Part shown: one piece after another, positions 1 to 64,000 of the stretch | How positions within the stretch are numbered: position 1 is the stretch's first letter | Layout: every line of letters starts with the position of its first letter | From: an uncultured Gammaproteobacteria bacterium | GTDB lineage: Bacteria > Patescibacteriota > Microgenomatia > CAYQLK01 | NCBI GenBank assembly: GCA_964404855.1 | Contig: CAYOLO010000002.1 | Location: 131,494 to 195,493, forward strand | Reading direction: 5' to 3' | DNA: 64,000 bases | The notes under the pieces: model-generated | Seen by the model: the letters and a program-made list of their open reading frames with translations, nothing else | What the model was told of the DNA's origin: nothing | Database searches by the model: none | Position numbers and translations under genes: made by a program

Positions 1-275
1 TCTCTACCATTACAGCAAGTGGTGGTCTTTTTTCCCAAAGATCTTTTTGATTTTTTGTGTGAAGTTGCCCGTTAAGCGGACAAGGCTGATCTTTAACACC
101 AGCTTCATCAACCCCAGACTTATCAGTCAAATTAAATCCTGATTTTGACACCAAGCCACTACCAACAGAAGTTTTCGAGAAAAAAACTAACGATGATGCA
201 GTTGAAAGTATAAACAGAACTACACTTGAGACAATTAAAGTTTCCTTGGTAAGGCCCTTGTTAAAGATTTGCATT
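1..275 (-). CDS. N-terminal fragment of a secreted/membrane-anchored protein (runs off window start)
   Basis: Minus-strand ATG at 275..273 followed by a hydrophobic signal-like segment (MQIFNKGLTKETLIVSSVVLFILSTASS...). Open to window edge, not in ORF track because there is no stop in the window. Confidence 0.35.
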
Positions 276-533
276 AGGAAATTTTTGAAATAAAGTTTTA
301 CTTGTTTTTTTAAGGCAGGAGTACTAACTAACGATTAATTTTCTTCCTTTGGATAACTTATACATAATAGTCAAGTTATTTTCAATAGCTTTAACAGTTT
401 CTAAACTCAAAATAATTCGCATAGCTATTTAGAGTTATTGGTCTTTAGCCTCTTAATTGTTGTACAATTTTTCTGCAAGAAAAAACTTTTTTGGGCTTTT
501 TGCTAAAAACATAAAATTCGCCGAACGAACAAA

Positions 534-776
534 ATGGCATATAGAAAAAATATAAATCAAAACGAACGCAGACTCAGAGAATTGGCCGGCGCGATTAGGT
601 CACCGAAAAATGAACGGGTTTTGACTGACAAAACCAAAAAGCATTCAGATCTAAAAGAAATAACGATTAATACCGATGGCGATATCCCAAATATTAAGCC
701 AGACATAATCAAGGTCTTAATTATTGCTGTGGCGATTTTAAGTCTGCAAATTTGCATAAGCTTGACAAGCTTTTAA
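534..776 (+). CDS. hypothetical small protein (C-terminal hydrophobic segment)
   Basis: 80-aa ORF in an AT-rich intergenic region with no clear RBS. Confidence 0.25.
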   Translation: MAYRKNINQNERRLRELAGAIRSPKNERVLTDKTKKHSDLKEITINTDGDIPNIKPDIIKVLIIAVAILSLQICISLTSF

Positions 777-851
777 AAAAGGTGCTACTGTAGCTACAGG
801 CATAACTTAGCCTCAAATGAGGCTATATACAAAAAGGAGGTGAATGAATAA

Positions 852-995
852 ATGGAAGCATATTGCGTTAAGTGTCGTACAAAAAGAGAGATGAAAGATC
901 CAGTACCTGTTACTATGAAAAATGGTAAACCTGCAACCAAGGGTAATTGCCCAGTTTGTGGTTGTGGAATGTACAAAATCGGAGCATCCAAGTAG
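852..995 (+). CDS. DUF5679-like small zinc-ribbon protein (MEAYCVKCRTKREMKDPVPVTMKNGKPATKGNCPVCGCGMYKIGASK)
   Basis: Strong RBS AAAGGAGG 11 nt upstream of ATG. 47 aa with CxxC...CxxC and a YCVKC...VTMKNG...KG.CPVCG pattern typical of CPR DUF5679 mini-proteins. Below the ORF-track size cutoff. Confidence 0.6.
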   Translation: MEAYCVKCRTKREMKDPVPVTMKNGKPATKGNCPVCGCGMYKIGASK

Positions 996-1029
996 TTTTC
1001 TATTGGATTACCGTCTGAAGAAAACCCCC

Positions 1030-1088
1030 AAAGAAAAAATGTTTCCTTTCATTGAATAGAAACATGACTATGTTGGGGATTTTCTTTT
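1030..1088. terminator. bidirectional rho-independent terminator (nested hairpin CCCCAA...TTGGGG plus T-run)
   Basis: Inverted repeats ccccaa/ttgggg and atgtttc/gaaacat, followed by ttttcttttttt on + and A/T runs on -. Lies between the convergent DUF5679 gene and comM. Confidence 0.5.
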
Positions 1089-1092
1089 TTTA

Positions 1093-2622
1093 TTAAAGAC
1101 TCGGAAGATTAATTTTAAAGGCTAGGCTTTCTGAAAAATGTTTTTTCTCAACACAAATTGATTTATCCAAATCAGCAATCGTTCTTGATACTTTCAAAAT
1201 CTTACAGATTGATCTTGGCGATAAATTTAACTTGTCAACTGTTTCTACAAAATAATCTAAATCTTTTTTGGCAAAGTTAATTTTTTGAATTAAATTTTTA
1301 TTTGATAATCGAGAGTTGTACGCAAACTCCTTACCATTCCTTTCTTTTGCAAAATTGATTGCATCAATAATTCGAGCCTTGATAACGCTAGATGACTCCT
1401 CATTCACAGTTGAGACCATGACACTGGGAGGCAATTCATTGACTGAGACAAATATATCAATTCTGTCCAAAATCGGACCAGATAGTTTTTTTCTATAATT
1501 ATCAAGTTGAGAAAATGTACAACTACAGGCTTTTAGAGGGTTGCGATAATAACCGCACGGACAGGGATTAGTTGAGCCAACAAGAATAAAATCTGATGGA
1601 AAAGAGATCTTATTACCTGACCTAGAAATTAATATTTCATGGTCTTCCATTGGTTGTCTGATTGATTCGAGAACCGATCTTGGAAATTCTGACATCTCGT
1701 CTAAAAATAAAATTCCGTTGTGCGCGAGTGATAATTCTCCAGGTTTTGCTTTTGGTCCGCCGCCAACAATACCGACTAAAGACGCAGAGTGATGAGGACT
1801 CCTAAAAGGAGGCGCAAAGTACTCAGCCCTTTTTGATTCCAGATTAGCGTCGACAAAAATTGAATACACCTCTTTAGCCTTTTGGCTGGTTAGATCTGGA
1901 AGAATTGTTGGAAATGTTTTTGCAAGTAAGGTTTTCCCTGTTCCTGGTGGCCCATAAAAAAGCACATTGTGCCTGCCGGCTGCGGCAATTTCTAGTGCCC
2001 TTTTTGCCAAGGACTGTCCTTTAATGTATTGAAAATCAAGTTCGGATTTTGTGGTTTTATTTTTTAGTTTTTTAGCTGATATTGAACAAATTTTCGGTAT
2101 TTCAAGACCGTTCATTATTCTACAAACGGTTTTAAGTGAATCGACAAAGATAACGTTTAGATTAAGAAATGAATTTTCAATTTCTGACTTACATGAGAGC
2201 GGAGCAATAATATTTGTTTGACCCAAATTCTCAGCAATTAATAATTCTGACAAGATTCCTTTAGATAGTGTGAGTTGTCCATCTAAATAGGTTTCCCCAA
2301 AAAATAACCAATTTGAGTATTCACCAATTGATATTTGACCAGAAGCTGACAAAATACCAACTAGTATTGCCAAATCAAAATGTGAACCCTCTTTTTTTGC
2401 ATCGGCTGGGGTTAAATTAACAGTTAAATGGTGCATTGGGAAATTGAAACCTGAATTAACAATTGAGGATCTTACTCTCGACTTGGACTCCTCGACGGTT
2501 TTGTCACCAAGCCCAACTATTTCAAAGCTCGGCAACCCGTGGTTATTTAGGTCAACTTCAACCGTGACTAGAGAATTTTTGAGTAATGCTGATGTGGTTA
2601 ATATTTTTGTAGTCATGCCCAA
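1093..2622 (-). CDS. comM: YifB/ComM family Mg-chelatase-like AAA+ ATPase
   Basis: N-terminal Lon-like domain, Walker A GPPGTGKT, and the C4 zinc motif CPCGYY...CSC typical of ComM. Confidence 0.9.
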   Translation of the reverse strand: MGMTTKILTTSALLKNSLVTVEVDLNNHGLPSFEIVGLGDKTVEESKSRVRSSIVNSGFNFPMHHLTVNLTPADAKKEGSHFDLAILVGILSASGQISIGEYSNWLFFGETYLDGQLTLSKGILSELLIAENLGQTNIIAPLSCKSEIENSFLNLNVIFVDSLKTVCRIMNGLEIPKICSISAKKLKNKTTKSELDFQYIKGQSLAKRALEIAAAGRHNVLFYGPPGTGKTLLAKTFPTILPDLTSQKAKEVYSIFVDANLESKRAEYFAPPFRSPHHSASLVGIVGGGPKAKPGELSLAHNGILFLDEMSEFPRSVLESIRQPMEDHEILISRSGNKISFPSDFILVGSTNPCPCGYYRNPLKACSCTFSQLDNYRKKLSGPILDRIDIFVSVNELPPSVMVSTVNEESSSVIKARIIDAINFAKERNGKEFAYNSRLSNKNLIQKINFAKKDLDYFVETVDKLNLSPRSICKILKVSRTIADLDKSICVEKKHFSESLAFKINLPSL

Positions 2623-2645
2623 TATTTATGTTTGGGCAGAGGTTG

Positions 2646-2815
2646 TGTAAATAATACGAAGATAACACGAATATTGCAATAGGTAAATAATAGTTACTCG
2701 TTCAAATACCGCGCAATTTATGCCTCTGTCAAAATTGACTTATATTTGAGCTACGTCCTTCGCTTCAGGAAACCTGAAGCTAACGAAGATAACACGAATA
2801 TTGCAATAGGTAAAA
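2646..2815. repeat. two identical 32-bp direct repeats (acgaagataacacgaatattgcaataggtaaa) 138 bp apart, immediately upstream of the rnpB promoter
   Basis: Exact repeat at 2646-2677 and 2784-2815. The intervening sequence contains the hairpin cgcttcagg-aaa-cctgaagc. Confidence 0.6.
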
Positions 2816-2837
2816 ATTTAATTAATATCCTAGAGTA

Positions 2838-2872
2838 TTTTTATTTTGGTTAAAAATGATATAATTACGTTT
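2838..2872 (+). promoter_or_regulatory. sigma70-type promoter of rnpB (-10 TATAAT at 2862-2867)
   Basis: ttggTTAAAAatgaTATAATtacgtttG places +1 at the first base of the RNase P RNA P1 helix. Confidence 0.5.
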
Positions 2873-2874
2873 GT

Positions 2875-3209
2875 CAGGAAGCAGTTCGGCTACTGTAGCA
2901 ATACAGAGGAAAGTCCAGACTGCATGCAAAGGGTGCGCCGTGTAAACGGTGACGCGTAAGCGCTAGTCCTTGATTTGTCAAGGCGGGTTCGGAATCAACT
3001 GAACACGAGAGCAACAGTGACGATGCCTTCATTTATTTGAAGGAGTGAAACGGGCAATCCTCCCCGCAGCAACCACGAAATAAACCGTTTGAGGTATTTG
3101 CGCCAAGGTTTAAAAGTTGGGCATCTAATGGGAAAACCTTAGAAATATTGTCTTTTGGCAATACTAGATAGATGGCCGTTAAAACAGAATCTGGCTTATT
3201 CGCTTCCTG
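2875..3209 (+). ncRNA. rnpB: RNase P RNA (bacterial type A, compact)
   Basis: P4 signature AGAGGAAAGTCCAGAC near the 5' end. GGGTGCGCCGTGTAAACGGTGACGCGTAAGCGC core. 3' ACAGAATCTGGCTTAT. P1 pairing caggaagc...gcttcctg closes the molecule. Confidence 0.8.
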
Positions 3210-3216
3210 ATAAAAA

Positions 3217-4236
3217 TTAATCTTTCTTTGTTTTTGGAAGTCTACCGACAAAAAACTCGTTTGCAAATATTTTGATTGTGACCGCAACAGGTACCGCCAA
3301 CACTGCCCCCATTATTCCATAAAGCTTTGTTCCAATAATTAATGCCAGAATGGTTACTAGTGGATTAATACCGATTGCTCTTCTCATTACAGTCGGAACA
3401 ATTAAATTATTTTCTAGCTGTTGAATCACAAAATAGAGTGCAACAGTTGCAATTCCAATTATTGGTGAAACAGTAAATCCTGCAAGAATTGCCGGAATGG
3501 CTCCAACTATTGGACCGATTACTGGCACAATTTCTGATAACCCTGCGACAATTGCTAAAGGTAAGGCATAAGGCACACCAAGCAACGCCAAGCCGATATA
3601 GGTTATTACTCCAATAATTATTACTAGGGTTATTTGCCCTCTTACCCAAGCACCAAGCCCAAACTCTAAGTTCTTGATAAGTTTTTCAGCTCTTTTCTCG
3701 TTTTCGCCCGTAAAAAGCGATTTAACCATGTTCGTAATTTGTTCCCAATAAAGTAGTGAATAAAAAGTAATAACAAACATTGTCATGATTGAAAAAATAG
3801 AATTAAAAAATCCTGCAGTAATTGTCACAGCATTCGAACCAAAATTGCCAAGCTGCCCAGTAATTGAGCCGGATATCTGATCAGATGAAATATTATTAAT
3901 AATTAAAATATCGTTAACTTGGTTAATAAGACTCGGTAAATTTTCTATCAACAAAGAAGTCTGCTCAATAAGCGGAGGAATAATTACTCTGAAGATAAGA
4001 ATAATAAGACCAATTACTACTAAATAAATTATGCCAATCGAAAGCGGTCGGGGGATTTTGCGCTTAACTAAAAAATCGACTGGACTCCTTAATGTCGAAA
4101 CAAAGATAAAGGCGATAAAGATAAGAAATATTACATCTAATAATTTTAATAAAATCCAAGAAGTTGCCAAAGTTGCTAAGGTAAAAATAATTGTGCGATG
4201 TGAAATTTCTATTTTTTCAGGAAAGGTTTTCATCAT
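3217..4236 (-). CDS. AI-2E family transporter (PerM/YhhT-like, UPF0118)
   Basis: 8 TM helices with the characteristic C-terminal GLSEIVPVIGPIVGAIPA...VLAVP motifs. Confidence 0.85.
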   Translation of the reverse strand: MMKTFPEKIEISHRTIIFTLATLATSWILLKLLDVIFLIFIAFIFVSTLRSPVDFLVKRKIPRPLSIGIIYLVVIGLIILIFRVIIPPLIEQTSLLIENLPSLINQVNDILIINNISSDQISGSITGQLGNFGSNAVTITAGFFNSIFSIMTMFVITFYSLLYWEQITNMVKSLFTGENEKRAEKLIKNLEFGLGAWVRGQITLVIIIGVITYIGLALLGVPYALPLAIVAGLSEIVPVIGPIVGAIPAILAGFTVSPIIGIATVALYFVIQQLENNLIVPTVMRRAIGINPLVTILALIIGTKLYGIMGAVLAVPVAVTIKIFANEFFVGRLPKTKKD

Positions 4237-5183
4237 TTACTATTATACCAATCAAAAACGTCAGTTTGAATATCATTTTGTATTGTGTCGATGTTTTGGC
4301 TATTAATTTCGTAAACATGAGCATTTTTTGTATTACGCATCCACGTTAATTGGTTTTTGGCATATTTATATATTGCGATTGGCAAATGAATATCCAAGTA
4401 CTCTTTTGATATTTCTTCGTTTAGATATCTATTAACTTCGCGATAGACAAGACCAATTGAATTTAGAATTTCGTCAGAATATTGTGTTTTTAGTAATTTA
4501 ACCTCTTCGATTAGTCCCATATTGAGTTTTTCTTGATACCACGAATTAATTCTCAATCTTAATATTTCTGTATCTGGCTTAAGATAAATAAAAAAACAAT
4601 CATATTTATTTGCAACTGGCTCGTTTTTTTGTAACTTTTGAGAATTTAAAAGAACCTCAATTGCTCGAATAATTCTTCTTGGATTATTTTGGTCTGAAAA
4701 ATTCAAACTAAGATATTTTTCTGAACTAATTTTGTTTAAATAGGCTGTTAATTCCGATATGGTTTTTTTAGCAAGTTTGTCACGAAGTTTTTTATCTGGT
4801 GCGATTTCTAAACTTTCAATTGAATTAAGGAGACTACTTACATATAAACCTGTACCGCCAGCAATTATAGCCACATCCTTTGTCTTGAAAATATTATTCA
4901 AAACTTCTTGGGTGTCCCTATTAAAATCTGATACAGAGTATGTTTGGTCTGGCGATACAACATCGTACAAATTGACCTTTATGTTATCGATTACCCAATA
5001 TCTTTTTTCTTTTTTTACCAAATCTAACTTTGAAAATTTTCCAGTACCAATATCCAAGCTTTTAATTACTTGACGTGAATCAGCAGAAATAATTTCTGTT
5101 TTTAGTTTTTTTGCGAGTTTTATAGACAAACTGGTTTTTCCAGAAGTAGTTGGACCGTAAATAATTATTAATTTGTTTTTCAT
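4233..5183 (-). CDS. miaA: tRNA dimethylallyltransferase
   Basis: N-terminal P-loop IIYGPTTSGKTSLSIKLA and SADSRQVIKSLDIGTGK. Confidence 0.9.
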   Translation of the reverse strand: MKNKLIIIYGPTTSGKTSLSIKLAKKLKTEIISADSRQVIKSLDIGTGKFSKLDLVKKEKRYWVIDNIKVNLYDVVSPDQTYSVSDFNRDTQEVLNNIFKTKDVAIIAGGTGLYVSSLLNSIESLEIAPDKKLRDKLAKKTISELTAYLNKISSEKYLSLNFSDQNNPRRIIRAIEVLLNSQKLQKNEPVANKYDCFFIYLKPDTEILRLRINSWYQEKLNMGLIEEVKLLKTQYSDEILNSIGLVYREVNRYLNEEISKEYLDIHLPIAIYKYAKNQLTWMRNTKNAHVYEINSQNIDTIQNDIQTDVFDWYNSK

Positions 5184-5228
5184 TTAATTAAAGATTTTTA
5201 AGTTGAACTGAATTAGAATACTATATTT

Positions 5229-6893
5229 ATGGGCATAATTACGCTACATTCACGATTTTTTAAATTTTGTGCTAAGCACTGGATTTGGATAATTTTTCTA
5301 TTAACTAGTTTTTTGAGATTTTTTGACCTTAATTGGGATGGGGTTTACAAGCTACATCCAGACGAATTAAATATTTCAATTGCGATTCACAATATGGAAG
5401 AAAATCCTGATTTTAATCCTGATTTTTTTGCTTATGGAACTTTACCAATCGGGCTAATATTTACCATCAAACAATTCTTTTTAAGTTTTTTTGAGATTTC
5501 ACTTAATGACTACTTAGTGGGTAGGTTTATATCAGCAACTTTAAGTAGTTTATCGATTTTAATTTTTTATAAATGGATTAAATTATTTGCTAAAAAAATA
5601 TATCCGAAAAATGAGCAGCTTTTTTTGTTTATTTCGGTTTTTATACTTGCCTTTTCTCCTGCTGTTATTCAATCAGCGCATTTTATGACTTTCGAGTCGA
5701 TACTAATTTTTGAGTATTTACTGTTCTCTCTGGCAGCAACTAATTATTTGATAAAGAAATCTAAACTTTATTTATTTTTGGTTGGAGTAATTACTGGAGT
5801 TGCGATCGCTACAAAAATTACCAGCTTTTTCTTATTGCCAATTTTTGTTTTGATTATATTTTTATCTTATTACAAAAAACTTAACCAAAAAAAAAGTTTT
5901 TTAATAACTGTTCACCACTTGGCTTATTTTATTTTTATTTCAATACTAACCGCTTCAGTTTTGTCGCCGTTTTCAATTATGAATTGGAATAAGTTTTTAG
6001 ACATAATAAAATATGAAAGTTCGGTTGCAGATGGAGATTTGAGAGTTTTTTATACTCAACAGTTTTTTAATACTACACCAGTTATTTTTCAAACAAGAAG
6101 TGTTTTAGATTTTTTGCTTGGTGGATTTGTATGGTTGTTTTTTACAATATTAGGCTTTTATTATTTCGCAAGAAATTCAAAACGATATTACCTATATATA
6201 CCATTTGTTTTTTTATTGCTTGGATGGCTACCGACTAGTTTTCTATTTGTGAAATGGATACGATACTCCGTTTATTTCACGCCTTTTTTTGCAATCTTTG
6301 CCGCAGTTGGGATGATGGGGGTTTTAAGAAATCATATAAAAATACGCAACCTGTTATTAGTATCTACTTTTCTTATTAGCTTAATTAATTTGTGGATGTT
6401 TTATAGAGTTTATACTGCGGAAGACACAAGAATTACTACAGCAAAATGGGCTGAACATCACATACCTCAAAATTCAAATATTTTATCCGAGTCTTATGAT
6501 CTGAGCATAATACCGTTTAATAATAAATTTATGGATTCTATTACATTATTTGATTTTTATAATTTAAACGACATAGCGGCTTCAAAGTTTTTATCAAACC
6601 AACTTGAGAACACTGAATATATTATTTCTCCAAGCCAAAGAGTATGGGGAAATCTGAACCATCAAAAAGGCGACCTTTATAAAATCAATTACTATAATTC
6701 ACTAAATGATTCTAGGTTGGGATTTGAATTAGTATATACATCCAAAGTAGATACAGATTTCTTAATTTTTGGGTATGACCAAAAGAGATTGGAAGAGACG
6801 TTTTCTGTTTTTGATCATCCTGAAGTAAGAATCTACAAAAAAATTGGCCATAAAAGCTCAGAAGATTATTTAAAAATTATTACTGCTAAATAA
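5229..6893 (+). CDS. GT39/PMT-ArnT-like polytopic glycosyltransferase (CPR-type)
   Basis: Multi-TM protein with conserved HPDE(L/R)N loop motif after TM1. Paralog of the next gene, with which it forms an operon. Confidence 0.7.
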   Translation: MGIITLHSRFFKFCAKHWIWIIFLLTSFLRFFDLNWDGVYKLHPDELNISIAIHNMEENPDFNPDFFAYGTLPIGLIFTIKQFFLSFFEISLNDYLVGRFISATLSSLSILIFYKWIKLFAKKIYPKNEQLFLFISVFILAFSPAVIQSAHFMTFESILIFEYLLFSLAATNYLIKKSKLYLFLVGVITGVAIATKITSFFLLPIFVLIIFLSYYKKLNQKKSFLITVHHLAYFIFISILTASVLSPFSIMNWNKFLDIIKYESSVADGDLRVFYTQQFFNTTPVIFQTRSVLDFLLGGFVWLFFTILGFYYFARNSKRYYLYIPFVFLLLGWLPTSFLFVKWIRYSVYFTPFFAIFAAVGMMGVLRNHIKIRNLLLVSTFLISLINLWMFYRVYTAEDTRITTAKWAEHHIPQNSNILSESYDLSIIPFNNKFMDSITLFDFYNLNDIAASKFLSNQLENTEYIISPSQRVWGNLNHQKGDLYKINYYNSLNDSRLGFELVYTSKVDTDFLIFGYDQKRLEETFSVFDHPEVRIYKKIGHKSSEDYLKIITAK

Positions 6894-6897
6894 TTTA

Positions 6898-8568
6898 ATG
6901 CGAAATACTATTTTGGGTAACGTAAAGAAAAAAAACTTTCTTCCGCCTTTAATATTTTTAATAATCACAGGACTTACACTTTATTTTAGATTTTTTAATT
7001 TGAATTGGGATTTGAGTCATTCATTTCATCCTGATGAAAGAAATATTATTGGCTCAAGTGTAAACGCTAGCTGGTTTTATGATCCAGGTTTTTATTCTTA
7101 CGGAAGCCTTCCTAGTTATGTTTATAGAATAATTGCTGATTTTTTAACACAGATTACAGGAGTTAATTATGTAAGCTATTCAAACTTACTAATTATTGGG
7201 AGATCAACCTCAGCCTTTGTGGGAACGATCAGTGTTGTTTTATTTTATTTTTTACTTAAAAAGTTTTTTTCTAATTATTTTTCACTGCTTGGCATGTTGT
7301 TTATGTCCACAAGTATGTACCTTATTCAAACATCTCACTATGCAACAACAGAATCGTTGATGTTAATGTACACAATTTTGATTTTGCTTTCGACAATTAA
7401 CCTTGTAAACAAAAAGAATATTCTTTGGGCAATTATCCTTGGTACATTTTTTGGGGTATCGCTTGGAACAAAAATAACCTCGGTTAGTTATTTACTAATT
7501 ATTTTGTCAGGATATTTATGGATATTTATAAATAATTATAAAACAAAGCTGGTCCAGACTTTTGGATTATTATCTTTAACTTTGTTTACAGCGTTATGTT
7601 TTTTAATTATCACCTGGCCATGGTTATTTTTAAATTTTGATAAGTTTTTAGAAGCCTCAAAATATGAAATTGGAGTAATTAATGGATCACTAAATGTGCC
7701 GTACACTAAACAATATATTAGTTCTTTAAATTATTTTTACGAACTAAAGAATTTGTCGTTTTGGAGTTTAAATTTTCCAATATTATTTTTGTCTGCTTTT
7801 GGGTTAATAGTAATGTTAAAAAATTTTACTAAAAAAAGTTATGCAGTAGTTATTATTTTGCCTTATTTTATTTTGTACTTCTTAATAATTGGACAAAATT
7901 TTGCAAAGTTTAATAGATATATGATTCCAATTGTGCCAATTTTTATAATACTTTCAGTATTTGCACTAAAATTTTTATATTCTTATTTTAAAACTAAGTC
8001 TGTTAAGAAATATTATTTTCATGTATTAATTCTTATTTTAGTAATAACTCAAATATTTTTTGCGTTCTCTTATATGGCAATATACTTTTCCGAACAAACT
8101 AGAATTACAACATCAAAATGGATTTATGAAAATGTACCAATTGGATCAAAATTATTAACTGAACACTGGGACGATGGCCTACCAATACAAATTGATGGAT
8201 ATTCTGCAAGCTTTCAATCAGAAGAGCTTAAAATGTATGATCAAGATAATGAGGCAAAAATTTTTGAGCTTGCTGAAAAGTTATCATCATCAGATTATGT
8301 AATTTTATCTTCTCGTAAGTTGTGGTCTACAATAATCAAACTTGAAAATGAGTACCCGATATCTTCTGTCTACTACAAAAAGCTATTTTCAGGTGAACTT
8401 GGATATGATATTGAATATCAAGGCAGATCGTTTCCAAGACTAGGCAAAATGGTATTAAACGATAACTGGGCCGATGAATCGTTTCAGGATTATGATCACC
8501 CAGAAACCTATGTGTTTAAAAATCAAATTAAATTATCGGAAAATGAATTAATAAAGTTGCTTAAATAG
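6898..8568 (+). CDS. GT39/PMT-ArnT-like polytopic glycosyltransferase (paralog)
   Basis: FHPDERNI motif, same architecture and length as 5229..6893, with a 4-bp intergenic gap. Confidence 0.7.
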   Translation: MRNTILGNVKKKNFLPPLIFLIITGLTLYFRFFNLNWDLSHSFHPDERNIIGSSVNASWFYDPGFYSYGSLPSYVYRIIADFLTQITGVNYVSYSNLLIIGRSTSAFVGTISVVLFYFLLKKFFSNYFSLLGMLFMSTSMYLIQTSHYATTESLMLMYTILILLSTINLVNKKNILWAIILGTFFGVSLGTKITSVSYLLIILSGYLWIFINNYKTKLVQTFGLLSLTLFTALCFLIITWPWLFLNFDKFLEASKYEIGVINGSLNVPYTKQYISSLNYFYELKNLSFWSLNFPILFLSAFGLIVMLKNFTKKSYAVVIILPYFILYFLIIGQNFAKFNRYMIPIVPIFIILSVFALKFLYSYFKTKSVKKYYFHVLILILVITQIFFAFSYMAIYFSEQTRITTSKWIYENVPIGSKLLTEHWDDGLPIQIDGYSASFQSEELKMYDQDNEAKIFELAEKLSSSDYVILSSRKLWSTIIKLENEYPISSVYYKKLFSGELGYDIEYQGRSFPRLGKMVLNDNWADESFQDYDHPETYVFKNQIKLSENELIKLLK

Positions 8569-8570
8569 TA

Positions 8571-9170
8571 ATGATAAAAAAACGAAAAAAAATAAACATT
8601 GGTATTGATATCGACGGAATCTTTGTTGACAAACCACCACTGGTTCCAGCAAGGGTAATAAACTATTTGTACAGGAAAACTAATAATAAATCACTGGAAT
8701 ATAAAATACCTTTAAACTATTTTGACAAAAAAATACGAATTATTAGCCATTTAAAGATATTTAGGCCAATTATTAAAAATAATCTTAACTGGCTTAAAGA
8801 AAATTCAAGTAATACAAATATAAATATTTTTATTGTGTCGGGTAGATATTCGTTTTTAGAGAACAGGACAAAAAAATTACTTAAAAATAATGGCATTGTT
8901 CTTAAAAACGAAAGAATTAAGTTAAACACCAAAGACATTCAGCCTCATATTTTTAAAGATCAAATCGTTAAAAATCTGAATATTGACTATATGATTGATG
9001 ATGATATTTTTATGCTGAAGTACTTATCTACACTTAATCCAAATACTACTTTCGTTTGGTATGCTAACTCCCCATATTTTAAGGCTAATTTAAGCTACGA
9101 ATTAAATCACTTTAAAAATTTAATCAAAATTGATGACTTAAAAAATCTGAATCCACTAATAAAACAATGA
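8571..9170 (+). CDS. HAD-like hydrolase / deoxyribonucleotidase-like protein (tentative)
   Basis: N-terminal IGIDIDGIF resembles HAD motif I (DxDGxx). Translationally coupled to its neighbours. Confidence 0.4.
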   Translation: MIKKRKKINIGIDIDGIFVDKPPLVPARVINYLYRKTNNKSLEYKIPLNYFDKKIRIISHLKIFRPIIKNNLNWLKENSSNTNINIFIVSGRYSFLENRTKKLLKNNGIVLKNERIKLNTKDIQPHIFKDQIVKNLNIDYMIDDDIFMLKYLSTLNPNTTFVWYANSPYFKANLSYELNHFKNLIKIDDLKNLNPLIKQ

Positions 9171-11143
9171 TATTTACAATAATTCAGACATTATATATTT
9201 GGGTAATTTTTTTAATTTTATCTTTTGTTTTTTACCCAATTGCTAAATTATATTTTTTAAAGTCTTTTGACAAAGGCTGGGTAGCAGCAAAAGTAATTTC
9301 GCTACTTGTAATTTCATACACAGCATACTTAATAGGGATACTTAAAATTTTTAAATTTAGTACTTTGGAGTTGTGGTTAATCTTGGGATTCTTTTTTGTT
9401 TTTATTAGGTTTATTTTTTGGAAAAGAAACAGAACGAGAGACAATGCAATTATTATTGATACTAGGTTTGTTGTTGTTGAATTAATTTTTCTTCTTCTAC
9501 TTATTTTAATGTCGCTAATTAGAGGATTTCAGCCTGATATTTATGGGCTTGAAAAATTTATGGATTACGGATTTATTCGATCAATAACTGAGGGAGCATA
9601 TTTCCCCCCAAAGGATATTTGGTGGGCAGGGGAGCCAATTAACTATTATTATTATGGACATTTATGGATCGCTGTTTTAATCAAAATTTCAGGAATTGAC
9701 CCCGCTGTTGGATACAATATCGGCCTAAGTACTATCTTTGCCTTAAGTACTACTTTAATAATTATTACAGTCAGGACTTGGACAAAAAATATTTGGTTTG
9801 GCTTTTTGGGAGCGTTCATACACTCAGGGATTGGTAATTTACAATTTATTACAACCGTTTTCAAAAAGGGTTGGGATCAATACTGGTACCCTGATGCGTC
9901 AAGATTAATACCTGGAGTTATAACTGAGTTTCCTGTTTATAGTTATGTTGTTTATGATCTCCATGCTCATGTTATTAACATTCCCGTAGCAATCTTAATC
10001 TTGGGATTAATTGGTCAGATATTTTTGAATAAAACTTTTCGATATATAGACTCGGTTTTATTAGGGTTTATTTTAGGAATTTGTTTTATGTCTAACGCTT
10101 GGGACCTTCCAATTTATTTAACTGTTGCTTTTATTGCCGTAGCGTTTTTTACGTTGAAAAATGTTTTTACAAAAAAAGATTTATTTCACTTAATAAAAAA
10201 AATTGCTTTAACGTTTGCAACAATATCAATTACTGTTTTACCTTTTTTAATATTTTTCAAAAAGGTTGATGCTCCGATTTTATTTACTGATTATCACAGT
10301 CCAATATATATGATGTTTCAATTGTGGGGTTTCTGGTTAATTGTTGCGTTTAGTTTTTTTACTTTTTTATTAATTTTTAGAAGGAAAATTAAATATTTTG
10401 ATTGGTTTATAGTTGCTTTATTTATTTCCGCATTATTATTTTTAATAATTCCAGAATTTGTTTATGTTAAAGATATTTACGGTCAAGATTATCAAAGAGC
10501 AAATACGGTTTTCAAGCTAACTTATCAAAGTTGGAATATTTTTGCATTGGCATCTGCTTATGCTATTTGGCGTATTTTAACTAAAAATAATTTGGGCAAA
10601 TTTAGATTTGCTAAGTACGCTTGGATAATAGTTATCTTTGCTTTAATTGGAAGTTGTTTTGCATATACTATTAAAGCTTATATGACAGGTTATGGAGATT
10701 TTAAAAACTTTTATGGATTAAACGGAGAAAAATTTGTAAAACGAATCTATAGCGATGATGAAATGTTGGGAATAAATTGGATTAAAGATAATACAGATTC
10801 TGAAAATGTAGTTTTAGAAGCAAGTGGTGATAGTTATACAGACTACCAAAGAATATCCATAAATACCGGTCGTCCAACAGTGGTAGGTTGGGCTGTGCAT
10901 GAGTGGTTATGGAGAGGTGGATTTGATCCAGTTGGAGCAAGACAGGCTGACGTACAGACAATTTACACAACTAATGATGATCAAATTTTTAAAGAATTAG
11001 CAAATAAATATAAAATTTCATTTATATATTTAGGCAACTTAGAAAAGCAAAAATATTTAAATATTCCGGGACTTGGATTAATAAATAATACAACCGAGGT
11101 ATATTCGAATCCGAATGTGACTATTTATAAAGTTAAGAATTAG
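9167..11143 (+). CDS. large polytopic membrane protein with C-terminal soluble domain (DUF2298/oligosaccharyl-transferase-like, tentative)
   Basis: About 14 TM helices, a WWAGEP...YYYYGH loop, and a ~170-aa C-terminal extracytoplasmic domain. Overlaps the upstream gene by 4 bp. Confidence 0.55.
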   Translation: MIFTIIQTLYIWVIFLILSFVFYPIAKLYFLKSFDKGWVAAKVISLLVISYTAYLIGILKIFKFSTLELWLILGFFFVFIRFIFWKRNRTRDNAIIIDTRFVVVELIFLLLLILMSLIRGFQPDIYGLEKFMDYGFIRSITEGAYFPPKDIWWAGEPINYYYYGHLWIAVLIKISGIDPAVGYNIGLSTIFALSTTLIIITVRTWTKNIWFGFLGAFIHSGIGNLQFITTVFKKGWDQYWYPDASRLIPGVITEFPVYSYVVYDLHAHVINIPVAILILGLIGQIFLNKTFRYIDSVLLGFILGICFMSNAWDLPIYLTVAFIAVAFFTLKNVFTKKDLFHLIKKIALTFATISITVLPFLIFFKKVDAPILFTDYHSPIYMMFQLWGFWLIVAFSFFTFLLIFRRKIKYFDWFIVALFISALLFLIIPEFVYVKDIYGQDYQRANTVFKLTYQSWNIFALASAYAIWRILTKNNLGKFRFAKYAWIIVIFALIGSCFAYTIKAYMTGYGDFKNFYGLNGEKFVKRIYSDDEMLGINWIKDNTDSENVVLEASGDSYTDYQRISINTGRPTVVGWAVHEWLWRGGFDPVGARQADVQTIYTTNDDQIFKELANKYKISFIYLGNLEKQKYLNIPGLGLINNTTEVYSNPNVTIYKVKN

Positions 11144-12419
11144 TAATTAGATCAGAAATTTTTTTCGCTTCTCTTATTGCATAGTTTGTTCCTCTATCAA
11201 ATGGATAGATTTGTGACATAGTACAAAGATAAAGATTTTTTACAGGCGTTTTTTGTGTAGGTATAGATTTGTAATAGTTATTTTCGACAATTGGTTGAGC
11301 GTAAAGCGCGTTAAATTTTGAATAACTTTCAATCCATTTTTCCGAAAATTTTGGATTTATTTTTTTTAGATATGGAATAAATAATTTTAAATTATTTTCT
11401 ATAGAGTTAGTAAATAACTGATTAGTGTGATTTAAATAATTCCCAATATAAAGCACTGATTTGTTTTTGTATGGCTTACGAGGTACAAAGTTTGTATGTT
11501 CAATTAAAACTAAAAATGGAAAATCTTTTTCCATAATATTCAACCAGTAGTAATCCATAAAAGATTTTTTAAGTACCAAATTGAGGGTAGTTGCTGAAAT
11601 CATTTCTTTTAATTTTAAGTTTTTGGCATACTTTGTGTTTTTAATCTCAGGGGTTATTTTTTCAAATACAGAAGGCGGTGTGGTTGCAACGACATAATCA
11701 TATAATTTTGACTTTTGACCAAAGGTGATTTTGATTTTTTTATTTTTAGTTGATTTGATGTTGACTACTGGAGAGTCAAGATAAATGTTTCCGTTATTTT
11801 CTTTAATTTTTGCAACTAGTGATTTAAAAAATATTTCGTACCCACCAGTAAAATATCCCAGCTTGGCTGTTCGTGAGTGAATTCTTGCCCAAAACCAGGA
11901 CATTGATATTTTTTCAGAATAACTACCAAATTTTGCAACAAGTAATGGTTCCCAAACCTTGGTGTAACTTTGTAACCCAAAATATTTGATAATCCAATTT
12001 TTAGCTGTAATATTTTCGAATTTTTTGTAGTTTTTCGTTTTTTTTAAATATGCAGCAACTAATCCGGTTCGGATTCTTGAATAAATACTAATTGGTTTGA
12101 ATTTTAATAAATCAATTGGCGAGGAAAAAGGGAAAATTTTTCCATCAATAAACACACCATCTTTAGATTTTTTAAAATGAAGAGACTTTGATAGCCCTAA
12201 TTCCTGAACTAAACCTCTAAAATATTTATCACTATAAAACATATGGTGAACAAATTTTTCAGTTGGCTTACCTTCAACAGAATAAGATCCCCCTAATCCA
12301 CCGATATCACTACTACTTTCAAAAACATCAACCTTTAATCCTTTTTGTGATAGGTAGTAAGCCGCAGACAGACCACAAGCTCCCGCCCCAATAACTGCGA
12401 CTGATTTAGTTTTTAGCAT
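11133..12419 (-). CDS. FAD-dependent oxidoreductase (amine oxidase / protoporphyrinogen-oxidase-like fold)
   Basis: N-terminal dinucleotide-binding VAVIGAGACGLSAAYYL...DVFESSSDIGG. Confidence 0.7.
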   Translation of the reverse strand: MLKTKSVAVIGAGACGLSAAYYLSQKGLKVDVFESSSDIGGLGGSYSVEGKPTEKFVHHMFYSDKYFRGLVQELGLSKSLHFKKSKDGVFIDGKIFPFSSPIDLLKFKPISIYSRIRTGLVAAYLKKTKNYKKFENITAKNWIIKYFGLQSYTKVWEPLLVAKFGSYSEKISMSWFWARIHSRTAKLGYFTGGYEIFFKSLVAKIKENNGNIYLDSPVVNIKSTKNKKIKITFGQKSKLYDYVVATTPPSVFEKITPEIKNTKYAKNLKLKEMISATTLNLVLKKSFMDYYWLNIMEKDFPFLVLIEHTNFVPRKPYKNKSVLYIGNYLNHTNQLFTNSIENNLKLFIPYLKKINPKFSEKWIESYSKFNALYAQPIVENNYYKSIPTQKTPVKNLYLCTMSQIYPFDRGTNYAIREAKKISDLITNS

Positions 12420-13584
12420 TGGAATTAAAGACTTTAGGATTAGTTAATTTATCAAGGACGTGGAACCTTTGATTTTTTTCATCGGAAGAAATGTCGTCAC
12501 CAAAAGCCTTGTGGGCTGCGGTAATTGACCTATCTGAATATTCAGACACATACCCAACGCTAAACCCTACATTTTTACAAAGCTTGACCGTGTTATTAAA
12601 AGCTGCTTCGCTTTCGCCAGGGAACCCAACAATAATATCAGTACCGATTTCAACATTAGGAATATTTTTTCTAATTTTTTTAACTAAATTAAGATATTCT
12701 TTACTGGTATACCAGCGATTCATTTTTTTGAGTATTTCATCGTCTCCTGACTGCACTGGTAAATGGATATACCTGTCTATTGTTTGATTATCAGCAATAA
12801 CTTTTATCAGCTCGTCAGAAAAATCCCAAGGGTTCGATGTTAAAAACGATATTTTGGTCAATTTTTTATTTTTTGCCAATTCTTCAAGAAGCTGGGGGAA
12901 AATTGTTGGAATTCTTAATCTACCAAGATGTGAAACCCAAATTGGTTTAATTTTTTTTCCGTTAGGTAATTGATACAACTTACTTTTTTTAACCAAATCG
13001 GAACCATAAGAATTAACATTTTGACCAAGTAAGGTAATGTGATTGTAACCATTGTCGGTTAAATTTTTTACTTCAGAAATTATTTCTTCAAAAGGCCTTG
13101 AAACCTCTCTTCCTCTGGTGAAGGGGACAACACAAAAAGTGCAAAAATTATTGCATCCGTTTGAAATAGGAACCCAAGCATGTTTTAAATCTTTTCTAAT
13201 TGCAGGATACGAAAACCCAACTTCCTCTAGAGGTAAAAATTCGTCGACTTCAGGTAGCCAATATATTAGTTTTTTTAATGCTTTACCTGTTGGGTCGTGT
13301 GCTGCCATTCCCACCATACAACCTGTAAGGGTAATTTTTGCGGATGATTTTTGAGATTTAATATTAGTTACTAATCCTCTGACTCTATCTTCGGCACTTT
13401 GTCTTATTGAGCAGGTATTAATAATAATTTCGTCCGCTTGTCTTAAACTATTAACCTCTTCAAAACCTCGACTTTTATAAAAACCAGAAATTCTCTCTGA
13501 GTCAGAGTAATTAGCTTGACAGCCAAATGTTTTGATAAAATATTTAGGAGTTTTCTCCGCTTTTTTTGTCTTCATTTGATCCAA
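12406..13584 (-). CDS. MiaB/RimO-family radical-SAM methylthiotransferase
   Basis: N-terminal MTTase domain FIKTFGCQANYSDSE. Radical SAM CNNFCTFC. C-terminal TRAM-like region. Confidence 0.85.
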   Translation of the reverse strand: MDQMKTKKAEKTPKYFIKTFGCQANYSDSERISGFYKSRGFEEVNSLRQADEIIINTCSIRQSAEDRVRGLVTNIKSQKSSAKITLTGCMVGMAAHDPTGKALKKLIYWLPEVDEFLPLEEVGFSYPAIRKDLKHAWVPISNGCNNFCTFCVVPFTRGREVSRPFEEIISEVKNLTDNGYNHITLLGQNVNSYGSDLVKKSKLYQLPNGKKIKPIWVSHLGRLRIPTIFPQLLEELAKNKKLTKISFLTSNPWDFSDELIKVIADNQTIDRYIHLPVQSGDDEILKKMNRWYTSKEYLNLVKKIRKNIPNVEIGTDIIVGFPGESEAAFNNTVKLCKNVGFSVGYVSEYSDRSITAAHKAFGDDISSDEKNQRFHVLDKLTNPKVFNSNAKN

Positions 13585-13978
13585 ATATCCAAATTCCTTT
13601 TGATGAGTATTTTAGCGAACTAACAGGCTTGGCACCAATCAATTCACTTTTTAAAATTTTTTTATCTCTAACCTCGGCTCTTAATAAAGCTTTTCTTAGA
13701 CCACCGGTACCGTTTTCAATTCTACGAGCAATTCGCATAACAGTGTCGGTTCCAACCCCTGCTTTGCTAGCTGCCTGTCGAACAGATTGTCCTTGAGATA
13801 ATAATCTTGCTACATACCACCTGTGAGAAATCATTCTTAGTTCTGATTCTGTTAGCAAGTCAGTAATAAATGATTTCCAATTATCTCTGGAAGACGAAAG
13901 GTCAGTGAAAATGTCAAATAAAAACTCGACTTCAGATAATGACTTTTTATTAGCTTTGGAAAATTGAGGTTTTGCCAT
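13544..13978 (-). CDS. YerC/YecD-family TrpR-like DNA-binding protein
   Basis: ISHRWYVARLLSQGQSVRQAASKAGVGTDTVMRIARRIENGTGG matches the TrpR-related YerC family. Start trimmed to MAKPQF (the ORF-track start at 14017 adds 13 aa). Confidence 0.65.
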   Translation of the reverse strand: MAKPQFSKANKKSLSEVEFLFDIFTDLSSSRDNWKSFITDLLTESELRMISHRWYVARLLSQGQSVRQAASKAGVGTDTVMRIARRIENGTGGLRKALLRAEVRDKKILKSELIGAKPVSSLKYSSKGIWIFGSNEDKKSGENS

Positions 13979-14045
13979 ATGTATGGATACAGTTATTAAA
14001 GCGCAATAATAAACCATTATTAATAATAATTCAACTGAAAGTTAA

Positions 14046-14318
14046 TTATTTAATGTGTTTCTTAAGACTTTTTCCAGCCGTAAAGCCAGGAATTTTGTGT
14101 CCGGGGATGTTAATCTGGCCGCCAGTCTGAGGATTCCTGCCTCTTCTTGTTGCTCTTTTTCTAACTTTAAAGGTCCCAAAACCAGTCAATACAACCTTAT
14201 CGCCTTTTGCGAGAGAGTCTCTGATTGCAATTAGCATCGCATCGACTGCGGTAGATGCTGCTTTCTTGGTTAAGCCTGCTTTTTTAGCTACTTTTTCAAT
14301 TATTTCGTTTTTTGTCAT
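14046..14318 (-). CDS. hup: HU family DNA-binding protein
   Basis: MTKNEIIEKVA...GFGTFKVRKRATRRGRNPQTG. Strong RBS GGAGGTGA. Confidence 0.9.
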   Translation of the reverse strand: MTKNEIIEKVAKKAGLTKKAASTAVDAMLIAIRDSLAKGDKVVLTGFGTFKVRKRATRRGRNPQTGGQINIPGHKIPGFTAGKSLKKHIK

Positions 14319-14378
14319 TGAAGCCTTTCACCTCCTTGGTGAGGTTAATTATGAGATTTATACTATTCTAACAAACTT

Positions 14379-15953
14379 TTAATTAGTTTGGTCAGATGCT
14401 CTTGTTTCTCTGATGACAGTAACTTTAATTTGTCCAGGCCTCATCGCAATTTCTGTCTCAAGCCTTCTAGCAATATCATGAGCTAGGGTATTAATTCCTT
14501 TATCATCAACTTTTTCAGGCTTCACAATAACCCTAACTTCGCGACCAGCTTGAATTGCGAATGATTTCTCTACTTCAGGATAAGAGTCCGCAACTTTTTC
14601 AATATTGGACAATCTATCAATATACTCTTCAACTGGTTCGTGTCTTGCACCGGGACGAGAGCCAGAGATTGCGTCAGCAATATAAACAATCATTGATTCC
14701 ACTGAAGAAAATGGTTCATCCTCATGGTGTTGTGCAATACAATCAATCGCGGCTTGTGGAACGCTATATTTTTTTGCAAGCTCTACCCCTTTTGTAACGT
14801 GGGTTCCGTCAGTTTTGGCGACAATTTTACCAACGTCGTGAAGCAAACAACCAAGCTTGACGATATTCACATCAGCGCCGACTTCGTTAGCTAGCGCGAT
14901 ACCAATTTTGGTTTCTTCGAGCGTGTGAACAATTAAGTTTTGTCCGTACGAGAATCGATACTTAAATCGTCCAAGCATTTTGACTAAATCAGGATGTAAA
15001 TTATAGACTCCGACAGCATGACAAAGTTTTTGACCTTCTACGGCCATAATCTTTTCCAGTTCGCTCTTTGTCTGTTCGTATATTTCTTCAATTCTTGTGG
15101 GTTGAATTCTTTGATCTTTAATTAGACGTTCCATTGTGACTCTGGCAATTTCTCTCCTTACAGGATCAAAACATGAAAGGCGAATTTGATTTGGTACATC
15201 TGTATCAAAATCAACGTCGACCCCAGTAATTGTTTCATATGTACGGATATTGCGACCTTCTTTACCAATGATTCTACCCTTAATATCTTCGGATGGTAAA
15301 TTCACAACAGAAGTAGTGTACTCAGCAACATAATCAGTCGCCCCATGTAGCATCGAGTCAGTTAGTATTTCTCTGGCTTTTTCATCAGATTTTTCTTTAA
15401 TCGTCTCTTCTGCCTCTTTTATTCTTTTTTCTATTTCGTCGGATAGCTCCATTTCCAAACTTGAGAGTAATTTTTGCTGAGCTTCATTTTTTGTCATCCC
15501 TGCAGATTTTTCTAAAGTTTTTAGAAGTGCTTCACGGTCTTGTTCAAGTTTTTTCTTTAATTCTTCTATTTCCTTTGCTCTTTTTTCTAAATCAATGTTT
15601 TTTGACTCTGTTTCAGCAAGCGCACGAGTTATTTCTGCTTGCTCTCTTAAGATTTTTTGCTGCAATTCTAGAGATTTTCTTTGTGTATCTTTAAGGTCAT
15701 TTTCTACTTGTTTTTTCATTTGAAAAACCTGATCTCTGGCTTCAAGAATAATTTCTCTAGCTTTCGACTGGGCTTCAAGTACTACAGTGTGTTGTTCGAC
15801 AGAGACAGATTGTATTTTTACCGTTTTACCATCTGCTTGGCTTTGGGTTTGCTGTGATTGTGACGACACAACAGTAGAGACGCTTCGTTTTTTGACTGGC
15901 GCTACAGGCTGAGAGTCTTCGATTGTTTTGATGAATTTTCCAAATATTGACAT
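14379..15953 (-). CDS. rny: ribonuclease Y
   Basis: Coiled-coil region, KH domain (IIGKEGRNIRTYE), HD domain (LLHDVGK). Start moved to MSIFGK, which has an AAGGAG RBS (the ORF-track start at 15995 is 14 aa longer). Confidence 0.9.
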   Translation of the reverse strand: MSIFGKFIKTIEDSQPVAPVKKRSVSTVVSSQSQQTQSQADGKTVKIQSVSVEQHTVVLEAQSKAREIILEARDQVFQMKKQVENDLKDTQRKSLELQQKILREQAEITRALAETESKNIDLEKRAKEIEELKKKLEQDREALLKTLEKSAGMTKNEAQQKLLSSLEMELSDEIEKRIKEAEETIKEKSDEKAREILTDSMLHGATDYVAEYTTSVVNLPSEDIKGRIIGKEGRNIRTYETITGVDVDFDTDVPNQIRLSCFDPVRREIARVTMERLIKDQRIQPTRIEEIYEQTKSELEKIMAVEGQKLCHAVGVYNLHPDLVKMLGRFKYRFSYGQNLIVHTLEETKIGIALANEVGADVNIVKLGCLLHDVGKIVAKTDGTHVTKGVELAKKYSVPQAAIDCIAQHHEDEPFSSVESMIVYIADAISGSRPGARHEPVEEYIDRLSNIEKVADSYPEVEKSFAIQAGREVRVIVKPEKVDDKGINTLAHDIARRLETEIAMRPGQIKVTVIRETRASDQTN

Positions 15954-16130
15954 TTTTCTCCTTTTTTTTGGAGAAATCTGAAACCAAAAGAACAAAAATA
16001 GATTATGACTGATTAAAAATAAAAATCAGGTGAGATTCTAAACTATGAGAAAAATATGTTTTCTTTCCAAGAATCATAATACTATTACTTTTGATACAAA
16101 TTTCGCGTAACTAATAAATTTGAGCTGATT

Positions 16131-16760
16131 TTAGACTTTTTTTAGCTTTAAGTCAATTGCTTTTTTAGATGTTTGATAATCGAAACCCTTGGAAATCAAA
16201 TATCTAATTAGGTTGTTTTTTACTTTAAAGTCGATTTTGTCTTGAGGTTTAAAATTTTTAATTTTTTTATCCAAACATTTTTGGGCTAAGTCAATTTCTA
16301 ACACCTCTGAATACTTTAATATTTTATTAATTATTTCTTTATCTACTCCTTTTTGGGCTAATTCCATCTGAATTAATTTTTTACCTTTGTTTATCTTTTG
16401 CCTGGCTAACATAAACCAAGACGCAAAAGCCTCATCATTTATTACCGATAGTTTTTTAAGCTTTTTAATAATTCTTGAAATCTCTTTTTCGCTTTGTTCT
16501 TTTCTTTTTAGATAATCAGTTATTTCTTTTTCTGAGTGCGGTCTCGAGGTTGAAAATCGAAACGCCAAATCAAAAATATTTTTGTCGATTTTTGATTTTT
16601 TTAGCGATGTAATTTGTGATTTAGAAATTTCATCACCTAGTTTAATTTTTTTAGTAAAAACATCTTCAATATTTACTGAAAATGCATATTTCCCATCAAG
16701 AAAAATATTAACTAAGTCTTTTCTCCTAACTTGGGCAGAAATCTTGGTAACCTTTGGCAT
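16131..16760 (-). CDS. recX: RecX regulatory protein
   Basis: Helical repeat protein immediately downstream of recA, abutting its stop codon. Confidence 0.75.
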   Translation of the reverse strand: MPKVTKISAQVRRKDLVNIFLDGKYAFSVNIEDVFTKKIKLGDEISKSQITSLKKSKIDKNIFDLAFRFSTSRPHSEKEITDYLKRKEQSEKEISRIIKKLKKLSVINDEAFASWFMLARQKINKGKKLIQMELAQKGVDKEIINKILKYSEVLEIDLAQKCLDKKIKNFKPQDKIDFKVKNNLIRYLISKGFDYQTSKKAIDLKLKKV

Positions 16761-17801
16761 CTACGACTTTAGATTAAAAGCCTCGCGAATCTTTTTTTCA
16801 ATCTCTGATGATTTTTTAGGATTTTCAAGTAAAGCTATTTTTGCCGCTTCTTTGCCTTGACCTAATATTTCACCTTCGTATTTATAAAATGATCCAGATT
16901 TTTCAATTATCCCTAGTTCGATACCAATATCAATAAGACTACCTTCTTTAGATATACCACTGTCCCCCATAATATCGAATTCTGCCTGCTTAAAAGGCGG
17001 GGCTACTTTATTCTTTACAACTTTAACGCGATGACGAGAACCTATGACTACTTCACCGTCTTTTATGTTTTCAATCTTTCTGGAGTCAAGTCTAATAGTT
17101 GAATAAAATTTAAGTGCCTTACCTCCAGTGGTTGTTTCTGGATTACCAAACATAACACCAATTTTTTCTCTGAGTTGGTTGGTAAATACAACTACGGTTT
17201 TTGACTTAGAAATAGCGCCAGTTAATTTTCTTAACGCTTGTGACATTAGTCTGGCTTGAAGTCCCATTACGGAGTCACCCATTTCACCTTCTATTTCTGC
17301 CCTTGGGACAAGAGCAGCAACTGAGTCGATGACTAATACATCGATTGCACCAGACCTAATAAGGGTTTCGGCAATCTCTAAGGCTTGTTCACCAGTGTCG
17401 GGTTGAGAAATAAGCAATTCATCAAGATTAACTCCTATTTGCGAGGCTCTTTGCGGATCAAGAGCGTGTTCTGCGTCAATAAAGGCTGCAGAGCCACCTT
17501 TTTTTTGAGCTTCAGCAATTAAATGTAAGGCAATTGTTGTTTTACCTGAAGCTTCAGGTCCATATATTTCAATGATTCTTCCGCGTGGGAAACCGCCAAC
17601 TCCAAGTGCAAGATCTAGCGCAATTGAACCAGACGGGATTACTTCAATATCAAACTTTGGTCCATTTTCCCCCATCTTCATGATTGATCCTTTACCATAT
17701 GATTTTTCGATTGAATCAATAGCGTTTTGAATTGCTTGAAGACGCGCTGAAGAATCAGAGTGAGCGATAGTTTCTACGGGGGGGTTGTTGCTTTTTTTCA
17801 T
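16761..17801 (-). CDS. recA: recombinase RecA
   Basis: GPEASGKTT Walker A and the L1/L2 loop regions, colinear with bacterial RecA. Confidence 0.95.
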
Positions 17802-17955
17802 TGTTTTTTTATTTTTTATTTATACTGTGCTTATTCATACTAGCAAAGAAAACCCGAATGTCAATATTTTTTGAAAATTGATGTATTGATACGCTGGTAC
17901 AAATTAATTAAACAAAACTTATAGAAAAAGTTGTAGAATATCAAAGCTAAATTTT

Positions 17956-18029
17956 CGGGGTGTGGCGCAGCTGGCTAGCGCGCAGAGCTGGGGGCTCTGA
18001 GGTCGAAGGTTCAAGCCCTTTCACCCCGA
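17956..18029 (+). tRNA. tRNA-Pro (anticodon GGG)
   Basis: Cloverleaf: acceptor cggggtg/caccccg, D-arm GCGCAGCTGGCTAGCGC, anticodon stem cagag/ctctg with loop CTGGGGG (U33, G37), T-arm GGTTCAAGCCC. CCA is not encoded. Confidence 0.8.
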
Positions 18030-18030
18030 C

Positions 18031-18582
18031 TTAATTTGATTTTTTAGGAATTGCTGTGGGTTGAATCTGATTTTTAATAAGAAACGATTCGACGATTTTA
18101 TTGGATGGAGTTTCAACTTGCTCGTCTGATTCTTCAGAAAGTATGTAGTAGTTGTGATTGGTTACATCAGTTCCGCCTTGAAAGATATTTACATATGTAT
18201 CAGCGTTCTTAACTGCTGATCCGGCTTTAAAATATCTCGTTCCCCCTGTTTCATTTTTTTTTGCTAACCAGCCAATATATTGCTTGCCTTCACTTGGCTC
18301 TTTGAGGTTATTTATCTTGACATACAAAGTAAATGACCCGCCAAAGAACGAGGTGTGCGCTTTACCAGTAAGTCCTAAATTATTTACATCAACAATGTCG
18401 CCTGAATATTGATAACTTAGCTGATCTGGGCTGAGAATTTTTTCGTATTTTGATCCCGAATTTTGAATGCCTTGTGCTTGTGAAATTGATTTGGTCATAT
18501 TCTCGATTAGAATAAAACCAGCCATTATGACCGCCACAACAACAACTAATAGCAAAATAAGTACATTCCCTTTTTGGTCCAT
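18031..18582 (-). CDS. membrane-anchored hypothetical protein
   Basis: N-terminal TM helix (VLILLLVVVVAVIMAGFILI) followed by a soluble domain with no recognisable motif. Confidence 0.5.
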   Translation of the reverse strand: MDQKGNVLILLLVVVVAVIMAGFILIENMTKSISQAQGIQNSGSKYEKILSPDQLSYQYSGDIVDVNNLGLTGKAHTSFFGGSFTLYVKINNLKEPSEGKQYIGWLAKKNETGGTRYFKAGSAVKNADTYVNIFQGGTDVTNHNYYILSEESDEQVETPSNKIVESFLIKNQIQPTAIPKKSN

Positions 18583-18635
18583 TGTCTAATTTTTAAAAAC
18601 ATAGAAGATTAAGTCAACAGGTTGAAATTACAAAA

Positions 18636-18718
18636 AAAAAAAAAAAAGGAGGGAGTACTAAGCGTTTGGCGTTGACCAACCCTTTTAGCCAAGCTTTACA
18701 ACTTAGTACTCCCCGCAT
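18636..18718 (-). terminator. rho-independent terminator with a 12-bp perfect stem (gggagtactaag/cttagtactccc) and a 16-nt T-run
   Basis: Read on the minus strand, the inverted repeat is followed by T16 (A16 on +). Lies downstream of the 3D-domain gene. Confidence 0.5.
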
Positions 18719-18761
18719 GAACAAATTAAAACTCTAGCGATGCCGGTCGCTTATGGTCTTA

Positions 18762-19400
18762 CTATGGCACTTCTGATATTGCCATGTACCTGTTTGAGAT
18801 CCCAGACTTGTACAGCGACTCGTTCGTTTCAAAGAAGACATCGACCTGAGTGAACTCGAGGTGACCTCTATCCTCACAAACTACGATGCCATAGCCAGAA
18901 ATCTCCAGTTTTTGGCCCAGTTGCCATTTGGCACCACAAGCTGCGGCACCGACGTAGACGGCCTGACCGGAAGACATGTTTCCGCAATATCCTCCGCCGT
19001 CCCAGATTGGGAAACCACTAACCTGATGGCAGTAGTAACCAGTAACTTTGCTCTGAACCTGTACACCACCAGTTGAGGCTGCAGAAACCGCCTGAGCTGT
19101 TTCTGGAGTTGGTGTTGCGATTCTTGGTTGAACCGTTGGTGCTACCGTAGGCTCAATGGTAGGCGTGTTCGTGACCTCGACAACCAGTGTTGGTGATGAG
19201 GTAGGCAAATCAGCCTGAGTTGCGATCTCGTACACTTGAGGCGTCTGAGATGAAATCTCCGCAGCTGCTTTGGGTAGCTGTTCGGACTGAGATGGAACGC
19301 AGCTGGTCATAAAAATTATGACTAGCAGCATGACTCCGACCGGCCGCCAAAGATCTTGCAGCTGGTTTTCTGCGTGCTTTTGCGTAAACGCTTGGCGCAC
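18762..19400 (-). CDS. 3D-domain (MltA/YuiC-like) cell-wall-active protein with N-terminal TM and Thr/Pro linker
   Basis: C-terminal YYCHQVSGFPIWDGGGYCGNMSSGQAVYVGAAACGAKWQLGQKLEISGYGIVVCEDRG matches the 3D domain. GTG start with AGGAGG RBS 6 nt upstream. About 52% GC. Confidence 0.65.
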   Translation of the reverse strand: MRQAFTQKHAENQLQDLWRPVGVMLLVIIFMTSCVPSQSEQLPKAAAEISSQTPQVYEIATQADLPTSSPTLVVEVTNTPTIEPTVAPTVQPRIATPTPETAQAVSAASTGGVQVQSKVTGYYCHQVSGFPIWDGGGYCGNMSSGQAVYVGAAACGAKWQLGQKLEISGYGIVVCEDRGHLEFTQVDVFFETNESLYKSGISNRYMAISEVP

Positions 19401-19640
19401 AAAATCCTCCTGTTACTTCATTTGGTTACCCGGGGCAATTTTTGGGGAAGAAACGAAAAACCTCTGGTAAGATTTTAAAAATCCACACAGAGGAAGCGTA
19501 CTGAAACTTCCTTTGCACCCAAGTTGAGCGTAGGGTTGCGGATGCTTGCTGACTTGCGGTGGAAGAACCGCGGACTTGCTCTCACTTTTTAGGTGAGAAC
19601 AGTTTTGGCATCACTATATTTTAATTCTGAGGTATTTTAC
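19401..19640 (-). promoter_or_regulatory. ~230-nt 5' leader of the 3D-domain gene with upstream promoter (TTGTAC-17-TAAAAT on the minus strand, around 19630-19658). Candidate structured RNA or riboswitch
   Basis: Long GC-moderate untranslated leader with multiple complementary segments (ccgcgg..ccaccgc, cgcttcctctg..). Context and GUCAGC-containing segments are reminiscent of, but not demonstrably, ydaO-type leaders. Confidence 0.3.
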
Positions 19641-19680
19641 CTATTTTCTGGATATTGTACAACTCGCTACGAAAAAATTA

Positions 19681-19953
19681 CTATTCTTTGTTAGTAGTAG
19701 ACGATTCGGTGGATTGTGGATTTTGATCTTTGTAAGAAGTAGGTACTTCTTTAAAAACTTGCCCACTTTTAGTGGTACAAGCAGCATTGAGATAGTCGGA
19801 TTTAACAATACTAGACTGAAGCTTGGCACATTGTTCAAAACTACTCACTTCTATATCGGAGTCAGACATGTTTTTGATGTCGTTATGAATATAAAAAGCT
19901 GTAAGGCCTAAGATTAAAAATATAATACCGACTAGAATAAGATATTTCTTCAA
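19681..19953 (-). CDS. small membrane-anchored hypothetical protein
   Basis: N-terminal TM (YLILVGIIFLILGLTAFYI), 90 aa. Confidence 0.4.
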   Translation of the reverse strand: MKKYLILVGIIFLILGLTAFYIHNDIKNMSDSDIEVSSFEQCAKLQSSIVKSDYLNAACTTKSGQVFKEVPTSYKDQNPQSTESSTTNKE

Positions 19954-19955
19954 AC

Positions 19956-20570
19956 CTATTTCTGCTGAATCCTTGTAGCAACTCCTGCAACAATCCCACC
20001 AATTAACTGTGCTGAAAGAAACAATCCCAGAATGTTTAATGCTGATTGAATATTTGCTGTGTCAACTGCAACTGCACTCAATGTAATTGCTGGATTCAAA
20101 GCTGCACCTGAAATTCCTCCAACTGAGAATACTCCCGCCATAATTGCGAGTCCGATGGCAATACCAAAATATTGATTATTTTTTACGGCTTTGGCGGAAA
20201 CAGCAAGAACTACGAATGCCAAAAGGAAAGTAAACACCAACTCTGAAGCGAATACTTGAGCAGTAGATGCTTGCGGATTAGGCGTTAGGGTAAACGGCGA
20301 GCCAATAATTAGCGCAAAGGATACTGACGCAAGTACTGCGCCAACTATTTGCGATAAACAATAAAAAACTAATTCTTTGGAGCTAATTCTTTTGCTGATG
20401 AATTGAGCGATACTAACTGCTGGATTATAGTGTGCACCGGAAATATGACCACCTGAATAAACAAGTGCAACCAATACTGCGCCAATTGCGAAAGGACTAC
20501 CAGTGAGAGCTGCCACCAAAGTTAAAAAGAATGTACCAAGAATTTCTGTAAAAATTTTATTTTTTGTCAT
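19956..20570 (-). CDS. aqpZ: aquaporin (MIP family)
   Basis: Two NPA boxes (SGAHYNPAVS and GAALNPA) and six TM helices. Confidence 0.9.
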   Translation of the reverse strand: MTKNKIFTEILGTFFLTLVAALTGSPFAIGAVLVALVYSGGHISGAHYNPAVSIAQFISKRISSKELVFYCLSQIVGAVLASVSFALIIGSPFTLTPNPQASTAQVFASELVFTFLLAFVVLAVSAKAVKNNQYFGIAIGLAIMAGVFSVGGISGAALNPAITLSAVAVDTANIQSALNILGLFLSAQLIGGIVAGVATRIQQK

Positions 20571-20615
20571 AAGTAAAGAATACCAAATTGCTTGACGGGA
20601 CGCGATTATTAGTTT

Positions 20616-21827
20616 TTAGCGTTTGACGAATAATACCGCATTTGGCACATCTCTACCGGGTCCAGCTTTATAGCCACCTACCCAAAAGGCGGTCGAACCT
20701 CCACTGTCTAGGTTAAGTGAATTTTGAATCCCTAAAGTATGTAAAACTTTGGCAGCTTCTGCAACAGAAGCTGAATAAACTACACCCATAAAAACTTTAC
20801 TACCACTCGAACCAATAAAGCTTCGATTGGCTTTGCTTGTCTTTTTTGCATCTGAATCGCCACCAAAAAGCAACTGACCACCAAGAGTAAGAAGTGGCTG
20901 GTTAGCAATTACTCCATCTACACCAGTGTCTCTGCCCCATTCTAGTGATTGACTAACGAATCTTGCTTGTGAGGAAAAAATTGCCGCTGGCACTGTGCTG
21001 TAGACATTATTGTCTGAGTTAAAATAGGTTTTATTTTTATTCATTAGTAATGTGTCGAATGAATTTTTCTTATCAGTACAACTCGGGTAGCTGGCTGGAC
21101 AAAAGTAAGATCCATTAATTGCTGCGTATGCTCCACTACGCGAAGCGTAATTTCCGACCGACATTACAGGACAATCGTTACGACAATCTCCATTTGATGC
21201 TGTATCAACAATAACTCTGGTCGAACCTAGATCTCCATTGACAATATCGACAGCAAAACTTCCAATATCTGTTACGACTTGTTGTCTTCTGTAACCTGAA
21301 TCGGGTACTGAATTAGATGAGGTAAGATTTGCTGTCGAGACAGATGCGACTGTAGACACAGCTAGTTTGTCATTTTCTGTTTTGATTAAAGCTCTTGTTT
21401 GGGTAATTTTGGTTTCTGCATCTGAATATTTTCTTTCTGATAACGATTTGAGAAGGGACGAAAAATTTTCATCGATTTTTTGGGTATTAACTTTAGCAAT
21501 TTTTAGATCAACGATGTCTTCATAAACCGTAACTGCCTCATTAAAAGTTTTTTGAATTTTTTTTATTTCTGCATTTAGATCATTATTTACTTTGATTTGA
21601 TCAGAATTCTCCAATTCAGTCAAAACTTTACGAGTATCATCCAGCTCTTTTTGGAGAGCTGTTATTTGAATTGACGATTTATCAAGAAGATTGGTGGTTT
21701 GGCTGTTTTTAATAAAAAGACGATAAACAGACGAAACAGTCACTAAAATTAAAATCAATGAAACAAAACTAAAAATAATTAGACGAAAGGGAGGCGTGCG
21801 AAACCTTTTTGTAGTTTTTGATTTCAT
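20616..21827 (-). CDS. phosphodiester glycosidase (NAGPA/DUF2233) family protein, membrane-anchored
   Basis: N-terminal TM, coiled-coil, and C-terminal NLDSGGSTAFWVGG motif typical of the NAGPA domain. Confidence 0.55.
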   Translation of the reverse strand: MKSKTTKRFRTPPFRLIIFSFVSLILILVTVSSVYRLFIKNSQTTNLLDKSSIQITALQKELDDTRKVLTELENSDQIKVNNDLNAEIKKIQKTFNEAVTVYEDIVDLKIAKVNTQKIDENFSSLLKSLSERKYSDAETKITQTRALIKTENDKLAVSTVASVSTANLTSSNSVPDSGYRRQQVVTDIGSFAVDIVNGDLGSTRVIVDTASNGDCRNDCPVMSVGNYASRSGAYAAINGSYFCPASYPSCTDKKNSFDTLLMNKNKTYFNSDNNVYSTVPAAIFSSQARFVSQSLEWGRDTGVDGVIANQPLLTLGGQLLFGGDSDAKKTSKANRSFIGSSGSKVFMGVVYSASVAEAAKVLHTLGIQNSLNLDSGGSTAFWVGGYKAGPGRDVPNAVLFVKR

Positions 21828-21850
21828 GAGGCTGATTTTTAGTCTTTTAA

Positions 21851-22414
21851 CTACTCAACAATTTTGGCAATTTCTGGATATTTGGTTTTGAAATTTTGAC
21901 TCAAATTACAACCGTTCATACATTCTGGAAACCACCAGCTTATTTGCCCATTCTTCTTTTCAATTACAAACCCTGAATATCCACCTGACTCGTAAATTGC
22001 ATTAAACAAATAAGGAAATTCTGCTTTACTCACATTAGTGTTAGGTGAAATTGTAATTGAAACAACTGGTTGATCAATCTCATTTGTATGGTATTCAACA
22101 TATGGATCGATAATTCTTGCTTGAATTCCTGACTTGTCTCCGGCTGGTATTGATCCTTCGGCTTCAAAAACAACAACAGGCCCTTTTGTTTTAGATGGTG
22201 TTGGAGTGGGGGTTATGCTTTGGGATAGTTGAGGGTTTGGGGTCGCTTTAGCAGTTGTAGTAGCGGCAGGAGTGGCGGTGGTTTTAATCTGAGAATTAGA
22301 TACTTTGTTGGATAATTTTTGGTTTTGGTAGAAAAGATAACCAACAGCTGAAAATAAAACCGTACCCACAATGATAAAAGTCACAACTAGAATAATATTG
22401 CCTCTGGATTTCAT
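21851..22414 (-). CDS. membrane-anchored hypothetical protein with Thr/Pro-rich linker
   Basis: N-terminal TM, low-complexity TTATPAATTTAKATPNP linker, and a Cys-containing C-terminal domain. Confidence 0.5.
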   Translation of the reverse strand: MKSRGNIILVVTFIIVGTVLFSAVGYLFYQNQKLSNKVSNSQIKTTATPAATTTAKATPNPQLSQSITPTPTPSKTKGPVVVFEAEGSIPAGDKSGIQARIIDPYVEYHTNEIDQPVVSITISPNTNVSKAEFPYLFNAIYESGGYSGFVIEKKNGQISWWFPECMNGCNLSQNFKTKYPEIAKIVE

Positions 22415-22535
22415 TAGCTTAATGATGACAAAGAAAAGCTAGTTTTGCAATTCATTTTACTAGTCGGAGTCTTTTTGTTGAGTCACATGGCAAGCCGACA
22501 CCTTGTCTTTTTGTGAAGGTGAAATATAATGGCAA

Positions 22536-23195
22536 TTGTATTTTATGCAACTACTGCCAAGTTTTGATGAAGAAAAAAAGTCACTGATTTTTACGATTGT
22601 AATTTGTGCGTTTTTGAGTATATCGTTTGTTTTATTTATTGTGGCCTACAGGAATTTAAAGGCTGAGAATTCGTTTCTAAAATCACAAGTTGAATCAGGC
22701 GAAAAAGCCGAAATAGTAAAAGAAGCACAATCAGAAGAGGTAGCAAGTAGTGCAACTAGTCAGTTTGAATCAGAAACAAATAAAATTGAGACCAATCTAA
22801 CAAACTCTGTTTCACCAACACCTACACCTATTGTGACGGTAACCACACAGCCCACCCCAACAGCGATTGCAACTCCAACACCAATACCTTTTATAACTAC
22901 AGCTACTTTAAATATTGAACCAGCTAACGGCGATGTATGCGGAACTAATTTTAAATTTCGAGGTTATATTACCTCAAGTGGTCAGGGCATTGTTGCCTAT
23001 AGATGGAAAAGGACCGACGCGGAAAATGTAACGATGGAACCATATCCTACGGTAACGTTTGAATCTGCTGGAACAAAAGAGGTTAATTATTATTTAACTC
23101 TGACAAAAAATACTGATGCTGAAGCCTGGTTTGAAATCACCAGTCCAGAGTCAGTATCTTCTAATAGAGCAAGATTCATCCAACAAAACTGTTAA
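22536..23195 (+). CDS. membrane-anchored hypothetical protein with Thr/Pro-rich linker
   Basis: N-terminal TM and PTPTPIVTVTTQPTPTAIATPTPIP linker, with the same architecture as its neighbours. Confidence 0.5.
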   Translation: MYFMQLLPSFDEEKKSLIFTIVICAFLSISFVLFIVAYRNLKAENSFLKSQVESGEKAEIVKEAQSEEVASSATSQFESETNKIETNLTNSVSPTPTPIVTVTTQPTPTAIATPTPIPFITTATLNIEPANGDVCGTNFKFRGYITSSGQGIVAYRWKRTDAENVTMEPYPTVTFESAGTKEVNYYLTLTKNTDAEAWFEITSPESVSSNRARFIQQNC

Positions 23196-23201
23196 AAATG
23201 A

Positions 23202-24197
23202 TTATTTTTTGTAGATACTCTCAGCTTTTTCTTTAAGCGGTTTCCACCACCATTCGTTCTCTTTGTACCAATTAACTGTTTCGATTAGTCGATTATCAAA
23301 ACTTTCGGCAGGTTCCCAACCAAGCTCGTTTTTAATTTTTGTCCAGTTAAGAGCATAACGCCTATCATGTCCTGGCCTGTCGGTAACAAATTCAATTTTG
23401 TCTTCACCTAACCCGAGAATATTTAAAACTTTTTTGGAAACCTCAAGATTATTAACATCCTCAGTTGTTCCACCAATACAGTAAGTCTCCCCTGATTTGC
23501 CTTTTTCTAGAATCATATCGATAGCGCGACAATGATCTTCAACATCAACCCAGTCTCGAACGTTTAGCCCGTCACCATAAACTTTTATATTTTCTCCAGA
23601 AAGTAGGTTGGTGATCATCCTTGGTAAAAACTTTTCAGGATGTTGAAATGGTCCAAAATTATTACCACAGTTCGTGATTGTCACAGGTAAATTAAATGTT
23701 TCAAAATATGCTCTAACTAGATGATCTGATCCAGCCTTACTTGCCGAATACGGACTTCTAGGGTTGTAATTAGTATTTTCATGAAATTTTTTACCATCGT
23801 TTAATTCCAAAGACCCAAATACTTCGTCTGTTGAGATGTGATGAAATTTTTTGACACCGTTAATTTTTGCTTGGTTTAATAAAACTGAAGTACCTATCAC
23901 ATTGGTTTTAACAAAAACTTGAGGATCAAGAATTGCTCTATCGTTGTGACTTTCTGCTGCAAAATGAACGACTGTTTCGCATCCATTCATAGCTTTTTCG
24001 ACATCAGATGCTTTGGTAATATCGCCCTGAATAAAAGTGTAATTTGGATTATCAAAAACCGATTTTAGACTGTCGAGGTTGCCCGCATAAGTCAAAATAT
24101 CTAAATTAATAATTGAATCGTTGGGGTGGTTTTTAAGCCAGTAGTTAATAAAGTTGCTACCAATAAAACCAGCACCGCCAGTAACTAAAATTTTCAT
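23202..24197 (-). CDS. rfbB: dTDP-glucose 4,6-dehydratase
   Basis: MKILVTGGAGFIGSNF Rossmann motif and YSASKAGSDHLVRAY catalytic YxxxK. Confidence 0.9.
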   Translation of the reverse strand: MKILVTGGAGFIGSNFINYWLKNHPNDSIINLDILTYAGNLDSLKSVFDNPNYTFIQGDITKASDVEKAMNGCETVVHFAAESHNDRAILDPQVFVKTNVIGTSVLLNQAKINGVKKFHHISTDEVFGSLELNDGKKFHENTNYNPRSPYSASKAGSDHLVRAYFETFNLPVTITNCGNNFGPFQHPEKFLPRMITNLLSGENIKVYGDGLNVRDWVDVEDHCRAIDMILEKGKSGETYCIGGTTEDVNNLEVSKKVLNILGLGEDKIEFVTDRPGHDRRYALNWTKIKNELGWEPAESFDNRLIETVNWYKENEWWWKPLKEKAESIYKK

Positions 24198-24310
24198 GTT
24201 TAATTATTTACCCTTAGTTAAACTTATAATATCGTTGGTCGTTAATTTTGCTACGATTATTTTGTAATTAAAACTAGCACCATTGGATTCTGAGTTATTT
24301 TATCAGAATT

Positions 24311-24742
24311 TTATTCTATAATTTCTCCCTCAATAACTTTGTCCTTTTCCTTATTTTTTTCACCCAGTTTGTCTTTGGAGCGAGAAAATACACGATACAA
24401 AAGTATACTCGAAACTATTTGTAAGACAAAAAATGCAAAAAATGAGATAAGGGCATTAATTGACCCAAATATAACGAGAATTATGGCACTAATTACAAAT
24501 CCCCAAAATCCGTCGTGAGTATTGGTATTACTTAAGTTGGCAGTCAAACTAACTGAGTTGGTGACTGCAACATAGCTAAAAAGAAAACTAATTAATGAAT
24601 AGAAAAATAAAAAAGGCTTAATTTTTAGTTTGCGGTTCGTGGATATGGCCCTGAAACCAACCGTAATTGCTCCAATTAAAAAATAGAGAATGAAAAATAA
24701 TATTATCAACAGACCGGTAAAGAAAACCGTTCCTGGCTGCAT
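24311..24742 (-). CDS. small polytopic membrane protein, hypothetical
   Basis: Four predicted TM segments and a Lys/Glu-rich C-terminus. Confidence 0.45.
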   Translation of the reverse strand: MQPGTVFFTGLLIILFFILYFLIGAITVGFRAISTNRKLKIKPFLFFYSLISFLFSYVAVTNSVSLTANLSNTNTHDGFWGFVISAIILVIFGSINALISFFAFFVLQIVSSILLYRVFSRSKDKLGEKNKEKDKVIEGEIIE

Positions 24743-24754
24743 AAATAAAATATT

Positions 24755-25162
24755 TTAACGCTTTGGCGACTGTTTGCTCTTTCGGGCTTTTTGAGCATTA
24801 CCAATTTTGCGACGTTCTTTGGCTCGCGGATCACGGGTAATAAGTCCAGCTTTTTTCAGACTAGGTTTGAGCTTTTCATCAAACTTAACAAGTGATCTAG
24901 ATAAACCATGAACAACTGCATCTAATTGAGAAGATAGGCCTGAACCTTCGACTTTTACGCTACCTGAAAATTTACCTAAAAGACCTGAAATTACTAATGG
25001 TTTTTCAAAAATAGCCTTATCCTGAAGACGGCTAAAATATTCGAATACTGGCCGCTCGTTAATGGTGAAATCTCCAGTACCGGTAAAGATTCTTACGCGA
25101 GCTGTGGAAGTTTTGCGCCTGCCGACTGCTTGATAATGAGTGGTTTTTTTATCTTCTGCCAT
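24755..25162 (-). CDS. rpsI: 30S ribosomal protein S9
   Basis: GRRKTSTARVRI...C-terminal KARKSKQSPKR. Confidence 0.9.
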   Translation of the reverse strand: MAEDKKTTHYQAVGRRKTSTARVRIFTGTGDFTINERPVFEYFSRLQDKAIFEKPLVISGLLGKFSGSVKVEGSGLSSQLDAVVHGLSRSLVKFDEKLKPSLKKAGLITRDPRAKERRKIGNAQKARKSKQSPKR

Positions 25163-25164
25163 AA

Positions 25165-25578
25165 TTATTTTGTTTCAAATTTTGCTTTAAATCCATGTTC
25201 AGCGTTTGCAAAAACATGAAGTTTTTTTAGTTGAGCAGCTCCCATTTTGGTTTTTGGAAGCATACCTTTGACGGCTTTAGTTATAACATCCTCAGGTTTT
25301 TTGGCAATCATGGTCTTAAAATTAGCCTGCTTAAGTCCGCCTGGAAATCCTGTGTGTCTGTAATATATTTTGTTGTTTTCTTTCCTGCCGGAAACCATAA
25401 TTTTGGAGGCATTAATAACAACAACATGATCTCCACAATCAAGATTGCTGACGAACTCAGGTTTATTTTTGCCCATTAAGGTCTGAGCAATTTGAGTTGC
25501 AAGTCTGCCAAGTATTTGATCATTGGCGTCAACTAGTGTCCAATTGTTGGTAATTTGACTTTTTTTAATGCTTTTCAT
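25165..25578 (-). CDS. rplM: 50S ribosomal protein L13
   Basis: NWTLVDANDQILGRLATQIAQTLMGK. Confidence 0.9.
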   Translation of the reverse strand: MKSIKKSQITNNWTLVDANDQILGRLATQIAQTLMGKNKPEFVSNLDCGDHVVVINASKIMVSGRKENNKIYYRHTGFPGGLKQANFKTMIAKKPEDVITKAVKGMLPKTKMGAAQLKKLHVFANAEHGFKAKFETK

Positions 25579-25580
25579 AA

Positions 25581-26072
25581 TTACTGTTTAATAACCACTT
25601 TCTCTTTTTTGGTTTTTTCTGAACCTGTGATTACTTCTTCTGTTGTTTCACCGGTTTTTGTATCGGTGATTTTAACGGTAGTTTTTGATTCTGGCTTGGC
25701 TACCTTTTTGATCTCTTTTTGGACTACCCATTCAATATAAACCATAGGTGCAGCATCACCTCTGCGTGGCCCTTTGAGGACTACGCGAGTTGTGCCACCG
25801 TTTCTGTCCTTAAAACGAGGAGCTAGATCGTTGACCAGCTTTTTAACGCTTTTTTTGCTACCAAGACGAGCGTAAAGGAGGCGCTTGTCAGAAAGATTGG
25901 CGTCTTTGGCGCGAGTAACTAGGCGTTCGACAAAAGGCTTGAGAACCTGGGCTTTGGCGCGTGTTGTAAGAATCCTCTCTTGAAGGATAAGGTGATTGGC
26001 CAAGCTTTTTATTAGCATGGCTCTTTCAGCTTCGGTTCGACTTAGTTTTTTGCCAAAGACCTGATGTCTCAT
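25581..26072 (-). CDS. rplQ: 50S ribosomal protein L17 (with C-terminal extension)
   Basis: MRHQVFGKKLSRTEAERAMLIKSLANHLI. Confidence 0.9.
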   Translation of the reverse strand: MRHQVFGKKLSRTEAERAMLIKSLANHLILQERILTTRAKAQVLKPFVERLVTRAKDANLSDKRLLYARLGSKKSVKKLVNDLAPRFKDRNGGTTRVVLKGPRRGDAAPMVYIEWVVQKEIKKVAKPESKTTVKITDTKTGETTEEVITGSEKTKKEKVVIKQ

Positions 26073-26076
26073 TGTT

Positions 26077-27039
26077 TTACTTAGTTTCTTCTATTTCTTC
26101 TGTCTCACCAGAGATAATATTCTCTGCTGTGAGTTTTTTGTTCACAGTCTCGATTGACTTGGCACCAAAATTCTTGATTTCAAGAAGTTTTTCTTTTGGT
26201 GTTTCAAGATACTCTCCGACAGTGTTGATTCCTGCAGATTTAAGACTATTTGTAAGTCTTACAGGTAGATCAAGCTCTTCAAGAGCTAAATCCTGGTGGC
26301 TCATTGTGTCTTCTTTTGGATTAACCAAAGAAGCAACAATTTTGGCTGGTTTAGCCTTTTCCAACTCAGGGTTGGTCAACATTGTGAACTGGGATACTAA
26401 AATCTCAGCTGCAGCTTTGAAAGCTACGGATGGTTTGACTGTACCGTCAGTACGAAGTTCAAAAACCAATCGGTCAAAGTTAGTAACACGGCCAACACGA
26501 GTCTCTTCGACTTTGTAGTTAGCGAACTGAATTGGAGAATAATTAGCGTCAATTGGGATTACGCCAATTTCTGTTGATTTTCTCTCGGTTGCGAAGGAAT
26601 ATCCTTCACCGAGTTCAGCTGTTACAGAAAGAACTAACTTGGCCTTATCGTTGCTAAGGTTAGCAATAACTTGGTCAGGGTTAGTTATTTTGACTCCGGC
26701 TGGAAGCTCAAAATCTCCTGCAGTTACGACTTTTGGACCTTTGGCGTTGAGCTTTAATGTGACAGCACTATCTGACTCCATTAAAAGCCTGACCTTTTTT
26801 AGGTTCAAAATTACTTCAACAATATCCTCTTTTAAGCCGTCCAGTGTTGAAAACTGGTGACGAACTCCGTCAATTTTGACGGATGTGATAGCTGCTCCCG
26901 TTAATGACGAGAGAAGCACTCGACGAATACTCGAACCGAGAGTTGAACCATAACCCTGGTTGAGAGGTTCGACGACGATGATACCTTCTGAGTCGCTTTC
27001 CGACTTGATGGTTACCTCTGTTTCTTTAATATCAAGCAT
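26077..27039 (-). CDS. rpoA: DNA-directed RNA polymerase subunit alpha
   Basis: NTD (EPLNQGYGSTLG...) and CTD (LEELDLPVRLTNSLKSAGINTVGE). Confidence 0.9.
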   Translation of the reverse strand: MLDIKETEVTIKSESDSEGIIVVEPLNQGYGSTLGSSIRRVLLSSLTGAAITSVKIDGVRHQFSTLDGLKEDIVEVILNLKKVRLLMESDSAVTLKLNAKGPKVVTAGDFELPAGVKITNPDQVIANLSNDKAKLVLSVTAELGEGYSFATERKSTEIGVIPIDANYSPIQFANYKVEETRVGRVTNFDRLVFELRTDGTVKPSVAFKAAAEILVSQFTMLTNPELEKAKPAKIVASLVNPKEDTMSHQDLALEELDLPVRLTNSLKSAGINTVGEYLETPKEKLLEIKNFGAKSIETVNKKLTAENIISGETEEIEETK

Positions 27040-27075
27040 TTGTTTTAGCCTCCTTTTTGCTTATAAATAATGCTT

Positions 27076-27684
27076 CTACCTTGAATAGAACTCAACGATT
27101 AATTGTTCGTTGATTTCTTCTTTTATTTCTTCCCTCTCAGGAAGACGCTTAACTTTTGCCACGACTGACTTTTTTTCAAGCCATACTGGAACTTGATGAT
27201 TTTTGAGATCTTCAAGAGTCTGTTTGAGTTGTGGCGTAGCAAGAAACTTAGGAGAGAGTGTAACGACCTGCTCAGCCTTAAGTTGATATGAAGGGATGTT
27301 AACTTTTTTCCCGTCGACTAATACGTGTCCATGTGAAACGATTTGGCGAGCAAATGGGCGAGTATTAGCTAGACCCATACGATAAATAACATTATCTAAC
27401 CGTGTCTCCATTAGTGATAATAAATATGCACCCGTAGGCTTGTTAGAACGGTCAGCAATTGTAAAAATTCTGCGGAATTGTTTTTCTAAAACCCCGTAGG
27501 TTCTTTTTGCTTTTTGTTTTTCTCTTAACTGAAGTGAATATTCTGATGGTTTGCGGCGCATATTTGCACCGTGTTGTCCAGGAACAGTCGCGTTACGCCT
27601 GATGACAGGACATTTTGCAAGACCGCAAATAGCGGAACCTTCACGTCGACACAGCCTGTGTTTTGGACCTGTATATCTAGCCAT
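27076..27684 (-). CDS. rpsD: 30S ribosomal protein S4
   Basis: MARYTGPKHRLCRREG. Confidence 0.9.
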   Translation of the reverse strand: MARYTGPKHRLCRREGSAICGLAKCPVIRRNATVPGQHGANMRRKPSEYSLQLREKQKAKRTYGVLEKQFRRIFTIADRSNKPTGAYLLSLMETRLDNVIYRMGLANTRPFARQIVSHGHVLVDGKKVNIPSYQLKAEQVVTLSPKFLATPQLKQTLEDLKNHQVPVWLEKKSVVAKVKRLPEREEIKEEINEQLIVEFYSR

Positions 27685-27687
27685 AGT

Positions 27688-28083
27688 TTATCCTTTTCTC
27701 CTTTTTTTGCCTCTAACTCCATTGTGTGGAATGGGGGTGTTATCAGAAATAGATGTAATTTCAAGATTTGTACTTTTTAGACCACGAATTGCAGCGTCTC
27801 GTCCTGGTCCTGGACCTTTAACAAAAACATCAACGCTTTTGAGTCCATAAGTCTCTGTAACAATTTTGGCTGCTTTTTCAGCGGCAGTCGTGGCTGCGTA
27901 AGGCGTAGATTTGCGAGCACCTTTAAAGCCTGCATTACCAGCACTGGACCAATTGAGTACATTACCACCTTCGTCAGTAAAACTTACGATTGTATTATTA
28001 AAAGTTGCTTGAATGTATACGCGACCAGCGGTAACTGAGCGTGTAACTTTTTTCTTTGCGGTTTTTTTACTTTTTGCTGCCAT
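27688..28083 (-). CDS. rpsK: 30S ribosomal protein S11
   Basis: [30 protein letters not shown]. Confidence 0.9.
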
Positions 28084-28086
28084 ATT

Positions 28087-28458
28087 TTATTTATCTTCTT
28101 TTCGAACAGATCCGACGGTCATTCTGCGTCCTCGTTTGGTACGAGAATTGCTTCTGGTTCTTTGACCTCTGGCTGGTAGATTCCTGCGGTGACGTTCACC
28201 ACGGTAACTACCGATTTCTTGTAATCTTTTAATATTAGTCTGTACTTCTCTGCGAAGATCACCTTCGATTCGATACTCATCAAGAAGACGAGTAAGTGTG
28301 CTTATTTCATCATTTGTTAAATCTTTTGTACGCTTATCAAGGTCAATTTTAGCCTTAGTGAGGATTTCTTTCGATTTAGCTAGACCAACACCATAAATAT
28401 ATGGCAAGCTGTAGGATATTTTTTTCTGGTCTGGGATATCGGCACCTTTTATACGCAT
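28087..28458 (-). CDS. rpsM: 30S ribosomal protein S13
   Basis: MRIKGADIPDQKKI...GERHRRNLPARGQRTRSNSRT. Confidence 0.9.
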   Translation of the reverse strand: MRIKGADIPDQKKISYSLPYIYGVGLAKSKEILTKAKIDLDKRTKDLTNDEISTLTRLLDEYRIEGDLRREVQTNIKRLQEIGSYRGERHRRNLPARGQRTRSNSRTKRGRRMTVGSVRKEDK

Positions 28459-28461
28459 AAA

Positions 28462-28575
28462 TTATCCTTGTCTTTGTTTATGTCTTGGGTTTTTACAGAT
28501 AACAAAAATTACACTGCGGCGTTTAACCGTTTTGCAATCTCTACATCTTTTTTTTACCGAAGCTTGTACTTTCAT
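28462..28575 (-). CDS. rpmJ: 50S ribosomal protein L36
   Basis: Minus-strand translation [37 protein letters not shown] (37 aa). Missed by the ORF track because of its size. Confidence 0.85.
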
Positions 28576-28584
28576 TTTTTGTTT

Positions 28585-28827
28585 TTATCTTGAACGATAG
28601 GTTACCCGACCGCGTTCGAGGTCGTAAGGAGTTAACTCAATTTTGACCTTGTCGCCTGGAAGGATGCGAATATAATGCAAACGCATCTTACCTGACAAGT
28701 GGCAAAGTACCAATTGGTCTTTTTCTAATCCCGGAATTTGGCCTTTTTTAACCAAAACCCGAAACATTGTGTTCGGCAATGCTTCTTGAACATCACCTTC
28801 GACCTCTATAACTCCTTCTTTTGCCAT
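28585..28827 (-). CDS. infA: translation initiation factor IF-1
   Basis: [13 protein letters not shown]...S1-like fold sequence. Confidence 0.9.
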
Positions 28828-28933
28828 AATATTTTTGAGCAGAAACTATATTTATTAGGATTTTTAGTTAAATTCACTAAAAAATAATCCCAATTTAGCT
28901 TCAAATGGGCCCGTGAGGGCTAATTATAACGAC

Positions 28934-29695
28934 TTAGTTTACACCAGTCAAGACTATAGGTCCCGACTTTCCTACAAGCACTGTATCTTCAAAAAGTCCT
29001 GAGTCGGAACCGTCCTTAGTTGCCAGTGTCCAACCATCATTTTTGACATATTTAATAAGCGAGGTGCCTTTTGCATAAATTGTTTCTATAGCAATAGTCA
29101 TACCCTCAACCAACACTGGGCCACGACCTTCAGAGCCATAGCCTGGAATCGCGGGATCCTCGTGAAGTTCATGACCAATACCGTGACCAGTGAGCTCGCG
29201 AGAAACATGATATGGATTGTCTTTTTCAAGGATTTGCTGGATAACAGCAGAAATATCCCCAACTCGAATACCGTCTTTAACAATTTTTATAGCTTCTATT
29301 AGCGCCTTATGTCCTGCTTTTAAGAAGTCGTCCAATTCGCCTCCAACTATACGGCTGGTGGCACAGTCAGTGTGTAAACCGTTTAGCATTGTGCCTAGGT
29401 CAATGCTTAAAATGTCGCCTTTTTTTAGTTTTGTTTGATCTGGAATTCCATGAACAATCTCGTCATTAACTGTGATACAAGTCGCATATTTATAATCGTC
29501 AACAGTGGTAAAACTTAGCTCTCCACCTTCAGCCAGAATTGTTTTGGTTGCGATTGAGTTTAGTTCGCGCTTAGTAATCCCTTCTTCAATTGCATCAACT
29601 GCGCGCTGCATGGCAAGTCTTGAGATTCGGCCAGCCTCTTTCATGATGGCGATTTCGTTAGCTGATTTAATTTTTGTCATATATTTCCTTTTCAA
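28934..29695 (-). CDS. map: type I methionine aminopeptidase
   Basis: Metal ligands in the DxxxD...H...E...E arrangement (GHGIGHELHEDP). Confidence 0.9.
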   Translation of the reverse strand: MKRKYMTKIKSANEIAIMKEAGRISRLAMQRAVDAIEEGITKRELNSIATKTILAEGGELSFTTVDDYKYATCITVNDEIVHGIPDQTKLKKGDILSIDLGTMLNGLHTDCATSRIVGGELDDFLKAGHKALIEAIKIVKDGIRVGDISAVIQQILEKDNPYHVSRELTGHGIGHELHEDPAIPGYGSEGRGPVLVEGMTIAIETIYAKGTSLIKYVKNDGWTLATKDGSDSGLFEDTVLVGKSGPIVLTGVN

Positions 29696-30203
29696 TTAAC
29701 TTTGTAACTGTTTCGATATCTGGCGTGGCATCAATATCTCGAAGAATGTGTTTACTTCTAAATTCTTCAATTAATGGGCTTGTAAGGCTATAAAAGGTGT
29801 CTAAACGGGTTTTAATTGCTTCGGGGGTGTCATCCTCTCTTTTTCGCAGCAGAAGTCTTTTAATAGCTTCATCTCGAGGCAGGACTAAATTAATAACCAT
29901 ATCAAGTATGGGCATAAAAACATCAGATTGTTTTTTGTGCCTTGGATAGCCATCTAGGACAAACCCTTTTTGAGTATCAGGCTGAGATAGCCTGTTTTTA
30001 ACCAGTTCAGCAACAAGATCGTCCGGAGCAAGGCGACCATGTTCAATCAAATCGCGAGCTTGTTGTCCAATAGGGGTGTCTTTTTCTGCCTCATTACGAA
30101 CTAACTGTCCACTTTGAATGTGAGGAACGTTGAGTTTTTTAGCAAATATTTCTGCTTGTGTTGATTTGCCAGAACCTTGAACACCAATAAACAAAATCCG
30201 CAT
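29667..30203 (-). CDS. adk: adenylate kinase (short form)
   Basis: [17 protein letters not shown]-loop, located between secY and map. Confidence 0.85.
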   Translation of the reverse strand: MRILFIGVQGSGKSTQAEIFAKKLNVPHIQSGQLVRNEAEKDTPIGQQARDLIEHGRLAPDDLVAELVKNRLSQPDTQKGFVLDGYPRHKKQSDVFMPILDMVINLVLPRDEAIKRLLLRKREDDTPEAIKTRLDTFYSLTSPLIEEFRSKHILRDIDATPDIETVTKLIEKEIYDKN

Positions 30204-31486
30204 TATTTCAAAAAGCCTTCGTAGTTACGGCTAATCATCAGGCTTTCGACCTGTTTACTGGTTTCGAGAGCGACCGAGACTAAAATAAGCACACTGGTTC
30301 CACCAATAACAAGAGATGTGATTCCAGTAATGTTTTGAGCGATTGAAGGTAATATTGCAATGGTTCCCAAAAATAGCGCTCCAAAAAGTGTAATACGAAT
30401 ATTTATATAATCTAGGTATTTCTTGGTTTGCTCACCCGGTCTGATTCCTGGGATAAATCCACCATTTTTCATTAAGTTTTCGGTGATTTGTTTGGTGTTA
30501 AAAGCGACGGTCGAATAAAAATATGTAAAACCGACAACAAGACCAAAATAAGTCAAATTGTAAGCTACAGAGCTAGGTGAAAAAAACTGCACTATCTTGG
30601 CAGAAAAACCTGCTAAGGCTGGATTGGTCGAACCTTGGAGGAATTGCGCAAGAGTTGTGGGTAACAAAACTAAAGAGACGGCAAAAATAATTGGAATAAC
30701 CCCTGTTTGGTTGACCCTAAGTGGTAAATAACTATTCTGAGTAACAGTGCGACCACCGTAGCTTCTTTTGGAAAAATGAACCGGAATCTGTCTACGGCCT
30801 TCGTTGACAAGGACAATACCTAGAATAACCATAAGTGCAACCACTAGCATAATTAAAATGGTAGTAAATTGAACCTGGTCGATAACCTGAGCTTGTTGAA
30901 AAACAGTAATCGGAAGCCTGGCAACAATACCTGCAAAAATAATCATAGAAATACCATTACCGATTCCTTTTTCAGTAATCAGCTCTCCGAGCCACATTAG
31001 GAATATCGTGCCAGCTGTAAGAGTCGCAATAACTGAAAATAGATCAAAGACTGAAAGTGCTGAAATAATTCCTTGATTACGAAGAAGTACATAGACACCA
31101 AATGCCTGCATTATGGCTAGAGGAACAGTAAGATACCTTGTGTAAAGAGTAATTTTTTCTCGGCCGTAATTACCTTCTTTGGCCAACTCTTCGAGTTTAG
31201 GAAAGACCATTTGCAGTAGCTGCATAATGATTGAAGAGTTGATGTAAGGATTGAGACCAAGGGATAAGACCGAAAAGTTGGCTAAGGTTCCACCACTAAA
31301 AACATCCAAAAGAGATAAGAGTTGATTGCCTCCAAAAAGGTTTTTAAGATTGGCAGAGTCAACACCAGGAACTGGGACAAAAGCAAAAATACGGAAAATT
31401 ACAAGTATTAGCAGTGTAAAAAGAATACGATTTCGAAGCTCTTTAACCTTGAGTGCTCGGGCAATAACAGAAAAGATTTTTTGCAT
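30203..31486 (-). CDS. secY: preprotein translocase subunit SecY
   Basis: 10 TM helices and conserved [16 protein letters not shown]. Confidence 0.9.
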
Positions 31487-31489
31487 TAA

Positions 31490-32026
31490 TTATTTTTTCT
31501 TTTTCGGGCTTGTCTTTTTTTCGCCCTTAGTAGAATTCTTGTCGGTTTTGGTTGTTTCGTCAACTTCGACTTTTGGTTCAATATCCTTAACTTCAACGGT
31601 TTTGGGTTCGTATATTCCTCCAGCCTTGGTTATAGCAATAATGGCTGTTTTGGTCGCAGGAACCTTTACCGTAAGCGAAACAGTTAATTTGCCATTTGAA
31701 AGAATTTTAACCTGTTGTTTGCGAGTGATGATTTTTTCTTTAACTAAAAATTCTTTATCAATAACTGTGCCGACTGGATATTTTGACAAAGCTGTAAGTG
31801 AAATAAGATATGGCTTAAGACTTACTGGAGTATTACCTTTACCTCTAAGATAGGGCAATCTCTTAGTTAGCGGTCTTTGTCCACCTTCGTAATGTGAGTG
31901 TCTAATTGTAAGTGGATTACGAGCGTTTTGACCTTTGTAACCACGACCACCAGTTTTTACCTTACCCGAGCCGTGACCTTGACCTTTTCTTTTTTTTGAT
32001 TTGGTAACTATTCTTACAGTTGTCAT
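31490..32026 (-). CDS. rplO: 50S ribosomal protein L15 (C-terminally extended)
   Basis: RKGQGHGSGKVKTGGRGYKGQNAR. Confidence 0.85.
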   Translation of the reverse strand: MTTVRIVTKSKKRKGQGHGSGKVKTGGRGYKGQNARNPLTIRHSHYEGGQRPLTKRLPYLRGKGNTPVSLKPYLISLTALSKYPVGTVIDKEFLVKEKIITRKQQVKILSNGKLTVSLTVKVPATKTAIIAITKAGGIYEPKTVEVKDIEPKVEVDETTKTDKNSTKGEKKTSPKKKK

Positions 32027-32652
32027 TACTTTTTAGTTTTCTTTGTAGTTTTAGGAGCTGTTTCTTTTTCAGAGGTTTCGGTTTTTTTCTCAACTTTTGC
32101 AGCTTGGGTTTTGACTTTGATTGGCCTGGGTTTAAGTCTAGATAAACCAAGCAGTGTAGCTTGAACATTTGAGGCTTTGTTGTTGGTACCGAGAACTTTT
32201 GAAGAAATACTCAAAACACCGGCGGCTTCCACAACTGAACGAACTGCACCCCCAGCTATAACACCAGATCCAGCTGGAGCCGGCTTAAGGAGAATTTTTG
32301 CTGCACCTTCTTTAATATAAATTTCGTGAGGAATAGTTCCATTAATAAGTGGAACAGTGATTAGATGTTTTTTGGCGTAAGTTGAGCCTTTTCTGATAGC
32401 TGAAGAAACATCGGGAGCTTTACCAAGACCAACTCCGACTCTACCTTTGCGGTCACCGACAACTACTAGAGCAGTAAAACCCATTTTATTGCCACCAGTT
32501 GTTTTTTTGGAAACACGACGAATATGAACAATTTTTTCCTCAAACTCACTAGGGGCCTGTTGAAATTGAGAATTATCTCTGCGATTACGATTGTTACCGC
32601 GATTGTTATTAAAATTTGAATTTTGGCCTTGGCCTGAGTTGTTGCTTTGCAT
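32026..32652 (-). CDS. rpsE: 30S ribosomal protein S5 (N- and C-terminal extensions)
   Basis: IRRVSKKTTGGNKMGFTALVVVGDRKGRVGVGLGKA. It abuts rplO with no rpmD (L30) in between. Confidence 0.85.
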   Translation of the reverse strand: MQSNNSGQGQNSNFNNNRGNNRNRRDNSQFQQAPSEFEEKIVHIRRVSKKTTGGNKMGFTALVVVGDRKGRVGVGLGKAPDVSSAIRKGSTYAKKHLITVPLINGTIPHEIYIKEGAAKILLKPAPAGSGVIAGGAVRSVVEAAGVLSISSKVLGTNNKASNVQATLLGLSRLKPRPIKVKTQAAKVEKKTETSEKETAPKTTKKTKK

Positions 32653-32656
32653 AGTT

Positions 32657-33016
32657 TTAAAAATTTAACCCTCCAGCACGAGCAGCTTCAGCTAAAGCTT
32701 TGACTCTGCCGTGGTAAAGGTTACCACCCCTGTCAAAAACAACAGAAGTTATTTTTTTCTCAGCAAGTTTTTTGGCGATTTCTGTGCCAACTGCCTGAGC
32801 TTTTTCGCTTTTGGTTGATTTGGTTAATTTGATATCGCTAGCTTGAGCAAGAGTAACGCGGTTTAGGTCATCAATTGCTTGGGCTGAAATATGCTGATTT
32901 GATCGAAAAACCGCCAAACGAGGACGCTCTGGTGTACCAATAATTCTGGCACGAACCCTGCGATGTCTTTTTTCGCGATGAACTATTTTGCTGTTTGTCG
33001 ATAATTGATTTTTCAT
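32657..33016 (-). CDS. rplR: 50S ribosomal protein L18
   Basis: [17 protein letters not shown]...[13 protein letters not shown]. Confidence 0.9.
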
Positions 33017-33021
33017 ATTTT

Positions 33022-33564
33022 TTAGGCTGCGGCTTTTGCGGCTTTACCTGATTTGCGGCGTACATACTCACCAACATAGCGAATACCTTTACCTTTGTAA
33101 GGTTCTGGTTTACGTTTCTTGCGAATATCTGCTGCGACTTGACCAACGACTGTTTTGTCTATACCAGAAACAATAACTCGATTCTCGGCCGTGGCAAATT
33201 CTATACCCTCAGGTGCGATTATTTCAACTGGATGAGAAAATCCTAAAGAAAGAACAAGTTTATTGCCTTGAACATTGGCTCTGTATCCGACACCGATTAG
33301 CTCAAGTTCTTTTTTCCAAGCTTCTGAAACACCAGTAATCATGTTAAAAACTAGAGAACGGTACAGTCCATGCATACTTTTGGCGGTTTTGGATTCTGAA
33401 CTGCGCTCAACTAAAATTTCGGTATCATTAATGACAATTTTTGCTTCAGGGCGAACGAGTAAACTCAAACTTCCTTTTGGTCCGGTAATCGTAAGATTCC
33501 TGCCGTCTAAAACAGCGGTAACCCCAGATGGTATTGTAATTGGTTTCTGACCGATTTTTGACAT
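33022..33564 (-). CDS. rplF: 50S ribosomal protein L6
   Basis: Two-domain L6 fold sequence, [15 protein letters not shown]. Confidence 0.9.
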
Positions 33565-33570
33565 AAATAT

Positions 33571-33957
33571 TTAACTTACTTTACAAATTATTTCTCCACC
33601 GAGTTTTTTAGTGCGGGCTTTTCTGCCAGTCATTAACCCTTGAGGGGTTGAAATAATGACATCTCCAAGTCCTGATCTGACGAATGGAATACTCTTGTGG
33701 TCTTTATAAACTCTAATTGATGGGCTAGATACTCTTTTTATTTCGTTGAGTACAGGTGTTTTATCCTCGTTGTATTTAAGGGTCACAAGAATCTCTTTGT
33801 CGTTTTTGATTTTGGAATCAAGCACAAAACCAAGCTCAGTTAAAACCGAACCGATAGCGGCTTTGGCTTTTGAGTTGCGAACAACAACATTTTTTTTGCG
33901 AGCCATATATCCGTTACGGATAATGGTCAACATATCTGCAATTGGGTCGTTAATCAT
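33571..33957 (-). CDS. rpsH: 30S ribosomal protein S8
   Basis: MINDPIADMLTIIRNG. Confidence 0.9.
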   Translation of the reverse strand: MINDPIADMLTIIRNGYMARKKNVVVRNSKAKAAIGSVLTELGFVLDSKIKNDKEILVTLKYNEDKTPVLNEIKRVSSPSIRVYKDHKSIPFVRSGLGDVIISTPQGLMTGRKARTKKLGGEIICKVS

Positions 33958-33964
33958 AGTTTGT

Positions 33965-34147
33965 TTACCAAGAAGCCTTTCTGACTCCCGGGAGTTCTCC
34001 TTTTACGGCATACATTCTAAAGCAAAGTCTGCAAAGGCCAAATTTGCGCAAATAAGCTCTTGGTCTTCCGCAACGCATACAACGGTTTGGCTCACGAGTT
34101 GCGAGCTGAGGCTTTTTGCTTTTTGCTATTTTACTTACTTTTGCCAT
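33965..34147 (-). CDS. rpsN: 30S ribosomal protein S14 type Z (zinc-binding)
   Basis: [10 protein letters not shown]...CRLCFR. Confidence 0.9.
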
Positions 34148-34150
34148 ATT

Positions 34151-34702
34151 TTAGTTATTTTCTTTTTTCTCAAAAGGCATACCAAGAGCCTCAAGTAGTT
34201 TGCGTGCAGCTGGTATTTCTTTTGTCGAGGTGGTTAAAGTTACTTGAAGACCGCGGACTTTGTCAATTTGGGAATATTCAATTTCTGGGAACAAGATCTG
34301 TTCTTTGATTCCAAGACTGAAATTTGCTTCCTTATCAAAGGCTTTGTCTGAAATACCTCTAAAGTCACGTACACGAGGCAAAACAATATTAAAAAGTCTA
34401 TCCAAGAAATCGTACATTCTTTCACCGCGCAAGGTAACCTTGACTCCAATAGCTTGACCTTGACGAAGCTTAAAAGTCGAAATCGATTTTTTAGCTTTGG
34501 TAGCAATTGGTTTTTGTCCAGAAATAAGTGTGATTTGTTCAAGTACTTTGTCGATAACACCAGCATTACCTGTTGCTTCCCCCAAAGAAACATTAATCGT
34601 CACTTTTTCGATGTAAGGAATAGCCATCGTGTTTTTGATACCAAATTCCTTGGCAAGTTCTGGGGCTATTTCTTTGCGATATTTTTCTTTTAGTTGGTTC
34701 AT
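34151..34702 (-). CDS. rplE: 50S ribosomal protein L5
   Basis: Position in the spc cluster, plus NTMAIPYIEKVTINVSLGEA. Confidence 0.9.
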   Translation of the reverse strand: MNQLKEKYRKEIAPELAKEFGIKNTMAIPYIEKVTINVSLGEATGNAGVIDKVLEQITLISGQKPIATKAKKSISTFKLRQGQAIGVKVTLRGERMYDFLDRLFNIVLPRVRDFRGISDKAFDKEANFSLGIKEQILFPEIEYSQIDKVRGLQVTLTTSTKEIPAARKLLEALGMPFEKKENN

Positions 34703-34704
34703 TT

Positions 34705-35016
34705 TTATATTTTTTCTTTGGTTTTGGAACTAATACGGATTTTTTTACCGTTCTCAGTTATAAAACTAACCCTGGTAGCCTTATTGGTTTTGGGATCAAT
34801 AATTGCGATATTACCAAAAGGTAGTGCTCGGGAGAACTCCACAATTTGTGAAGGTCTTTGTGGGTCGAGGCTTTTTTTGTGTTTTTTGTATAGATTAACT
34901 CCACCAACAACAGCAGACAGTTTGTCGCGATTGATTTTAACAATCGAACCTGTTTTGCCTTTGTCTTTTCCGGCGGTAACTATTACTTTATCGTTGATTC
35001 TAAATTTTAGTGCCAT
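34705..35016 (-). CDS. rplX: 50S ribosomal protein L24
   Basis: KFRINDKVIVTAGKDKGKTG KOW motif. Confidence 0.9.
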   Translation of the reverse strand: MALKFRINDKVIVTAGKDKGKTGSIVKINRDKLSAVVGGVNLYKKHKKSLDPQRPSQIVEFSRALPFGNIAIIDPKTNKATRVSFITENGKKIRISSKTKEKI

Positions 35017-35020
35017 AGTT

Positions 35021-35389
35021 TTATATAACCTCCGGTGCTAATGAAATAATTTTTGAGAATCCTTTTTCGCGTAATTCTCTGGCAACTGGGCCAAAAATAC
35101 GAGTACCGATTGGATTCTTGTCTTTGTCGATTACAACTGCAGCGTTTTCAGAGAAACGAATATAGCTACCATCTGGACGTCTTACTTCTTTTCTGGTCCT
35201 AACCAGTACGGCTTTGACAACTTCGTGGGATTTGACGGTACCATTAGGATCAGCCTTCTTGACCGAAGCAGTAATAACATCACCAATTGAGGCAAATCTT
35301 TTTCCTGATCCACCACCAACATGAATAACTGCCAAATCTTTAGCACCTGAGTTATCGGCTACAACTAGTCTTGAACGGTGTTGGATCAT
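35021..35389 (-). CDS. rplN: 50S ribosomal protein L14
   Basis: [17 protein letters not shown]. Confidence 0.9.
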
Positions 35390-35619
35390 TTGGCAACAAC
35401 CTCCAATACTTTAAAGAACTTATTTTTGGAAATAGGCTTAACTGATTCGATAATAACGGTTTGTCCGATTTTGGCTCCAATAGTATTGTCAGCCAAAAAC
35501 TTTTTGTGAGATTTGATTCTCTTGCCGTATTTTGGATGTGTTTTGATCGTTTCGATCCTAACACTTGCTGTGCCAGTCATTTTGTCAGATGTAACGATAC
35601 CTTTAAATGTTTTTTTCAT
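35386..35619 (-). CDS. rpsQ: 30S ribosomal protein S17
   Basis: [18 protein letters not shown]. Confidence 0.9.
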
Positions 35620-35624
35620 ACTAT

Positions 35625-35867
35625 TTACTTTTTCAAGCTTGCAATTATGCGTGAAGCATTAAGTTTGGTCAAGGTGCGAGCTACTTCCTTCTTTTGCTTG
35701 TGGATAAGGCTGGTGTTTTTGATGCGACCAAGTTTGAGCTGAAGTTTGGTTTCAACTGCAGTTTTTCTCTGATCATGAACAATCCCATGTAGTGCCTTAA
35801 GCCCTGACTCGGACTTATTCTCATTTTTATTTTCAATTTTTGTTTCGGTTTTTTTTGTAGTTGCCAT
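35625..35867 (-). CDS. rpmC: 50S ribosomal protein L29
   Basis: Position between rplP and rpsQ, helical Lys-rich 80-aa protein. Confidence 0.75.
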   Translation of the reverse strand: MATTKKTETKIENKNENKSESGLKALHGIVHDQRKTAVETKLQLKLGRIKNTSLIHKQKKEVARTLTKLNASRIIASLKK

Positions 35868-35874
35868 ATATTTA

Positions 35875-36291
35875 TTAATTTATTTCGTGCTTTTCGACAA
35901 AAACAGTTTTGACTGGAAGCTTGTGAGCAGCAAGACGCATTGCTTCTTTTGCAACAACTTTGTCGACTGCGGCCATTTCAAAAAGCATCATTCCTGGCTT
36001 AACAACGGCTGCGTGCATGTAAACGTCACCTTTTCCAGAACCCATACGAACCTCAAGTGGTTTTTTGGTAATTGGTTTATTTGGAAAAATACGAATCCAG
36101 ATACGACCACCACGCTTTGTGTAATGAGTCATTGCACGACGAGCGGCTTCGATTTGACGATTAGTAATCCAAGCAGCTTCGAGTGATTTGAGTCCGAATT
36201 CACCAAAAGCAACCGTGTTGCGTCGCGTTGCGACACCTCGACGTTTGCCGCGGAACTCTTTACGAAATTTTTGTTTCTTAGGTTGCAACAT
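35875..36291 (-). CDS. rplP: 50S ribosomal protein L16
   Basis: [19 protein letters not shown]. Confidence 0.9.
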
Positions 36292-36293
36292 AA

Positions 36294-36935
36294 TTATTGA
36301 TTTTCTTGACCTCTAAAAATCCAAACTTTTACTCCAACAAGACCTGCTTTGGTTGGTGCTCCAATTGAAGCAAAATCAATGTCGGCCTTAATTGTTTGAA
36401 GGGGAATACTACCAAATTTTCCAGACTCTTTGCGAGCAATTTCTGCACCACCAAGTCGCCCTGAAAGAATAATTTTGCCACCTTTGGCGCCAGATCTTTG
36501 GATTCTTTCTAGTGAAGAGCCTATAACTCTTTTGTGTGGAATTCTTTTTGCTAATTGTTCTGCACAGCTAATTGCAATAAGTTTTGCATCAAGATCAGGA
36601 TTTTTTATTTCTTCAACTCTAAATTCCATTTTGCCTTCGTCTTTGAGTTTAAGTTTTTTCATTAACTGTTTTTTGGTCTCTTCAAGACCTGTTCCGCCAC
36701 GACCAATCACAATACCTGGCCGGGAAACAAAAACAGTAATAGTTCGTTTATCAAATGATCTTTCGATTTCGATTTTGGAAAGTCCGGCTGGTTTTAGGCG
36801 AATGTCTAAAAATTCTCTGGTTGCACGATCTTCGGCAAGAAGATCTTTGTAGTCAGCATCTCTTGAGAACCAACGGGATGACCAGTCTTTGTTAATACCT
36901 GTTCGAAATGAAATTGGATGTACTTTTTGTCCCAT
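36294..36935 (-). CDS. rpsC: 30S ribosomal protein S3
   Basis: [16 protein letters not shown] domain. Confidence 0.9.
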
Positions 36936-36940
36936 ATTTT

Positions 36941-37384
36941 TTAGACTTTTTTAGCTTTTGTAGTTAATTTTTTAGCTGGCTTTTCGGCTAATATTTGATC
37001 GATTTCGGTTTTTTGTTTGACTTTTTTCTGTTTTTCAATCTTAATTGGAGCTTTTTGCTCTAGAGTGACACGAATATGGCTAGTGCGACGGGTATATGGA
37101 GCAGCCATACCTTTAGAACGAGCACGGAAACGTTTGAACTTAATACCCTCTTCAATAATTATCGATTTGATGACGAGATCTTCGGTTTTGGCTGATTGGT
37201 TTTTGGCATCGGCTAGTGCGGTTTTTATTACGCTTGCAATAAGATTGGCAGATTTTTGTGGCATAAAATTAAGCTCAATTAGGGCTTTTTGAGGATCGGT
37301 TGTTTTCACAGCTTTAACTACCAGACGAGCTTTTCTGGGAGAGGTTCGTGAATGTTTAGCTAGTGAAGTAAAGGTCGTGTTCAT
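36941..37384 (-). CDS. rplV: 50S ribosomal protein L22 (C-terminally extended)
   Basis: Position between rpsS and rpsC, L22 core. Confidence 0.85.
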   Translation of the reverse strand: MNTTFTSLAKHSRTSPRKARLVVKAVKTTDPQKALIELNFMPQKSANLIASVIKTALADAKNQSAKTEDLVIKSIIIEEGIKFKRFRARSKGMAAPYTRRTSHIRVTLEQKAPIKIEKQKKVKQKTEIDQILAEKPAKKLTTKAKKV

Positions 37385-37389
37385 TATTT

Positions 37390-37674
37390 TTAAGTCTTAG
37401 AAATAGTTCTTTGGGTAATTTTGCCGTGACCTTTGAATGTTCTGGTTGGAGAGAACTCGCCCAAGCGGTGACCAACCATTGATTCATTAATAAATACTGA
37501 CAAATGTTTGCGACCATTGTGGACCAAAAATGTCCAACCGACGAACTCCGGCGCAATTTGCGAATCGCGAGCCCAAGTTTTGATTGGGTCTTTAGTACCG
37601 GCAGCTTTCTGTCGGTTTATTTTTTTCATTAGTTTTTCGTCGACGTATGGTCCTTTTTTAATTGAACGACTCAT
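37390..37674 (-). CDS. rpsS: 30S ribosomal protein S19
   Basis: [15 protein letters not shown]...GHRLGEF. Confidence 0.9.
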
Positions 37675-37676
37675 AA

Positions 37677-38507
37677 TTATTTTTTATTTCTCTTAGTAAC
37701 AATATATTTATTAGAAAACTTACGGCGGTTTCTGGTTATTTTACCCAAAGTCTTCTTACCCCACTTGCTCTTTGGTGAAGGCATACCGATTCCGGATTTT
37801 CCTTCTCCACCACCGTGTGGGTGATCAATTGGGTTTTGCGCAACACCACGAACTGAAGGTCTAATGTTTTTGTGACGACTGCGACCAGCTTTACCTAACT
37901 TGACGTTTTTAAGATCAAGATTTCCAAGCTGACCGATTGTAGCATAGGCGTCAATGTGAATTCTGCGTACTTCTCCAGATGGGAGTTTAACATTAGCGTA
38001 ACTACCTTCTTTGGATGAGATTGCTGCAAATGTACCTGCTGATCGAACTAGTTTGGCTCCAGCTCTTGGTTCTAATTCAATATTATGAATCTGTGTACCA
38101 ACAGGAATTTTGGATAATGGCAGGGAATTACCAACACGAATTGCAGCTTTTGGACCGCTTTCTATTTTGGCGTCTACCGCTAGACCAATAGGGGACAAAA
38201 TATAACGCTTGTCTCCGTCAGAGTAATTAATTAGGGAAATATCTGCAGTGCGGTTTGGATCATATTCAATCGAAACAACCCTACCAGAAACTCCAGCTTT
38301 GTTTCGCTTAAAATCTACTTTTCTAAAAAGCCGTTTGTGTCCGCCACCTTTGTGTCTGGTTGTAAGTTTTTTACCACCAGCTCGATGCCCTTTGACACTA
38401 CCCTTAGTAAGAGATCTGAGTGGACGATCTTTTGAAAGATCAGAGTTAACGATAGTACTCTTTAGACGACTGCCTGCTGTGGTTTTTTTATAAACTTTAA
38501 TAGCCAT
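37677..38507 (-). CDS. rplB: 50S ribosomal protein L2
   Basis: [14 protein letters not shown]...GGGEGK. Confidence 0.9.
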
Positions 38508-38512
38508 AGTGA

Positions 38513-38845
38513 TTATTTAGTTTCTTTTTTTGGTGACTTTTTAATCTTTTTTTCTTCTTTGGGTTCTTCAAAAATACTAATTGTTTGTCCTTTCTCAACA
38601 AAAACTGTAGCTTTTTTGTAACCAGAAATAGCGATAGTTTTGCGCTTGTTGTTAACTTTGGATGATGGTTTAACGATAGAAATTGTAACTTTGGTGGCAG
38701 TAACACCGAATAGACTGTTAGCAGCGCGAGCTACTGATGTTTTGGTCGCATCAGGGTGTACCTTAAATGAATACTGTCCAAACGGATGACCCTTGAGGCT
38801 TTTTTCGGTAATTATTGGTTTTAGAATTATTTGGCTTAGTTCCAT
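38513..38845 (-). CDS. rplW: 50S ribosomal protein L23
   Basis: ILKPIITEKS. Confidence 0.85.
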   Translation of the reverse strand: MELSQIILKPIITEKSLKGHPFGQYSFKVHPDATKTSVARAANSLFGVTATKVTISIVKPSSKVNNKRKTIAISGYKKATVFVEKGQTISIFEEPKEEKKIKKSPKKETK

Positions 38846-39540
38846 CGTTGTGTTAAAGCTTTTAGACTATCGGGGGTAAGAATAAGAGTTGTGTTGTTGA
38901 TAAGGTTGTAAGTTGTAAGGTCGACCGCGGATTTAATCGAAACATTAGCAAGGTTTCTGGAGCCAAGCTTGAATGCTGGTTGCTTCTCATTGAGAATAAC
39001 TAAATATTTAGATGATTTGGGTAGGGAATTGATAACTTTTGCGATTTGGGCAGTTTTGGCTGGTAATGTTTCTAATCCTTTGACGGCAATTATTTTTTCT
39101 TCTGTTAGTTTTTGGCTTAGCGCTGAAGATAATGCCTTAAGACGCATTTTTTTAGGTAGTGTTTGAGTAAAGGAGTGTGTTTGTGGACCAAATGTTGTTC
39201 CTCCACCAACCCAGAGCGGAGATCTGGTTGAACCAGCTCTAGCACGACTTGTACCTTTTTGTTTCCAAGGTTTTTTACCACCACCACTGACACTGCCACG
39301 AGTCTTGGTATTAGCATTACCAGCTCTTTGGTTGGTCAAATAAACGCGCACTGCTTGAGCAATTAGTGTTTGATTAACTTTGGCGCCAAATATTTCTACA
39401 GGTACTTCGATAACTCCAGCACTCTTACCTACTAGATCAAAAACTGGAATTGATAATTTTGCAGATTTTGGTTTATCAACTGAAACAGTCTTGGTTTTTG
39501 GTGCGACCTTCTTTGTAGTGGTTTTTTTGGTTGTTTCCAT
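38836..39540 (-). CDS. rplD: 50S ribosomal protein L4
   Basis: Position, plus GSVSGGGKKPWKQKGTSRARAGS. Confidence 0.9.
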   Translation of the reverse strand: METTKKTTTKKVAPKTKTVSVDKPKSAKLSIPVFDLVGKSAGVIEVPVEIFGAKVNQTLIAQAVRVYLTNQRAGNANTKTRGSVSGGGKKPWKQKGTSRARAGSTRSPLWVGGGTTFGPQTHSFTQTLPKKMRLKALSSALSQKLTEEKIIAVKGLETLPAKTAQIAKVINSLPKSSKYLVILNEKQPAFKLGSRNLANVSIKSAVDLTTYNLINNTTLILTPDSLKALTQRWN

Positions 39541-39545
39541 AGTAA

Positions 39546-40409
39546 TTATTTGACCTCTTTATCTGTTTCTTCTTGTGGAGTGGGGGAGTCTGAAGAATTT
39601 TCTGCAGGAGTTTCTGTTACTACTGTCTCCACTGTTTCACTACCCTCTTCGGTGGATTTTTCTTCGACTTGCTCTTGGCTTTCCCCTGCTGTGTTTTCTG
39701 CTTCAACTGCTTCTGTTTCTATTGCCTGCTCTTCAGCTGGCTCCTCTATCGCCTGCTCTTCAACATGAGCCTCAACGAGAGGTTTTTTGGATCCGACTTT
39801 TTCAATTAAAAGCAATGAGTTTGGCGCTCCAGGAATAGCACCTTTAACTAAAAGAAGATTGTTTTCTGTATCAACATCGTAGACAACGATACCTGATACG
39901 GTTTTTCTGGCGGAACCTGTGTGTCCGGCCATTTTTTTACCTTTGTAGACTCTTCCAGGGGTGGTTGTTTGACCGATTGATCCAGGCGCTCTTTCGCGAT
40001 CGGATTGACCATGAGTACGAGGACCACCAGCAAAACCCCATCTTTTGACTACTCCTGCAAACCCTTTACCGCGACTAGTGCCGGTAACTTTTAGAAGGTC
40101 ACCTGATGCAAAATCAGCGACACTAAGCTCGGCTCCAATCGATTGAGAGTTGTCATCTATTTCTTTGACGCGGAATTCTCTAACAGTTTTGGGGACAAAT
40201 TTAAGATCTTTGTAGCCTTTTTTTTGTGGATCTTTAGGTTTTTTGGCAATTCCGGCTCCAACTTGAAGTGCAACATATCCGTCTTTTTCTATTAAACGGT
40301 GGCCAACGACTAAATTAGGCGTAGCAGTAATTACTGTCACTGGTACAGCATTACCACGCGAATCGAAACGCGTTATCATGTTTTTCTTTTTGCCAATTAT
40401 TACTTGCAT
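39546..40409 (-). CDS. rplC: 50S ribosomal protein L3 with ~90-aa acidic C-terminal tail
   Basis: L3 core (GFAGVVKRWGFAGGPRTHGQS) followed by the EEQAIEEPAEEQAIETEAVEAENTAGESQEQVEE... tail. Confidence 0.9.
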   Translation of the reverse strand: MQVIIGKKKNMITRFDSRGNAVPVTVITATPNLVVGHRLIEKDGYVALQVGAGIAKKPKDPQKKGYKDLKFVPKTVREFRVKEIDDNSQSIGAELSVADFASGDLLKVTGTSRGKGFAGVVKRWGFAGGPRTHGQSDRERAPGSIGQTTTPGRVYKGKKMAGHTGSARKTVSGIVVYDVDTENNLLLVKGAIPGAPNSLLLIEKVGSKKPLVEAHVEEQAIEEPAEEQAIETEAVEAENTAGESQEQVEEKSTEEGSETVETVVTETPAENSSDSPTPQEETDKEVK

Positions 40410-40527
40410 TTTTTTATTTGTATTTCAAAACGGAAGCAGACTTCCTTAGTATTTGATAAGGCTGTCTGCGTCAAAACTATCGAACAATATTAGATATGGT
40501 GGCGTCTAAATTTAACTAGACGCGATT

Positions 40528-40836
40528 TTACATCTTGAGCTCGATGTCGATACCAGCAGGAAGCTGGAGATTCGTCAAAGAGTCTATCGTCTTACCAGTT
40601 GGTTCGATGATGTCGATGAGGCGCTTGTGAGTACGGACTTCAAAATGCTCTTGTGCATCCTTGTGGGTATGCGGAGACTTCAGGACTGTATATCGCCTGA
40701 CTTTGGTCGGCAGCGGGATCGGACCGACGATTTTAGCACCGGTTGATACAGCTGTGTTTAAGATTTCACGACAAGTCTGATCAATAACCCGACTGTCGTA
40801 ACTTTTTAAACGAACTCTAATTCTGCCTTTTGGCAT
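40528..40836 (-). CDS. rpsJ: 30S ribosomal protein S10
   Basis: MPKGRIRVRLKSYDSRVIDQ. Confidence 0.9.
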   Translation of the reverse strand: MPKGRIRVRLKSYDSRVIDQTCREILNTAVSTGAKIVGPIPLPTKVRRYTVLKSPHTHKDAQEHFEVRTHKRLIDIIEPTGKTIDSLTNLQLPAGIDIELKM

Positions 40837-40989
40837 ATTAATTTGCTTTTTTTATTTTTTAAAAACTTAATAGGCGAGTTTTATTCTCGCGTAAGGCGAG
40901 ATTTTATACCAGTTAAATATAAAATGCAACCAAGGTAATTATGACTTTTTTGTTTGGCAAAAGCGATGTTAACCAAAAGACAGGCAATG

Positions 40990-41030
40990 AAAAAGGCCGA
41001 CCATCTGAATTAAAGATGACCGGCCTAGGG
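40990..41030 (-). terminator. rho-independent terminator of the 41052..41543 unit (aggccggtcatc/gatggtcggcct stem plus T-run)
   Basis: 12-bp stem with two G-U pairs, followed by TTTTTC on the minus strand, 22 nt after the stop. Confidence 0.45.
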
Positions 41031-41051
41031 AATTGGAGCGAAAGGGCGCTA

Positions 41052-41543
41052 CTAGCCGACAGGTGCGGCGAGGATTTGGTTGGTGAATTCTACTGGAGAG
41101 ACCGCGCGGAACGCGACTCCTCCAGGGTACTTGAGCTCACCGCCGTCAGGTGCTACTCGCATCACGACCATCATCTCGTCTCGAGTGACGATGAACGAGG
41201 CGTGGGCGGCAAGATACTCCGAGCCTACCTCGAAGACCGTGTGTGTGCCGAGTCTGTCGAAGCTGGCGTGGTGCTCACGAAGATATACCATCGAGATGAC
41301 ACCTTCGGTGACGACGACGAACTTCTCGTCTTGGCCGAGTTGCCAGCGAGGGTTGTTGAGATCGTTTTGGATGTTTCGGAAGTCCGAAGAGCTAAGCGCT
41401 CCCCAGCCAATCCGACGGCCGTCAGTGTTGTACCAAACGGCATCAGCGACGACGACCTCGAATCCTGTCCTTTTTTGGCCGAGGACTAAGCCCCCAAAAG
41501 GAGCGCCGAAGTCGCTTTCCGGATCAATGTCCGGATCGATCAT
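41052..41543 (-). CDS. GC-rich hypothetical protein (163 aa), unit 4 of the rpsJ|tuf insertion
   Basis: About 58% GC ORF preceded by a family-type promoter. Its overlapping + strand ORF, 40941..41489, is judged an antisense artefact. Confidence 0.5.
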   Translation of the reverse strand: MIDPDIDPESDFGAPFGGLVLGQKRTGFEVVVADAVWYNTDGRRIGWGALSSSDFRNIQNDLNNPRWQLGQDEKFVVVTEGVISMVYLREHHASFDRLGTHTVFEVGSEYLAAHASFIVTRDEMMVVMRVAPDGGELKYPGGVAFRAVSPVEFTNQILAAPVG

Positions 41544-41640
41544 GCCAGGACTGAGCTTTACGGTAAGAATTGTCTTTCTCCATTTTTAGGGTGCGACTTT
41601 TACGACTGTGGTTTTGCAACCACAGGTCGAAAGTGCGATA

Positions 41641-41670
41641 TTTATATCATTTTTGAAGCTAAATGTCAAA
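41641..41670 (-). promoter_or_regulatory. family promoter copy A (minus strand: tagtaTTTGACA-17-TATAAA)
   Basis: -35 TTGACA (+ 41665-41670 as tgtcaa), 17-nt spacer tttagcttcaaaaatga, -10 at 41641-41646. Confidence 0.55.
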
Positions 41671-41703
41671 TACTAGAGGATACTTTTCTTTTTAAGAAAC
41701 GAG

Positions 41704-41846
41704 GTTTTTCAATTACTTTAATTAGCACATCAAAAATCCCCGCGTGATTTTTGATTCTCACTTTTTGTTCACTCTTTTGCTTGTGCAAAAACCATGCTCG
41801 TTCACAAAAAGAGGTCTAATTAAAGTAATTGAGGGATTAAATGACA
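41704..41846. repeat. conserved ~140-bp intergenic element, copy A
   Basis: About 85-90% identical to copies at 42571-42710 and 43974-44113. Contains hairpin caaaaatc-cccgcgt-gatttttg and stem ttttgc/gcaaaa at 41775-41790. Confidence 0.7.
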
Positions 41847-41854
41847 AAAAAAAA

Positions 41855-41880
41855 GAGCCCTCCTTTTTAGGGGAGGGCTT
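41855..41880 (-). terminator. family terminator hairpin GCCCTCC-TTTTTAGG-GGAGGGC plus T9 (minus-strand sense)
   Basis: 17 nt downstream of the stop of 41897..42415. Identical hairpins at 42745, 61966 and 62648. Confidence 0.7.
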
Positions 41881-41896
41881 GAGGAAAGGACGAGGA

Positions 41897-42415
41897 CTAC
41901 CACGTTGTGAGGGGTGTTCGCCCCGCAGACGCGGCTTGCTCGAATTGCTTTAACGCAAAGCTTTCGTCCGCTTCGGAATCGAAGAAGACTTTGAATTGCT
42001 GGGTTGGAACGTCGAAGTGAACAACCACAAGGCGCGCTTCGGTTTGGGTAAAGCCGCCAACGGCACCTTCGAGCGCATAGTCGACGACTGATCCCAGATT
42101 GAAGGACGCGTAAAGACAGATTGGCCGACTACCGTGTTTGTTAACGTAGTCGACGGCCGCGCCTAGAGCGTGTATATAAGCCTGCTCTGGCCTAAGGATG
42201 TTGATGTCCTCGTAGCGCATAAGTGGCGTACAGTTCTCGACGAGCGTCAGATCGCCGCGATTACTGAACAGCGTGAGATGACGCATACCTTGCGGCAAGA
42301 TGTCGAGGAGGCTGGGTGCTGGCTGGGTCGCATGTGATCCTGTCTTTTTAAGGAACAGAAAAACTGTCACAACAGCTACGACTACCAGACTGGTTACGAC
42401 AAGCGAGATGAACAA
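41897..42415 (-). CDS. GC-rich membrane-anchored hypothetical protein (172 aa), unit 3
   Basis: N-terminal TM (FISLVVTSLVVVAVVTVFLFL) followed by a soluble domain with no recognisable motif. About 56% GC. Confidence 0.55.
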   Translation of the reverse strand: MFISLVVTSLVVVAVVTVFLFLKKTGSHATQPAPSLLDILPQGMRHLTLFSNRGDLTLVENCTPLMRYEDINILRPEQAYIHALGAAVDYVNKHGSRPICLYASFNLGSVVDYALEGAVGGFTQTEARLVVVHFDVPTQQFKVFFDSEADESFALKQFEQAASAGRTPLTTW

Positions 42416-42483
42416 AGCTTATGGGGCTCCTTTTAGCTAAATGTGCTTCTGAGTGAGTTTTTACACTTACCCAATTGTTGTAA

Positions 42484-42511
42484 TTATATCATATTTTGAG
42501 CCTATAGTAAA
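42484..42511 (-). promoter_or_regulatory. family promoter copy C (diverged -35 TTTACT, 16-17 nt spacer, TATAAT)
   Basis: -10 at + 42484-42489 (attata), with spacer ...ctcaaaatatga similar to the other copies. Confidence 0.4.
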
Positions 42512-42570
42512 GAATCTGGTGAAATCTAATTTTAATATTACACAGTAGGGTTTTCTACTTTGTAGAAACA

Positions 42571-42710
42571 GTTTTTTCAATCCCCTTTCTTGGCACGTTC
42601 AAAATCCCTGCGAGATTTTTCTCTTTCACTTTTTGCTCGCTCTTTTGTCTTACAGACAAAAACCATGCCCACTACGCAAAAAGAGATCCAAGAATGAGAA
42701 TTGAGAGATA
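42571..42710. repeat. conserved ~140-bp intergenic element, copy C
   Basis: Same element. The covarying stem here is ttttgtct/agacaaaa (42643-42661). Confidence 0.7.
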
Positions 42711-42744
42711 TGAATTATGAAAATGAAGTCAAGCAAGAAGAAGC

Positions 42745-42772
42745 CCTCCTTTTTAGGGGAGGGCTATGGGCG
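42745..42772 (-). terminator. family terminator hairpin GCCCTCC-TTTTTAGG-GGAGGGC
   Basis: Downstream of the glpX stop (42798). Confidence 0.7.
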
Positions 42773-42797
42773 GATTGGTTTGTGAAGCGAACCGAGA

Positions 42798-43733
42798 CTA
42801 GTTGTCACGATCCCAATTGTGTTCGGTCTCGATCCGGCGAATAGTGCCGGTGAGGCCTCGCATCACGACTGAGTGACTGACCGTCACTCCGTGCGCCAGA
42901 GGCTGGATGCCTTGAAGCATGGTACCGTTGGTCACGCCTGTGGCCGCGAAATATGTATCCTGACTGGACACGAGATCGTCAAGGTTCATGACCCTGTTGG
43001 GGTCAATCCCCTTTTCGAGAATGGCACGCCGTTCTTCATCGCGAGAGATGAATGGCCGGCACTGCATGTCGCCGCGGAGAGCGATGATACCGCAGGCAGC
43101 CGTGACAGCCTCAGGCGACCCACCGCTGCCAAGCAGCATGTGAGCACCTGTGCCTGGCATGCAGGCAACCAGAGCGCCGGCAATGTCGCCGTCGCCAATG
43201 AGGTTGATGCGTGCACCCGCTGCCCGAACAGCTTTGATGATTTCGTTGTTGCGATCCCTTTTGAGGATGGTGACAACGACGCTGTTGACGGGAATGTCGA
43301 GAGCCTTGGCAACCTGCTCGATGTTCCAAGCGACCGGAGCGGTGATGTCGATTTTGCCCTTGGCTTCCTTGCCCACGACAATCTTGTCGAGGTAAAAGAA
43401 GTCACGGACGTCGATCATGGTCCCGCCTGGTGCGGCGGCGATAACAGCGATGGAACCTTCTCGCCCTTCGGAGAGAATGGTCGTCCCGTCGACTGGGTCG
43501 ACAGCAACATCCATCTTGGGTCCATTGCCGTTGCCGACCACTTGGCCGTTGAACAGCATCGGAGCTTCGTCTTTTTCGCCTTCGCCGATTCTGACGATAC
43601 CGTCCATGTCGACCGTGGCAAGCATGGCGTTCATGGCGTCGACGGCGGCTTGGTCGGCACCAATCTTGTCACCAAGACCGAACCAACGGACGGCACCGAG
43701 AGCGGCAGCTTCGGAAACCCGAATGAGCTCCAT
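42798..43733 (-). CDS. glpX: class II fructose-1,6-bisphosphatase (GlpX-type FBPase/SBPase)
   Basis: MELIRVSEAAALGAVRWFGLGDK...DGIVRIGEGEKDEAPML...VDPVDGTT...IGDGDIAGAL...LLGSGGSPEAV is colinear with GlpX. The ORF-track start at 43916 lies upstream of this unit's own promoter, so the start was set to the conserved MELIRV Met. About 58% GC. Confidence 0.8.
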   Translation of the reverse strand: MELIRVSEAAALGAVRWFGLGDKIGADQAAVDAMNAMLATVDMDGIVRIGEGEKDEAPMLFNGQVVGNGNGPKMDVAVDPVDGTTILSEGREGSIAVIAAAPGGTMIDVRDFFYLDKIVVGKEAKGKIDITAPVAWNIEQVAKALDIPVNSVVVTILKRDRNNEIIKAVRAAGARINLIGDGDIAGALVACMPGTGAHMLLGSGGSPEAVTAACGIIALRGDMQCRPFISRDEERRAILEKGIDPNRVMNLDDLVSSQDTYFAATGVTNGTMLQGIQPLAHGVTVSHSVVMRGLTGTIRRIETEHNWDRDN

Positions 43734-43887
43734 CCCGATATTGCGATCGGGCGTGGGAGTGTAGTTCCTGACCTTGAGTGGTCCGGAAGGGATGACGAGG
43801 GTTTGTGCCGATGTAATGGGTTTGGTTCTCCTTCTCCAAATAAATGAGCTGTAACGGACGTCCGTAACGGTTGTCCAAAACGGCGAA

Positions 43888-43916
43888 ATCTTACCACTTT
43901 TGAAGCTGTATGTCAA
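43888..43916 (-). promoter_or_regulatory. family promoter copy B (tagtaTTTGACA-17-TAAGAT)
   Basis: -35 at + 43911-43916 (tgtcaa), spacer tacagcttcaaaagtgg, -10 at 43888-43893. Confidence 0.5.
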
Positions 43917-43973
43917 ATACTACGGGCCTAAATAATAGTTATTTTGGAAAATATTAGTTTTTAATTACAAATT

Positions 43974-44113
43974 GTTTTCAATCCACTTTCTTGGCACACC
44001 AAAAATCCCAGCGTGATTTTTGTTTTTCACTTTTTGTTTGTTCTTTTGCTTGTTAAGCAAAAACCATGCCCACTCACAAAAAGAGATCCAAGAAAGTAAA
44101 TTGAGGGATAGTG
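43974..44113. repeat. conserved ~140-bp intergenic element, copy B
   Basis: Same element. The covarying stem here is tttgctt/aagcaaa (44044-44062). Confidence 0.7.
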
Positions 44114-44151
44114 AAAAAACAGATAGGAAGTTTGGAGTATTAAAGACAAGA

Positions 44152-44180
44152 AAAAGCCCTCGGGGTGAGCCGAGGGCTGG
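44152..44180 (-). terminator. family terminator variant GCCCTCGG-GGTGAGC-CGAGGGC plus T-run
   Basis: Immediately downstream of the stop at 44204. Same outer stem as the main family. Confidence 0.6.
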
Positions 44181-44203
44181 GGGGTGAACTTGGGAGGTGT
44201 TGG

Positions 44204-44716
44204 CTAGGCCAACGCGAGACTGGCGCGACGCATCAGCGAGACGACGTCGCCGCCTTGGGGCATGCCTTCTTCGAAGCGCTCGATGGCGTCGCAGTAGGGT
44301 TTGTCGGCGAGATACTCGTCGGTATGGATCCGCATCAAAAACGGAACGATTTCCGTGATGGCGGAGCTGTTGCCGTGGACTACTTCGCCTCCCCGCTTGT
44401 GGCGGAAGAAGAACGAATAACCAATGGTCAGCTCGGTTTCGAGCAGCCACTCGTCGGTCTCGAGGTCGGAAACGTGGAGCCTGCCGGTCTTGACGGACTC
44501 ATTACGGTTAATGAGCACGCCGTTCTCGGTCAGGAGATACATGTTGCCGCTTCGGCTGGTAAGCAGAACGGCGTTGAACTTGTCCCCACCGAGGAGCATT
44601 GCACCTTCACTGAACATGTCGCTCAGCCTGAAGACCCTGTCCGAATTGGCTCGGTCGATCCGATGGGCAAGGTGGTTACCCTTAACCTGGACCAGAATTG
44701 CTTCGGCGCTAGCCAA
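44204..44716 (-). CDS. GC-rich hypothetical protein (170 aa), unit 1
   Basis: TTG start with AGAGG RBS. No recognisable motif. The overlapping + strand ORF 44165..44746 is judged an antisense artefact. Confidence 0.5.
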   Translation of the reverse strand: MASAEAILVQVKGNHLAHRIDRANSDRVFRLSDMFSEGAMLLGGDKFNAVLLTSRSGNMYLLTENGVLINRNESVKTGRLHVSDLETDEWLLETELTIGYSFFFRHKRGGEVVHGNSSAITEIVPFLMRIHTDEYLADKPYCDAIERFEEGMPQGGDVVSLMRRASLALA

Positions 44717-44751
44717 AGTGTCTACACCTCTTTCTTAATGTTCTAAGGTAT

Positions 44752-44780
44752 ATTATACCATATTATAGGCTTATTTTCAA
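44752..44780 (-). promoter_or_regulatory. sigma70-type promoter for unit 1 (TTGAAA-17-TATAAT, minus strand)
   Basis: + strand tttcaa at 44775-44780 and attata at 44752-44757. Confidence 0.45.
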
Positions 44781-44802
44781 TTCTGATTAAATGAAAATGG
44801 TC

Positions 44803-44836
44803 ACAAAAAACCCGCCTCACAGGACGGGTCTTTTGT
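44803..44836 (-). terminator. rho-independent terminator of tuf
   Basis: Minus-strand gacccgtcc-tgtgag-gcgggtttttt. Confidence 0.6.
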
Positions 44837-44958
44837 TTAAGTTGTTGCTTATATTAAGCGATTACTTAGTTATAGATGCTCGCCAAAATTCGTTTAATTT
44901 CTGCCGCTGGCAAAATTGCACTCAGTTTTGGCTACGCTCTTTCACAAAGCTACTTGCC

Positions 44959-46140
44959 TTAGGCAATTACCTTTGTGATGACTCCAGCACCTACGGTGTG
45001 GCCACCTTCGCGGATAGCAAAACGTAGACCTTCTTCCATAGCGACAGGTACGATGAGTTTGATTGTCATCTTGACTGTGTCACCAGGCATAACCATTTCG
45101 GTTCCTTCTGGAAGTTTAGCTTCACCAGTTACGTCAGTTGTACGGACGTAGAACTGTGGGCGGTATCCAGAGAAGAATGGAGTGTGGCGTCCACCTTCTT
45201 CTTTGGTGAGGATATAAACCTCAGCTTCGAATTCGGTGTGAGGGGTGGAAGTTCCTGGTTTAGTAAGAACTTGTCCACGCTCGACGTCGTCTTTTTCAAC
45301 TCCACGAAGTAGAACTCCAACGTTGTCTCCAGCTTGACCTTCGTCTAGCTGTTTGTTGAACATTTCGACTCCTGTGACGGTAGATTTCTTGATCGGGTTG
45401 ATACCAACGATTTCGATTTCTTCACCGACTTTGACAACTCCTCTTTCGATACGTCCTGTAACAACAGTTCCACGACCTTTAATCGAGAAAACGTCTTCGA
45501 CAGGCATCAAAAATGGCTTGTCAGTGTCGCGTTCAGGTGTTGGAACGAATTCGTCAACAGCTTTAAGCAATTCTTCGATACTCTTAACCCCTTCAGCGTC
45601 TCCTTCGAGAGCTTTGAGTGCAGAACCGCGAATAATCGGGGTTGTGTCTCCAGGGTATTGATACTTGGTCAAAAGTTCACGAATTTCCATCTCGACTAGA
45701 TCAAGAAGTTCTGGATCTTGAACCATATCAACCTTGTTCATAAAAACAACGATTGAAGGTACACCAACTTGACGTGCTAGCAAAATATGCTCGCGAGTCT
45801 GTGGCATTGGACCATCTGGAGCGGAAACAACAAGAATAGCACCGTCCATTTGAGCGGCACCGGTAATCATGTTCTTGATGTAGTCAGCGTGACCAGGGGC
45901 ATCAATGTGTGCGTAGTGTCTAGCTTCTGTCTCGTACTCAACGTGAGCGATAGAAATAGTAATACCACGCTGTCTTTCTTCAGGTGCCTTGTCGATTTGA
46001 TCGAAGGCTTTGAAGTTTGCCATTCCTTTGTCGGATTGGACTTTTGTAATAGCAGCAGTTGTAGTTGTTTTACCGTGGTCGACGTGACCGATGGTACCAA
46101 CGTTAACGTGCGGCTTGGTTCTTTCGAATTTGTCAGCCAT
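44959..46140 (-). CDS. tuf: elongation factor Tu
   Basis: [25 protein letters not shown]-motifs. 393 aa. Confidence 0.95.
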
Positions 46141-46270
46141 TTTTGGTTTTTCTCCTTAAATTAAACTTATATAAATAAGCCAAAAAAGCTCCTTTGCAAT
46201 TGAAGCTTTTTTTGGGCTTGTGTATTATTCAAATTACTACACGGTTTGTCAATATATAAAGTCTCTATGG

Positions 46271-47077
46271 CTAGTTGGCTAAACATTTGCCGGCGGAGTA
46301 GATTCGGGAGAAAATATTGTTCGATATCAAAAAATGATCCAATTTTGCCATAAGCAGGTTTTGCTTAGCCTCGTCTTGAGATTTGCAGCTTAGAATAAAT
46401 TGTTCAACAAAATAAACAATCGTGAGCAGTTTGGTGAGATTGGAATTAATGAATACCCCATTTTGGGTTAGTTTTTGAACAATCAGATCAAAATCCAGTG
46501 AAAAACCATCCGCAAAAAGTAGTGAATTACAAAACTCATATTCGAGAGGTCCAAATTGGAAGTGTTCAAAATCAATTATTTTAACCCCTGAATCGGTAAT
46601 GATCAGGTTGCCAATATGTAGATCTCGGTGCAGTGGTTGTGAAGGGAAATTGTCCCAGTCTACTCTGTTTATATAATCGATAATTTGGGTTATTTTCCCC
46701 GTTCGATCAGACCCGAGTTTTTGCCGTAAGACACGGATATTTGACTGAAATTGGCTCTTATTTGCTTGCAGATAATTGATCCATTCTGTGTTACCGGATA
46801 ATTGAGTCTTGTTGAGCTTAGTAATAATATCTGAAAGCTGGTCGCATATTAGCGGTTTGTTTATCTGGTCATTACTCTTTAGTTTGTCAAAAATCGTCAA
46901 ACGACCCAGACGAAAAACAATTTTCGGCGCACTACCCGGACTATTGAAATAGAAAGTATTGATTCCTAATTCCTCTCTTCTGGCTAGTTCGGCGGATGTG
47001 TAGAACTTGAGAATGAATTTGTCCATTACATCAATCACGTTGTGTACTCCCCTTCCGGTTTGGATTAATTTGATCAT
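46271..47077 (-). CDS. APH/ChoK-fold phosphotransferase (aminoglycoside-phosphotransferase-like kinase family)
   Basis: Brenner motif HRDLHIGNLII and IDFE(H) metal-binding motif. 268 aa. Confidence 0.65.
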   Translation of the reverse strand: MIKLIQTGRGVHNVIDVMDKFILKFYTSAELARREELGINTFYFNSPGSAPKIVFRLGRLTIFDKLKSNDQINKPLICDQLSDIITKLNKTQLSGNTEWINYLQANKSQFQSNIRVLRQKLGSDRTGKITQIIDYINRVDWDNFPSQPLHRDLHIGNLIITDSGVKIIDFEHFQFGPLEYEFCNSLLFADGFSLDFDLIVQKLTQNGVFINSNLTKLLTIVYFVEQFILSCKSQDEAKQNLLMAKLDHFLISNNIFSRIYSAGKCLAN

Positions 47078-47084
47078 TGATGTG

Positions 47085-47804
47085 TTAAATTTTTAAGTCG
47101 AAGAGTACACTTGGGAATTTTGGATTGAGTGTAAAAGCTTCGGCATATTCATTCTCTTTGCTGCGCCTAAGATGATAACCGCGGACACACGAAAGTGACT
47201 TCTCGAATACAGTTGATTTTGAATCAGCCTGAGACTCGTAAATACCGAATAGCTGCATCTTCTGATCAATATAATCAGTGATATCGACCAAAACCTGCGG
47301 CACTATCGGCAACATACCTTCACCATACAGAACGATAGGTGTGCGGTGAGGATCACCTAGTTCTGGTTTGACTCCGGTAGCGGACCAAAAGGAAGCCTCT
47401 TCGACGACATGAGCCGCTTCTCGGTGGTCAGAGTGGTAGTCAAGCGGATTCATAGTAAAAATCACTTCCGGCCTAACTTGTCTAATTATTTTGACTACTT
47501 TGAACATTAGTTTTTTGGAAAACTGAAGATTGAGGTCTTCTTCGGCAAGTAGGAATTTTTGTTTTAGACCCAAAAATTCAGTCGCTTTGTCAAATTCTCC
47601 CTCGCGCAAGTTAATAACCGTATTTTTCGCACTCTTTGATCCGTTTCGTCTATCTCTGCCCTCTTGAGAGTTAGTCAGCAGTATTTCGTAGGCATTGAAT
47701 CCTTGATTTTGGAGCTTGAATACACTGCCGGCACAGGTAATGTGATCGTCGGCGTGAGCTGAAACGATAAGTATATTTTTGGTACTAATGGGTTTTTTGG
47801 ACAT
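47085..47804 (-). CDS. PIG-L/LmbE-family N-acetylglucosaminyl deacetylase
   Basis: ILIVSAHADDHITCAGS zinc-binding motif, plus HSDHREA. Confidence 0.75.
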   Translation of the reverse strand: MSKKPISTKNILIVSAHADDHITCAGSVFKLQNQGFNAYEILLTNSQEGRDRRNGSKSAKNTVINLREGEFDKATEFLGLKQKFLLAEEDLNLQFSKKLMFKVVKIIRQVRPEVIFTMNPLDYHSDHREAAHVVEEASFWSATGVKPELGDPHRTPIVLYGEGMLPIVPQVLVDITDYIDQKMQLFGIYESQADSKSTVFEKSLSCVRGYHLRRSKENEYAEAFTLNPKFPSVLFDLKI

Positions 47805-47815
47805 GTTCCTCCTTT

Positions 47816-49822
47816 TTATTTGGTAATAATTTGACTTGTAATTAGCTGGCGCTTGCTGCCGCCACCACTGGATGCTTCCAGTGAAGTGGTTACCCGATAC
47901 GCCGAGTGAGACTGTCCTTGGAAATAGTAGACGTATGGCTCTACCTCAACCACAGCCTTCTGTTTGCCGCCTTGAAAATCTGCATCCCTAAGCTCAAAAG
48001 CATTCTTAACGATACTGATCAGCTCTGGGTGGGCTAAATAAAAACCAATATCCAAACCATCACCGGTGGATGCAACTGAACCGCCAGGAACTACCCTGAC
48101 AACGGGCGAGACAAGAGCTTTGGTATTGGTACCAACGGATAACGGCGCAACGTAGTTACTGCCTAGTGAAGTGTTTTTGTGTGCAACAACTATTGGAGTG
48201 TCGAAGTGGTGTTCGAGCTGCTGAAGAAGAAGTGCCCAGCCATTACCGCCGAGTGTCAGCCCTTGTTCTTTGAGATCAGCTAGGAGTATATCCCCTTCAA
48301 GATCGAAGTGATTAATGTCTGGCTCGGACTCTTCGATAGGCCTAATTAGCTTGCGTGTCGCAATGTCCCACGGCCCGTTACCAAAAACTCCCCGTGCAAA
48401 ACCACTTTTTGCGCTGTCATCGAAATATGTTTCTGCAAGTCTCTGATGGAACTGATCATAGTGATTTTTACTGGCTTCAGTTACTAAGGCACCAAAATCG
48501 GTAATATCTGAAAGCTTAGCTTGGGTTGCAGCAAAAAGTTCGCTACTTGGCGTGTGAAAGATACCCAGTCTCTGGCATAGTTGTTTATTGAGGGCGTCGT
48601 AAAGCTGGGCGAATGTTGATGGGTTTGATTTTGAAAGGGTTTTGAGTTTGATTAAATAATCAGAAAAATCGGCTGAGTCAAACATTCGGTCTAATTCATC
48701 TAGATCGATATCTGAATTACTGTCCAAATTTTGAAGTTTGGCTTTGGTGTCAGGCAACTGTTCAGGTGGCATAAGACCAGTCGAAACCAGCGAAGGTATT
48801 AATACTCGTTCCAAGTATGACTTCACGGAGTGAGAATCGGGGTCGGTATCATAAAACGATACCCTTGTTGAGACTGTTCCATCCGGGTTTTTAAAGCTGG
48901 CAGCGACAGACAACATAATCGCTTCTACCGGGTTGGCAAAATCAGTTGTGCCGTAGTTGAAAACCGAGTGTTCGTCTAATTGCGATTTTTCGGCTAGAGT
49001 TAAGACAATAGGATCACCTTCTCGGTGTCCCAGAGCGGTCGCGACTCCAAGCACTGAGGACGGCAAAACATTATCGGGAATGCCGAAAATCGAGGCAATT
49101 TTGGGTTTTGGGACAGAATTTGCCTGTGCAGAATTAACTTTGACCGTTTTGGGTAATGGTGGGTGGAATTTGTCGTTGACGATTTTTGTGCGCTCCAGGT
49201 CATCGACCTGGTCTGCCATTGTTTGTAATATCTCAATGGCTTGTTTTGGATCCATGCCAGTAATCCGCTGATTGAAAAAACGAGTATCGAATATATCCTC
49301 GCCGAAAAATTCGGCAAACATTACCCAAACCCCGCTAACTACTAATCGATTGTGAATTAAGTCGAGCGTTTGGTTGAACTGCGCGGTTTGAGATCGATCA
49401 ACAAATATTTGGGGGTTAAGTGAGATAGACTCAGATAAGTGAATTGCCGTCTTGGGTAATATCTGCTCATTGAGCACAACCTTATCAGGATGCTCTAGCC
49501 GCGCAATGGTTACCTGAACAAGGTGATCAAAATTCTTAACCATTTTGCGTAATTCCTGAACTCTTAGCTGATCTGAGGTTGAAACATCAACCTGATTAGC
49601 TTTGGCAAGGCCAGCAATTCTGGATAGTTCAGTCCCAGGAATGAAGTTGACCGTGAATTTGGCTTGATTTGGTTTTGGGTGCTTACTTGCTTCAAGGCTT
49701 ACAAAATGTGAAGCCGAGTTAAAAACCTGTGTAAGCTCAATCGGCGGGAGTTCTGAAATATCTTTTAGCGGGTTAGCAAGTTCAGGACTGGTATTTGGTA
49801 TGGTTGGTCTTTCTTTAGTCAT
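47816..49822 (-). CDS. large hypothetical protein (668 aa), no recognisable domain
   Basis: Long uninterrupted ORF at ~47% GC with no TM and no signature motifs. Confidence 0.55.
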   Translation of the reverse strand: MTKERPTIPNTSPELANPLKDISELPPIELTQVFNSASHFVSLEASKHPKPNQAKFTVNFIPGTELSRIAGLAKANQVDVSTSDQLRVQELRKMVKNFDHLVQVTIARLEHPDKVVLNEQILPKTAIHLSESISLNPQIFVDRSQTAQFNQTLDLIHNRLVVSGVWVMFAEFFGEDIFDTRFFNQRITGMDPKQAIEILQTMADQVDDLERTKIVNDKFHPPLPKTVKVNSAQANSVPKPKIASIFGIPDNVLPSSVLGVATALGHREGDPIVLTLAEKSQLDEHSVFNYGTTDFANPVEAIMLSVAASFKNPDGTVSTRVSFYDTDPDSHSVKSYLERVLIPSLVSTGLMPPEQLPDTKAKLQNLDSNSDIDLDELDRMFDSADFSDYLIKLKTLSKSNPSTFAQLYDALNKQLCQRLGIFHTPSSELFAATQAKLSDITDFGALVTEASKNHYDQFHQRLAETYFDDSAKSGFARGVFGNGPWDIATRKLIRPIEESEPDINHFDLEGDILLADLKEQGLTLGGNGWALLLQQLEHHFDTPIVVAHKNTSLGSNYVAPLSVGTNTKALVSPVVRVVPGGSVASTGDGLDIGFYLAHPELISIVKNAFELRDADFQGGKQKAVVEVEPYVYYFQGQSHSAYRVTTSLEASSGGGSKRQLITSQIITK

Positions 49823-49844
49823 ATTTTGGCTATAAAAAAACCTC

Positions 49845-49915
49845 CCGGTGTGGGAGGTTGTTTGGCTTTTATTTAAAGCTGTGGCTCTTTAGATAAGAGA
49901 CCTCCCACATGAAGA
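49845..49915 (-). promoter_or_regulatory. terminator/antiterminator-like leader upstream of the 668-aa gene
   Basis: Minus-strand 5'-tgtgggagg...(40 nt)...cctcccacacc-gggagg-ttttttt. The central cctcccaca can pair either with upstream tgtgggagg or with downstream gggagg, which is the terminator followed by T7. Confidence 0.4.
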
Positions 49916-50033
49916 AATGCGCAAAAAGCGCATCCAGGTCTGGTGGAGATAAATACAGTTAGAATTCAAATTTTGTACAGATAGAATATCCATAGTTGAA
50001 GTAGATAATACGATTGGGATAATGATTTGTCAA

Positions 50034-50354
50034 TTAATTACTAAAGTCTGTTTGAGTGTCTTGACCATCTTGAATTAATTCCTGATATTTTTCTTGATTT
50101 TTCATTCTGGCCTCTTCAGCTCTTTCCAGCTGTGCCTGGGGATTAACAGAAACGAAAATGGCGGCGGCAAATATCAAAAACCAAATCAGAACAAAAAAGG
50201 CAAAAATTCCGGTAACGAGGAATTTGACCCATTTGGGCCAAGCGGTCCAAATCCACATCAGTACAAAACCTGCAGGAAAGGCAAAAACCAATAACAAAAC
50301 TGTTACAAGTGTTTTGGTGTCACTGGACATTCCTTCAGACTTAGTGTTTACCAT
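50034..50354 (-). CDS. small two-TM membrane protein, hypothetical
   Basis: TVLLLVFAFPAGFVLMWIW and FLVTGIFAFFVLIWFLIFAAAIFV, with a Gln/Glu-rich C-terminus. Confidence 0.45.
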   Translation of the reverse strand: MVNTKSEGMSSDTKTLVTVLLLVFAFPAGFVLMWIWTAWPKWVKFLVTGIFAFFVLIWFLIFAAAIFVSVNPQAQLERAEEARMKNQEKYQELIQDGQDTQTDFSN

Positions 50355-50396
50355 ATGTTTTCATTGTGACTATTTTGGATGATTTTTGCAAAAAAA

Positions 50397-50420
50397 GCCC
50401 CCGGGGGTTAGCCGAGGGCG
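50397..50420 (-). terminator. family terminator variant GCCCCCGG-GGGTTAG-CCGAGGGC
   Basis: Downstream of the stop at 50448. Same arm sequence as the variant at 44152. Confidence 0.5.
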
Positions 50421-50447
50421 AATAAAGGGTGGTGGCAAAAGCTGTGG

Positions 50448-50993
50448 CTAGTTGCCCAGCCAGCTGCCGTGTGTGCCGATGATCTGCGTACCGTCGCGGA
50501 ACACGACCATGTCGTGGCTCGCACTAAAAATCCGCTTGCGCTGATCCTTGACTTCCAGCTTGAGGACCCAGCCGTTGAAGGACTGGGCCTGGACGTAGAC
50601 TCGGACCTGGCCGATCGGATTGGTCCTGATGTACTTCAGCCGATTGTTGATGATCTTGGTCGCGTCGAAGTTGACGACTTGGGCGCTGGCCAGGGTCATT
50701 TTTTCGAGGCTTGCAAGAAGAGTCTCCTCTGCAACGTTGGCATTGTCTACCTTAGCCATCTCCTCGCGGAATTTGGCAATGGCAAGCTCAAGCGGTTGGT
50801 CTTGGAGGTCAATGGCGAGGGTGGAGAAGATCGTCAGGACGACTGTCCTGTCTGCGTACGCGGCTTCAACAAGCCGAGTCAGCGTCCTCACACCGTGAGT
50901 ACGTCCGACGACCTCAAACATATACGGAAGCTGAAGTCCGTATGGAATGAGATCTTCGACCGAAGGGTATATTGTCCTTTTTTTGCGGGGCAA
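50448..50993 (-). CDS. GC-rich hypothetical protein (181 aa) directly downstream of fusA
   Basis: About 57% GC. TTG start with AGGAAG RBS. No recognisable motif. The + strand ORFs 50469..51029 and 50620..50898 are antisense artefacts. Confidence 0.5.
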   Translation of the reverse strand: MPRKKRTIYPSVEDLIPYGLQLPYMFEVVGRTHGVRTLTRLVEAAYADRTVVLTIFSTLAIDLQDQPLELAIAKFREEMAKVDNANVAEETLLASLEKMTLASAQVVNFDATKIINNRLKYIRTNPIGQVRVYVQAQSFNGWVLKLEVKDQRKRIFSASHDMVVFRDGTQIIGTHGSWLGN

Positions 50994-51028
50994 ACTTCAC
51001 TTCCTTTTTCAGGTGCGATTTACAGCTA

Positions 51029-51057
51029 ATTATAACCTATAATAATGTAAATTGCAA
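51029..51057 (-). promoter_or_regulatory. sigma70-type promoter for the 50448..50993 unit (TTGCAA-17-TATAAT)
   Basis: + strand attata at 51029-51034 and ttgcaa at 51052-51057. Sits between the fusA stop and the GC-rich ORF. Confidence 0.45.
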
Positions 51058-51072
51058 TTATGTAGGAGGAGG

Positions 51073-53193
51073 TTAAACTGACTGACCTTTGGATTTGGCG
51101 ACGATGGTGGCAGCGATATTGCTAGGCACGACATCATAATGACTGGGAAGAAGAACTGATGTCCCGCGACCCTGAGTCATCGAACGAAGATTGGTTGTGT
51201 AGCCAAACATCTCTGATAATGGAACGAGTGCTCGAATAATTGTGGCATTACCGCGGCTTTCGGAACCTTGGATCTGTGCTCTTTTGCTGGAAAGATCGCC
51301 CATAATGTCACCCATAAATTCGTCAGGGACGGTGACTTCGACGTTCATAATAGGCTCAAGCAGAACCATATCTGCATGTTTGGCCGCGTCTTCGATAGCC
51401 ATACTGCCCGCAATTTTGAAAGCCATTTCGGACGAGTCGACATCATGGAAAGAGCCGTCATAAACAGTGACCTTCATGTCAACCACGGGGTAGCCGGCTA
51501 AAATACCTGAGGCCATTTTTTCGGTAACACCTTTGTTGATTGGAGTAATAAATTCCTGAGGAATTGCCCCGCCTTTGATTTCACTTGCCCAAATATAACC
51601 TTCTCCGCGACCAAGCGGTTCGACACGCAACAGACAGTGACCATATTGACCACGACCTCCAGATTGACGAATATATTTACCCTCTCCGTTTGCCTGCTTG
51701 GTGATTGTTTCTCTGTAGGCAACCTGGGGTTGACCAACATTAGCCTCGACTTTGAATTCGCGCTTCATACGATCAGCAAGAATCTCAAGGTGAAGTTCTC
51801 CCATTCCGGAAATGATGGTCTGTCCGGTCTCGTGATCGGTTTTGATCCTGAATGTCGGGTCCTCTTCGGAGAGTTTGGAGAGAGCCAGACCCATTTTTTC
51901 CTGATCGGCTTTGGTTTTTGGCTCGATCGCTAAATCGATAACCGGCTCTGGGAAGGTAATACTTTCAAGGACGATGGGCTTGGTTTCTTCAGCAAGAGTG
52001 TCTCCGGTAATTGTCTTTTGCAAACCAATAACGGCAACGATTTCTCCAGCAAAGGCTTCTTTGATCTCTTCGCGCTTGTCAGCATGCATTAACAGTAATC
52101 GTCCGGCACGCTCTTTTTCTCCTTTGGTTGTGTTGGTGATATACGAGCCAGAAGATAATGTGCCGGAATAGACACGGACAAAAGTTAATTTACCAACGTG
52201 GGGATCGACTTGGATTTTGAATGCAAGACCACAGAATGGTTCTTCGGGGGTATTCTTACGAACTTCTGGTTCGCCTGTTTTGGGATTAGTTCCGTGTGTT
52301 TCGCCAACATCCTGAGGAGAAGGAAGGAATTGTACAACTGCATCAAGCAAGGGTTGGACGCCTTTGTTGCGCAAACTGGAACCGGCAAGTACCGGAACAA
52401 TCTGATAATTGATAACGGCTTTTCTGAGTGCGGTATAAAGCTCATCGAGCGTGGGCTCCTGACCATTAAGGAATTTTTCGATCAGGTTATCGTCGGTTTC
52501 GGAGATCTTCTCGATTAAAATCGCGCGATATTTTTCGACTTCAGCTTTGTGTTCTTCGGTTACGTCCGAAAGAGTGTATTTAGCACCTGTTTCGTCAGTT
52601 TCCCAAATATATTCTTTGCGTGTAAGCAGGTCGATAACACCCTTAAAGTCGTTTTCGGAACCGATAGGAATATTATATGCTACTGCCGGAGCAGCAAGCC
52701 GATCCTTGATCGATTGAAGAGTTGCGTGAAAGTCTGCACCAAGTTTGTCCATTTTGTTAACAAAACAAACTCTAGGAACTTTGTATTTGTCTGCTTGACG
52801 CCAAACGGTTTCTGATTGTGACTGAACACCTTCTTCGGCATCCAGAACTGTAACACCGCCGTCCAAAACACGCAGGGCGCGCTCAACCTCGGCAGTGAAA
52901 TCGACATGACCCGGAGTGTCGATAATATTGATTCGGTGTTCAATTCCTTCAAAAAGATTGCCTGTGGGTGTCCAAAATGTAGTCGTCGCAGCTGAGGTGA
53001 TGGTGATGCCACGCTCCTTTTCCTGCTCCATCCAGTCCATTGTGGCTGCACCTTCGTGAACTTCACCAATTTTGTAACTTTTGCCTGTGTAATAGAGAAT
53101 TCTTTCTGAAGTTGTAGTTTTGCCTGCGTCGATATGGGCAATGATTCCGATGTTTCTAATTCTGTCGAGTGGGTAGGAACGTGTGTCAGCCAT
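51073..53193 (-). CDS. fusA: elongation factor G
   Basis: [21 protein letters not shown]. 706 aa. Confidence 0.95.
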
Positions 53194-53199
53194 AGTTGA

Positions 53200-53679
53200 T
53201 TACCACCTAAAGTGTGCGAAGGCTTTGTTAGCTTCGGCCATTCTAATCGTGTCTTCTCGTTTCTTAATCGCTGCACCAATATTGTTACTGGCATCGATAA
53301 GCTCAGCGACTAATTTGTCTTTCATAGTGTGGTATTCACGCGATGGACGGTCATGGGCTGCTTTGATGATCCAGCGGATAGCCAGAGCCTCTTTGCGGTC
53401 ACCGCGAACTTCGACCGGAACCTGATAGTTGGCACCACCGACACGACGGGGACGAACTTCAACGCGCGGAGCGACATTATTAATAGCGGTTTCAAAAACA
53501 TCCAAAGCGTCTTTTTTGGTTTTGGCAGCAATTTCGTCAAAGGCGGAATAAACGATTTTTTGTGCGATTGTTTTTTTACCGGATTCCATTACACGGTTAA
53601 TAAAACGGGTAACAACCAGTGAATTGTAGATCGGGTCCGGTTCAATTGTTCGTTTAGCAATAGCTTTGTTTCTTGACAT
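53200..53679 (-). CDS. rpsG: 30S ribosomal protein S7
   Basis: Position between rpsL and fusA, plus [28 protein letters not shown]. Confidence 0.9.
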
Positions 53680-53688
53680 AAAATATTT

Positions 53689-54135
53689 TTAGATTCCTTT
53701 AGCAGCAGCCTCTGCGGCGCTGGTAGCTCCGCCTTTTTTGGTTCCATATAGAGAGCGAGCTTTTTTGCGATTAACAACACCGGTAGCGTCGAGTTTGCCG
53801 CGAATGATGTGATATTTGACACCTGGCAAGTCTTTAACACGACCCCCGCGTACCATAACGACTGAGTGCTCAGCCAGCTGGTGACCAATACCCGGAATAT
53901 AAGCCGTAACTTCTTGCTTGTTACTCAATCTGACACGGGCAACCTTGCGAAGTGCTGAGTTAGGTTTTTTCGGGGTCATTGTTTTGACCACGGTACAGAC
54001 ACCTCTCTTTTGCGGAGCCGTGCCGGTTGTCGGACGGTTAATGAGCGAGTTAAAACTCTTACGCAAAACCGTGGCTTTGATTTTTTTTGGCTTGGATTTA
54101 CGTCCGTGCCTGATAAGTTGCTGTACTGTTGGCAT
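53689..54135 (-). CDS. rpsL: 30S ribosomal protein S12 (C-terminally extended)
   Basis: [13 protein letters not shown]...[16 protein letters not shown]. Confidence 0.9.
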
Positions 54136-54170
54136 ATTTTTTTATTGCCGCGGGATTATACCTAAGCTTT

Positions 54171-57100
54171 TTAAGCTGCGTCAACCTCACCTTCTGCGGG
54201 AATGTTGTCGACGATAGCGCGATCGACTGAAGTTGGAATCAGGCGTCCAATAATTACGTTTTCCTTCATACCTAATAATGGATCAACTTTACCTTCAGAA
54301 GCAGCCTGTGTTAGGACATTGGTAGTTTCCTGGAACGAAGCGGCTGACAAGAAGCTTTCTGTGTAAAGAGAAGCTCTGGTGATACCTAAAATTACCAACT
54401 CTGCGGTAGCAGGCTCACCGCCTTCGGCGATTGTTTTGGCATTTTCGTACTCATATACATGCTTAGCAATGTGTTCGCCAGGCAGGAATTTGGTGTCACC
54501 TGAGGAGGTAATTTTGACTTTCTCACTCATCTTGCGAATGATGACTTCGAAGTGCTTGTCGTCGATAGGTACACCTTGGGCCTCATAAACACTCTGCGCT
54601 TCGTCGGCGATGTATTTTTGAGCTTCACGCAAACCTTTGACTCTTAGAATTTCTTTAACGTCAAGATGACCTTTTGAAAGCGGTTCTCCGGCTTTTATAG
54701 TGTCGCCGGTAGTGATATTAAGATCTTCAGTCAAAGGCAAGAGGTACTGTTTTTCGGTGACGGGTTTTTCGGAACCTTTGATCGTGATAACAAAACCCTC
54801 AGCAGTCTCATCAACTGTGACCTTACCGGTTATTTCAGCAATCGGCGCGGAAACTTTGGGTGTTCGGGCCTCAAGCAGTTCTTCAACACGCGGTAGACCT
54901 TGGGTAATATCGGTTCCAACAATACCTCCGGTGTGGAAGGTTCTCATTGTCAGCTGTGTTCCCGGCTCACCAATACTTTGAGCGGCGATGACACCAACCG
55001 GCGTACCGATCTCAACTAGTTTGCGGGTTGAAGTGTCCCGACCGTAACAAAGTGCACAAAGTCCAATCGTAGCTTCACAAGTCAACGGCGAGCGGACGAT
55101 AATTTCATCAGCTGAGTCGGCGACTTTTTTGGCGGTAGTGAGATCGAGAAGGTCTCCGGCTTTTGCCACACCTTTGACGTCTTTAGCAAGAACCATACCA
55201 ATAATTCGATTCTCAAAAGCTGCACGGCGAGCCGGATCGGTTTTGAAAACAGTTATACCTTCCTTGGTACCACAGTCAAGCTGACGAATGATTACGTCGT
55301 GAGAAACATCAACCAAACGTCGAGTTAGATATCCTGACTCAGCTGTACGCAGAGCACGGTCTGCCAGACCTTTTCTGGCACCACGACTCGAGGTGAAGTA
55401 CTCAAAGACACTTAACCCCTGGCGGAAATTACTCTTGGTTGGAAGAGGAACAATCTTACCGGAAGGGTCTTGAACCAAACCTTTCATACCCGAAAGCTGT
55501 TTAATTTGGTCTGAAGATGCACGACTTCCACCTGAATCAGAAATCATTTTGACCGAGTTGTCGTTTTTGATCGCCGCCCAGGTCTTCTGGTACACGACAT
55601 CGGTTGTTTCTGTCCAGATGTCGTTGGTTAGGCGACGCTTTTCTGCTTCGGTGATCAGACCGTCGTCGAATTTCTTTTCGATTTCGTCAACGCGCTTATC
55701 TGCTTCAGCGATAATTTCGTCCTTTTCGGGCACGATCTCATTATCAAAAACAGAGACAGACAGACCGGAGACCGTAGCGAACCTGAATCCGATATTTTTG
55801 ACGTTGTCGATTAGTTTAAGCAGTTCTTCTTCTGTCAGGTTCTCAAGATGAGCACTGATTGTGGATTTAATTGTCGAGTTGCGGAAAGTCTCGTTAAGGA
55901 ATGGAATTTTGTCTGGCAACATGCGGTTGAAATTGATTCGACCGACAGTAGTCTCTACAACCTTGTCCTCCATTCTAACTTTGATTGGCTGACGCATGCC
56001 GATTTTGCCGTTCTGCCAAGCAAAAATCGCCTCTTCAGAGTCAACAAAAATCGTGTCAACCGGCTGAGCATCTTCATCGATCGAAGTGATGTAGTAAGCT
56101 CCAAGTGCCATTTCCTTGTTGGGGATCGTGATTGGAGTACCATCAGCTGGACGAAGAATATTCTGTGAAGCCATCATCAAACGACGCGCTTCAGCTTGTG
56201 CGTCGCTAGATAGCGGAACGTGGACTGCCATTTGGTCTCCGTCAAAGTCAGCGTTAAATCCTGCACAGATACAAGGGTGAATTCTAATTGCGTCACCTTC
56301 GATTAGTACCGGATAGAAGGCTTGAATACCAAGCTTGTGAAGAGTTGGAGCACGGTTAATCAAAACCGGGTGTTCACGGGTAATTTCTTCAAGAATATCC
56401 CAAACTTCGGGCGGTCTTTTCTCAAGTACGTGTTTTGCGCTCTTAACGTTAGGAGCCAGCCCAAGACCGATGAGGTCGCGAAGAACGAAAGGTTTGAACA
56501 TTTCAAGAGCCATTTCCTTGGGGATACCCACCTGGTCAAGATCGAGTTCCGGACCAACAACGATAACCGATCGTCCAGAGTAGTCAACACGCTTACCTAG
56601 AAGATTCTGACGGAATCTTCCCTGCTTACCGCGTAACATGTCAGAGAGGGAACGTAGCTCAGCCTGAGTTGTGCGAGTAGTGGTTGAACGGGAATTAGTA
56701 TCAATGAGAGCGTCAACTGCTTCCTGCAACATACGCTTTTCGTTGCGAAGAATGATTTCCGGTGCACCGAGGTCAATTAGTTTTTTGAGACGATTATTGC
56801 GGTTGATCACGCGACGGTATAGATCGTTAAGGTCACTTGTTGCAAAACGTCCACCGGATAGCTGGACCATCGGACGAAGATCGGGCGGAAGAACCGGAAG
56901 GACAGTAAGAACCATCCAAGTCGGGTCGATATCTGCCTTGCGCATACCTTCGGCAACTCTTAAACGCTTAGCGGCTTTGATATGTTTGATACCGGAGACT
57001 TCAGTAAGCTCTTTTCTTAGATCAGTAACAAGTGCGTCAAGATCGATGTTTTCAAGAATAGTCTTAATGGCTTCTGAACCCATTCCGACTTTGAGGAATG

Positions 57101-57869
57101 ATGCGACACCGAGATAATCGAGTGTTAAGTAGTCTTCCTCGGAAAGCAGGTTGAGGGGCTTGACTGAGGACATTAATTTCTCGAGCTTTTTGTACTTTTC
57201 TTCGATTTTGGCGAGTTCAATGCTGTGTGCATCACGAAGCAAAGCAATTTTGTGACGAGAAGCTAATTCCATCTCTTCGACTTTGAGGTCGAGATTGCTT
57301 TTTTCTTTAGTTTTTTTGACTTCTTTTACCTCTGCTTCGGATTCTTTTTTGACTGCACCGATTTGTTCTTCAAGAACCTTGACAGCCGAAGCGATTTCTT
57401 TTTCCTGAAGAGTTTTGAGTTTTTCTATGTCTTCTTTGCGCTTCTCAGGATCAAGGGAAATAACAATATAACTAGCAAAATAAATGACTGCATCAAGACT
57501 GCGCGGAGAAATATCCAGTAGTAAGCCGAGTTTGCTGGGCGCACCACGGAAGAACCAACTGTGAACGACAGGAGCTGAAAGAGACAAGTGCCCCATTCTT
57601 TCGCGGCGGACGCGTGCCTGAGTTACTTCAACGCCACATTTTTCACAAATAATACCGCGGAATCTGATCCTCTTGTATTTACCACAGTAACATTCCCAGT
57701 CTTTGACTGGTCCAAAAATACGCTCATCAAAAAGACCATCCTTCTCTGGTTTGAGGGTACGATAGTTGATGGTTTCCGGTTTGGTAATCTCTCCATGAGA
57801 CCATTCTTTGATATTTTCCGGTGAAGCTAGAGTGATTTTTAGTGCTTTGAAATCAAGCAGGGCTTTCAT
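54171..57869 (-). CDS. rpoC: DNA-directed RNA polymerase subunit beta'
   Basis: Zn finger CYCGKYKRIRFRGIICEKCGVEV and NADFDGDQMAVH catalytic motif. Confidence 0.95.
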   Translation of the reverse strand: MKALLDFKALKITLASPENIKEWSHGEITKPETINYRTLKPEKDGLFDERIFGPVKDWECYCGKYKRIRFRGIICEKCGVEVTQARVRRERMGHLSLSAPVVHSWFFRGAPSKLGLLLDISPRSLDAVIYFASYIVISLDPEKRKEDIEKLKTLQEKEIASAVKVLEEQIGAVKKESEAEVKEVKKTKEKSNLDLKVEEMELASRHKIALLRDAHSIELAKIEEKYKKLEKLMSSVKPLNLLSEEDYLTLDYLGVASFLKVGMGSEAIKTILENIDLDALVTDLRKELTEVSGIKHIKAAKRLRVAEGMRKADIDPTWMVLTVLPVLPPDLRPMVQLSGGRFATSDLNDLYRRVINRNNRLKKLIDLGAPEIILRNEKRMLQEAVDALIDTNSRSTTTRTTQAELRSLSDMLRGKQGRFRQNLLGKRVDYSGRSVIVVGPELDLDQVGIPKEMALEMFKPFVLRDLIGLGLAPNVKSAKHVLEKRPPEVWDILEEITREHPVLINRAPTLHKLGIQAFYPVLIEGDAIRIHPCICAGFNADFDGDQMAVHVPLSSDAQAEARRLMMASQNILRPADGTPITIPNKEMALGAYYITSIDEDAQPVDTIFVDSEEAIFAWQNGKIGMRQPIKVRMEDKVVETTVGRINFNRMLPDKIPFLNETFRNSTIKSTISAHLENLTEEELLKLIDNVKNIGFRFATVSGLSVSVFDNEIVPEKDEIIAEADKRVDEIEKKFDDGLITEAEKRRLTNDIWTETTDVVYQKTWAAIKNDNSVKMISDSGGSRASSDQIKQLSGMKGLVQDPSGKIVPLPTKSNFRQGLSVFEYFTSSRGARKGLADRALRTAESGYLTRRLVDVSHDVIIRQLDCGTKEGITVFKTDPARRAAFENRIIGMVLAKDVKGVAKAGDLLDLTTAKKVADSADEIIVRSPLTCEATIGLCALCYGRDTSTRKLVEIGTPVGVIAAQSIGEPGTQLTMRTFHTGGIVGTDITQGLPRVEELLEARTPKVSAPIAEITGKVTVDETAEGFVITIKGSEKPVTEKQYLLPLTEDLNITTGDTIKAGEPLSKGHLDVKEILRVKGLREAQKYIADEAQSVYEAQGVPIDDKHFEVIIRKMSEKVKITSSGDTKFLPGEHIAKHVYEYENAKTIAEGGEPATAELVILGITRASLYTESFLSAASFQETTNVLTQAASEGKVDPLLGMKENVIIGRLIPTSVDRAIVDNIPAEGEVDAA

Positions 57870-60800
57870 TATTTGTCTTCTCCTTCTTTTTCATCCTCGT
57901 CCGAGGAAGTACTTTCTTCTAGTTCGGTGAGTTCAGCTTCTGCCTCGGCGTCTTCAGCCGATTCGTCTTCAGTAATTTCGTTTTCTGCTTCGACACTCTT
58001 GATGTCAGGAACGATTTCGGAAAGAATTTCTTCTTCAGCGACATCGGCTTTGGCTTCGACTTTTTCTTCGGGTTTGCCGTCTTCGGATTTGTCTGACTCG
58101 TCAATGATCGTAGCACCTAAAGCTTCGACATTGAGTGAAAGCGATTGAAGTTCTTTGACAAGGACTTTGAATGATTCCGGAATTTGAGGAGTTGGAATAT
58201 CGGTTCCTTTGACTATAGCTTCGAATGCTTTTGGTCGGCCGACAATGTCGTCGGACTTAATCGTTAACATTTCCTGAAGGATGTGGGCGGCACCGTAAGC
58301 TTCGAGAGCCCAAACCTCCATTTCTCCAAGACGCTGTCCACCCATTTGAGCTTTACCACCGAGTGGCTGCTGAGTAATGAGTGAGTAGGGTCCGGTAGAA
58401 CGTGCGTGAGTCTTGTCCTCAACCATGTGGATAAGTTTGAGAATATAACTAGTTCCGACAACGATCGGACGATCGAATGCTTCACCCGTGCGGCCGTCGT
58501 AGAGAGTAGTTTTACCGTTGACCGGCAGACCGGCTTTGCCAAACTGTTCGACAATGACATCCTCGTCAACCTCTTCGAATACAGGAAGGGCTACTTTGTA
58601 ACCGAGTTTTTCGGCACTAACTCCAAGGTGGGCCTCCATCAATTGGCCAAGGTTCATACGAGCAAGAACAGACAAAGGACTAATGATGATATCAACAGGC
58701 TTGCCTTCTGCTGTGTGTGGCATATCAGCTTCGGGAACAATCTTTGAGATGACACCTTTGTTTCCGTGGCGACCACAAAGTTTGTCTCCAACAACGACTT
58801 TGCGCATTTGAGCAATTTTGACGGTAATCTTTTTGATCGCACCAGGCTCCAATTCGTCACCGGCGGCACGTGATAAGACTTTGATTCCGATAACGGTACC
58901 GCGCTCACCGTGAGGAACTCTCAAGGAAGTATCTCTGACCTCGCGGGCTTTTTCACCAAAAATTGCGCGTAGCAGACGCTCCTCAGCAGTAAGCTCGGTC
59001 TCACCTTTTGGAGCAATTTTTCCAACAAGAATATCGTTAGGTCCGACTTCTGCACCGATAACAATAACTCCGTCTTCGTCGAGGTTGGCTAGATCTTCTT
59101 CAGAAACGTTTGGGATATCGCGTGTGGTCTCTTCTGGTCCGAGCTTGGTGTCAACAACAACTGCGGTGTGTTCTTCGATGTGAACAGAGGTCAAAAGATC
59201 ACTCTTAACGAGGCGGTCGGAAATAACAATAGCGTCTTCGTACCCCAAACCGTCGTAACTCATGTAAGCAATGGTTAGGTTCTGTCCGAGTGCTAATTCT
59301 CCGCCCTCTGAAGCTGGACCATCAACCAGAACATCGCCTGCTTTGAAGCTGTCGCCGGTATAAACAAATGGTCTCTGTGAGTAACAAGTAGATTGCTGCG
59401 AACGAACGAATTTTTTGATCGGGTAGGTAACCAGCTCTTTTTCGCCAGCGTAGCGAACTACGACTTTGTTGGCGTCAGCGAATTCGACTTTACCGTCTTT
59501 TTCGGCGGTAATAACCCGACCCATTGTTACCGAAACTGGATTTTCCATACCTGTACCAATAATCGGTGAGTGAGGGATAAGAAGCGGTACTGCCTGACAC
59601 TGCATGTGTGTACCCATCAAAGCACGGTTAGCATCGTCGTGGCTAAGGAATGGAATAAGCGAAGCTGATGTACCAATGATCTGGCGAGGAATAATATCGA
59701 TATAGTCTACGTCGGTAGCTAGTGCGGTAGTGAATTCACCCATGTGGCGAACCGGAACACGGTTTTCGACGATTGTACCGTCTTTTGCTAGCTCTATTTC
59801 TGAATGAGTGATGATGGCTTCATCCTCGTCGTCAGCAGTGATATAAACGATTTCGTCGGTTACGACAGCCTTGTCGCCTTTTTTGACCACTTTGCGATAA
59901 GGTGCTTCGATAAAACCTAATTCGTTGATACGGGCATAAAGAGCAAGATAGGTAACCAGACCAATGTTCGGACCTTCAGGACTTCTGACTGGGCAAATAC
60001 GTGAATACTGCGAGGAGTTGATATCGCGAATCGAGAAAGCTGCTCTTTCACGGGTAATACCGCCCGTACCCATAACTGACAGTCTGCGCATTGTGTCAAC
60101 TTCGGCCAGAGGATTAGTCTGATCAAGAATTGTTGCCAACTGCGAAGTGCGGAAGAATTCGTTAATTGCAGACATAACAGGTCGGGCATTAACTAACGTA
60201 GCTGGTGTTGGTGGAATTTCCGGATTAGCTGTGGTCATTCTTTCGCGAATAACGCGCTCAAGACGAAGAATACCGACACGGAAGGCGTTCTGCTGAGTCA
60301 GTTCACCAACTGAGCGTACGCGGCGGTTACCAAGATGGTCAATGTCATCAACGCGGCCTTTGTTAAAACTCAGACCAATTAGGTAAGCAATTGAAGCAAG
60401 AAGGTCGGTTTTGTTGAGAATAAGAGGATTAGAATCTTCTGAATCAGCGGATTTGACTAGCGGTTTGATGTCTTTGAGCTTGCGGTCCATTTTGTAACGG
60501 CCGACTTCGGCGAGGTTGTAACGACGATCATTGAAGAACATTCCTTCAACCATAGCTCTGGCTGTATCGAGAACCAGAGGATCGCCGGGTCGCATACGGC
60601 GGTATATTTCCAGCAGAGCTTCGTCGGAGTTGGTAGTTGTGTCTTTTGCCAGGGTATTGTGAATAAAAGCCATCTCTTCTTCAGGTAAGAATTTGAAAGC
60701 TTCGATTATCTGTTCATCACTGCTGAGTCCGATCGCGCGCAAAAAGGTAGTAACCGGGAATTTGCGGCGGCGGTCGATTTTGACATTGATCGTGTCGGTA

Positions 60801-61318
60801 CGACTAAGTGAAAATTCGAGCCAGGAACCTCTAAGCGGACGAACCTCGGCTGTGTAGAGGATTTTTCCGGTACCGGGATCCATAGCTGCGGAGTAATAAA
60901 CACCAGGAGCTCGAACTAGCTGATGAACAATTGCACGCTCAACACCATTGACAATGAAAGTACCGCGTTCAAGCATTAGAGGGATATCACAGAGGAATAC
61001 TTCCTGATTGATTGTCTCTTCGGTTTGTTTGTTTGTGAGTTTGGCCTGAACTTTGAGTGGTGCGTCGTAGGTAAGGCCCTTTTCTACTGCTTCTTCCGGG
61101 GTAATGGCCGGCTTGCCAAGTGTTAATTTGGAGAATTCCAGTCGATAGTTCTTGCCGGTAACATCCTCGATAGGGCTGATCTCGCGGATAACTTCTTCTA
61201 GACCCGTGTCTAGGAATTTCTGGAATGATGTCTTGTGGATTTTGAGCAGATCAAGATTAGGAAGGTTGGGTGTCTGACGACCCCAATAAAGACGTGTTTT
61301 GTAATTTGTTTCAGCCAT
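57869..61318 (-). CDS. rpoB: DNA-directed RNA polymerase subunit beta (acidic C-terminal tail)
   Basis: Colinear with bacterial RpoB. Ends in ...SSDEDEKEGEDK. Its stop overlaps the rpoC start. Confidence 0.95.
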   Translation of the reverse strand: MAETNYKTRLYWGRQTPNLPNLDLLKIHKTSFQKFLDTGLEEVIREISPIEDVTGKNYRLEFSKLTLGKPAITPEEAVEKGLTYDAPLKVQAKLTNKQTEETINQEVFLCDIPLMLERGTFIVNGVERAIVHQLVRAPGVYYSAAMDPGTGKILYTAEVRPLRGSWLEFSLSRTDTINVKIDRRRKFPVTTFLRAIGLSSDEQIIEAFKFLPEEEMAFIHNTLAKDTTTNSDEALLEIYRRMRPGDPLVLDTARAMVEGMFFNDRRYNLAEVGRYKMDRKLKDIKPLVKSADSEDSNPLILNKTDLLASIAYLIGLSFNKGRVDDIDHLGNRRVRSVGELTQQNAFRVGILRLERVIRERMTTANPEIPPTPATLVNARPVMSAINEFFRTSQLATILDQTNPLAEVDTMRRLSVMGTGGITRERAAFSIRDINSSQYSRICPVRSPEGPNIGLVTYLALYARINELGFIEAPYRKVVKKGDKAVVTDEIVYITADDEDEAIITHSEIELAKDGTIVENRVPVRHMGEFTTALATDVDYIDIIPRQIIGTSASLIPFLSHDDANRALMGTHMQCQAVPLLIPHSPIIGTGMENPVSVTMGRVITAEKDGKVEFADANKVVVRYAGEKELVTYPIKKFVRSQQSTCYSQRPFVYTGDSFKAGDVLVDGPASEGGELALGQNLTIAYMSYDGLGYEDAIVISDRLVKSDLLTSVHIEEHTAVVVDTKLGPEETTRDIPNVSEEDLANLDEDGVIVIGAEVGPNDILVGKIAPKGETELTAEERLLRAIFGEKAREVRDTSLRVPHGERGTVIGIKVLSRAAGDELEPGAIKKITVKIAQMRKVVVGDKLCGRHGNKGVISKIVPEADMPHTAEGKPVDIIISPLSVLARMNLGQLMEAHLGVSAEKLGYKVALPVFEEVDEDVIVEQFGKAGLPVNGKTTLYDGRTGEAFDRPIVVGTSYILKLIHMVEDKTHARSTGPYSLITQQPLGGKAQMGGQRLGEMEVWALEAYGAAHILQEMLTIKSDDIVGRPKAFEAIVKGTDIPTPQIPESFKVLVKELQSLSLNVEALGATIIDESDKSEDGKPEEKVEAKADVAEEEILSEIVPDIKSVEAENEITEDESAEDAEAEAELTELEESTSSDEDEKEGEDK

Positions 61319-61635
61319 ACAAAGTAACTTTTTTAGTATAAAAAGATTCAGGCAGCACGAACAATATTTATATGTATAAAGGATTTCCTAGTTACCCGAG
61401 CCCTATTGCGAGGCGCAACCAAATAGAGTTGCTTTTGATGCTCAAATCTTTCAGACAAAAGACCACAAAACCACAGGAATTACTCCCCTGCTGTCAAGTG
61501 GTTAAGGGCAAATATATACGTATTTGCTGAATGTGTCAATAGTCTTTTTTATAGTTTCTTTTTAAAAAACAATTATTATATTTCCCTCTTCACTTTTTGA
61601 TGACTGGCAGTTTGTGTATTACCGGCCACTCATCA

Positions 61636-61707
61636 AGCTAGATTTTCAGATTTAGAAATCACTTGTTGTGTTGATTTGTATTTTATTTTTAAGGAATATC
61701 TGAAAAT
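61636..61707. repeat. 12-bp perfect inverted repeat (agattttcagat / atctgaaaatct) separated by 48 nt in the rpoB leader region
   Basis: Exact reverse-complement segments at 61636-61647 and 61696-61707. Confidence 0.5.
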
Positions 61708-61766
61708 CTAAAGCCGTTCAGAGGAAAATGTGATCAGTTTATGAGGAGCTTATTTTCTCCTTTTTC

Positions 61767-61928
61767 TTATGGCTTTTTTAGTTTTTTTAAGAAAAAGCCC
61801 CGTGGGTTGAGCACGGGGCGGGGTGTGGATTGGTCAGCCTGCCAAGGCAACAAAGTAGAGCACAGAATACGACCGCGCGCCCTATCGGGTTTATCGGACA
61901 TGTTCCAGAACGCCCTTGAACAGGTCAT
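61767..61928 (-). other. GC-rich ~150-nt transcription unit: candidate sRNA or 53-aa ORF (MTCSRAFWNMSDKPDRARG...), its 3' end spanning the 61796-61830 terminator
   Basis: Minus-strand -10 TATAAT at + 61948-61953, GC-rich segment 61830-61945, then hairpin gccccgtg-ctcaaccc-acggggc plus TTTTTCTT. The ORF reads through the terminator hairpin. Confidence 0.3.
61796..61830 (-). terminator. rho-independent terminator (gccccgtg/cacggggc stem plus T-run)
   Basis: Hairpin followed by tttttctt on the minus strand. Confidence 0.5.
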
Positions 61929-61965
61929 CCACACCAGGTAATTATATTACCGCTGGTCAAATAAT

Positions 61966-61993
61966 AAAAAACCCTCCTTTTTAGGGGAGGGCT
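61966..61993 (-). terminator. family terminator hairpin (A)CCCTCC-TTTTTAGG-GGAGGG(T) plus T-run
   Basis: 18 nt downstream of the stop at 62011. Confidence 0.65.
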
Positions 61994-62010
61994 AAGAGGG
62001 TCGGAAGTTC

Positions 62011-62475
62011 CTACAGAGGGAGCGCCACCTTGCGTTCCCGCCGGTGTCGGACTCGGGTAAGAGCCGCGGCGATACCGTTGCGGATCGCCTGGAGCGGGGC
62101 GCGATGGCCGACCAGCTGCATCTTATCGTCGATGGTTTCCATGACCAGCTCGGCCTGCTCGGGGTCGAGCATGAAGCCGTTTTTGGGGTACCGCGGTTTG
62201 GGGGTAAAAACTCCCGGACCGCCGTACTCGAGCAGCTGAACTTCGACTCCGGCAGCTTCGTAGCCGTCGAGGGCGCCGACGTAGAGGTCGAGCGGTCCAT
62301 CGCAGTGCAATGCGATAACCTGGTCTCCTGTCATGGCAACCGCGTCCTCGAATGCGCGACGGTAAGCCTCCTCGTACGCTTGCTCCAGGTGGGTATCAGA
62401 CCGCCTGGCAAAGAGGTATCTGTCGACATTGTCGGGACTGAACGTCCGACTATGTACGTCGGGCAGAGGCGGCAT
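62011..62475 (-). CDS. GC-rich hypothetical protein (154 aa)
   Basis: About 62% GC. The ORF-track start (62634) lies upstream of this unit's own promoter (62532-62560), so the start was moved to the first ATG downstream of the TSS (MPPLPDV). No recognisable motif. Confidence 0.5.
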   Translation of the reverse strand: MPPLPDVHSRTFSPDNVDRYLFARRSDTHLEQAYEEAYRRAFEDAVAMTGDQVIALHCDGPLDLYVGALDGYEAAGVEVQLLEYGGPGVFTPKPRYPKNGFMLDPEQAELVMETIDDKMQLVGHRAPLQAIRNGIAAALTRVRHRRERKVALPL

Positions 62476-62531
62476 CACACAGATGATTCTCAAGTTTCTG
62501 TTTGAACTCCTTTTGGTAATGAACTGAGGCG

Positions 62532-62560
62532 AATTATACTTGTTTTTAGATAAAAAATCA
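62532..62560 (-). promoter_or_regulatory. family promoter copy D (ctagtaTTTGATT-17-TATAAT)
   Basis: + strand attata at 62532-62537 and aatcaa at 62555-62560. Confidence 0.5.
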
Positions 62561-62647
62561 AATACTAGAGGATAGTCTGACACATATTTAATTATTTTTT
62601 GAAAGGGATTTGTAGACTCTAGCTTTTTTGCCAAACCAGCAAAATAA

Positions 62648-62678
62648 AAGCCCTCCTTTTTAGGGGAGGGCTAGGGCG
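62648..62678 (-). terminator. family terminator hairpin GCCCTCC-TTTTTAGG-GGAGGGC
   Basis: 13 nt downstream of the stop of the 56-aa ORF. Confidence 0.65.
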
Positions 62679-62690
62679 GGAAGCTGAAGA

Positions 62691-62861
62691 TCACCTCAAC
62701 TCGTTGCAGATCACGGCGAACGAATCGCCGATCAGAGGAATACTGCTCTGGCATTCCTGAGCGACATTCGGACGCTCGGGCAGACCGATGAGACTGATTG
62801 CGACCAGCGCGATCGTAATGGCGACCAGAGTGGTTCCGAAAACACGGGTCAAGTTGGCCAT
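62691..62861 (-). CDS. GC-rich 56-aa single-TM peptide (MANLTRVFGTTLVAITIALVAISLIGLPERPNVAQECQSSIPLIGDSFAVICNELR)
   Basis: AAGGAG RBS 9 nt upstream of ATG, family promoter 47 nt upstream, family terminator downstream. Not in the ORF track (size). Confidence 0.5.
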   Translation of the reverse strand: MANLTRVFGTTLVAITIALVAISLIGLPERPNVAQECQSSIPLIGDSFAVICNELR

Positions 62862-62912
62862 GAACAAGGTCGTTTTCTCCTTAGAGGTAGTTGGTAATGT
62901 TCAGTGGAGACA

Positions 62913-62941
62913 ATTATACCGCATTTTAGGCAAAAAATCAA
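62913..62941 (-). promoter_or_regulatory. family promoter copy E (atagtaTTTGATT-17-TATAAT)
   Basis: + strand attata at 62913-62918 and aatcaa at 62936-62941. Confidence 0.5.
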
Positions 62942-63021
62942 ATACTATAGGGCTTAAATAGTACATGGGAAAAAATTTATAATGGACTTATGATGGATTG
63001 GACTGGCACTTCAGGTGTATA

Positions 63022-63729
63022 ATGCCTCAGGCAAAAATCATGACATTAATAATTACAGTTATCGAAAAAGACCATATTTGGCAATCGTCTGACCATCGGA
63101 TTACAAAAATTAACGGTGATCTGTTTGACGATAAGTCGATCAAACATATTCACCTGAACTGCACAGACGGAAAAGCACTTTTGTCCTGGACTGGACTGGC
63201 CGAACTCAAAGACAAAACCAGACTGAACGTTTGGCTTAAAGATGTGCTTAAAGCCGGAGTTGGAACGGTAGATGAGACGCTGAAGACAATTACGGATCGG
63301 GCAAGTACAGATATTGGCGGAAGTTTTGAATTAGTGGTGAGTGTCGGCGCTTTTATTAATGACCAGCCTTGGTATTATGAAATAACTAATTTAGTTGAAG
63401 ATAAGGGTAAGGCGAAGTTAAAAAATAAATTCACAATCAAAAAAACCAAAGCGGACAAGGATGGATTGTTCCATGGCGGAAGCGGTAAGATCGGTTTGAC
63501 CCAGAAGGACATTAATGCAATTAAAAAAGAGGCAAAAAAGGCTACAGGTGACCCTGATCAATTTTCTAAGACTTTGGCAAATATCAACAAAAAGGTGTCG
63601 GGAAACGTAAAGACCGTAAGCCCGAGCTGTACGACCGCATATATCACGTCAGTCGGCGGAATTACTACCGAGATCCACTCTAACGAGGATCAGGACGATT
63701 ATGTTTATATCGTCCCGACGTCGGTATAA
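63022..63729 (+). CDS. hypothetical protein (~235 aa), divergently transcribed from unit E
   Basis: ORF-track ORF 62998..63729. An extended -10 (gTGtaTAATg) overlaps the ORF-track start, so the start was moved to an internal ATG. No recognisable motif. Confidence 0.45.
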   Translation: MPQAKIMTLIITVIEKDHIWQSSDHRITKINGDLFDDKSIKHIHLNCTDGKALLSWTGLAELKDKTRLNVWLKDVLKAGVGTVDETLKTITDRASTDIGGSFELVVSVGAFINDQPWYYEITNLVEDKGKAKLKNKFTIKKTKADKDGLFHGGSGKIGLTQKDINAIKKEAKKATGDPDQFSKTLANINKKVSGNVKTVSPSCTTAYITSVGGITTEIHSNEDQDDYVYIVPTSV

Positions 63730-63751
63730 AACTCCAGGTTTTTCATTCATT

Positions 63752-63785
63752 GATAAAAAAAGGCACCGCTTTTTGGTATTGTGCG
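63752..63785 (-). terminator. rho-independent terminator (ggcaccgc/gcggtgcc stem, T7 on the minus strand)
   Basis: Perfect 8-bp stem with 13-nt loop, followed by ttttttt in minus sense. Terminates the GC-rich partial gene to the right. Confidence 0.5.
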
Positions 63786-63820
63786 GTGCCGATAAGGGCA
63801 TTGTAATGATGTCGGAGCCT

Positions 63821-64000
63821 AGTTCTGGGCTCGGATCCGATTTTTGATTTTTTTGCGCTCGATATCCCACTCCACCTCTTGCCACTGGTCATCCACGAAC
63901 CTGAAGCAGTGGCGGATCTTACGGTTCGGGCTGGTAACCATGAAGAATCCTCTATTGAGGTTGTTCTCGAAGAAGTCTCTGATCCGGCTGGCTGAGTCTT
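63821..64000 (-). CDS. 3' end of a GC-rich gene continuing beyond the window (...FFENNLNRGFFMVTSPNRKIRHCFRFVDDQWQEVEWDIERKKIKNRIRAQN*)
   Basis: Open minus-strand frame from the window edge to TAG at 63821-63823, about 55% GC, followed by a hairpin terminator. Confidence 0.35.

Follow-up and report, generated by a model that had tools for sequence, protein, structure and literature searches.

Morons were defined from phage genomes of the HK97/HK022 type (PMC3594210), the minimal mobile elements of Neisseria are accessory genes lying between conserved housekeeping genes, with transformation and homologous recombination in these flanks as the means of exchange (PMC3787668, PMC3082526), and Correia repeat-enclosed elements, ERIC and BOX are structured intergenic repeats (PMC2649163, PMC10969869). 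Here, we analysed a 64,000-nt stretch of DNA (the window) from an uncultured, AT-rich bacterium of the Microgenomates type (CPR), holding seven GC-rich units (U1, glpX and U3-U7). Like a phage moron, each unit consists of one ORF served by a promoter and a factor-independent terminator of its own (both predicted), sits between genes adjacent in relatives, has a GC content unlike that of its neighbours, belongs to a variable complement and is predicted to be expressed independently of the surrounding operon. Unlike phage morons, the units lie in a bacterial block of core translation genes, with tuf, fusA, rpoBC and ribosomal protein genes as neighbours, form a tandem array whose members have promoter, Shine-Dalgarno (SD), terminator and spacer modules in common, use non-AUG starts systematically, and belong to an old, vertically inherited array; there were no phage genes nearby, and five orphan ORFs had no match in phage records. 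With the Neisseria elements they share a position between conserved housekeeping genes, the lack of a dedicated mobility gene and spacer repeats that may aid recombination, but the exchange seen here comprises two cases of ORF replacement and one tract that ends in tuf, with competence assumed. Integron arrays likewise consist of tandem single-ORF modules, unrelated and mostly of unknown function, with hairpin elements between them and variable content, whereas here intI, attI, Pc and attC core boxes are missing, the hairpin element is optional and the cassettes are not promoterless. A first-pass annotation of the window had already set the classic integron aside, in agreement with the absence of an integrase and of an attC signature and with a promoter on every unit. 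On balance we favour, as probable, a clade-specific island of moron-like accessory genes of horizontal origin that is vertically inherited yet still turning over.

The genes tuf (44959-46140) and rpsJ (40528-40836) flank a 3.9-kb gap containing four ORFs, all on the minus strand. That these normally adjacent genes are separated by GC-rich ORFs had been noted in the first-pass annotation and was borne out, the block being contiguous in relatives: the tuf-rpsJ distance is 24-763 bp in ~65 more distantly related Microgenomates and other loci vs 2.9-4.2 kb in this clade, and the gap ORFs have 53-58% GC and a GC3 of 0.60-0.76. Sliding-window GC, a check proposed there, gave sharp steps between ORF bodies (0.53-0.63) and spacers (0.31-0.37), with the flanking tuf and S10-operon genes at 0.36-0.50, and the GC3 contrast was confirmed, the ~65 non-unit ORFs of the window ranging from 0.21 to 0.49. 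The ORF at 18762-19400 is the sole other GC3 outlier in the window (0.50). The amino-acid composition of the unit ORFs is likewise of the GC type. The same architecture had been claimed at two other loci and was found there, with one unit at 50.4-51.0 kb (U5) and two at 62.0-62.9 kb (U6 and U7). Two statements held in part. The steps had been placed at UTR boundaries, which is correct at the 3' end, where they coincide with the terminator; at the 5' end the step is the start codon, the leaders being AT-rich or intermediate, so that the GC-rich block is the ORF plus its 3' UTR and not the whole transcript. The spacers, described as AT-rich and host-like, do have 31-37% GC but also carry the conserved structured repeats R1 and R2.

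By consensus scanning and inspection of the sequence, a sigma70-type promoter and a hairpin/T-run terminator are predicted at all seven units, at the sites claimed for autonomous monocistronic units. None of the seven has ATG as its predicted start (TTG, ATT, ATC and ATA are used) vs 51 of 52 host genes, whilst an SD sequence precedes all seven and SD-like sequences occur in 11 of the 52 host genes. All unit features described below are on the minus strand. The U1 promoter (44752..44780; TTGAAA-17-TATAAT, TG-extended) is predicted, with homologous sequences in related lineages L003 and L089; the ORF (44204..44716, 170 aa, GC 0.58, GC3 0.76) begins with a TTG 8 nt downstream of AGAGGTG and is followed by a predicted terminator hairpin (AGCCCTCGG..CCGAGGGCT) and T-run (44155..44178). 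The predicted promoters of glpX (43888..43916; TTGACA-17-TAAGAT) and U3 (42483..42511; TTTACT-17-TATAAT) are both kept in L002, L003, L006, L086 and L089. U3 (41897..42415, 172 aa, GC 0.53) starts with a TTG that follows AAGGAG, and its product has a transmembrane helix at the N terminus. The promoter of U4 (41641..41669; TTGACA-17-TATAAA; repeat families D6 and D11) is predicted from reading of the sequence, and the ORF (41052..41570, ~172 aa, GC 0.57) probably starts at an ATT 6 nt after GGAGA, its first ATG being at 41543; a predicted terminator with a 13-bp stem and T-run (40994..41026) would insulate the S10 operon. Directly after fusA, U5 (50448..50993, 181 aa, TTG start, GC 0.55) has a predicted promoter at 51029-51057 and a predicted terminator at ~50395-50420. 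U6 (62011..62493, 160 aa, GC 0.62) has a tentative TTG start and a terminator module at 61971-61992, and U7 (62691..62867, GC 0.55) encodes a 58-aa membrane peptide with a TTG start and a terminator module at 62650-62671.

The earlier identification of glpX proved sound. By full-length profile match above curated thresholds its product is a class II fructose-1,6-bisphosphatase (Pfam FBPase_glpX PF03320, 5.8e-118, 393.7 bits, profile positions 1-307 of 307; TIGR00330, 309 bits vs a cut-off of 259). Its start required revision: rather than the ATG at 43733, the true start is probably an ATT at 43817, 10 nt after AAGGAG, which gives an ORF of 42798..43817 (GC 0.58). L002, L003, L006 and L086 have ATT or ATC at the same position and next to it share a conserved N-terminal extension, RNYTPTxDRN, which we take to be of the actinobacterial type (compare M. 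tuberculosis GlpX). The nearest sequences outside the clade, at ~60-63% identity, are from Dehalococcoidia and Gaiellales. The view that the ORFs are foreign is thus partly upheld: they are compositionally alien and glpX carries a donor signal, but the others are clade-restricted orphans, and on sequence comparison a foreign donor is demonstrable for glpX only. Five of the seven ORFs are orphans confined to the clade to which no donor could be assigned, so that for these it is composition alone that points to a horizontal origin. Five orphans gave no match in tblastn searches of 50,697 phage records, and a PHROG search likewise returned none. U1 has just 5 homologue clusters among 5.8e9 proteins and no Pfam, NCBIfam, PHROG or PADLOC match; the two of these whose contigs were looked up sit just after tuf or another gene. 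U3 orthologues share 82% (L089), 42% (L003) and 32% (L086) identity, and U4 is a member of a remote uncharacterised family with the motif GWYN..GEKLGWGDLS.

The same array occupies the same place in independent assemblies of six related lineages (L002, L003, L006, L086, L089 and L098) and co-diverges with the ribosomal proteins across at least six lineages; the mosaic described in the first-pass annotation is therefore not a recent one. Identity of U4 falls in the order L089 > L086 > L002 ~ L006 > L003, equal to the order for L3. The ORFs entered an ancestor of this Microgenomates-type clade and have since diverged together with the host. Content nevertheless varies: U1 was found only in the window and L003; a further ORF, Ux, is confined to L006 and L086, L003 retaining a promoter remnant, whilst homologues of U1 and U4 occupy the same slot wherever they are found in the clade. 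These comparisons also bear on an artefact of assembly or binning, in which GC-rich fragments from another organism were stitched into a CPR contig. The sharp composition steps and the frequent breaking of contigs at R1 repeats would fit such an origin, but the junctions tuf-U1, U1-glpX, U4-rpsJ and fusA-U5 are found again in assemblies made independently, from different samples and by different pipelines (Logan, ENA, JGI, NCBI), divergence between assemblies is graded and the spacers bear host-type promoters. The check for a chimera called for in the first-pass annotation therefore came out against one; we reject a chimeric assembly, and regard the probability of any such artefact as negligible.

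The expression signals are modules of host type that recur with many unrelated ORFs, as the proposal of a common expression scaffold had anticipated. A 22-nt terminator module, AGCCCTCCCCTAAAAAGGAGGGCT, predicted 3' of glpX (42742..42765) and of U3 (41856..41879), occurs in four copies in the window, exclusively 3' of units, and lies 3' of at least eight unrelated ORFs across genomes, its hairpin strongly conserved, loop included. In two slots unrelated ORFs lie behind homologous promoter, SD and TTG sequences; flank homology runs up to the TTG and resumes at the terminator hairpin. ORFs are thus swapped within otherwise conserved slots. Units also have strong 3' hairpins and, often, 5' hairpins in the short leader.

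R1 is a new structured element of 141 nt with three copies in the gap, a (43969..44112), b (42568..42712) and c (41700..41840), which gave covariance model matches of 157, 145 and 159 bits, respectively; it has no Rfam match. In an alignment that was itself fitted to the model, 95.3% of cells were paired, compared to 46-56% in slid controls, and 23 of 43 pairs were compensatory, with changes on both sides (10 of 17 in the outer stem); none of 500 shuffles reached the observed values. R1, copy a included, thus shows the covariation beyond shuffled and slid controls expected of a structured RNA, and both its G-U pairs and its folding energies point to the strand on which the units lie. It lies between a predicted terminator and the next promoter or, in L098, directly 3' of a host ORF without a terminator. 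There are 1-3 copies per locus and all adjoin GC-rich units except one (L097), whose context falls outside this count. No copy follows U4, and L002 and L086 have none although their arrays are intact. Like Correia, ERIC and BOX elements, R1 is a multicopy intergenic repeat of ~140 nt with a long terminal stem, close to promoters and terminators, for which transcription and processing are plausible (predicted). It differs from these in its covarying stem, its low copy number and the lack of a flanking direct repeat or target-site duplication in the alignments. Its identity as a MITE or Correia-type element was rejected on the covarying outer stem and the missing duplication. Conservation of structure rather than sequence argues for an RNA function and against inverted repeats recognised by a transposase. 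R1 may act in cis, as a structure within read-through or 3'-UTR RNA that serves processing or insulation, rather than as a recombination site.

A Pfam scan of the 29 non-ribosomal ORFs of the window detected RecA, RecX and RNase Y and no integrase, transposase or reverse transcriptase, and neither integrase, transposase nor RAYT was found in the 64 kb or among the called genes near the arrays on related contigs. Dedicated machinery for the gene-capture mechanism proposed in the first-pass annotation is thus not in evidence, and such a system is hypothetical. It would be integron-like, a site-specific or structure-specific recombinase taking the terminator hairpin and/or R1 for folded counterparts of attC and inserting ORFs into pre-built expression slots with the (T)TTG start as left junction. 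Such a system would account for the ORF-precise replacement in two slots, for a hairpin so highly conserved, loop included, after unrelated ORFs, for the recurrence of TTG-type starts and for R1, which as a structure-conserved but sequence-variable hairpin between cassettes resembles long attC sites. However, apart from the missing mobility genes, R1 ends in CTCAATT...AATTGAA without RYYYAAC/GTTRRRY boxes and is dispensable to intact arrays, U1 and U4 keep to their slots, the units co-diverge with the host without shuffling and no unit is without a promoter of its own; we consider this explanation improbable. Homologous recombination between diverged lineages did happen at the locus, where a tract of ~100% identity runs from 49979 to 46180 and drops within tuf; the breakpoint lies inside tuf, and the tract itself carries no unit swap. 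Under the accessory-island reading that we favour, the ultra-conserved tuf, rpsJ, fusA and rpoB and the repeated terminator, R1 and promoter modules would serve as durable homology arms, presumably the reason why the islands adjoin these genes, and with these arms imported DNA could replace units, add new ones or delete them through RecA-dependent recombination. Each unit would then comprise a single ORF, derived from a higher-GC donor, with a consensus promoter, short leader, strong SD, deliberately weak start (TTG, ATT, ATC or ATA) and strong intrinsic terminator. Its mRNA would be strongly transcribed and stable, and the SD with a non-AUG start would give low or initiation factor IF3-dependent translation; terminators may have been retained because transcription running on into the autoregulated S10 operon would do harm. 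A bolder version, which we hold to be a long shot, is that the scaffold is a chromosomal 'expression-slot' system by which the clade captures, throttles and exchanges foreign ORFs at ORF-precise junctions, one side of the slot being formed by the promoter, 5' hairpin, SD and (T)TTG/ATY start, the other by the conserved GCCCTCC-N8-GGAGGGC hairpin with R1/R2. If true, expression slots would be a functional analogue of the integron with no integrase known, the structure recognised would be R1 or the hairpin, and non-AUG initiation would serve as an inherent safeguard when new genes are acquired.

The units are slowly losing GC. Polarised synonymous changes in units comprise 68 S>W vs 32 W>S, an excess of 2.1:1, compared to 40 of each in host genes, and unit GC4 follows host GC4 with an offset of +0.25-0.35. 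The excess is well under the ~4.6:1 expected from host bias, and unit GC4 is still 0.55-0.75 despite a near-saturated fourfold-site difference of 0.5-0.7 between lineages, so a force beyond simple amelioration, selection or biased conversion, may hold GC up. GC-richness might accordingly be actively maintained and not a foreign relic, either through selection for long-lived, RNase-resistant mRNAs in an AU-rich transcriptome degraded by RNase Y, or through GC-biased gene conversion at a recombination hot spot. Persistently high GC4 in all lineages, an S>W:W>S ratio of only ~2, hairpins at both ends of units, RNase Y in the window, the recombination documented at the locus and the absence of outside homologues for most ORFs are consistent with this, but the net S>W flux is confined to units, biased conversion should lift GC in spacers and neighbouring genes, where there is no such rise, and selection on mRNA stability does not require a GC-type amino-acid composition. 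Maintenance in place of a foreign origin thus appears rather unlikely. Against it, too, unit GC varies by slot and lineage, ranging from 0.45, in the slot-1 ORF of L089, to 0.62.

The interval between tuf and rpsJ (40850-44790) contains four minus-strand ORFs, glpX and the units U1, U3 and U4, with a GC content far higher than that of their surroundings. Measured in 200-nt windows across this interval, the ORF bodies reached 0.53-0.63 GC against 0.31-0.37 in the spacers, and the flanking tuf, rpsJ and rplC genes lay at 0.36-0.50. Third-position GC (GC3) was 0.60-0.76 in the four array ORFs and three other units of the window, and 0.21-0.49 in the ~65 other ORFs, confirming the first-pass annotation of GC-rich ORFs in AT-rich surroundings. 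Upstream of each unit ORF we predicted a near-consensus -35/-10 pair and downstream a G+C-rich hairpin with a T-run, in line with the proposal that each ORF has its own promoter and terminator. The GC steps had been placed at the UTR boundaries, which held on the 3' side, where the step falls at the terminator, but not on the 5' side, where it falls at the start codon. Recurrence of this architecture at two other loci was likewise found, directly after fusA (U5, 50993-50448, minus strand) and upstream of rpoB (U6, 62493-62011, and U7, 62867-62691, both minus strand). A secreted-protein gene on the minus strand (18762-19400) is moderately GC-rich (0.51) without the unit scaffold; the ~200-nt long, structured-looking leader upstream of it (~19400-19640) had no match among the gathering-threshold Rfam hits for the whole window.

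The nearest GTDB species representative is only 67% identical to the window in ribosomal protein L3, and the next matches (45-53%) include named Woesebacteria, Curtissbacteria, Daviesbacteria and other Microgenomates. In ~65 loci of these more distant Microgenomates tuf and rpsJ are 24-763 bp apart and glpX is missing, whereas six lineages close to the window have a gap of 2.9-4.2 kb with GC-rich units and AT-rich spacers in the same order, so that the junction does differ from that of relatives as had been supposed. The contigs of the six lineages stem from independent Logan, ENA, JGI and NCBI assemblies, which excludes a chimeric assembly, earlier raised as a possible cause, and since the array is common to all six its insertion is older than the radiation of the clade. 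The order tuf-U1-glpX-U3-U4-rpsJ of the window is also that of L003, and the other lineages read tuf-glpX-U3-like-U4-rpsJ (L002), tuf-glpX-U3-like-Ux-U4-rpsJ (L006, Ux being an extra unit), glpX-U3-like-Ux-like-U4-rpsJ (L086), tuf-(different small ORF)-glpX-U3-U4-rpsJ (L089) and host gene-R1-U4-rpsJ (L098, R1 being a structured spacer element). Identity of U4 to the window declines across lineages in the same order as that of L3, indicating vertical co-divergence. Inserts of GC-rich or unknown genes were also seen in L018 (8872-9759, between rpsJ and rplC) and L094 (13500-17300, between rplB and rpsS), and a GC-rich insert adjoins rpsJ in another Microgenomates genome (L080, 2070-2789). Those beside rpsJ in L018 and L080 imply that the phenomenon may extend beyond the clade, and the S10 operon block may generally act as a docking site in CPR/Microgenomates lineages; a literature search brought up no relevant work on GC-rich insertions in the ribosomal operons of Patescibacteria.

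The expression modules are reused between units. A 22-nt hairpin, read on the plus strand as GCCCTCC-TTTTTAGG-GGAGGGC, has four copies in the window, each after a unit, where the chance expectation is 0, and across genomes it is found downstream of at least eight unrelated ORFs. The promoter regions of four units (U4, glpX, U6 and U7) fall into repeat families, and they also match the host promoter consensus, as seen for instance at tuf and rpoB. The slot after tuf is occupied by U1 in the window and L003 and by an unrelated ORF of ~80 codons in L089; when the three sequences were aligned the tuf terminator, promoter, leader, Shine-Dalgarno site and TTG were shared, similarity was lost completely past the TTG and it was regained at the terminator hairpin. 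Likewise, the slot after fusA holds U5 in the window and L089, and in L006 an unrelated 144-aa ORF whose promoter, Shine-Dalgarno site and TTG are homologous to those of the U5 slot. Units are also gained or lost, Ux being present in L006 and L086 with a promoter remnant of it in L003. The L089 ORF after tuf was considered as a decayed U1 and rejected, the local alignment scoring as for a shuffled sequence with no residual similarity.

A tract with essentially 100% nucleotide identity to L003 extends from 49979 to 46180, whilst identity between the two is 86-90% within tuf, ~78% in U1 and ~74% in the S10 operon. L089, the closest lineage by ribosomal proteins, shows only 51-58% protein identity in this tract, which points to a recent exchange between diverged lineages ending inside tuf, with the breakpoint at ~46.0-46.2 kb. 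The segment carries p668 and genes of the PIG-L and APH families, and the ~100% identity also covers the 5' part of tuf. The window has genes for RecA and RecX. A dedicated system for capturing ORFs appears very improbable, the window encoding no integrase, transposase or reverse transcriptase. The first-pass annotation had judged the array not to be a classic integron, and this stands, with neither an integrase nor attC boxes and with cassettes that have promoters of their own.

Phage morons have been given the working definition of carrying their own promoter and terminator, differing in GC and lying between genes that adjoin each other in related genomes (PMC3594210). The units resemble them in their predicted promoters and terminators, GC contrast and position between relatives' adjacent genes, but those of the window are not located in a phage. 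The ultra-conserved flanks and the tuf breakpoint fit the minimal mobile elements of naturally transformable Neisseria (PMC3787668, PMC3082526). On balance we favour, with moderate confidence, moron-like units of old horizontal derivation, whose ORFs would have been domesticated with host-type modules and which homologous recombination would turn over. The genomes of CPR/Patescibacteria are tiny and these bacteria rely on other cells; to our knowledge, how they acquire genes and domesticate them is little understood. The array suggests that autonomous accessory units with a standard set of expression parts in common can stay docked over long periods in the operon block that is most conserved on a bacterial chromosome, and it makes testable the idea that ultra-conserved genes serve as homology anchors for accessory-gene exchange among diverged, naturally transformable lineages.

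The glpX label was correct, the product being a full-length class II fructose-1,6-bisphosphatase. Its identity outside the clade is at most ~63%, with named matches mostly from Dehalococcoidia and other Chloroflexota and also from Gaiellales, and its N-terminal extension (RNYTPTxDRN before MEL) is similar to that of mycobacterial GlpX. U1 and U3-U7 had no match in Pfam, NCBIfam, PHROGs or PADLOC, all-against-all BLASTP detected no paralogy among these orphans, and a tblastn search with the concatenated orphans gave no match to phage records. Among 5.8 billion proteins U4 has three close clusters and U1 five, and the members whose context was looked at occupied the same slot every time. A search with a U4 profile reached 69 remote relatives; they are 140-170 aa long, share the motif GWYN..GEKLGWGDLS and have no family annotation. 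In L094, a ~50%-GC genome, the U4 relative has native composition and is placed between rpsJ and rplC, and in L092 and L093 the ORF is GC-rich against AT-rich surroundings, with a predicted promoter and terminator of the same type; the tuf-rpsJ gaps of distant Microgenomates contain no U4-family genes. The U4 family (window 41052-41570) has a short motif, GWYN..GEKLGWG, in common with the hairpin of the C-terminal domain of RecA (AWYSYKGEKIGQG), a likeness that is not significant against single RecA chains.

Three spacers carry R1, a ~141-nt repeat (41700-41840, 42568-42712 and 43969-44112) predicted to fold as a three-way junction with a 17 bp closing stem. A covariance model search recovered further copies in L003, L005, L006, L089, L097, L098 and L100; distant relatives and the rest of the window gave no hit. 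Across ten copies 95.3% of cells were paired and 23 of 43 pairs showed compensatory changes; shuffles never reached the observed values and slid controls gave 46-56%. Both G-U pairs and folding energies favour the units' strand, and inspection by eye revealed no consistently placed -35/-10 for a promoter of R1 itself. Neither a gathering-threshold Rfam search of the whole window, which returned tRNA-Pro only, nor a permissive search of 40.8-44.9 kb matched R1 to a family. In place and size R1 is like Correia/ERIC-type structured intergenic repeats (PMC2649163), but its covariation points to RNA structure and not to transposase-recognised ends. R1 is testable as a new structured RNA family. It is optional, being absent from L002 and L086; in L100 it is found near suf genes, in another genomic neighbourhood, together with two GC-rich units and the 22-nt terminator module. 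Further recurring spacer elements are a small hairpin, GTTTCTT..AAGAAAAC, and R2 (GCGCAGGACGTAG ... AAGCGAGTAAC), which lies directly upstream of some unit promoters (L003 7190-7330; L006 2930-3010 and 7715-7790; L089 9795-9865; L086 1-45; L100 8400-8470) and in L003 looks like a remnant of a lost unit's promoter region. Between U6 and rpoB a GC-rich non-coding stretch of ~115 nt (61800-61935, minus strand) is a candidate small RNA, predicted to be closed by a 9-bp helix (GGTGTGGAT...ATCCACACC), to contain several hairpins and to have a terminator of its own at ~61783-61820; a permissive Rfam search of 61.3-62.05 kb gave nothing credible for it.

Translation signals, absent from the first-pass annotation and added here, also set the units apart. 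ATG starts 51 of 52 host genes, only 11 of which have a GGAG/GAGG/AGGA core upstream, whereas all seven units have such a core and none a predicted ATG start (TTG in five, ATT in two). The glpX start is ATT in the window, L002, L006 and L086 and ATC in L003; that of U4 is ATT in the window and L089, ATC in L003, TTG in L002 and L086 and ATA in L006. In each lineage compared these starts lie 6-10 nt downstream of the Shine-Dalgarno site and are followed by conserved peptide, and the non-ATG start with a strong Shine-Dalgarno site is kept at orthologous positions in L002, L003, L006, L086 and L089. Judged from predicted starts, the units use near-cognate codons, unlike host genes, and thus constitute a distinct initiation regime. 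IF3 discriminates against AUU, AUC and AUA, which suggests throttled or IF3-sensitive translation of the units, and a regulon defined by a Shine-Dalgarno site and non-AUG start, possibly under IF3-dependent control, can be tested.

At fourfold-degenerate sites the lineages differ by 0.5-0.7, near saturation, and GC at these sites is 0.55-0.75 in the units of every lineage against 0.22-0.50 in host genes, the unit value tracking that of the host with an offset of 0.25-0.35. For the closest pair, the window and L089, synonymous changes polarised with other lineages comprised 68 GC-losing and 32 GC-gaining changes in the units, against 40 of each in host genes, an excess indicating that the units are losing GC, with the caveat that parsimony inflates GC-losing changes in GC-rich sequence. 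An equilibrium GC content, which we had entertained, is weakened by this 2:1 excess, and active maintenance of GC-richness seems unlikely. We conclude from these comparisons that amelioration of the units is probably in progress, and an additional force may slow it, the ratio of ~2 being well under the ~4.6 expected from host mutation bias alone. GC still high so long after acquisition provides a case for the debate between amelioration and selection or biased conversion. Host genes themselves show a GC3 gradient, from 0.22-0.28 in the left part of the window (1-17000) through 0.25-0.35 in ribosomal protein genes to 0.39-0.45 in tuf, fusA and rpoBC (45000-61000).

Follow-up and report, generated by a model that had tools for sequence, protein, structure and literature searches.

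The window analysed here is a stretch of 64,000 nucleotides (64 kb) from the chromosome of an uncultured member of Candidatus Curtissbacteria (candidate phyla radiation, CPR), in which GC-rich genes stand among rpoB/C, fusA, tuf and the S10 operon. The locus raises the question whether these genes are headed by one promoter family and, if so, how its copies arose and were kept alike. To our knowledge, almost nothing is known of transcription signals in CPR/Patescibacteria, and genetic tools for them are scarce.

Promoter family

Exact matches to TAGTATTTGA number five in the 64-kb window, against 0.26 expected, and five were reached in none of 100 shuffled windows; a chance origin of the five copies was rejected on this basis. 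Four of the five are on the minus strand and form the 5' part of near-consensus promoters of the sigma-70 type, each continuing into a -35 element, a 17-nt spacer and a -10 element. A fifth promoter, before unit C, is a diverged copy that is homologous through the spacer (TAGGCTCAAAATATGA there vs TAGCTTCAAAAATGA in the family) and is kept in L001, L048 and L049. The members are as follows.

41641..41683, minus strand: promoter of unit D; gtatcctc TAGTAT TTGACA, 17 nt (atttagcttcaaaaatga), TATAAA; -35 to -10 at 41669-41641; TGa extended -10; exact TAGTATTTGA at 41666-41675
42483..42511, minus strand: diverged promoter of unit C; TTTACT, 17 nt (ataggctcaaaatatga), TATAAT
43888..43930, minus strand: promoter of unit B (glpX); taggcccg TAGTAT TTGACA, 17 nt, TAAGAT; -35 to -10 at 43916-43888; exact TAGTATTTGA at 43913-43922
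62533..62575, minus strand: promoter of unit F; ctatcctc TAGTAT TTGATT, 17 nt, TATAAT; -35 to -10 at 62561-62533; exact TAGTATTTGA at 62558-62567
62913..62955, minus strand: promoter of unit E; aagcccta TAGTAT TTGATT, 17 nt, TATAAT; -35 to -10 at 62941-62913; exact TAGTATTTGA at 62938-62947

The first-pass annotation of this DNA had placed the same four copies and the diverged one correctly to within 1 nt. The remaining exact match (plus strand, 40447-40456) is unrelated; it sits in the loop of an rpsJ-rplC hairpin without a -10 element and is not kept in L014, L048 or L049. The two hexamers match the consensus at 10 of 12 positions in four copies and at 11 of 12 in unit D (TATAAA), always with the 17-nt spacer, and TGn precedes the -10 element in the promoters of units B, C and D. 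The -10 element of unit B is TAAGAT in the window and TATAAT in L001, and the orthologue of unit E found in L007 has TTGACA as its -35 element and TTTAGCCTCAAAT as its spacer. The module is built like a very strong sigma-70/sigma-A promoter: its -35 element is at or near the consensus, the spacer is 17 nt, TGn is often present, and the -10 element resembles TATAAT. Transcription would start about 7 nt after the -10 element, as placed from the consensus, and the positions of the 5' hairpin, Shine-Dalgarno sequence and ORF are consistent with this.

That this is one specific family, as the earlier reading had it, is borne out by a scan of the window for promoter-like sites at a threshold of 10/12 or better. 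TAGTAT precedes the -35 element in none of about 29 other sites in the 64 kb, and neither it nor the family spacer motif was found at the others that reach 10/12; TAGTAT before the -35 element and the spacer motif are likewise missing where tuf, rpoB, rpsL, rpsJ and units A and G have their likely promoters. Family copies were also not found in L008, L009 and L011, which are loci with housekeeping genes. A weak family-like site inside an ORF near window position 16300 (minus strand, TAGAAATTGACTTAGCCCAAAAATG) is probably due to chance.

Organization of the GC-rich units

The units lie between the core genes tuf and rpsJ, which flank units A to D, and upstream of rpoB. Family-headed units are monocistronic and share one layout: promoter, 5'-UTR hairpin, strong Shine-Dalgarno sequence, non-AUG start (probably TTG or ATT/ATC), GC-rich ORF and intrinsic terminator. 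The GC3 of the five family-headed ORFs is 0.60-0.72, vs 0.22-0.49 in host genes.

40994..41026, minus strand: end of unit D, with a terminator hairpin of another kind; the rpsJ promoter comes next
41052..41570, minus strand: ORF of unit D; lineage-restricted orphan, GC3 about 0.65; GGAG precedes the probable ATT start by 7 nt
41858..41878, minus strand: GCCCTCCCCTAAAAAGGAGGG hairpin and T-run that terminate unit C
41897..42415, minus strand: ORF of unit C; 172 aa, N-terminal hydrophobic segment, TTG start, GC3 0.60
42744..42764, minus strand: terminator hairpin of the same kind, end of unit B
42798..43817, minus strand: ORF of unit B; class II fructose-1,6-bisphosphatase (GlpX), GC3 0.67, ATT start after a Shine-Dalgarno sequence
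44155..44780, minus strand: unit A; GC-rich orphan, ORF 44716-44204, GC3 0.76, terminator 44178-44155
44780-44752, minus strand: non-family promoter of unit A; TTGAAA..TGgTATAAT, without TAGTAT
50397..51057, minus strand: unit G; GC-rich ORF 50993-50448, GC3 0.71, terminator 50419-50397
51057-51029, minus strand: non-family promoter of unit G; TTGCAA..TATAAT, without TAGTAT
61972..61992, minus strand: terminator hairpin of the GCCCTCCCCTAAAAAGGAGGG kind, end of unit F
62011..62493, minus strand: ORF of unit F; orphan, GC3 0.72; probable TTG start (alternatives GTG 62478, ATG 62475)
62651..62671, minus strand: terminator hairpin of the GCCCTCCCCTAAAAAGGAGGG kind, end of unit E
62691..62867, minus strand: ORF of unit E; 58-aa hydrophobic peptide, TTG start, GC3 0.71

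Two of the seven units (A and G) use other promoters, so the family does not drive every GC-rich unit as had been proposed. One terminator hairpin, GCCCTCCCCTAAAAAGGAGGG plus a T-run, is common to four of the five family-headed units (B, C, E and F). The distance from the promoter to the most likely start codon of the GC-rich ORF is 38-70 nt; counted to the first ATG it is 51-154 nt. Four annotated ORF starts had been described as lying upstream of their own transcription start. This holds for 43916, whose TTG is the -35 hexamer itself, and for 62634; starts 42415 and 41543 follow their -10 elements by about 67 and 97 nt and therefore do not lie upstream of the transcription start. The ATG at 41543 is internal to unit D and corresponds to Leu in relatives; the start of this ORF is more probably the earlier ATT at 41570. 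The N-terminal extension of GlpX in unit B is coding.

The unit proteins have no mutual similarity, and Pfam, PHROG and NCBIfam gave no match to any of them except GlpX. Homologue searches found units A, D and F to be lineage-restricted; three of the four units tested are orphans and not identifiable imports. AlphaFold models were poor for unit A (pLDDT 47) and moderate for unit D (pLDDT 65), and Foldseek searches of the PDB with these two models returned nothing better than E = 1.3. Of the unit proteins, GlpX alone allowed a search for a donor. Outside the lineage its closest relatives, labelled Dehalococcoidia/Chloroflexota and Gaiellales, are about 60-63% identical, and therefore no recent donor was found. 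The units are under purifying selection, with dN/dS of 0.03-0.40 at dS from 0.4 to >2. The first-pass annotation had spoken of captured genes; recent capture is contradicted by synteny of the units, by purifying selection at dS of at least 1.1 and by their high GC content in relatives, and the GC-rich genes are best regarded as old residents, not fresh captures. Gene content differs between strains: L020 has an extra AT-rich ORF, L021 has another ORF, L007 carries a unit X in place of F, and L048 is without unit A. No phage DNA matched repeat plus promoter (the repeat is described below), and IMG/VR contained neither a family promoter nor a copy of the structured repeat; in one viral contig the terminator hairpin occurs by itself. 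The ORFs examined in the window and the loci, a survey that was not exhaustive, included no integrase or transposase.

Extent and conservation of the promoter module

The module is about 44 nt long, with the consensus CCynTAGTAwTTGACaTtTaGcyTCAAAa.tG.TAnAAT (14 copies). Per-position information content indicates conservation beyond the hexamers, namely of TAGTA (-41 to -37), of CC near -46 and of T.T.G..T.AAA in the spacer; these values overstate the constraint, because the 14 copies are orthologues and paralogues and are not independent. Family promoters head orthologous units in L001, L007, L012-L014, L048 and L049 and other ORFs in L025, L033 and L044; the module is kept in relatives with saturated synonymous sites. 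The ORF downstream of the module in L033 is without deviant composition, and the spacer motif AGCyTC has been lost in unit B of L049. About 110 kb of non-redundant lineage DNA was examined for the distribution of the module, which may extend further in the genome and to ordinary genes. A metagenome scan with a degenerate promoter pattern gave 25 loci, about half of them chance matches in unrelated AT-rich contigs, and loci were accepted only if they had the CCyn prefix and the AGCyTCAAA spacer.

Likeness between the copies is confined to the module and stops sharply at its edges. Paralogues are 0.66-0.89 identical inside the module vs 0.44-0.63 in the flanks (shuffle background 0.53, maximum 0.65). 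Upstream DNA differs between closely related strains from exactly the 5' edge on; strain joints were located at window positions 41675, where TAGTA begins, and 41679, 4 nt further upstream. The conserved positions upstream of the -35 element had been suggested to be a shared transcription-factor site or an UP element. The UP-element reading fails, since conservation ends at about -48, TAGTA and CC form no A-tract, and the segment from -48 to -60 is at background identity (0.44-0.63) and is occupied by three alternative modules in closely related strains. On the sequence evidence, the family is real and conserved; it is not a classical UP element and, in the DNA examined, does not behave as a generic house promoter.

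Structured repeat

Three of the five family promoters lie 25-75 nt downstream of a copy of a structured repeat of about 150 nt.

41688..41840, minus strand: repeat copy 3, flanked by the terminator of unit C and the promoter of unit D
42556..42712, minus strand: repeat copy 2, flanked by the terminator of unit B and the promoter of unit C; lost by deletion from L001, L012 and L017
43957..44112, minus strand: repeat copy 1, flanked by the terminator of unit A and the promoter of unit B

The repeat folds into a four-helix junction in which each helix shows compensatory changes, and G-U pairs are confined to one of the two strands. Its covariation is strong; it had no Rfam match at the gathering score (only noise at E up to 5) and is previously undescribed. 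Rfam also gave nothing for a GC-rich non-coding segment at 61790-61945. The promoters are independent of the repeat, because L048 has family promoters without it.

Origin of the promoter family

The five sites are probably paralogous copies of one portable module of about 44 nt that has been spread and kept alike by reuse. Each copy would make its unit independent of the surrounding ribosomal operons. The joints suggest that promoter and terminator have been reused through duplication and ectopic homologous recombination between units, and functional selection on TAGTA, CC and the A-run of the spacer would add to the likeness. Behind such selection there may be a DNA-binding factor shared by the units, or a preference of the lineage's own RNA polymerase, although the extra conserved positions could also be due to nothing more than gene conversion.

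The strongest form of the selective component, in which TAGTA (-41 to -37), CC (about -46) and T.T.G..TCAAAA in the spacer are the operator of one transcription factor that switches units B to F jointly, as the first-pass annotation had suggested, is possible and is advanced tentatively. It is consistent with the conservation outside the hexamers in copies from diverged genomes, with the lack of the motif at the other promoters of the window, and with a weak dyad (ATTTGA-N9-TCAAAA) in the TTGACA subfamily; the dyad, however, is absent from the TTGATT subfamily, no regulator gene was identified nearby, the spacer motif of unit B was replaced in L049 while the unit persisted, and ectopic recombination between copies, as read from the joints, can homogenise them without an operator. 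Co-regulation of this kind is compatible with reuse and does not exclude it. It appears quite unlikely that TAGTAwTTGACA and its continuation are merely the optimal promoter of the lineage, standing before many ordinary genes. The near-perfect sigma-70 consensus would fit, as would the occurrence in contigs of other composition (L033, L044) before ORFs that are not GC-deviant, but the window scan and the housekeeping loci described above both speak against it.

Derivation of the promoters from the outward-facing end of the 150-nt repeat, as in a MITE- or Correia-like element, is very improbable and is largely refuted. Units B and D are alike through about 200 nt of repeat plus promoter, and the repeat adjoins three of the promoters; yet the module occurs without the repeat in units E and F, in L025, L033 and L044 and at both promoters of L048, the repeat stands alone, with no module, next to dnaJ in L009, ahead of the rpoB promoter in L007, and also in L008 and L011, and the same promoter is kept across strains with differing upstream DNA. 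Promoter and terminator modules, and perhaps the repeat, might instead be the standard parts or recombination sites with which a dedicated mechanism installs genes singly at hot spots between tuf and rpsJ and upstream of rpoB. The standardised flanks of the units, the strain-variable content of L020, L021, L007 and L048, the joints at module edges and the conserved fold of the repeat point in this direction; installation of this kind is nevertheless unlikely, as most units have been stably syntenic over long divergence, plain homologous recombination at identical modules of 30-45 nt suffices for the joints, and the non-exhaustive survey of ORFs revealed no integrase or transposase.

Reuse of a portable module remains the preferred explanation, and it leaves a puzzle in the genes themselves: although synonymous sites have diverged to saturation, orphan genes that are subject to purifying selection keep a GC3 near 0.7 beside ribosomal genes at 0.26-0.49, and they probably start with TTG or ATT/ATC. 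A more far-reaching proposal, which we consider doubtful, is that standard parts (promoter, terminator, weak non-AUG starts and structured repeat) serve in Curtissbacteria to install single orphan genes in the best-conserved cluster of the chromosome, to swap them between strains and to express them, while some process holds their GC3 at about 0.7 in an AT-rich genome over divergence that saturates synonymous sites. If true, this would be a natural recombination-based cassette system with compositional maintenance, of a kind not yet described. The locus also offers a defined, conserved and probably very strong promoter with a matching terminator from a CPR/Patescibacteria lineage, and, with promoter and terminator apparently reused together and joints at the module edges, the mechanics of reuse become testable in population metagenomes.

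Comparison with known systems

Integron gene cassettes are promoterless and are defined by attC and IntI; each unit here has its own promoter and terminator, no integrase is present among the ORFs examined, and the repeat is absent from units E and F and from L048. ERIC, Correia and REP-type repeats are dispersed, intergenic elements of about 130-150 nt with long terminal complementarity, found near promoters or inside operons. The structured repeat is likewise dispersed and intergenic, about 150 nt long and with long terminal complementarity, and can adjoin promoters or lie within operons, but it forms a four-helix junction, has no Rfam match and no identified transposase, and is not part of the promoter family.

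UP elements are A/T-rich tracts (A-tracts and T-tracts) at -40 to -60, and the extended -10 element is TGn, in E. coli and B. subtilis. The module resembles extended -10 promoters of the sigma-70 type in its TTGACA, its 17-nt spacer and the TGn before the -10 element in most copies; it differs in that TAGTA (-41 to -37) and CC (about -46) are off the A-tract consensus and in its unusual conserved spacer. Phage morons are units of promoter, ORF and terminator with deviant base composition that stand between conserved phage genes. The units described here are similarly self-contained, deviant in GC content, strain-variable and placed between tuf and rpsJ, which are adjacent in other genomes. Unlike morons, they lie on a bacterial chromosome with no phage genes nearby (the PHROG search was empty), share one promoter family and one terminator family, and are anciently resident.

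The closest parallel is promoter reuse by putative mobile promoters (Nijveen, Matus-Garcia and van Passel 2012, PMC3575422), where non-homologous genes of one genome, and of related genomes, are preceded by highly similar promoters. As in that case, a near-identical module precedes non-homologous genes, the likeness ends at the promoter, and several genomes are involved (L001, L007, L012-L014, L025, L033, L044, L048 and L049). The present family differs from reuse as described there in that the terminator is reused too, the units are deviant single-gene units in the core translation cluster of a CPR bacterium, and the 5' edge of the module is a recombination joint.

Promoter family

On the minus strand the window carries, in this order, rpoB (61318-57869), rpoC, rpsL, rpsG, fusA, several accessory genes, tuf (46140-44959), four inserted units, rpsJ (40836-40528) and the S10/spc operons. 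A 60-aa S14, the lack of L30 and short RpoB and RpoC are consistent with a CPR host. The RpsJ protein matches, residue for residue, one deposited under Candidatus Curtissbacteria bacterium (MBP6979545.1). The string TAGTATTTGA occurs in five exact copies in the window (0.26 expected), and the four on the minus strand each continue into a -35 hexamer (TTGACA in two, TTGATT in two), a 17-nt spacer and a -10 hexamer (TATAAT in two, TATAAA, TAAGAT). These sites agree to within 1 nt with those of the first-pass annotation (41641-41670, 43888-43916, 62532-62560 and 62913-62941). The diverged copy it had also named, at 42511-42483 (TTTACT, 17 nt, TATAAT), is a family relative, its spacer TAGGCTCAAAATATGA matching the family's TAGCTTCAAAAATGA. 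The fifth exact copy (40447, plus strand) lies in the loop of the rpsJ-rplC hairpin; with no -10 element and no conservation among relatives, it counts as a chance occurrence. The family had been said to drive every GC-rich unit. Seven such single-gene units are present, not five, and two of them use good but different promoters, without TAGTAT or the spacer motif:

44780-44752, minus strand: promoter of unit A (ORF 44716-44204), different
51057-51029, minus strand: promoter of unit G (ORF 50993-50448), different
Minus strand, family promoter: unit B (ORF 43817-42798)
Minus strand, family promoter: unit C (ORF 42415-41897)
Minus strand, family promoter: unit D (ORF 41570-41052)
Minus strand, family promoter: unit E (ORF 62867-62691)
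Minus strand, family promoter: unit F (ORF 62493-62011)

The TAGTAT-type extension is absent from all other promoter-like sites in the window. Inside ORF 16131-16760, ~270 nt upstream of the RNase Y gene, a sequence resembling the family, TAGAAATTGACTTAGCCCAAAAATG...GATAAA, was seen at ~16265-16300 (minus strand); it could be an internal promoter, or could resemble the family by chance.

Related contigs were reached by way of identical EF-Tu and RpsJ sequences, homologues of GlpX and two pattern scans. The promoter module (~44 nt) is present at the following loci outside the window (L-numbers):

Unit B: L001, L048, L049
Unit C: L001, L048, L049
Unit D: L012, L013, L014, L048; one base shorter in L049
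Unit E: L007
Other ORFs: L025/L031, L033, L044

The consensus of 14 copies, which are phylogenetically dependent, is CCynTAGTAwTTGACaTtTaGcyTCAAAa.tG.TAnAAT. As the unit E promoter in L007 reads TAGTACTTGACATTTAGCCTCAAATGCGATATAAT, the TTGACA and TTGATT "subfamilies" of the window form one family. Identity between paralogues is 0.66-0.89 within the 44-nt module, and the flanking 52 nt on each side give 0.44-0.63; shuffled sequences score 0.53, at most 0.65. No copy was found in L008, L009 or L011, loci with housekeeping genes; judged by sequence, the module family is specific, not generic, within the ~110 kb inspected. The sites are probably active, strong sigma-70-type promoters forming one reused module, which would make each unit transcriptionally autonomous inside the ribosomal gene cluster. 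The first-pass annotation had also suggested a shared transcription-factor site or UP element upstream of the -35 and overlapping it. The UP-element reading was not supported; a regulator shared by the units, with TAGTA or the spacer as its binding site, is compatible with reuse of the module and is considered a somewhat unlikely addition to it.

Unit anatomy and start codons

Each family promoter heads a complete single-gene unit with a 5'-UTR hairpin, a strong Shine-Dalgarno sequence (SD), a GC-rich ORF and an intrinsic terminator. The 5'-UTR hairpin before unit D is CCTGTGGTT..AACCACAG, in place of which L014 has CGTGG..CCACG. An identical terminator hairpin, GCCCTCCCCTAAAAAGGAGGG, ends four of the five family-promoter units, which are unrelated, and recurs in relatives:

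41858-41878: terminator hairpin and T-run
42744-42764: terminator hairpin and T-run
61972-61992: terminator hairpin and T-run
62651-62671: terminator hairpin and T-run

The short segment CCAAACTTTCCTTTTGTTGACC recurs after many terminators. In the sole viral contig with the hairpin, IMG/VR UViG_3300037483_000162 (L052 8316-8348), it stands at the 3' end of a putative capsid gene, judged as such by eye; this may be a phage of the lineage.

Unit B encodes a class II fructose-1,6-bisphosphatase (GlpX). Family searches gave no assignment for units A, C, D, E, F and G, whose proteins are unrelated to one another. Four ORF starts had been placed upstream of their own transcription start; this holds for 43916, where the TTG is the -35 hexamer itself, and for 62634, but 42415 and 41543 lie downstream of their promoters. 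The most probable unit starts are mostly non-AUG. In units A, C, E, F and G the SD is followed by TTG. GlpX has ATT 5-8 nt after the SD in the window (43817), L001 and L048 (~1134), and ATC in L049 (~6126). Between the ATT codon and the first ATG, all four differences between the window and L001 are third-position, the encoded N-terminal sequence RNYTPTxDRNxGMEL has been conserved, and a canonical start codon is lacking in L001. Unit D has ATT at 41570, 7 nt after GGAG, and ATC in L014 (241), and an internal Met is Leu in two relatives. Bacterial AUU starts are known mainly from infC, and IF3 discriminates against them. A strong promoter with weak start codons would combine high transcription with restrained translation.

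Age and composition

Compared with L048 or L049, the window's units B, C and D have dS values of 1.1-2.5 and unit A has 0.85; for rpsJ, rplC, rplD and rplB the values are 0.5-2.2 or saturated. In the units dN/dS lies at 0.08-0.40 and, for GlpX compared with L001, at 0.03. Homologue searches gave only a handful of relatives for A, D and F, all of high identity and, from their sequences, evidently all within the lineage; GlpX identity falls from 82-95% within the lineage to ~60-63% in Chloroflexota and Gaiellales. High dS, low dN/dS and lineage-restricted relatives indicate that the units are old, functional residents. The earlier description as captured genes would apply at best to an ancient event, and for GlpX only. 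Third-position GC of the unit ORFs is 0.60-0.76, compared with 0.22-0.49 in 18 other window genes, and holds at 0.65-0.75 in all three lineages (window, L048, L049). It is kept beside ribosomal genes at 0.26-0.56 despite saturated synonymous divergence.

Structured repeat

A ~150-nt intergenic repeat lies 25-75 nt upstream of promoters B, C and D, and also at other loci:

43957-44112, minus strand: copy 1, upstream of promoter B
42556-42712, minus strand: copy 2, upstream of promoter C
41688-41840, minus strand: copy 3, upstream of promoter D
Elsewhere: L007 3952-4105; L009 3958-4109 and 5023-5175; L008, L011, L012, L020, L049

The fold common to fourteen distinct copies is a 16-pair closing stem around a second stem and two hairpins. 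Paired cells make up 94.6% (82% in shuffles, 40-53% with partners slid), and 20 of 42 pairs have changed on both sides (2-6 in slid controls); where a change is one-sided it gives a U-G pair, and this on the gene-sense strand only. The repeat has no Rfam match and is previously undescribed. Because it also flanks dnaJ on either side (L009), precedes the rpoB promoter (L007) and occurs in L008 and L011, and is absent from L048 and from units E and F, it was rejected as the source of the promoter family and is a separate dispersed element. Copy 2 is missing in L001, L012 and L017 (window 42564-42709 compared with L001 13480-13520), apparently through a deletion between ATTCTT direct repeats; what remains is the 5' arm of the closing stem, joined to the unit C promoter. 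The interval that separates unit F from the rpoB leader contains a GC-rich non-coding segment of ~150 nt (61790-61945, minus strand), which has its own terminator. It is conserved in the related L007 (4885-5050), matches no Rfam family and is a candidate small RNA.

Probable recombination at the module edge

Upstream of the D promoter, three alternative sequences occur in strains whose identity to the window over unit D and rpsJ is 93-99.8%:

Repeat copy 3 of the window: window, L020, L029
Diverged repeat and spacer ...ttaggcccg, which in the window stands before unit B: L012, L017, L021, L035
Unrelated ~210-nt module: L013, L015, L022

The strain alignments are interrupted at two window positions: 41675, the first T of TAGTA, and 41679, 4 nt ahead of it. 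Unit content also varies: an extra AT-rich ORF is found in L020 and a different ORF in L021; F is missing from L007, which has a unit X, and A is missing from L048. In L048, promoters B and D are identical at 32 of 35 positions. The break points, the variable content and this likeness point to ectopic homologous recombination among repeated modules, which could both shuffle units and keep promoters alike.

In front of family promoters the structured repeat alternates with a second recurring module of ~210 nt, in which ...acgcaggcttgtagctcaaac... is found (L013 880-1090; L025 1890-2140; L001 12000-12095; L007 5390-5500). Around tuf, identity is mosaic. At window 44100-47100, APH and PIG-L are ~100% identical to L049 and tuf 89%; against L001, tuf is 98% identical, fusA 81% and APH 58%. 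Either recombination or chimeric metagenome assemblies would account for this.

Comparison with known systems

Signs of phage were found for the units neither by phage-protein family search, nor by phage DNA match of the repeat and promoter, nor by an IMG/VR scan for the family promoter. The units function like phage morons, but here they are not located in a phage. Among described concepts, promoter reuse in prokaryotes comes closest (PMC3575422).

Follow-up and report, generated by a model that had tools for sequence, protein, structure and literature searches.

A possible uncatalogued family of structured intergenic repeats, mainly of Patescibacteria, with three copies between tuf and rpsJ

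Four foreign-looking genes between tuf and rpsJ are separated by three similar intergenic elements (E1 to E3, 136-140 nt), and the question is what these elements are. The window (the whole stretch of DNA that was analysed, 64,000 nucleotides) was searched with a covariance model. The positions of the three copies noticed earlier were borne out by matches of 151-165 bits (E about 1e-29 to 1e-32); all three lie on the minus strand, on which they are best read. No fourth copy was found in the 64-kb window, including with the search filters off. The island and its parts are as follows.

41052-44716, minus strand: four-gene island between tuf and rpsJ, GC 53-57%
44204-44716, minus strand: geneA
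43973-44111, minus strand: E3, between geneA and glpX, full length; 165 bits with covariance model R1, 135 bits with R2
42798-43733, minus strand: glpX
42572-42711, minus strand: E2, between glpX and geneC, full length; 154 bits with R1
41897-42415, minus strand: geneC
41704-41839, minus strand: E1, between geneC and geneD, full length; 151 bits with R1
41052-41543, minus strand: geneD

The copies are located 3' of geneA, glpX and geneC. Their identity had been given as about 85-90%, which was too high: pairwise global values were 82% (E3/E2), 81% (E3/E1) and 73% (E2/E1), and mean column identity was 79-87%. No ORF was conserved across the window copies; a plus-strand ORF of 9-12 codons was considered and rejected, as its frame is lost between copies.

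For all three copies, a terminator-like hairpin on one side and the next sigma-70-like promoter on the other were confirmed. The three terminators and the promoters at 42483-42511 and 43888-43916 were listed by a scan; the promoter downstream of E1 was not in the scan list and was read from the sequence and an intergenic alignment.

44155-44178, minus strand: terminator-like hairpin of geneA, 43 nt upstream of E3 (scan)
43888-43916, minus strand: promoter-like site of glpX, TTGACA-17-TAAGAT, 56 nt downstream of E3 (scan)
42742-42765, minus strand: terminator-like hairpin of glpX (AGCCCUCCCCUAAAAAGGAGGGCU), 30 nt upstream of E2 (scan)
42550-42569, minus strand: small hairpin just 3' of E2 (GUUUCUAC-AAA-GUAGAAAC), with a T-run after the hairpin on the plus strand
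42483-42511, minus strand: promoter-like site of geneC, TTTACT-17-TATAAT, downstream of E2 (scan)
41856-41879, minus strand: terminator-like hairpin of geneC, 16 nt upstream of E1 (scan)
41683-41700, minus strand: equivalent small hairpin 3' of E1
41640-41669, minus strand: promoter-like site of geneD, TTGACA ... TATAAAT, downstream of E1 (sequence and intergenic alignment)

The glpX terminator hairpin recurs at 41856, about 61970 and 62649, and the glpX promoter region is homologous to the promoter module downstream of E1. The small 3' hairpin recurs with compensatory changes behind most copies of the window's subfamily; it may belong to the promoter module, because a similar hairpin is found in the related locus L142, which has no element. 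No promoter or terminator of the element's own was detected (no conserved -35/-10 5' of the copies, no U-tract after the outer stem), and orientation to neighbouring genes is mixed. A free-standing gene for a structured ncRNA or sRNA, among the roles first suggested, was not supported on these two grounds. Nearby, a candidate sRNA (61790-61945) has its own promoter and terminator.

The window copies were predicted to fold as a three-way junction with a 17-bp outer stem (P1), a long arm (P2) that carries a varying hairpin, and a second hairpin (P3, AAAAAUC-nCGCnGG-GAUUUUU). The hairpin CAAAAATC-CCnGCGn-GATTTTTG, as described in the earlier note, was carried by all three copies, with a stem shorter by one pair in copy 2. 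The arms of the varying stem also proved to be as claimed (TTTTGC/GCAAAA, TTTTGCTT/AAGCAAAA and TTTTGTCT/AGACAAAA); between copies 2 and 3 two pairs are changed there, both with full compensation, and copy 1 is shorter by 3 nt. Two features had been overlooked: the ends of each copy pair as the outer stem, which covaries too, and an additional helix encloses the varying hairpin. Among just the three window copies, 11 of the 45 predicted pairs had both sides changed. The parts of E3 are given below.

44088-44104, minus strand: outer stem P1, 5' arm (UCAAUUUACUUUCUUGG), pairs with 43978-43994
43978-43994, minus strand: outer stem P1, 3' arm (CCAAGAAAGUGGAUUGA), partner of 44088-44104
44027-44086, minus strand: arm P2, helix CUUUUUGUG/CAAAAAG
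44000-44022, minus strand: hairpin P3, CAAAAAUC-ACGCUGG-GAUUUUUG

P1 of E3 is a run of 17 pairs including two G.U, and those two are C.A mismatches on the plus strand. The P2 helix encloses a conserved GCAUGG internal loop and the varying hairpin (44043-44062). The single-sequence fold of E3 had a free energy of -42.4 kcal/mol (z -5.6).

Beyond the window, about 50 full-length copies were recovered with the covariance model, spread over roughly 45 loci; nearly all are in Patescibacteria/CPR genomes (Saccharibacteria, Yanofsky-, Uhr-, Moran- and Sungbacteria, and the window's lineage). The family was gathered by an exact P3 hairpin pattern, so that both the apparent invariance of P3 and the taxonomic spread are biased. 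The P3 loop nCGCnGG is conserved, and the P3 stem covaries in variants outside the search-pattern selection; the stem variant GAAUCC/GGAUUC was present in L122/L126. Elements of the family are about 120-160 nt, non-coding, and intergenic in every copy, with an outer stem of 17-24 bp that is an uninterrupted run of pairs in many copies. Across 39 family members 93.2% of cells were paired, against 40-57% (about 50%) with the partners slid. Double changes were found at 41 of the 45 pairs in these members, which was equalled in none of 500 shuffles, and across the family all 17 pairs of P1 covary. The helices are thus free to differ between subfamilies yet remain paired. Structure-blind alignment of 18 divergent copies (MAFFT with RNAalifold) recovered the conserved hairpin alone, because the helices are too divergent for sequence alignment. 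Single-sequence folds were used instead and gave the same architecture in 47 of 47 copies (median z -6.3). In the Yanofskybacteria subfamily a tandem G.A motif (CGAG/CGAG) extends the helix at the base of the outer stem; it was considered as a target-site duplication and rejected because it pairs. As the variation is compensatory, selection acts on the fold, not on the sequence. This claim of the earlier note was strongly supported and is extended here to the 39 members and 47 folded copies.

The modelled strand was more stable than its complement in all 47 copies, by RNA and by DNA parameters alike, and its G.U pairs outnumbered A.C mismatches by 70 to 25. The strand asymmetry argues for a single-stranded form.

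Several copies occur per genome (at least five in the CAYROP assembly, at least four in Yanofskybacteria JACPNJ), in keeping with a repeat; that the number per genome is nevertheless low was counted against one. Neighbouring genes were convergent 11 times and divergent three times; co-directional contexts comprised 12 sense and 16 antisense copies. Highly expressed genes (tuf, rpoB, r-proteins, groEL, dnaJ) are nearby in some cases, and some copies lie within r-protein and str operons. In the window's subfamily about nine of 11 copies are just downstream of a co-oriented gene, mostly 9-57 nt after it. Tandem or head-to-head pairs occur in L028 and L093, the L102 copy is nested inside another inverted repeat, and in L040 one upstream ORF runs on into the element. 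A PD-(D/E)XK nuclease adjoins an element in two of 39 loci. Plasmid, phage and viral-contig collections contained no copies, and literature searches on repeats, MITEs or attC in CPR gave nothing relevant.

Between species, copies at unrelated loci were more alike than the genes that surround them. In another species a copy that lies upstream of rpoB matches E1 at 92-95%, with only 81% identity in rpoB itself; L028 and L111 share a copy at 94%, inverted relative to ychF, against 73-76% in the genes. In L009 a gene and an element lie upstream of rpoB, both missing from the window. Beside an element in L028 there are an extra GC-rich gene and a second element, both without counterpart in L111.

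The island itself is strain-variable and foreign-looking by composition, and the elements sit at its junctions. GC3 on the gene strand is about 0.60-0.66 in geneC and glpX, whereas the neighbouring r-protein genes and tuf have 0.21-0.39; the closest named relatives of GlpX, at about 60% identity, are from Dehalococcoidia, Chloroflexota and Gaiellales. Gene content differs between strains, and the element count in relatives is 0, 1, 2 or 3. One unit is absent as a block in the relative L142, where the glpX promoter comes directly after the tuf terminator.

43926-44802, minus strand: unit of promoter, geneA, terminator and E3

Breakpoints between strains were at or just 5' of elements. E2 was deleted in L122/L117 via a 6-bp ATTCTT microhomology, leaving the 5' arm of the outer stem behind. 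In other strains the E1 slot was occupied by a copy at 88%, by a subfamily copy at 68% or by a 213-nt module of unrelated sequence. In strains with flanks that are 95% and 86% alike, the copies in the E3 slot share only 75%. At none of the three slots did orientation differ among more than 10 strain contigs. The gene insertion in L125 brought no new element with it, and three GC-rich single-gene units of the window (18762-19400, 50448-50993 and 62011-62634) have no element. No clean empty site was recovered: a metagenome scan for an element-free terminator-promoter junction gave two chance matches, the L122 E2 site was rejected as a microhomology deletion that retains the 5' arm, and the L142 junction as too diverged to define the element ends. 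No tRNA or tmRNA was found by a scan of the variant slots. The cassette proteins had no match in Pfam, NCBIfam or PADLOC, and only three marginal matches in PHROGs (E 1.6e-4 to 5.8e-4), to families of unknown function.

The elements were compared with known classes. In Rfam 15 no family reached its gathering score in the window; searches at E up to 10 over the elements gave nothing except a chance microRNA match, and at E up to 1 over seven loci of other subfamilies no match. Ribozyme, riboswitch and promoter readings were rejected (no hammerhead-like junction sequences, no internal -35/-10). Pfam searches of 20 non-ribosomal window proteins and of the L024/L079 neighbours returned housekeeping genes only. 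Neither the 64-kb window nor the 39 related loci of 8 kb contained a transposase, a recurring partner gene or a linked recombinase or integrase of the sort that the earlier note had proposed to look for.

Length in the attC range (57-141 nt), a position 3' of an ORF and folding of one strand were all found in the window copies. The attC core RYYYAAC/GTTRRRY was absent, and no AAC/GTT core was common to the subfamilies, whose ends are CUCAAUU...AAUUGAAAA in the window's subfamily and CAAG.../CCAUAG.../GUAU... elsewhere. There was no unpaired central spacer, no set of conserved extrahelical bases (attC L box) and no conserved bulge column. No IntI with attI and Pc was seen, there being no recombinase among the scanned window proteins or the recurring proteins of the 39 loci. 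Element orientation is uniform in the window and mixed elsewhere. Membership in attC was ruled out by the missing R/L core boxes and integrase and by this mixed orientation; what stands of the attachment-site idea is that a unit of promoter, gene, terminator and element forms one indel between relatives. MITE-like properties were also found (terminal inverted repeats, multiple copies, no coding capacity, insertion polymorphism). The terminal inverted repeats, that is the outer-stem arms of 17-24 bp, are not conserved in sequence between subfamilies, no direct repeat flanks 45 copies as a target-site duplication, and no parent autonomous IS with the same ends was found in the 64-kb window or the 39 related loci. 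An origin inside a known IS or MITE, named in the earlier note as an outcome that would speak against it, was thus matched in the terminal inverted repeats and in neither a target-site duplication nor a known IS/MITE. The architecture is a three-way junction, not the doublet of one 20-40-nt palindrome expected of REP/REPIN. IS200/IS605-type ends have similar subterminal hairpins at both ends, lack terminal inverted repeats and are oriented by the replication strand; in the element the two inner hairpins differ from each other, the termini carry inverted repeats, and both orientations occur with respect to r-protein operons.

At roughly 45% probability, the element is read as a member of a previously uncatalogued family of structured intergenic repeats resembling ERIC, BOX, REPIN and Correia repeats and found mainly in Patescibacteria/CPR. 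It would be a selfish or semi-domesticated module, spread or retained because a factor encoded elsewhere recognises its fold in single-stranded form, as ssDNA or, if the element is co-transcribed, as RNA. Movement between intergenic slots would take place by recombination or horizontal exchange. In the window the element takes up the sole dispensable DNA, from a terminator to the next promoter. It marks the junctions of a hypervariable island in which at least one unit of promoter, gene, terminator and element was gained or lost as a block. Counted against this reading were the lack of a target-site duplication, of a clean empty site and of a transposase, integrase or other recurring partner gene, the terminal repeats that are not conserved in sequence, the low copy number, the RNA-like conserved loops and tandem G.A, and the co-oriented downstream position of most copies in the window's subfamily.

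ERIC/IRU sequences of Enterobacterales and Vibrionales are imperfect palindromes of about 127 bp, intergenic, variable in copy number and found in either orientation; no enzyme is known to mobilise ERIC or the element. The element is like ERIC in being an imperfect palindrome, non-coding, intergenic, in either orientation, variable in copy number and conserved through deep lineages, with compensatory changes that keep a single-strand fold. It differs in host clade (CPR) and has no sequence relation to ERIC, which is described as one long hairpin without a three-way junction and conserved hairpin loop. Pneumococcal BOX repeats (boxA-boxB-boxC) are modular and intergenic, with paired ends that close the fold, often beside variable genes. 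The likeness lies in paired ends closing a stable fold around an internal module, in either orientation and often beside variable genes, whereas BOX has a variable number of boxB, is confined to streptococci and showed no homology to the element. Like REPINs (REP doublets with RAYT transposases), the elements are hairpin-forming repeats kept via a single-stranded fold, at low to moderate copy number and over long times, that are found preferentially 3' of genes and seldom between divergent ones; however, the element has no GTAG-type core, and no Y1/HUH gene was seen in the 64-kb window and 39 related loci. Correia-type MITEs of Neisseria share with the element a small size, the lack of coding capacity, multiple copies and terminal inverted repeats; they too insert at the ends of genes and are polymorphic for presence or absence. 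They differ from the element in its lack of a target-site duplication, in terminal repeats that vary yet stay complementary, and in that no parent IS is known.

A less probable explanation is that the element acts as RNA, either as a cis element in 3' UTRs or intercistronic mRNA or as a processed small RNA, and that its spread is secondary. As a cis element it might stabilise the transcript, be processed by RNase III or act as a platform for proteins to bind. In favour is the three-way junction, in which all helices covary. The conserved internal and hairpin loops and the tandem G.A of one subfamily look more like a functional RNA or protein-recognised fold than junk. Perfect stems of 17-24 bp are suitable for RNase III, G.U pairs are favoured on one strand, operon-internal copies must be co-transcribed, and the co-oriented downstream position of about nine of 11 window-subfamily copies would suit a 3'-UTR role. 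However, about half of the copies are antisense to flanking genes, including some in r-protein and str operons, and there transcription would miss the modelled strand. A strong terminator-like hairpin precedes each window copy, and own signals are lacking, unlike in the candidate sRNA at 61790-61945. Copies are dispensable between close strains, and the strand asymmetry is equal with DNA parameters. It is unlikely that the element is a recombination site for capture or exchange of promoter-gene-terminator-element cassettes, whether integron-like with a putative recombinase or as portable homology for RecA exchange after natural transformation. This would account for the three same-orientation copies between four genes of foreign composition, the single indel relative to L142, the strain breakpoints, and the gene-plus-element differences at L009 and between L028 and L111. 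Long attC sites such as VCRs resemble the element in length (attC/VCR about 60-140 nt) and single-strand folding; array copies of both are about 75-85% alike, both lie 3' of gene units (here in one orientation at the window locus), and a branched centre is allowed in long sites. Against it, the R''/R' and L''/L' boxes, extrahelical bases, central spacer and IntI/attI/Pc are lacking, and units here carry their own promoter and terminator. Most family members lie outside arrays in mixed orientation, many between housekeeping genes without a cassette; the gene inserted in L125 came without a new element, and the three other GC-rich units of the window have none; and the one resolved deletion used microhomology, not element-element recombination.

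A double-stranded DNA site (an inverton, a regulator or nucleoid-protein site, or a gyrase site like REP/BIME), in which the inverted repeats would be protein-binding or crossover sites, is very unlikely. Perfect inverted repeats of 17-24 bp around about 90 bp, the mixed orientation with a near-identical copy inverted between L028 and L111, and the proximity to highly expressed genes would fit such a site. However, three internal helices covary that a duplex does not need, so that the regulator-binding site suggested earlier leaves them unexplained and was not supported. The arms are not conserved in sequence, and the strand asymmetry of all 47 copies favours a single-stranded form. For an inverton, no flip was seen at the three slots in more than 10 strain contigs, and no promoter-like motif is present inside the element.

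The structured-repeat reading is of interest because CPR/Patescibacteria make up a large share of bacterial diversity, with tiny genomes in which few mobile elements have been recognised and hardly any non-coding elements catalogued. Given the breadth across CPR and compensatory changes in almost every pair, the family is a widespread structured repeat or else a class of RNA, new in either case and missing from Rfam. It is conceivable, if improbable, that the element is the recognition module of an unrecognised CPR gene-gain system, integron-like without IntI/attC. Its strand-specific three-way-junction fold on incoming or replicating ssDNA would then be used by a recombinase or nuclease encoded elsewhere that inserts or swaps foreign promoter-gene-terminator-element units in intergenic slots beside highly expressed operons. 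The alternative novel reading is that of a structured RNA class, new and widespread, that would have a biochemical role in these reduced genomes. The element marks hypervariable slots in which individual strains carry genes of foreign composition, in this case between tuf and rpsJ, which makes gene gain by reduced symbionts directly testable. Even if only a selfish repeat, it would still be useful for annotation and as a strain-typing marker. Metagenome contigs were found to end at the element, and the family explains assembly breaks at certain intergenic sites in these organisms.

On the minus strand of the window, tuf (44959-46140) and rpsJ (40528-40836) are separated by an island of four genes, set in an otherwise contiguous rpoB-rpoC-rpsL-rpsG-fusA ... 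tuf ... S10-operon block. The island genes and the three copies of a structured intergenic repeat (E1 to E3) are:

44204-44716, minus strand, geneA, island gene
43973-44111, minus strand, E3, repeat copy
42798-43733, minus strand, glpX, GlpX-type fructose-1,6-bisphosphatase (Pfam, 393 bits)
42572-42711, minus strand, E2, repeat copy
41897-42415, minus strand, geneC, island gene
41704-41839, minus strand, E1, repeat copy
41052-41543, minus strand, geneD, island gene

The composition of the island genes is foreign. Their GC is 53-57%, with GC3 of 0.60-0.66 (gene strand, measured for geneC and glpX only); the adjacent ribosomal-protein genes and tuf have GC3 of 0.21-0.39. Among named relatives, GlpX is closest to those from Dehalococcoidia, Chloroflexota and Gaiellales (~60% identity). 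A sigma-70-like promoter and a terminator-like hairpin were listed by a scan for each of geneA, glpX and geneC; for geneD the hairpin came from the scan and the promoter was read from the sequence. As the earlier note had it, the copies fill the three internal gaps of the island, each with a terminator before it and a promoter after it.

The three copies were recovered by repeat finding, alignment and a covariance model, initially built on the three themselves. No fourth copy was found in the whole 64-kb window by a filter-free covariance-model scan. The copies are indeed alike, at pairwise identities of 73-82%, somewhat under the 85-90% first estimated. The conserved hairpin, present in all three, and the varying hairpin with complementary arms are exactly as originally described, and are part of a larger fold, for which RNAalifold predicted 45 pairs on the minus strand. 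In this fold an outer stem of 17 bp (P1) pairs the two ends of the element, a helix CUUUUUGYG/CRCAAAAAG encloses a GCAUGG internal loop and the varying hairpin (together P2), and a further hairpin has the form AAAAAUC-nCGCnGG-GAUUUU (P3). Two-sided changes occur at 11 pairs among just these three sequences. The folding energy was -42.1 kcal/mol for the minus strand and -32.4 kcal/mol for the plus strand; the minus strand is the better folder because C.A mismatches of the plus strand become G.U pairs on it.

One genome per species was scanned for the conserved hairpin at its 18 specified bases, and the model was then run on the fetched DNA, yielding full-length matches in ~45 loci. A second covariance model was made from 39 of these, with which distant matches rose to 70-108 bits. 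Because copies were gathered through this pattern the set is biased, and P3 invariance and host range are to be taken as lower bounds and not as measurements. In copies found by other routes the P3 stems covary and the loop stays (GAAUCC/GGAUUC in loci L122 and L126). The element had no match in Rfam, for the window or related loci, and no copies in plasmid, phage or viral collections.

By record title, the hosts are Yanofskybacteria, Uhrbacteria, Moraniibacteriota, Saccharibacteria, Sungiibacteriota, Paceibacteria and Minisyncoccia, one Margulisiibacteriota MAG, one Planctomycetia MAG, and MAGs labelled 'Bdellovibrionales' and 'Gammaproteobacteria'. Of these two labels one, at the least, looks unreliable: L028, from a 'Bdellovibrionales' record, shares synteny with a Moraniibacteriota locus at 73-76% DNA identity, and EF-Tu of the 'Gammaproteobacteria' MAG CAYQLK is identical to that of the window. 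Title and content conflict in L113, L130, L009, L079 and others, and in L028, L051 and L093; MAGs under the title 'uncultured Gammaproteobacteria' have the EF-Tu of the window, unchanged, within a CPR-like gene order that lacks L30. In relatives of the window L30 is absent between S5 and L15, and rpoBC, str and S10 are kept contiguous, an arrangement that fits CPR; on these grounds the window was treated as a CPR-type genome, with a caveat on the label.

In the 39-sequence alignment, standard pairs fill 93.2% of cells and two-sided changes occur at 41 of 45 pairs, which bears out the proposal of selection on structure and not on sequence. Sliding the partners by 1-3 columns left 40-57% of cells paired, and shuffles 64%. 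As this alignment had been fitted to the model, 47 copies were additionally folded singly; all 47 gave the same outer stem and pair of inner arms (median z-score -6.3). When divergent copies were aligned with MAFFT, blind to structure, P3 alone was recovered, which shows that the pairing of the helices is conserved and their sequence is not. Many family copies have outer stems unbroken over 17-24 pairs, and the Yanofskybacteria subfamily has a stem extension in which CGAG faces CGAG (C-G, G.A, A.G, G-C).

The modelled strand, which is the minus strand in the window, holds 70 G.U pairs against 25 A.C mismatches. It is stabler than its complement in 47/47 copies with RNA parameters (-56.8 vs -47.5 kcal/mol) and DNA parameters (-34.5 vs -29.7 kcal/mol) alike. 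This asymmetry in G.U pairs and stability indicates that the single-stranded form of one particular strand matters.

The genomic context argues against a dedicated transcript. Where the neighbouring genes are co-directional, 12 copies are in sense to them and 16 are antisense; 11 copies stand between convergent genes and three between divergent ones. Antisense copies are found within ribosomal-protein and str operons, namely at rplN-rplX and also after rplP (L067), at rpsL-rpsG (L106) and before rplB (L092). Comparison of the flanks of family copies gave no conserved promoter 5' and no U-tract 3', and each window copy is placed behind a terminator-like hairpin. The element differs in this from a candidate small RNA of ~150 nt at window 61790-61945 (minus strand), which would be a self-contained RNA gene with its own TTGACC-17-TATAAT promoter and a hairpin and U-run terminator; the element has neither. 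The 5' and 3' ends of this candidate pair (z -3.1), it is ~69% conserved in a related species (L009 4868-5095), and it had no Rfam match.

The element is multi-copy, with several copies per genome. Tandem and head-to-head pairs occur (L028, L093), one copy is nested within another inverted repeat (L102), and in L040 an upstream ORF runs on into the element. Across species, copies are more similar than the genes flanking them. A copy that lies upstream of rpoB in a different species matches E1 at 92-95% identity, and the rpoB DNA of that species is 81% identical; the equivalent site in the window is without the element and without the adjacent 222-aa gene. L028 and L111 have a common copy, 94% alike and inverted relative to ychF, between genes 73-76% identical. 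In this ychF-phosphomannomutase gap (L028 2036-3220, L111 6287-6603), from another CPR lineage, L028 gained a 394-aa gene (GC 62% vs a background of ~50%) and a second element copy, a gain that parallels the tuf-rpsJ island.

Contigs carrying exactly the S10 or EF-Tu of the window show the island to be a mosaic between strains. E2 is deleted in L122 and L117 via a 6-bp ATTCTT microhomology, leaving the 5' arm. The E1 slot holds an 88% copy in L125, a 68% subfamily copy in L122 and L126, and an unrelated structured 213-nt module in L118. This module (876-1088, equivalent to window 41680-41846) stands in place of E1 between flanks 96% identical, folds well (z -3.15) and matched neither an Rfam family nor a tRNA; over its first 40 nt it is similar to the DNA that precedes E3 and the L113 copy on their upstream side. 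It suggests a putative second family of exchangeable intergenic modules. In the E3 slot, a copy from another strain is just 75% like that of the window between flanks 95% and 86% alike, and a 91% relative of E3 lies next to dnaJ in a different species. In L125 an additional AT-rich 146-aa gene (60-560) is inserted between the geneC terminator and E1, and the octamer TTTTTTGT occurs at each junction; a duplication or recombination in the T-run may account for this. More distant relatives have one island element (L143) or none (L142). The glpX promoter directly follows the tuf terminator in L142, and promoter-geneA-terminator-E3 (~876 bp) is therefore one indel. Many metagenome contigs end at an element.

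The observation holds, and it reaches further than the earlier note could see. The element is previously uncatalogued, strongly supported in its structure, and widely distributed across a poorly annotated branch of the bacteria. What the comparisons show is a family with one fold and strand bias, mixed in orientation and polymorphic. At a probability of about 0.45, we read it as a new family of structured intergenic repeats of the ERIC/BOX/REPIN/Correia kind, selfish or semi-domesticated, propagated through the fold and exchanged between slots. The one-strand fold would be recognised by some trans-acting factor, by which the element is kept or propagated, and exchange between intergenic slots would proceed by recombination or horizontal transfer. 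We infer that spread depends on the fold and involves a factor encoded elsewhere. Structured intergenic repeats are a known kind of element; what is new here is the architecture, the range of hosts and the association with gene units that vary.

RNA and ssDNA are alike compatible with the strand bias, and a duplex-DNA site is given very little credence. An RNA-level role, as a 3'-UTR or intercistronic element or an RNase III site, is rather unlikely; it does not conflict with the structured-repeat reading, as repeats of the ERIC and BOX type are transcribed. A role for recombination in the capture of gene units is improbable: gene-plus-element indels and breakpoints at elements are real local evidence for it, but other GC-rich single-gene units in the window have no element, and the defining features of attC fail. 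The element is not an attC site: R and L boxes and extrahelical bases are lacking, no integrase was found in the window or related loci, and orientation is mixed outside the island. Terminal inverted repeats are present, but with no target-site duplication and no parent IS found in the window or related loci the element is not a classical MITE. Its orientation is fixed across strains and it has no internal promoter, and thus it is not an inverton. No conserved peptide is encoded.

Single-gene units of foreign composition, all on the minus strand, lie at 18762-19400, 41052-44716, 50448-50993 and 62011-62634. In this AT-rich genome they have GC of 0.51-0.57, and GC3 of 0.50-0.66 (where the gene strand was measured) vs ~0.21-0.35 for most of the genes around them. 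Among their products GlpX alone was matched by Pfam, NCBIfam or PADLOC, and PHROGs gave only one to three marginal matches. Gene callers disagree on the coding strand of two of them. The same terminal hairpin, AGCCCUCCCCUAAAAAGGAGGGCU, closes several units (41856, 42742, ~61970, 62649). A further interruption of the str operon lies between fusA and tuf (46271-49822 and 50034-50993), where the inserted genes encode a 181-aa GC-rich ORF, a 106-aa ORF, a 668-aa protein that matched no family, a PIG-L-type deacetylase and an APH-type kinase. The inserted block is conserved in all strain contigs.
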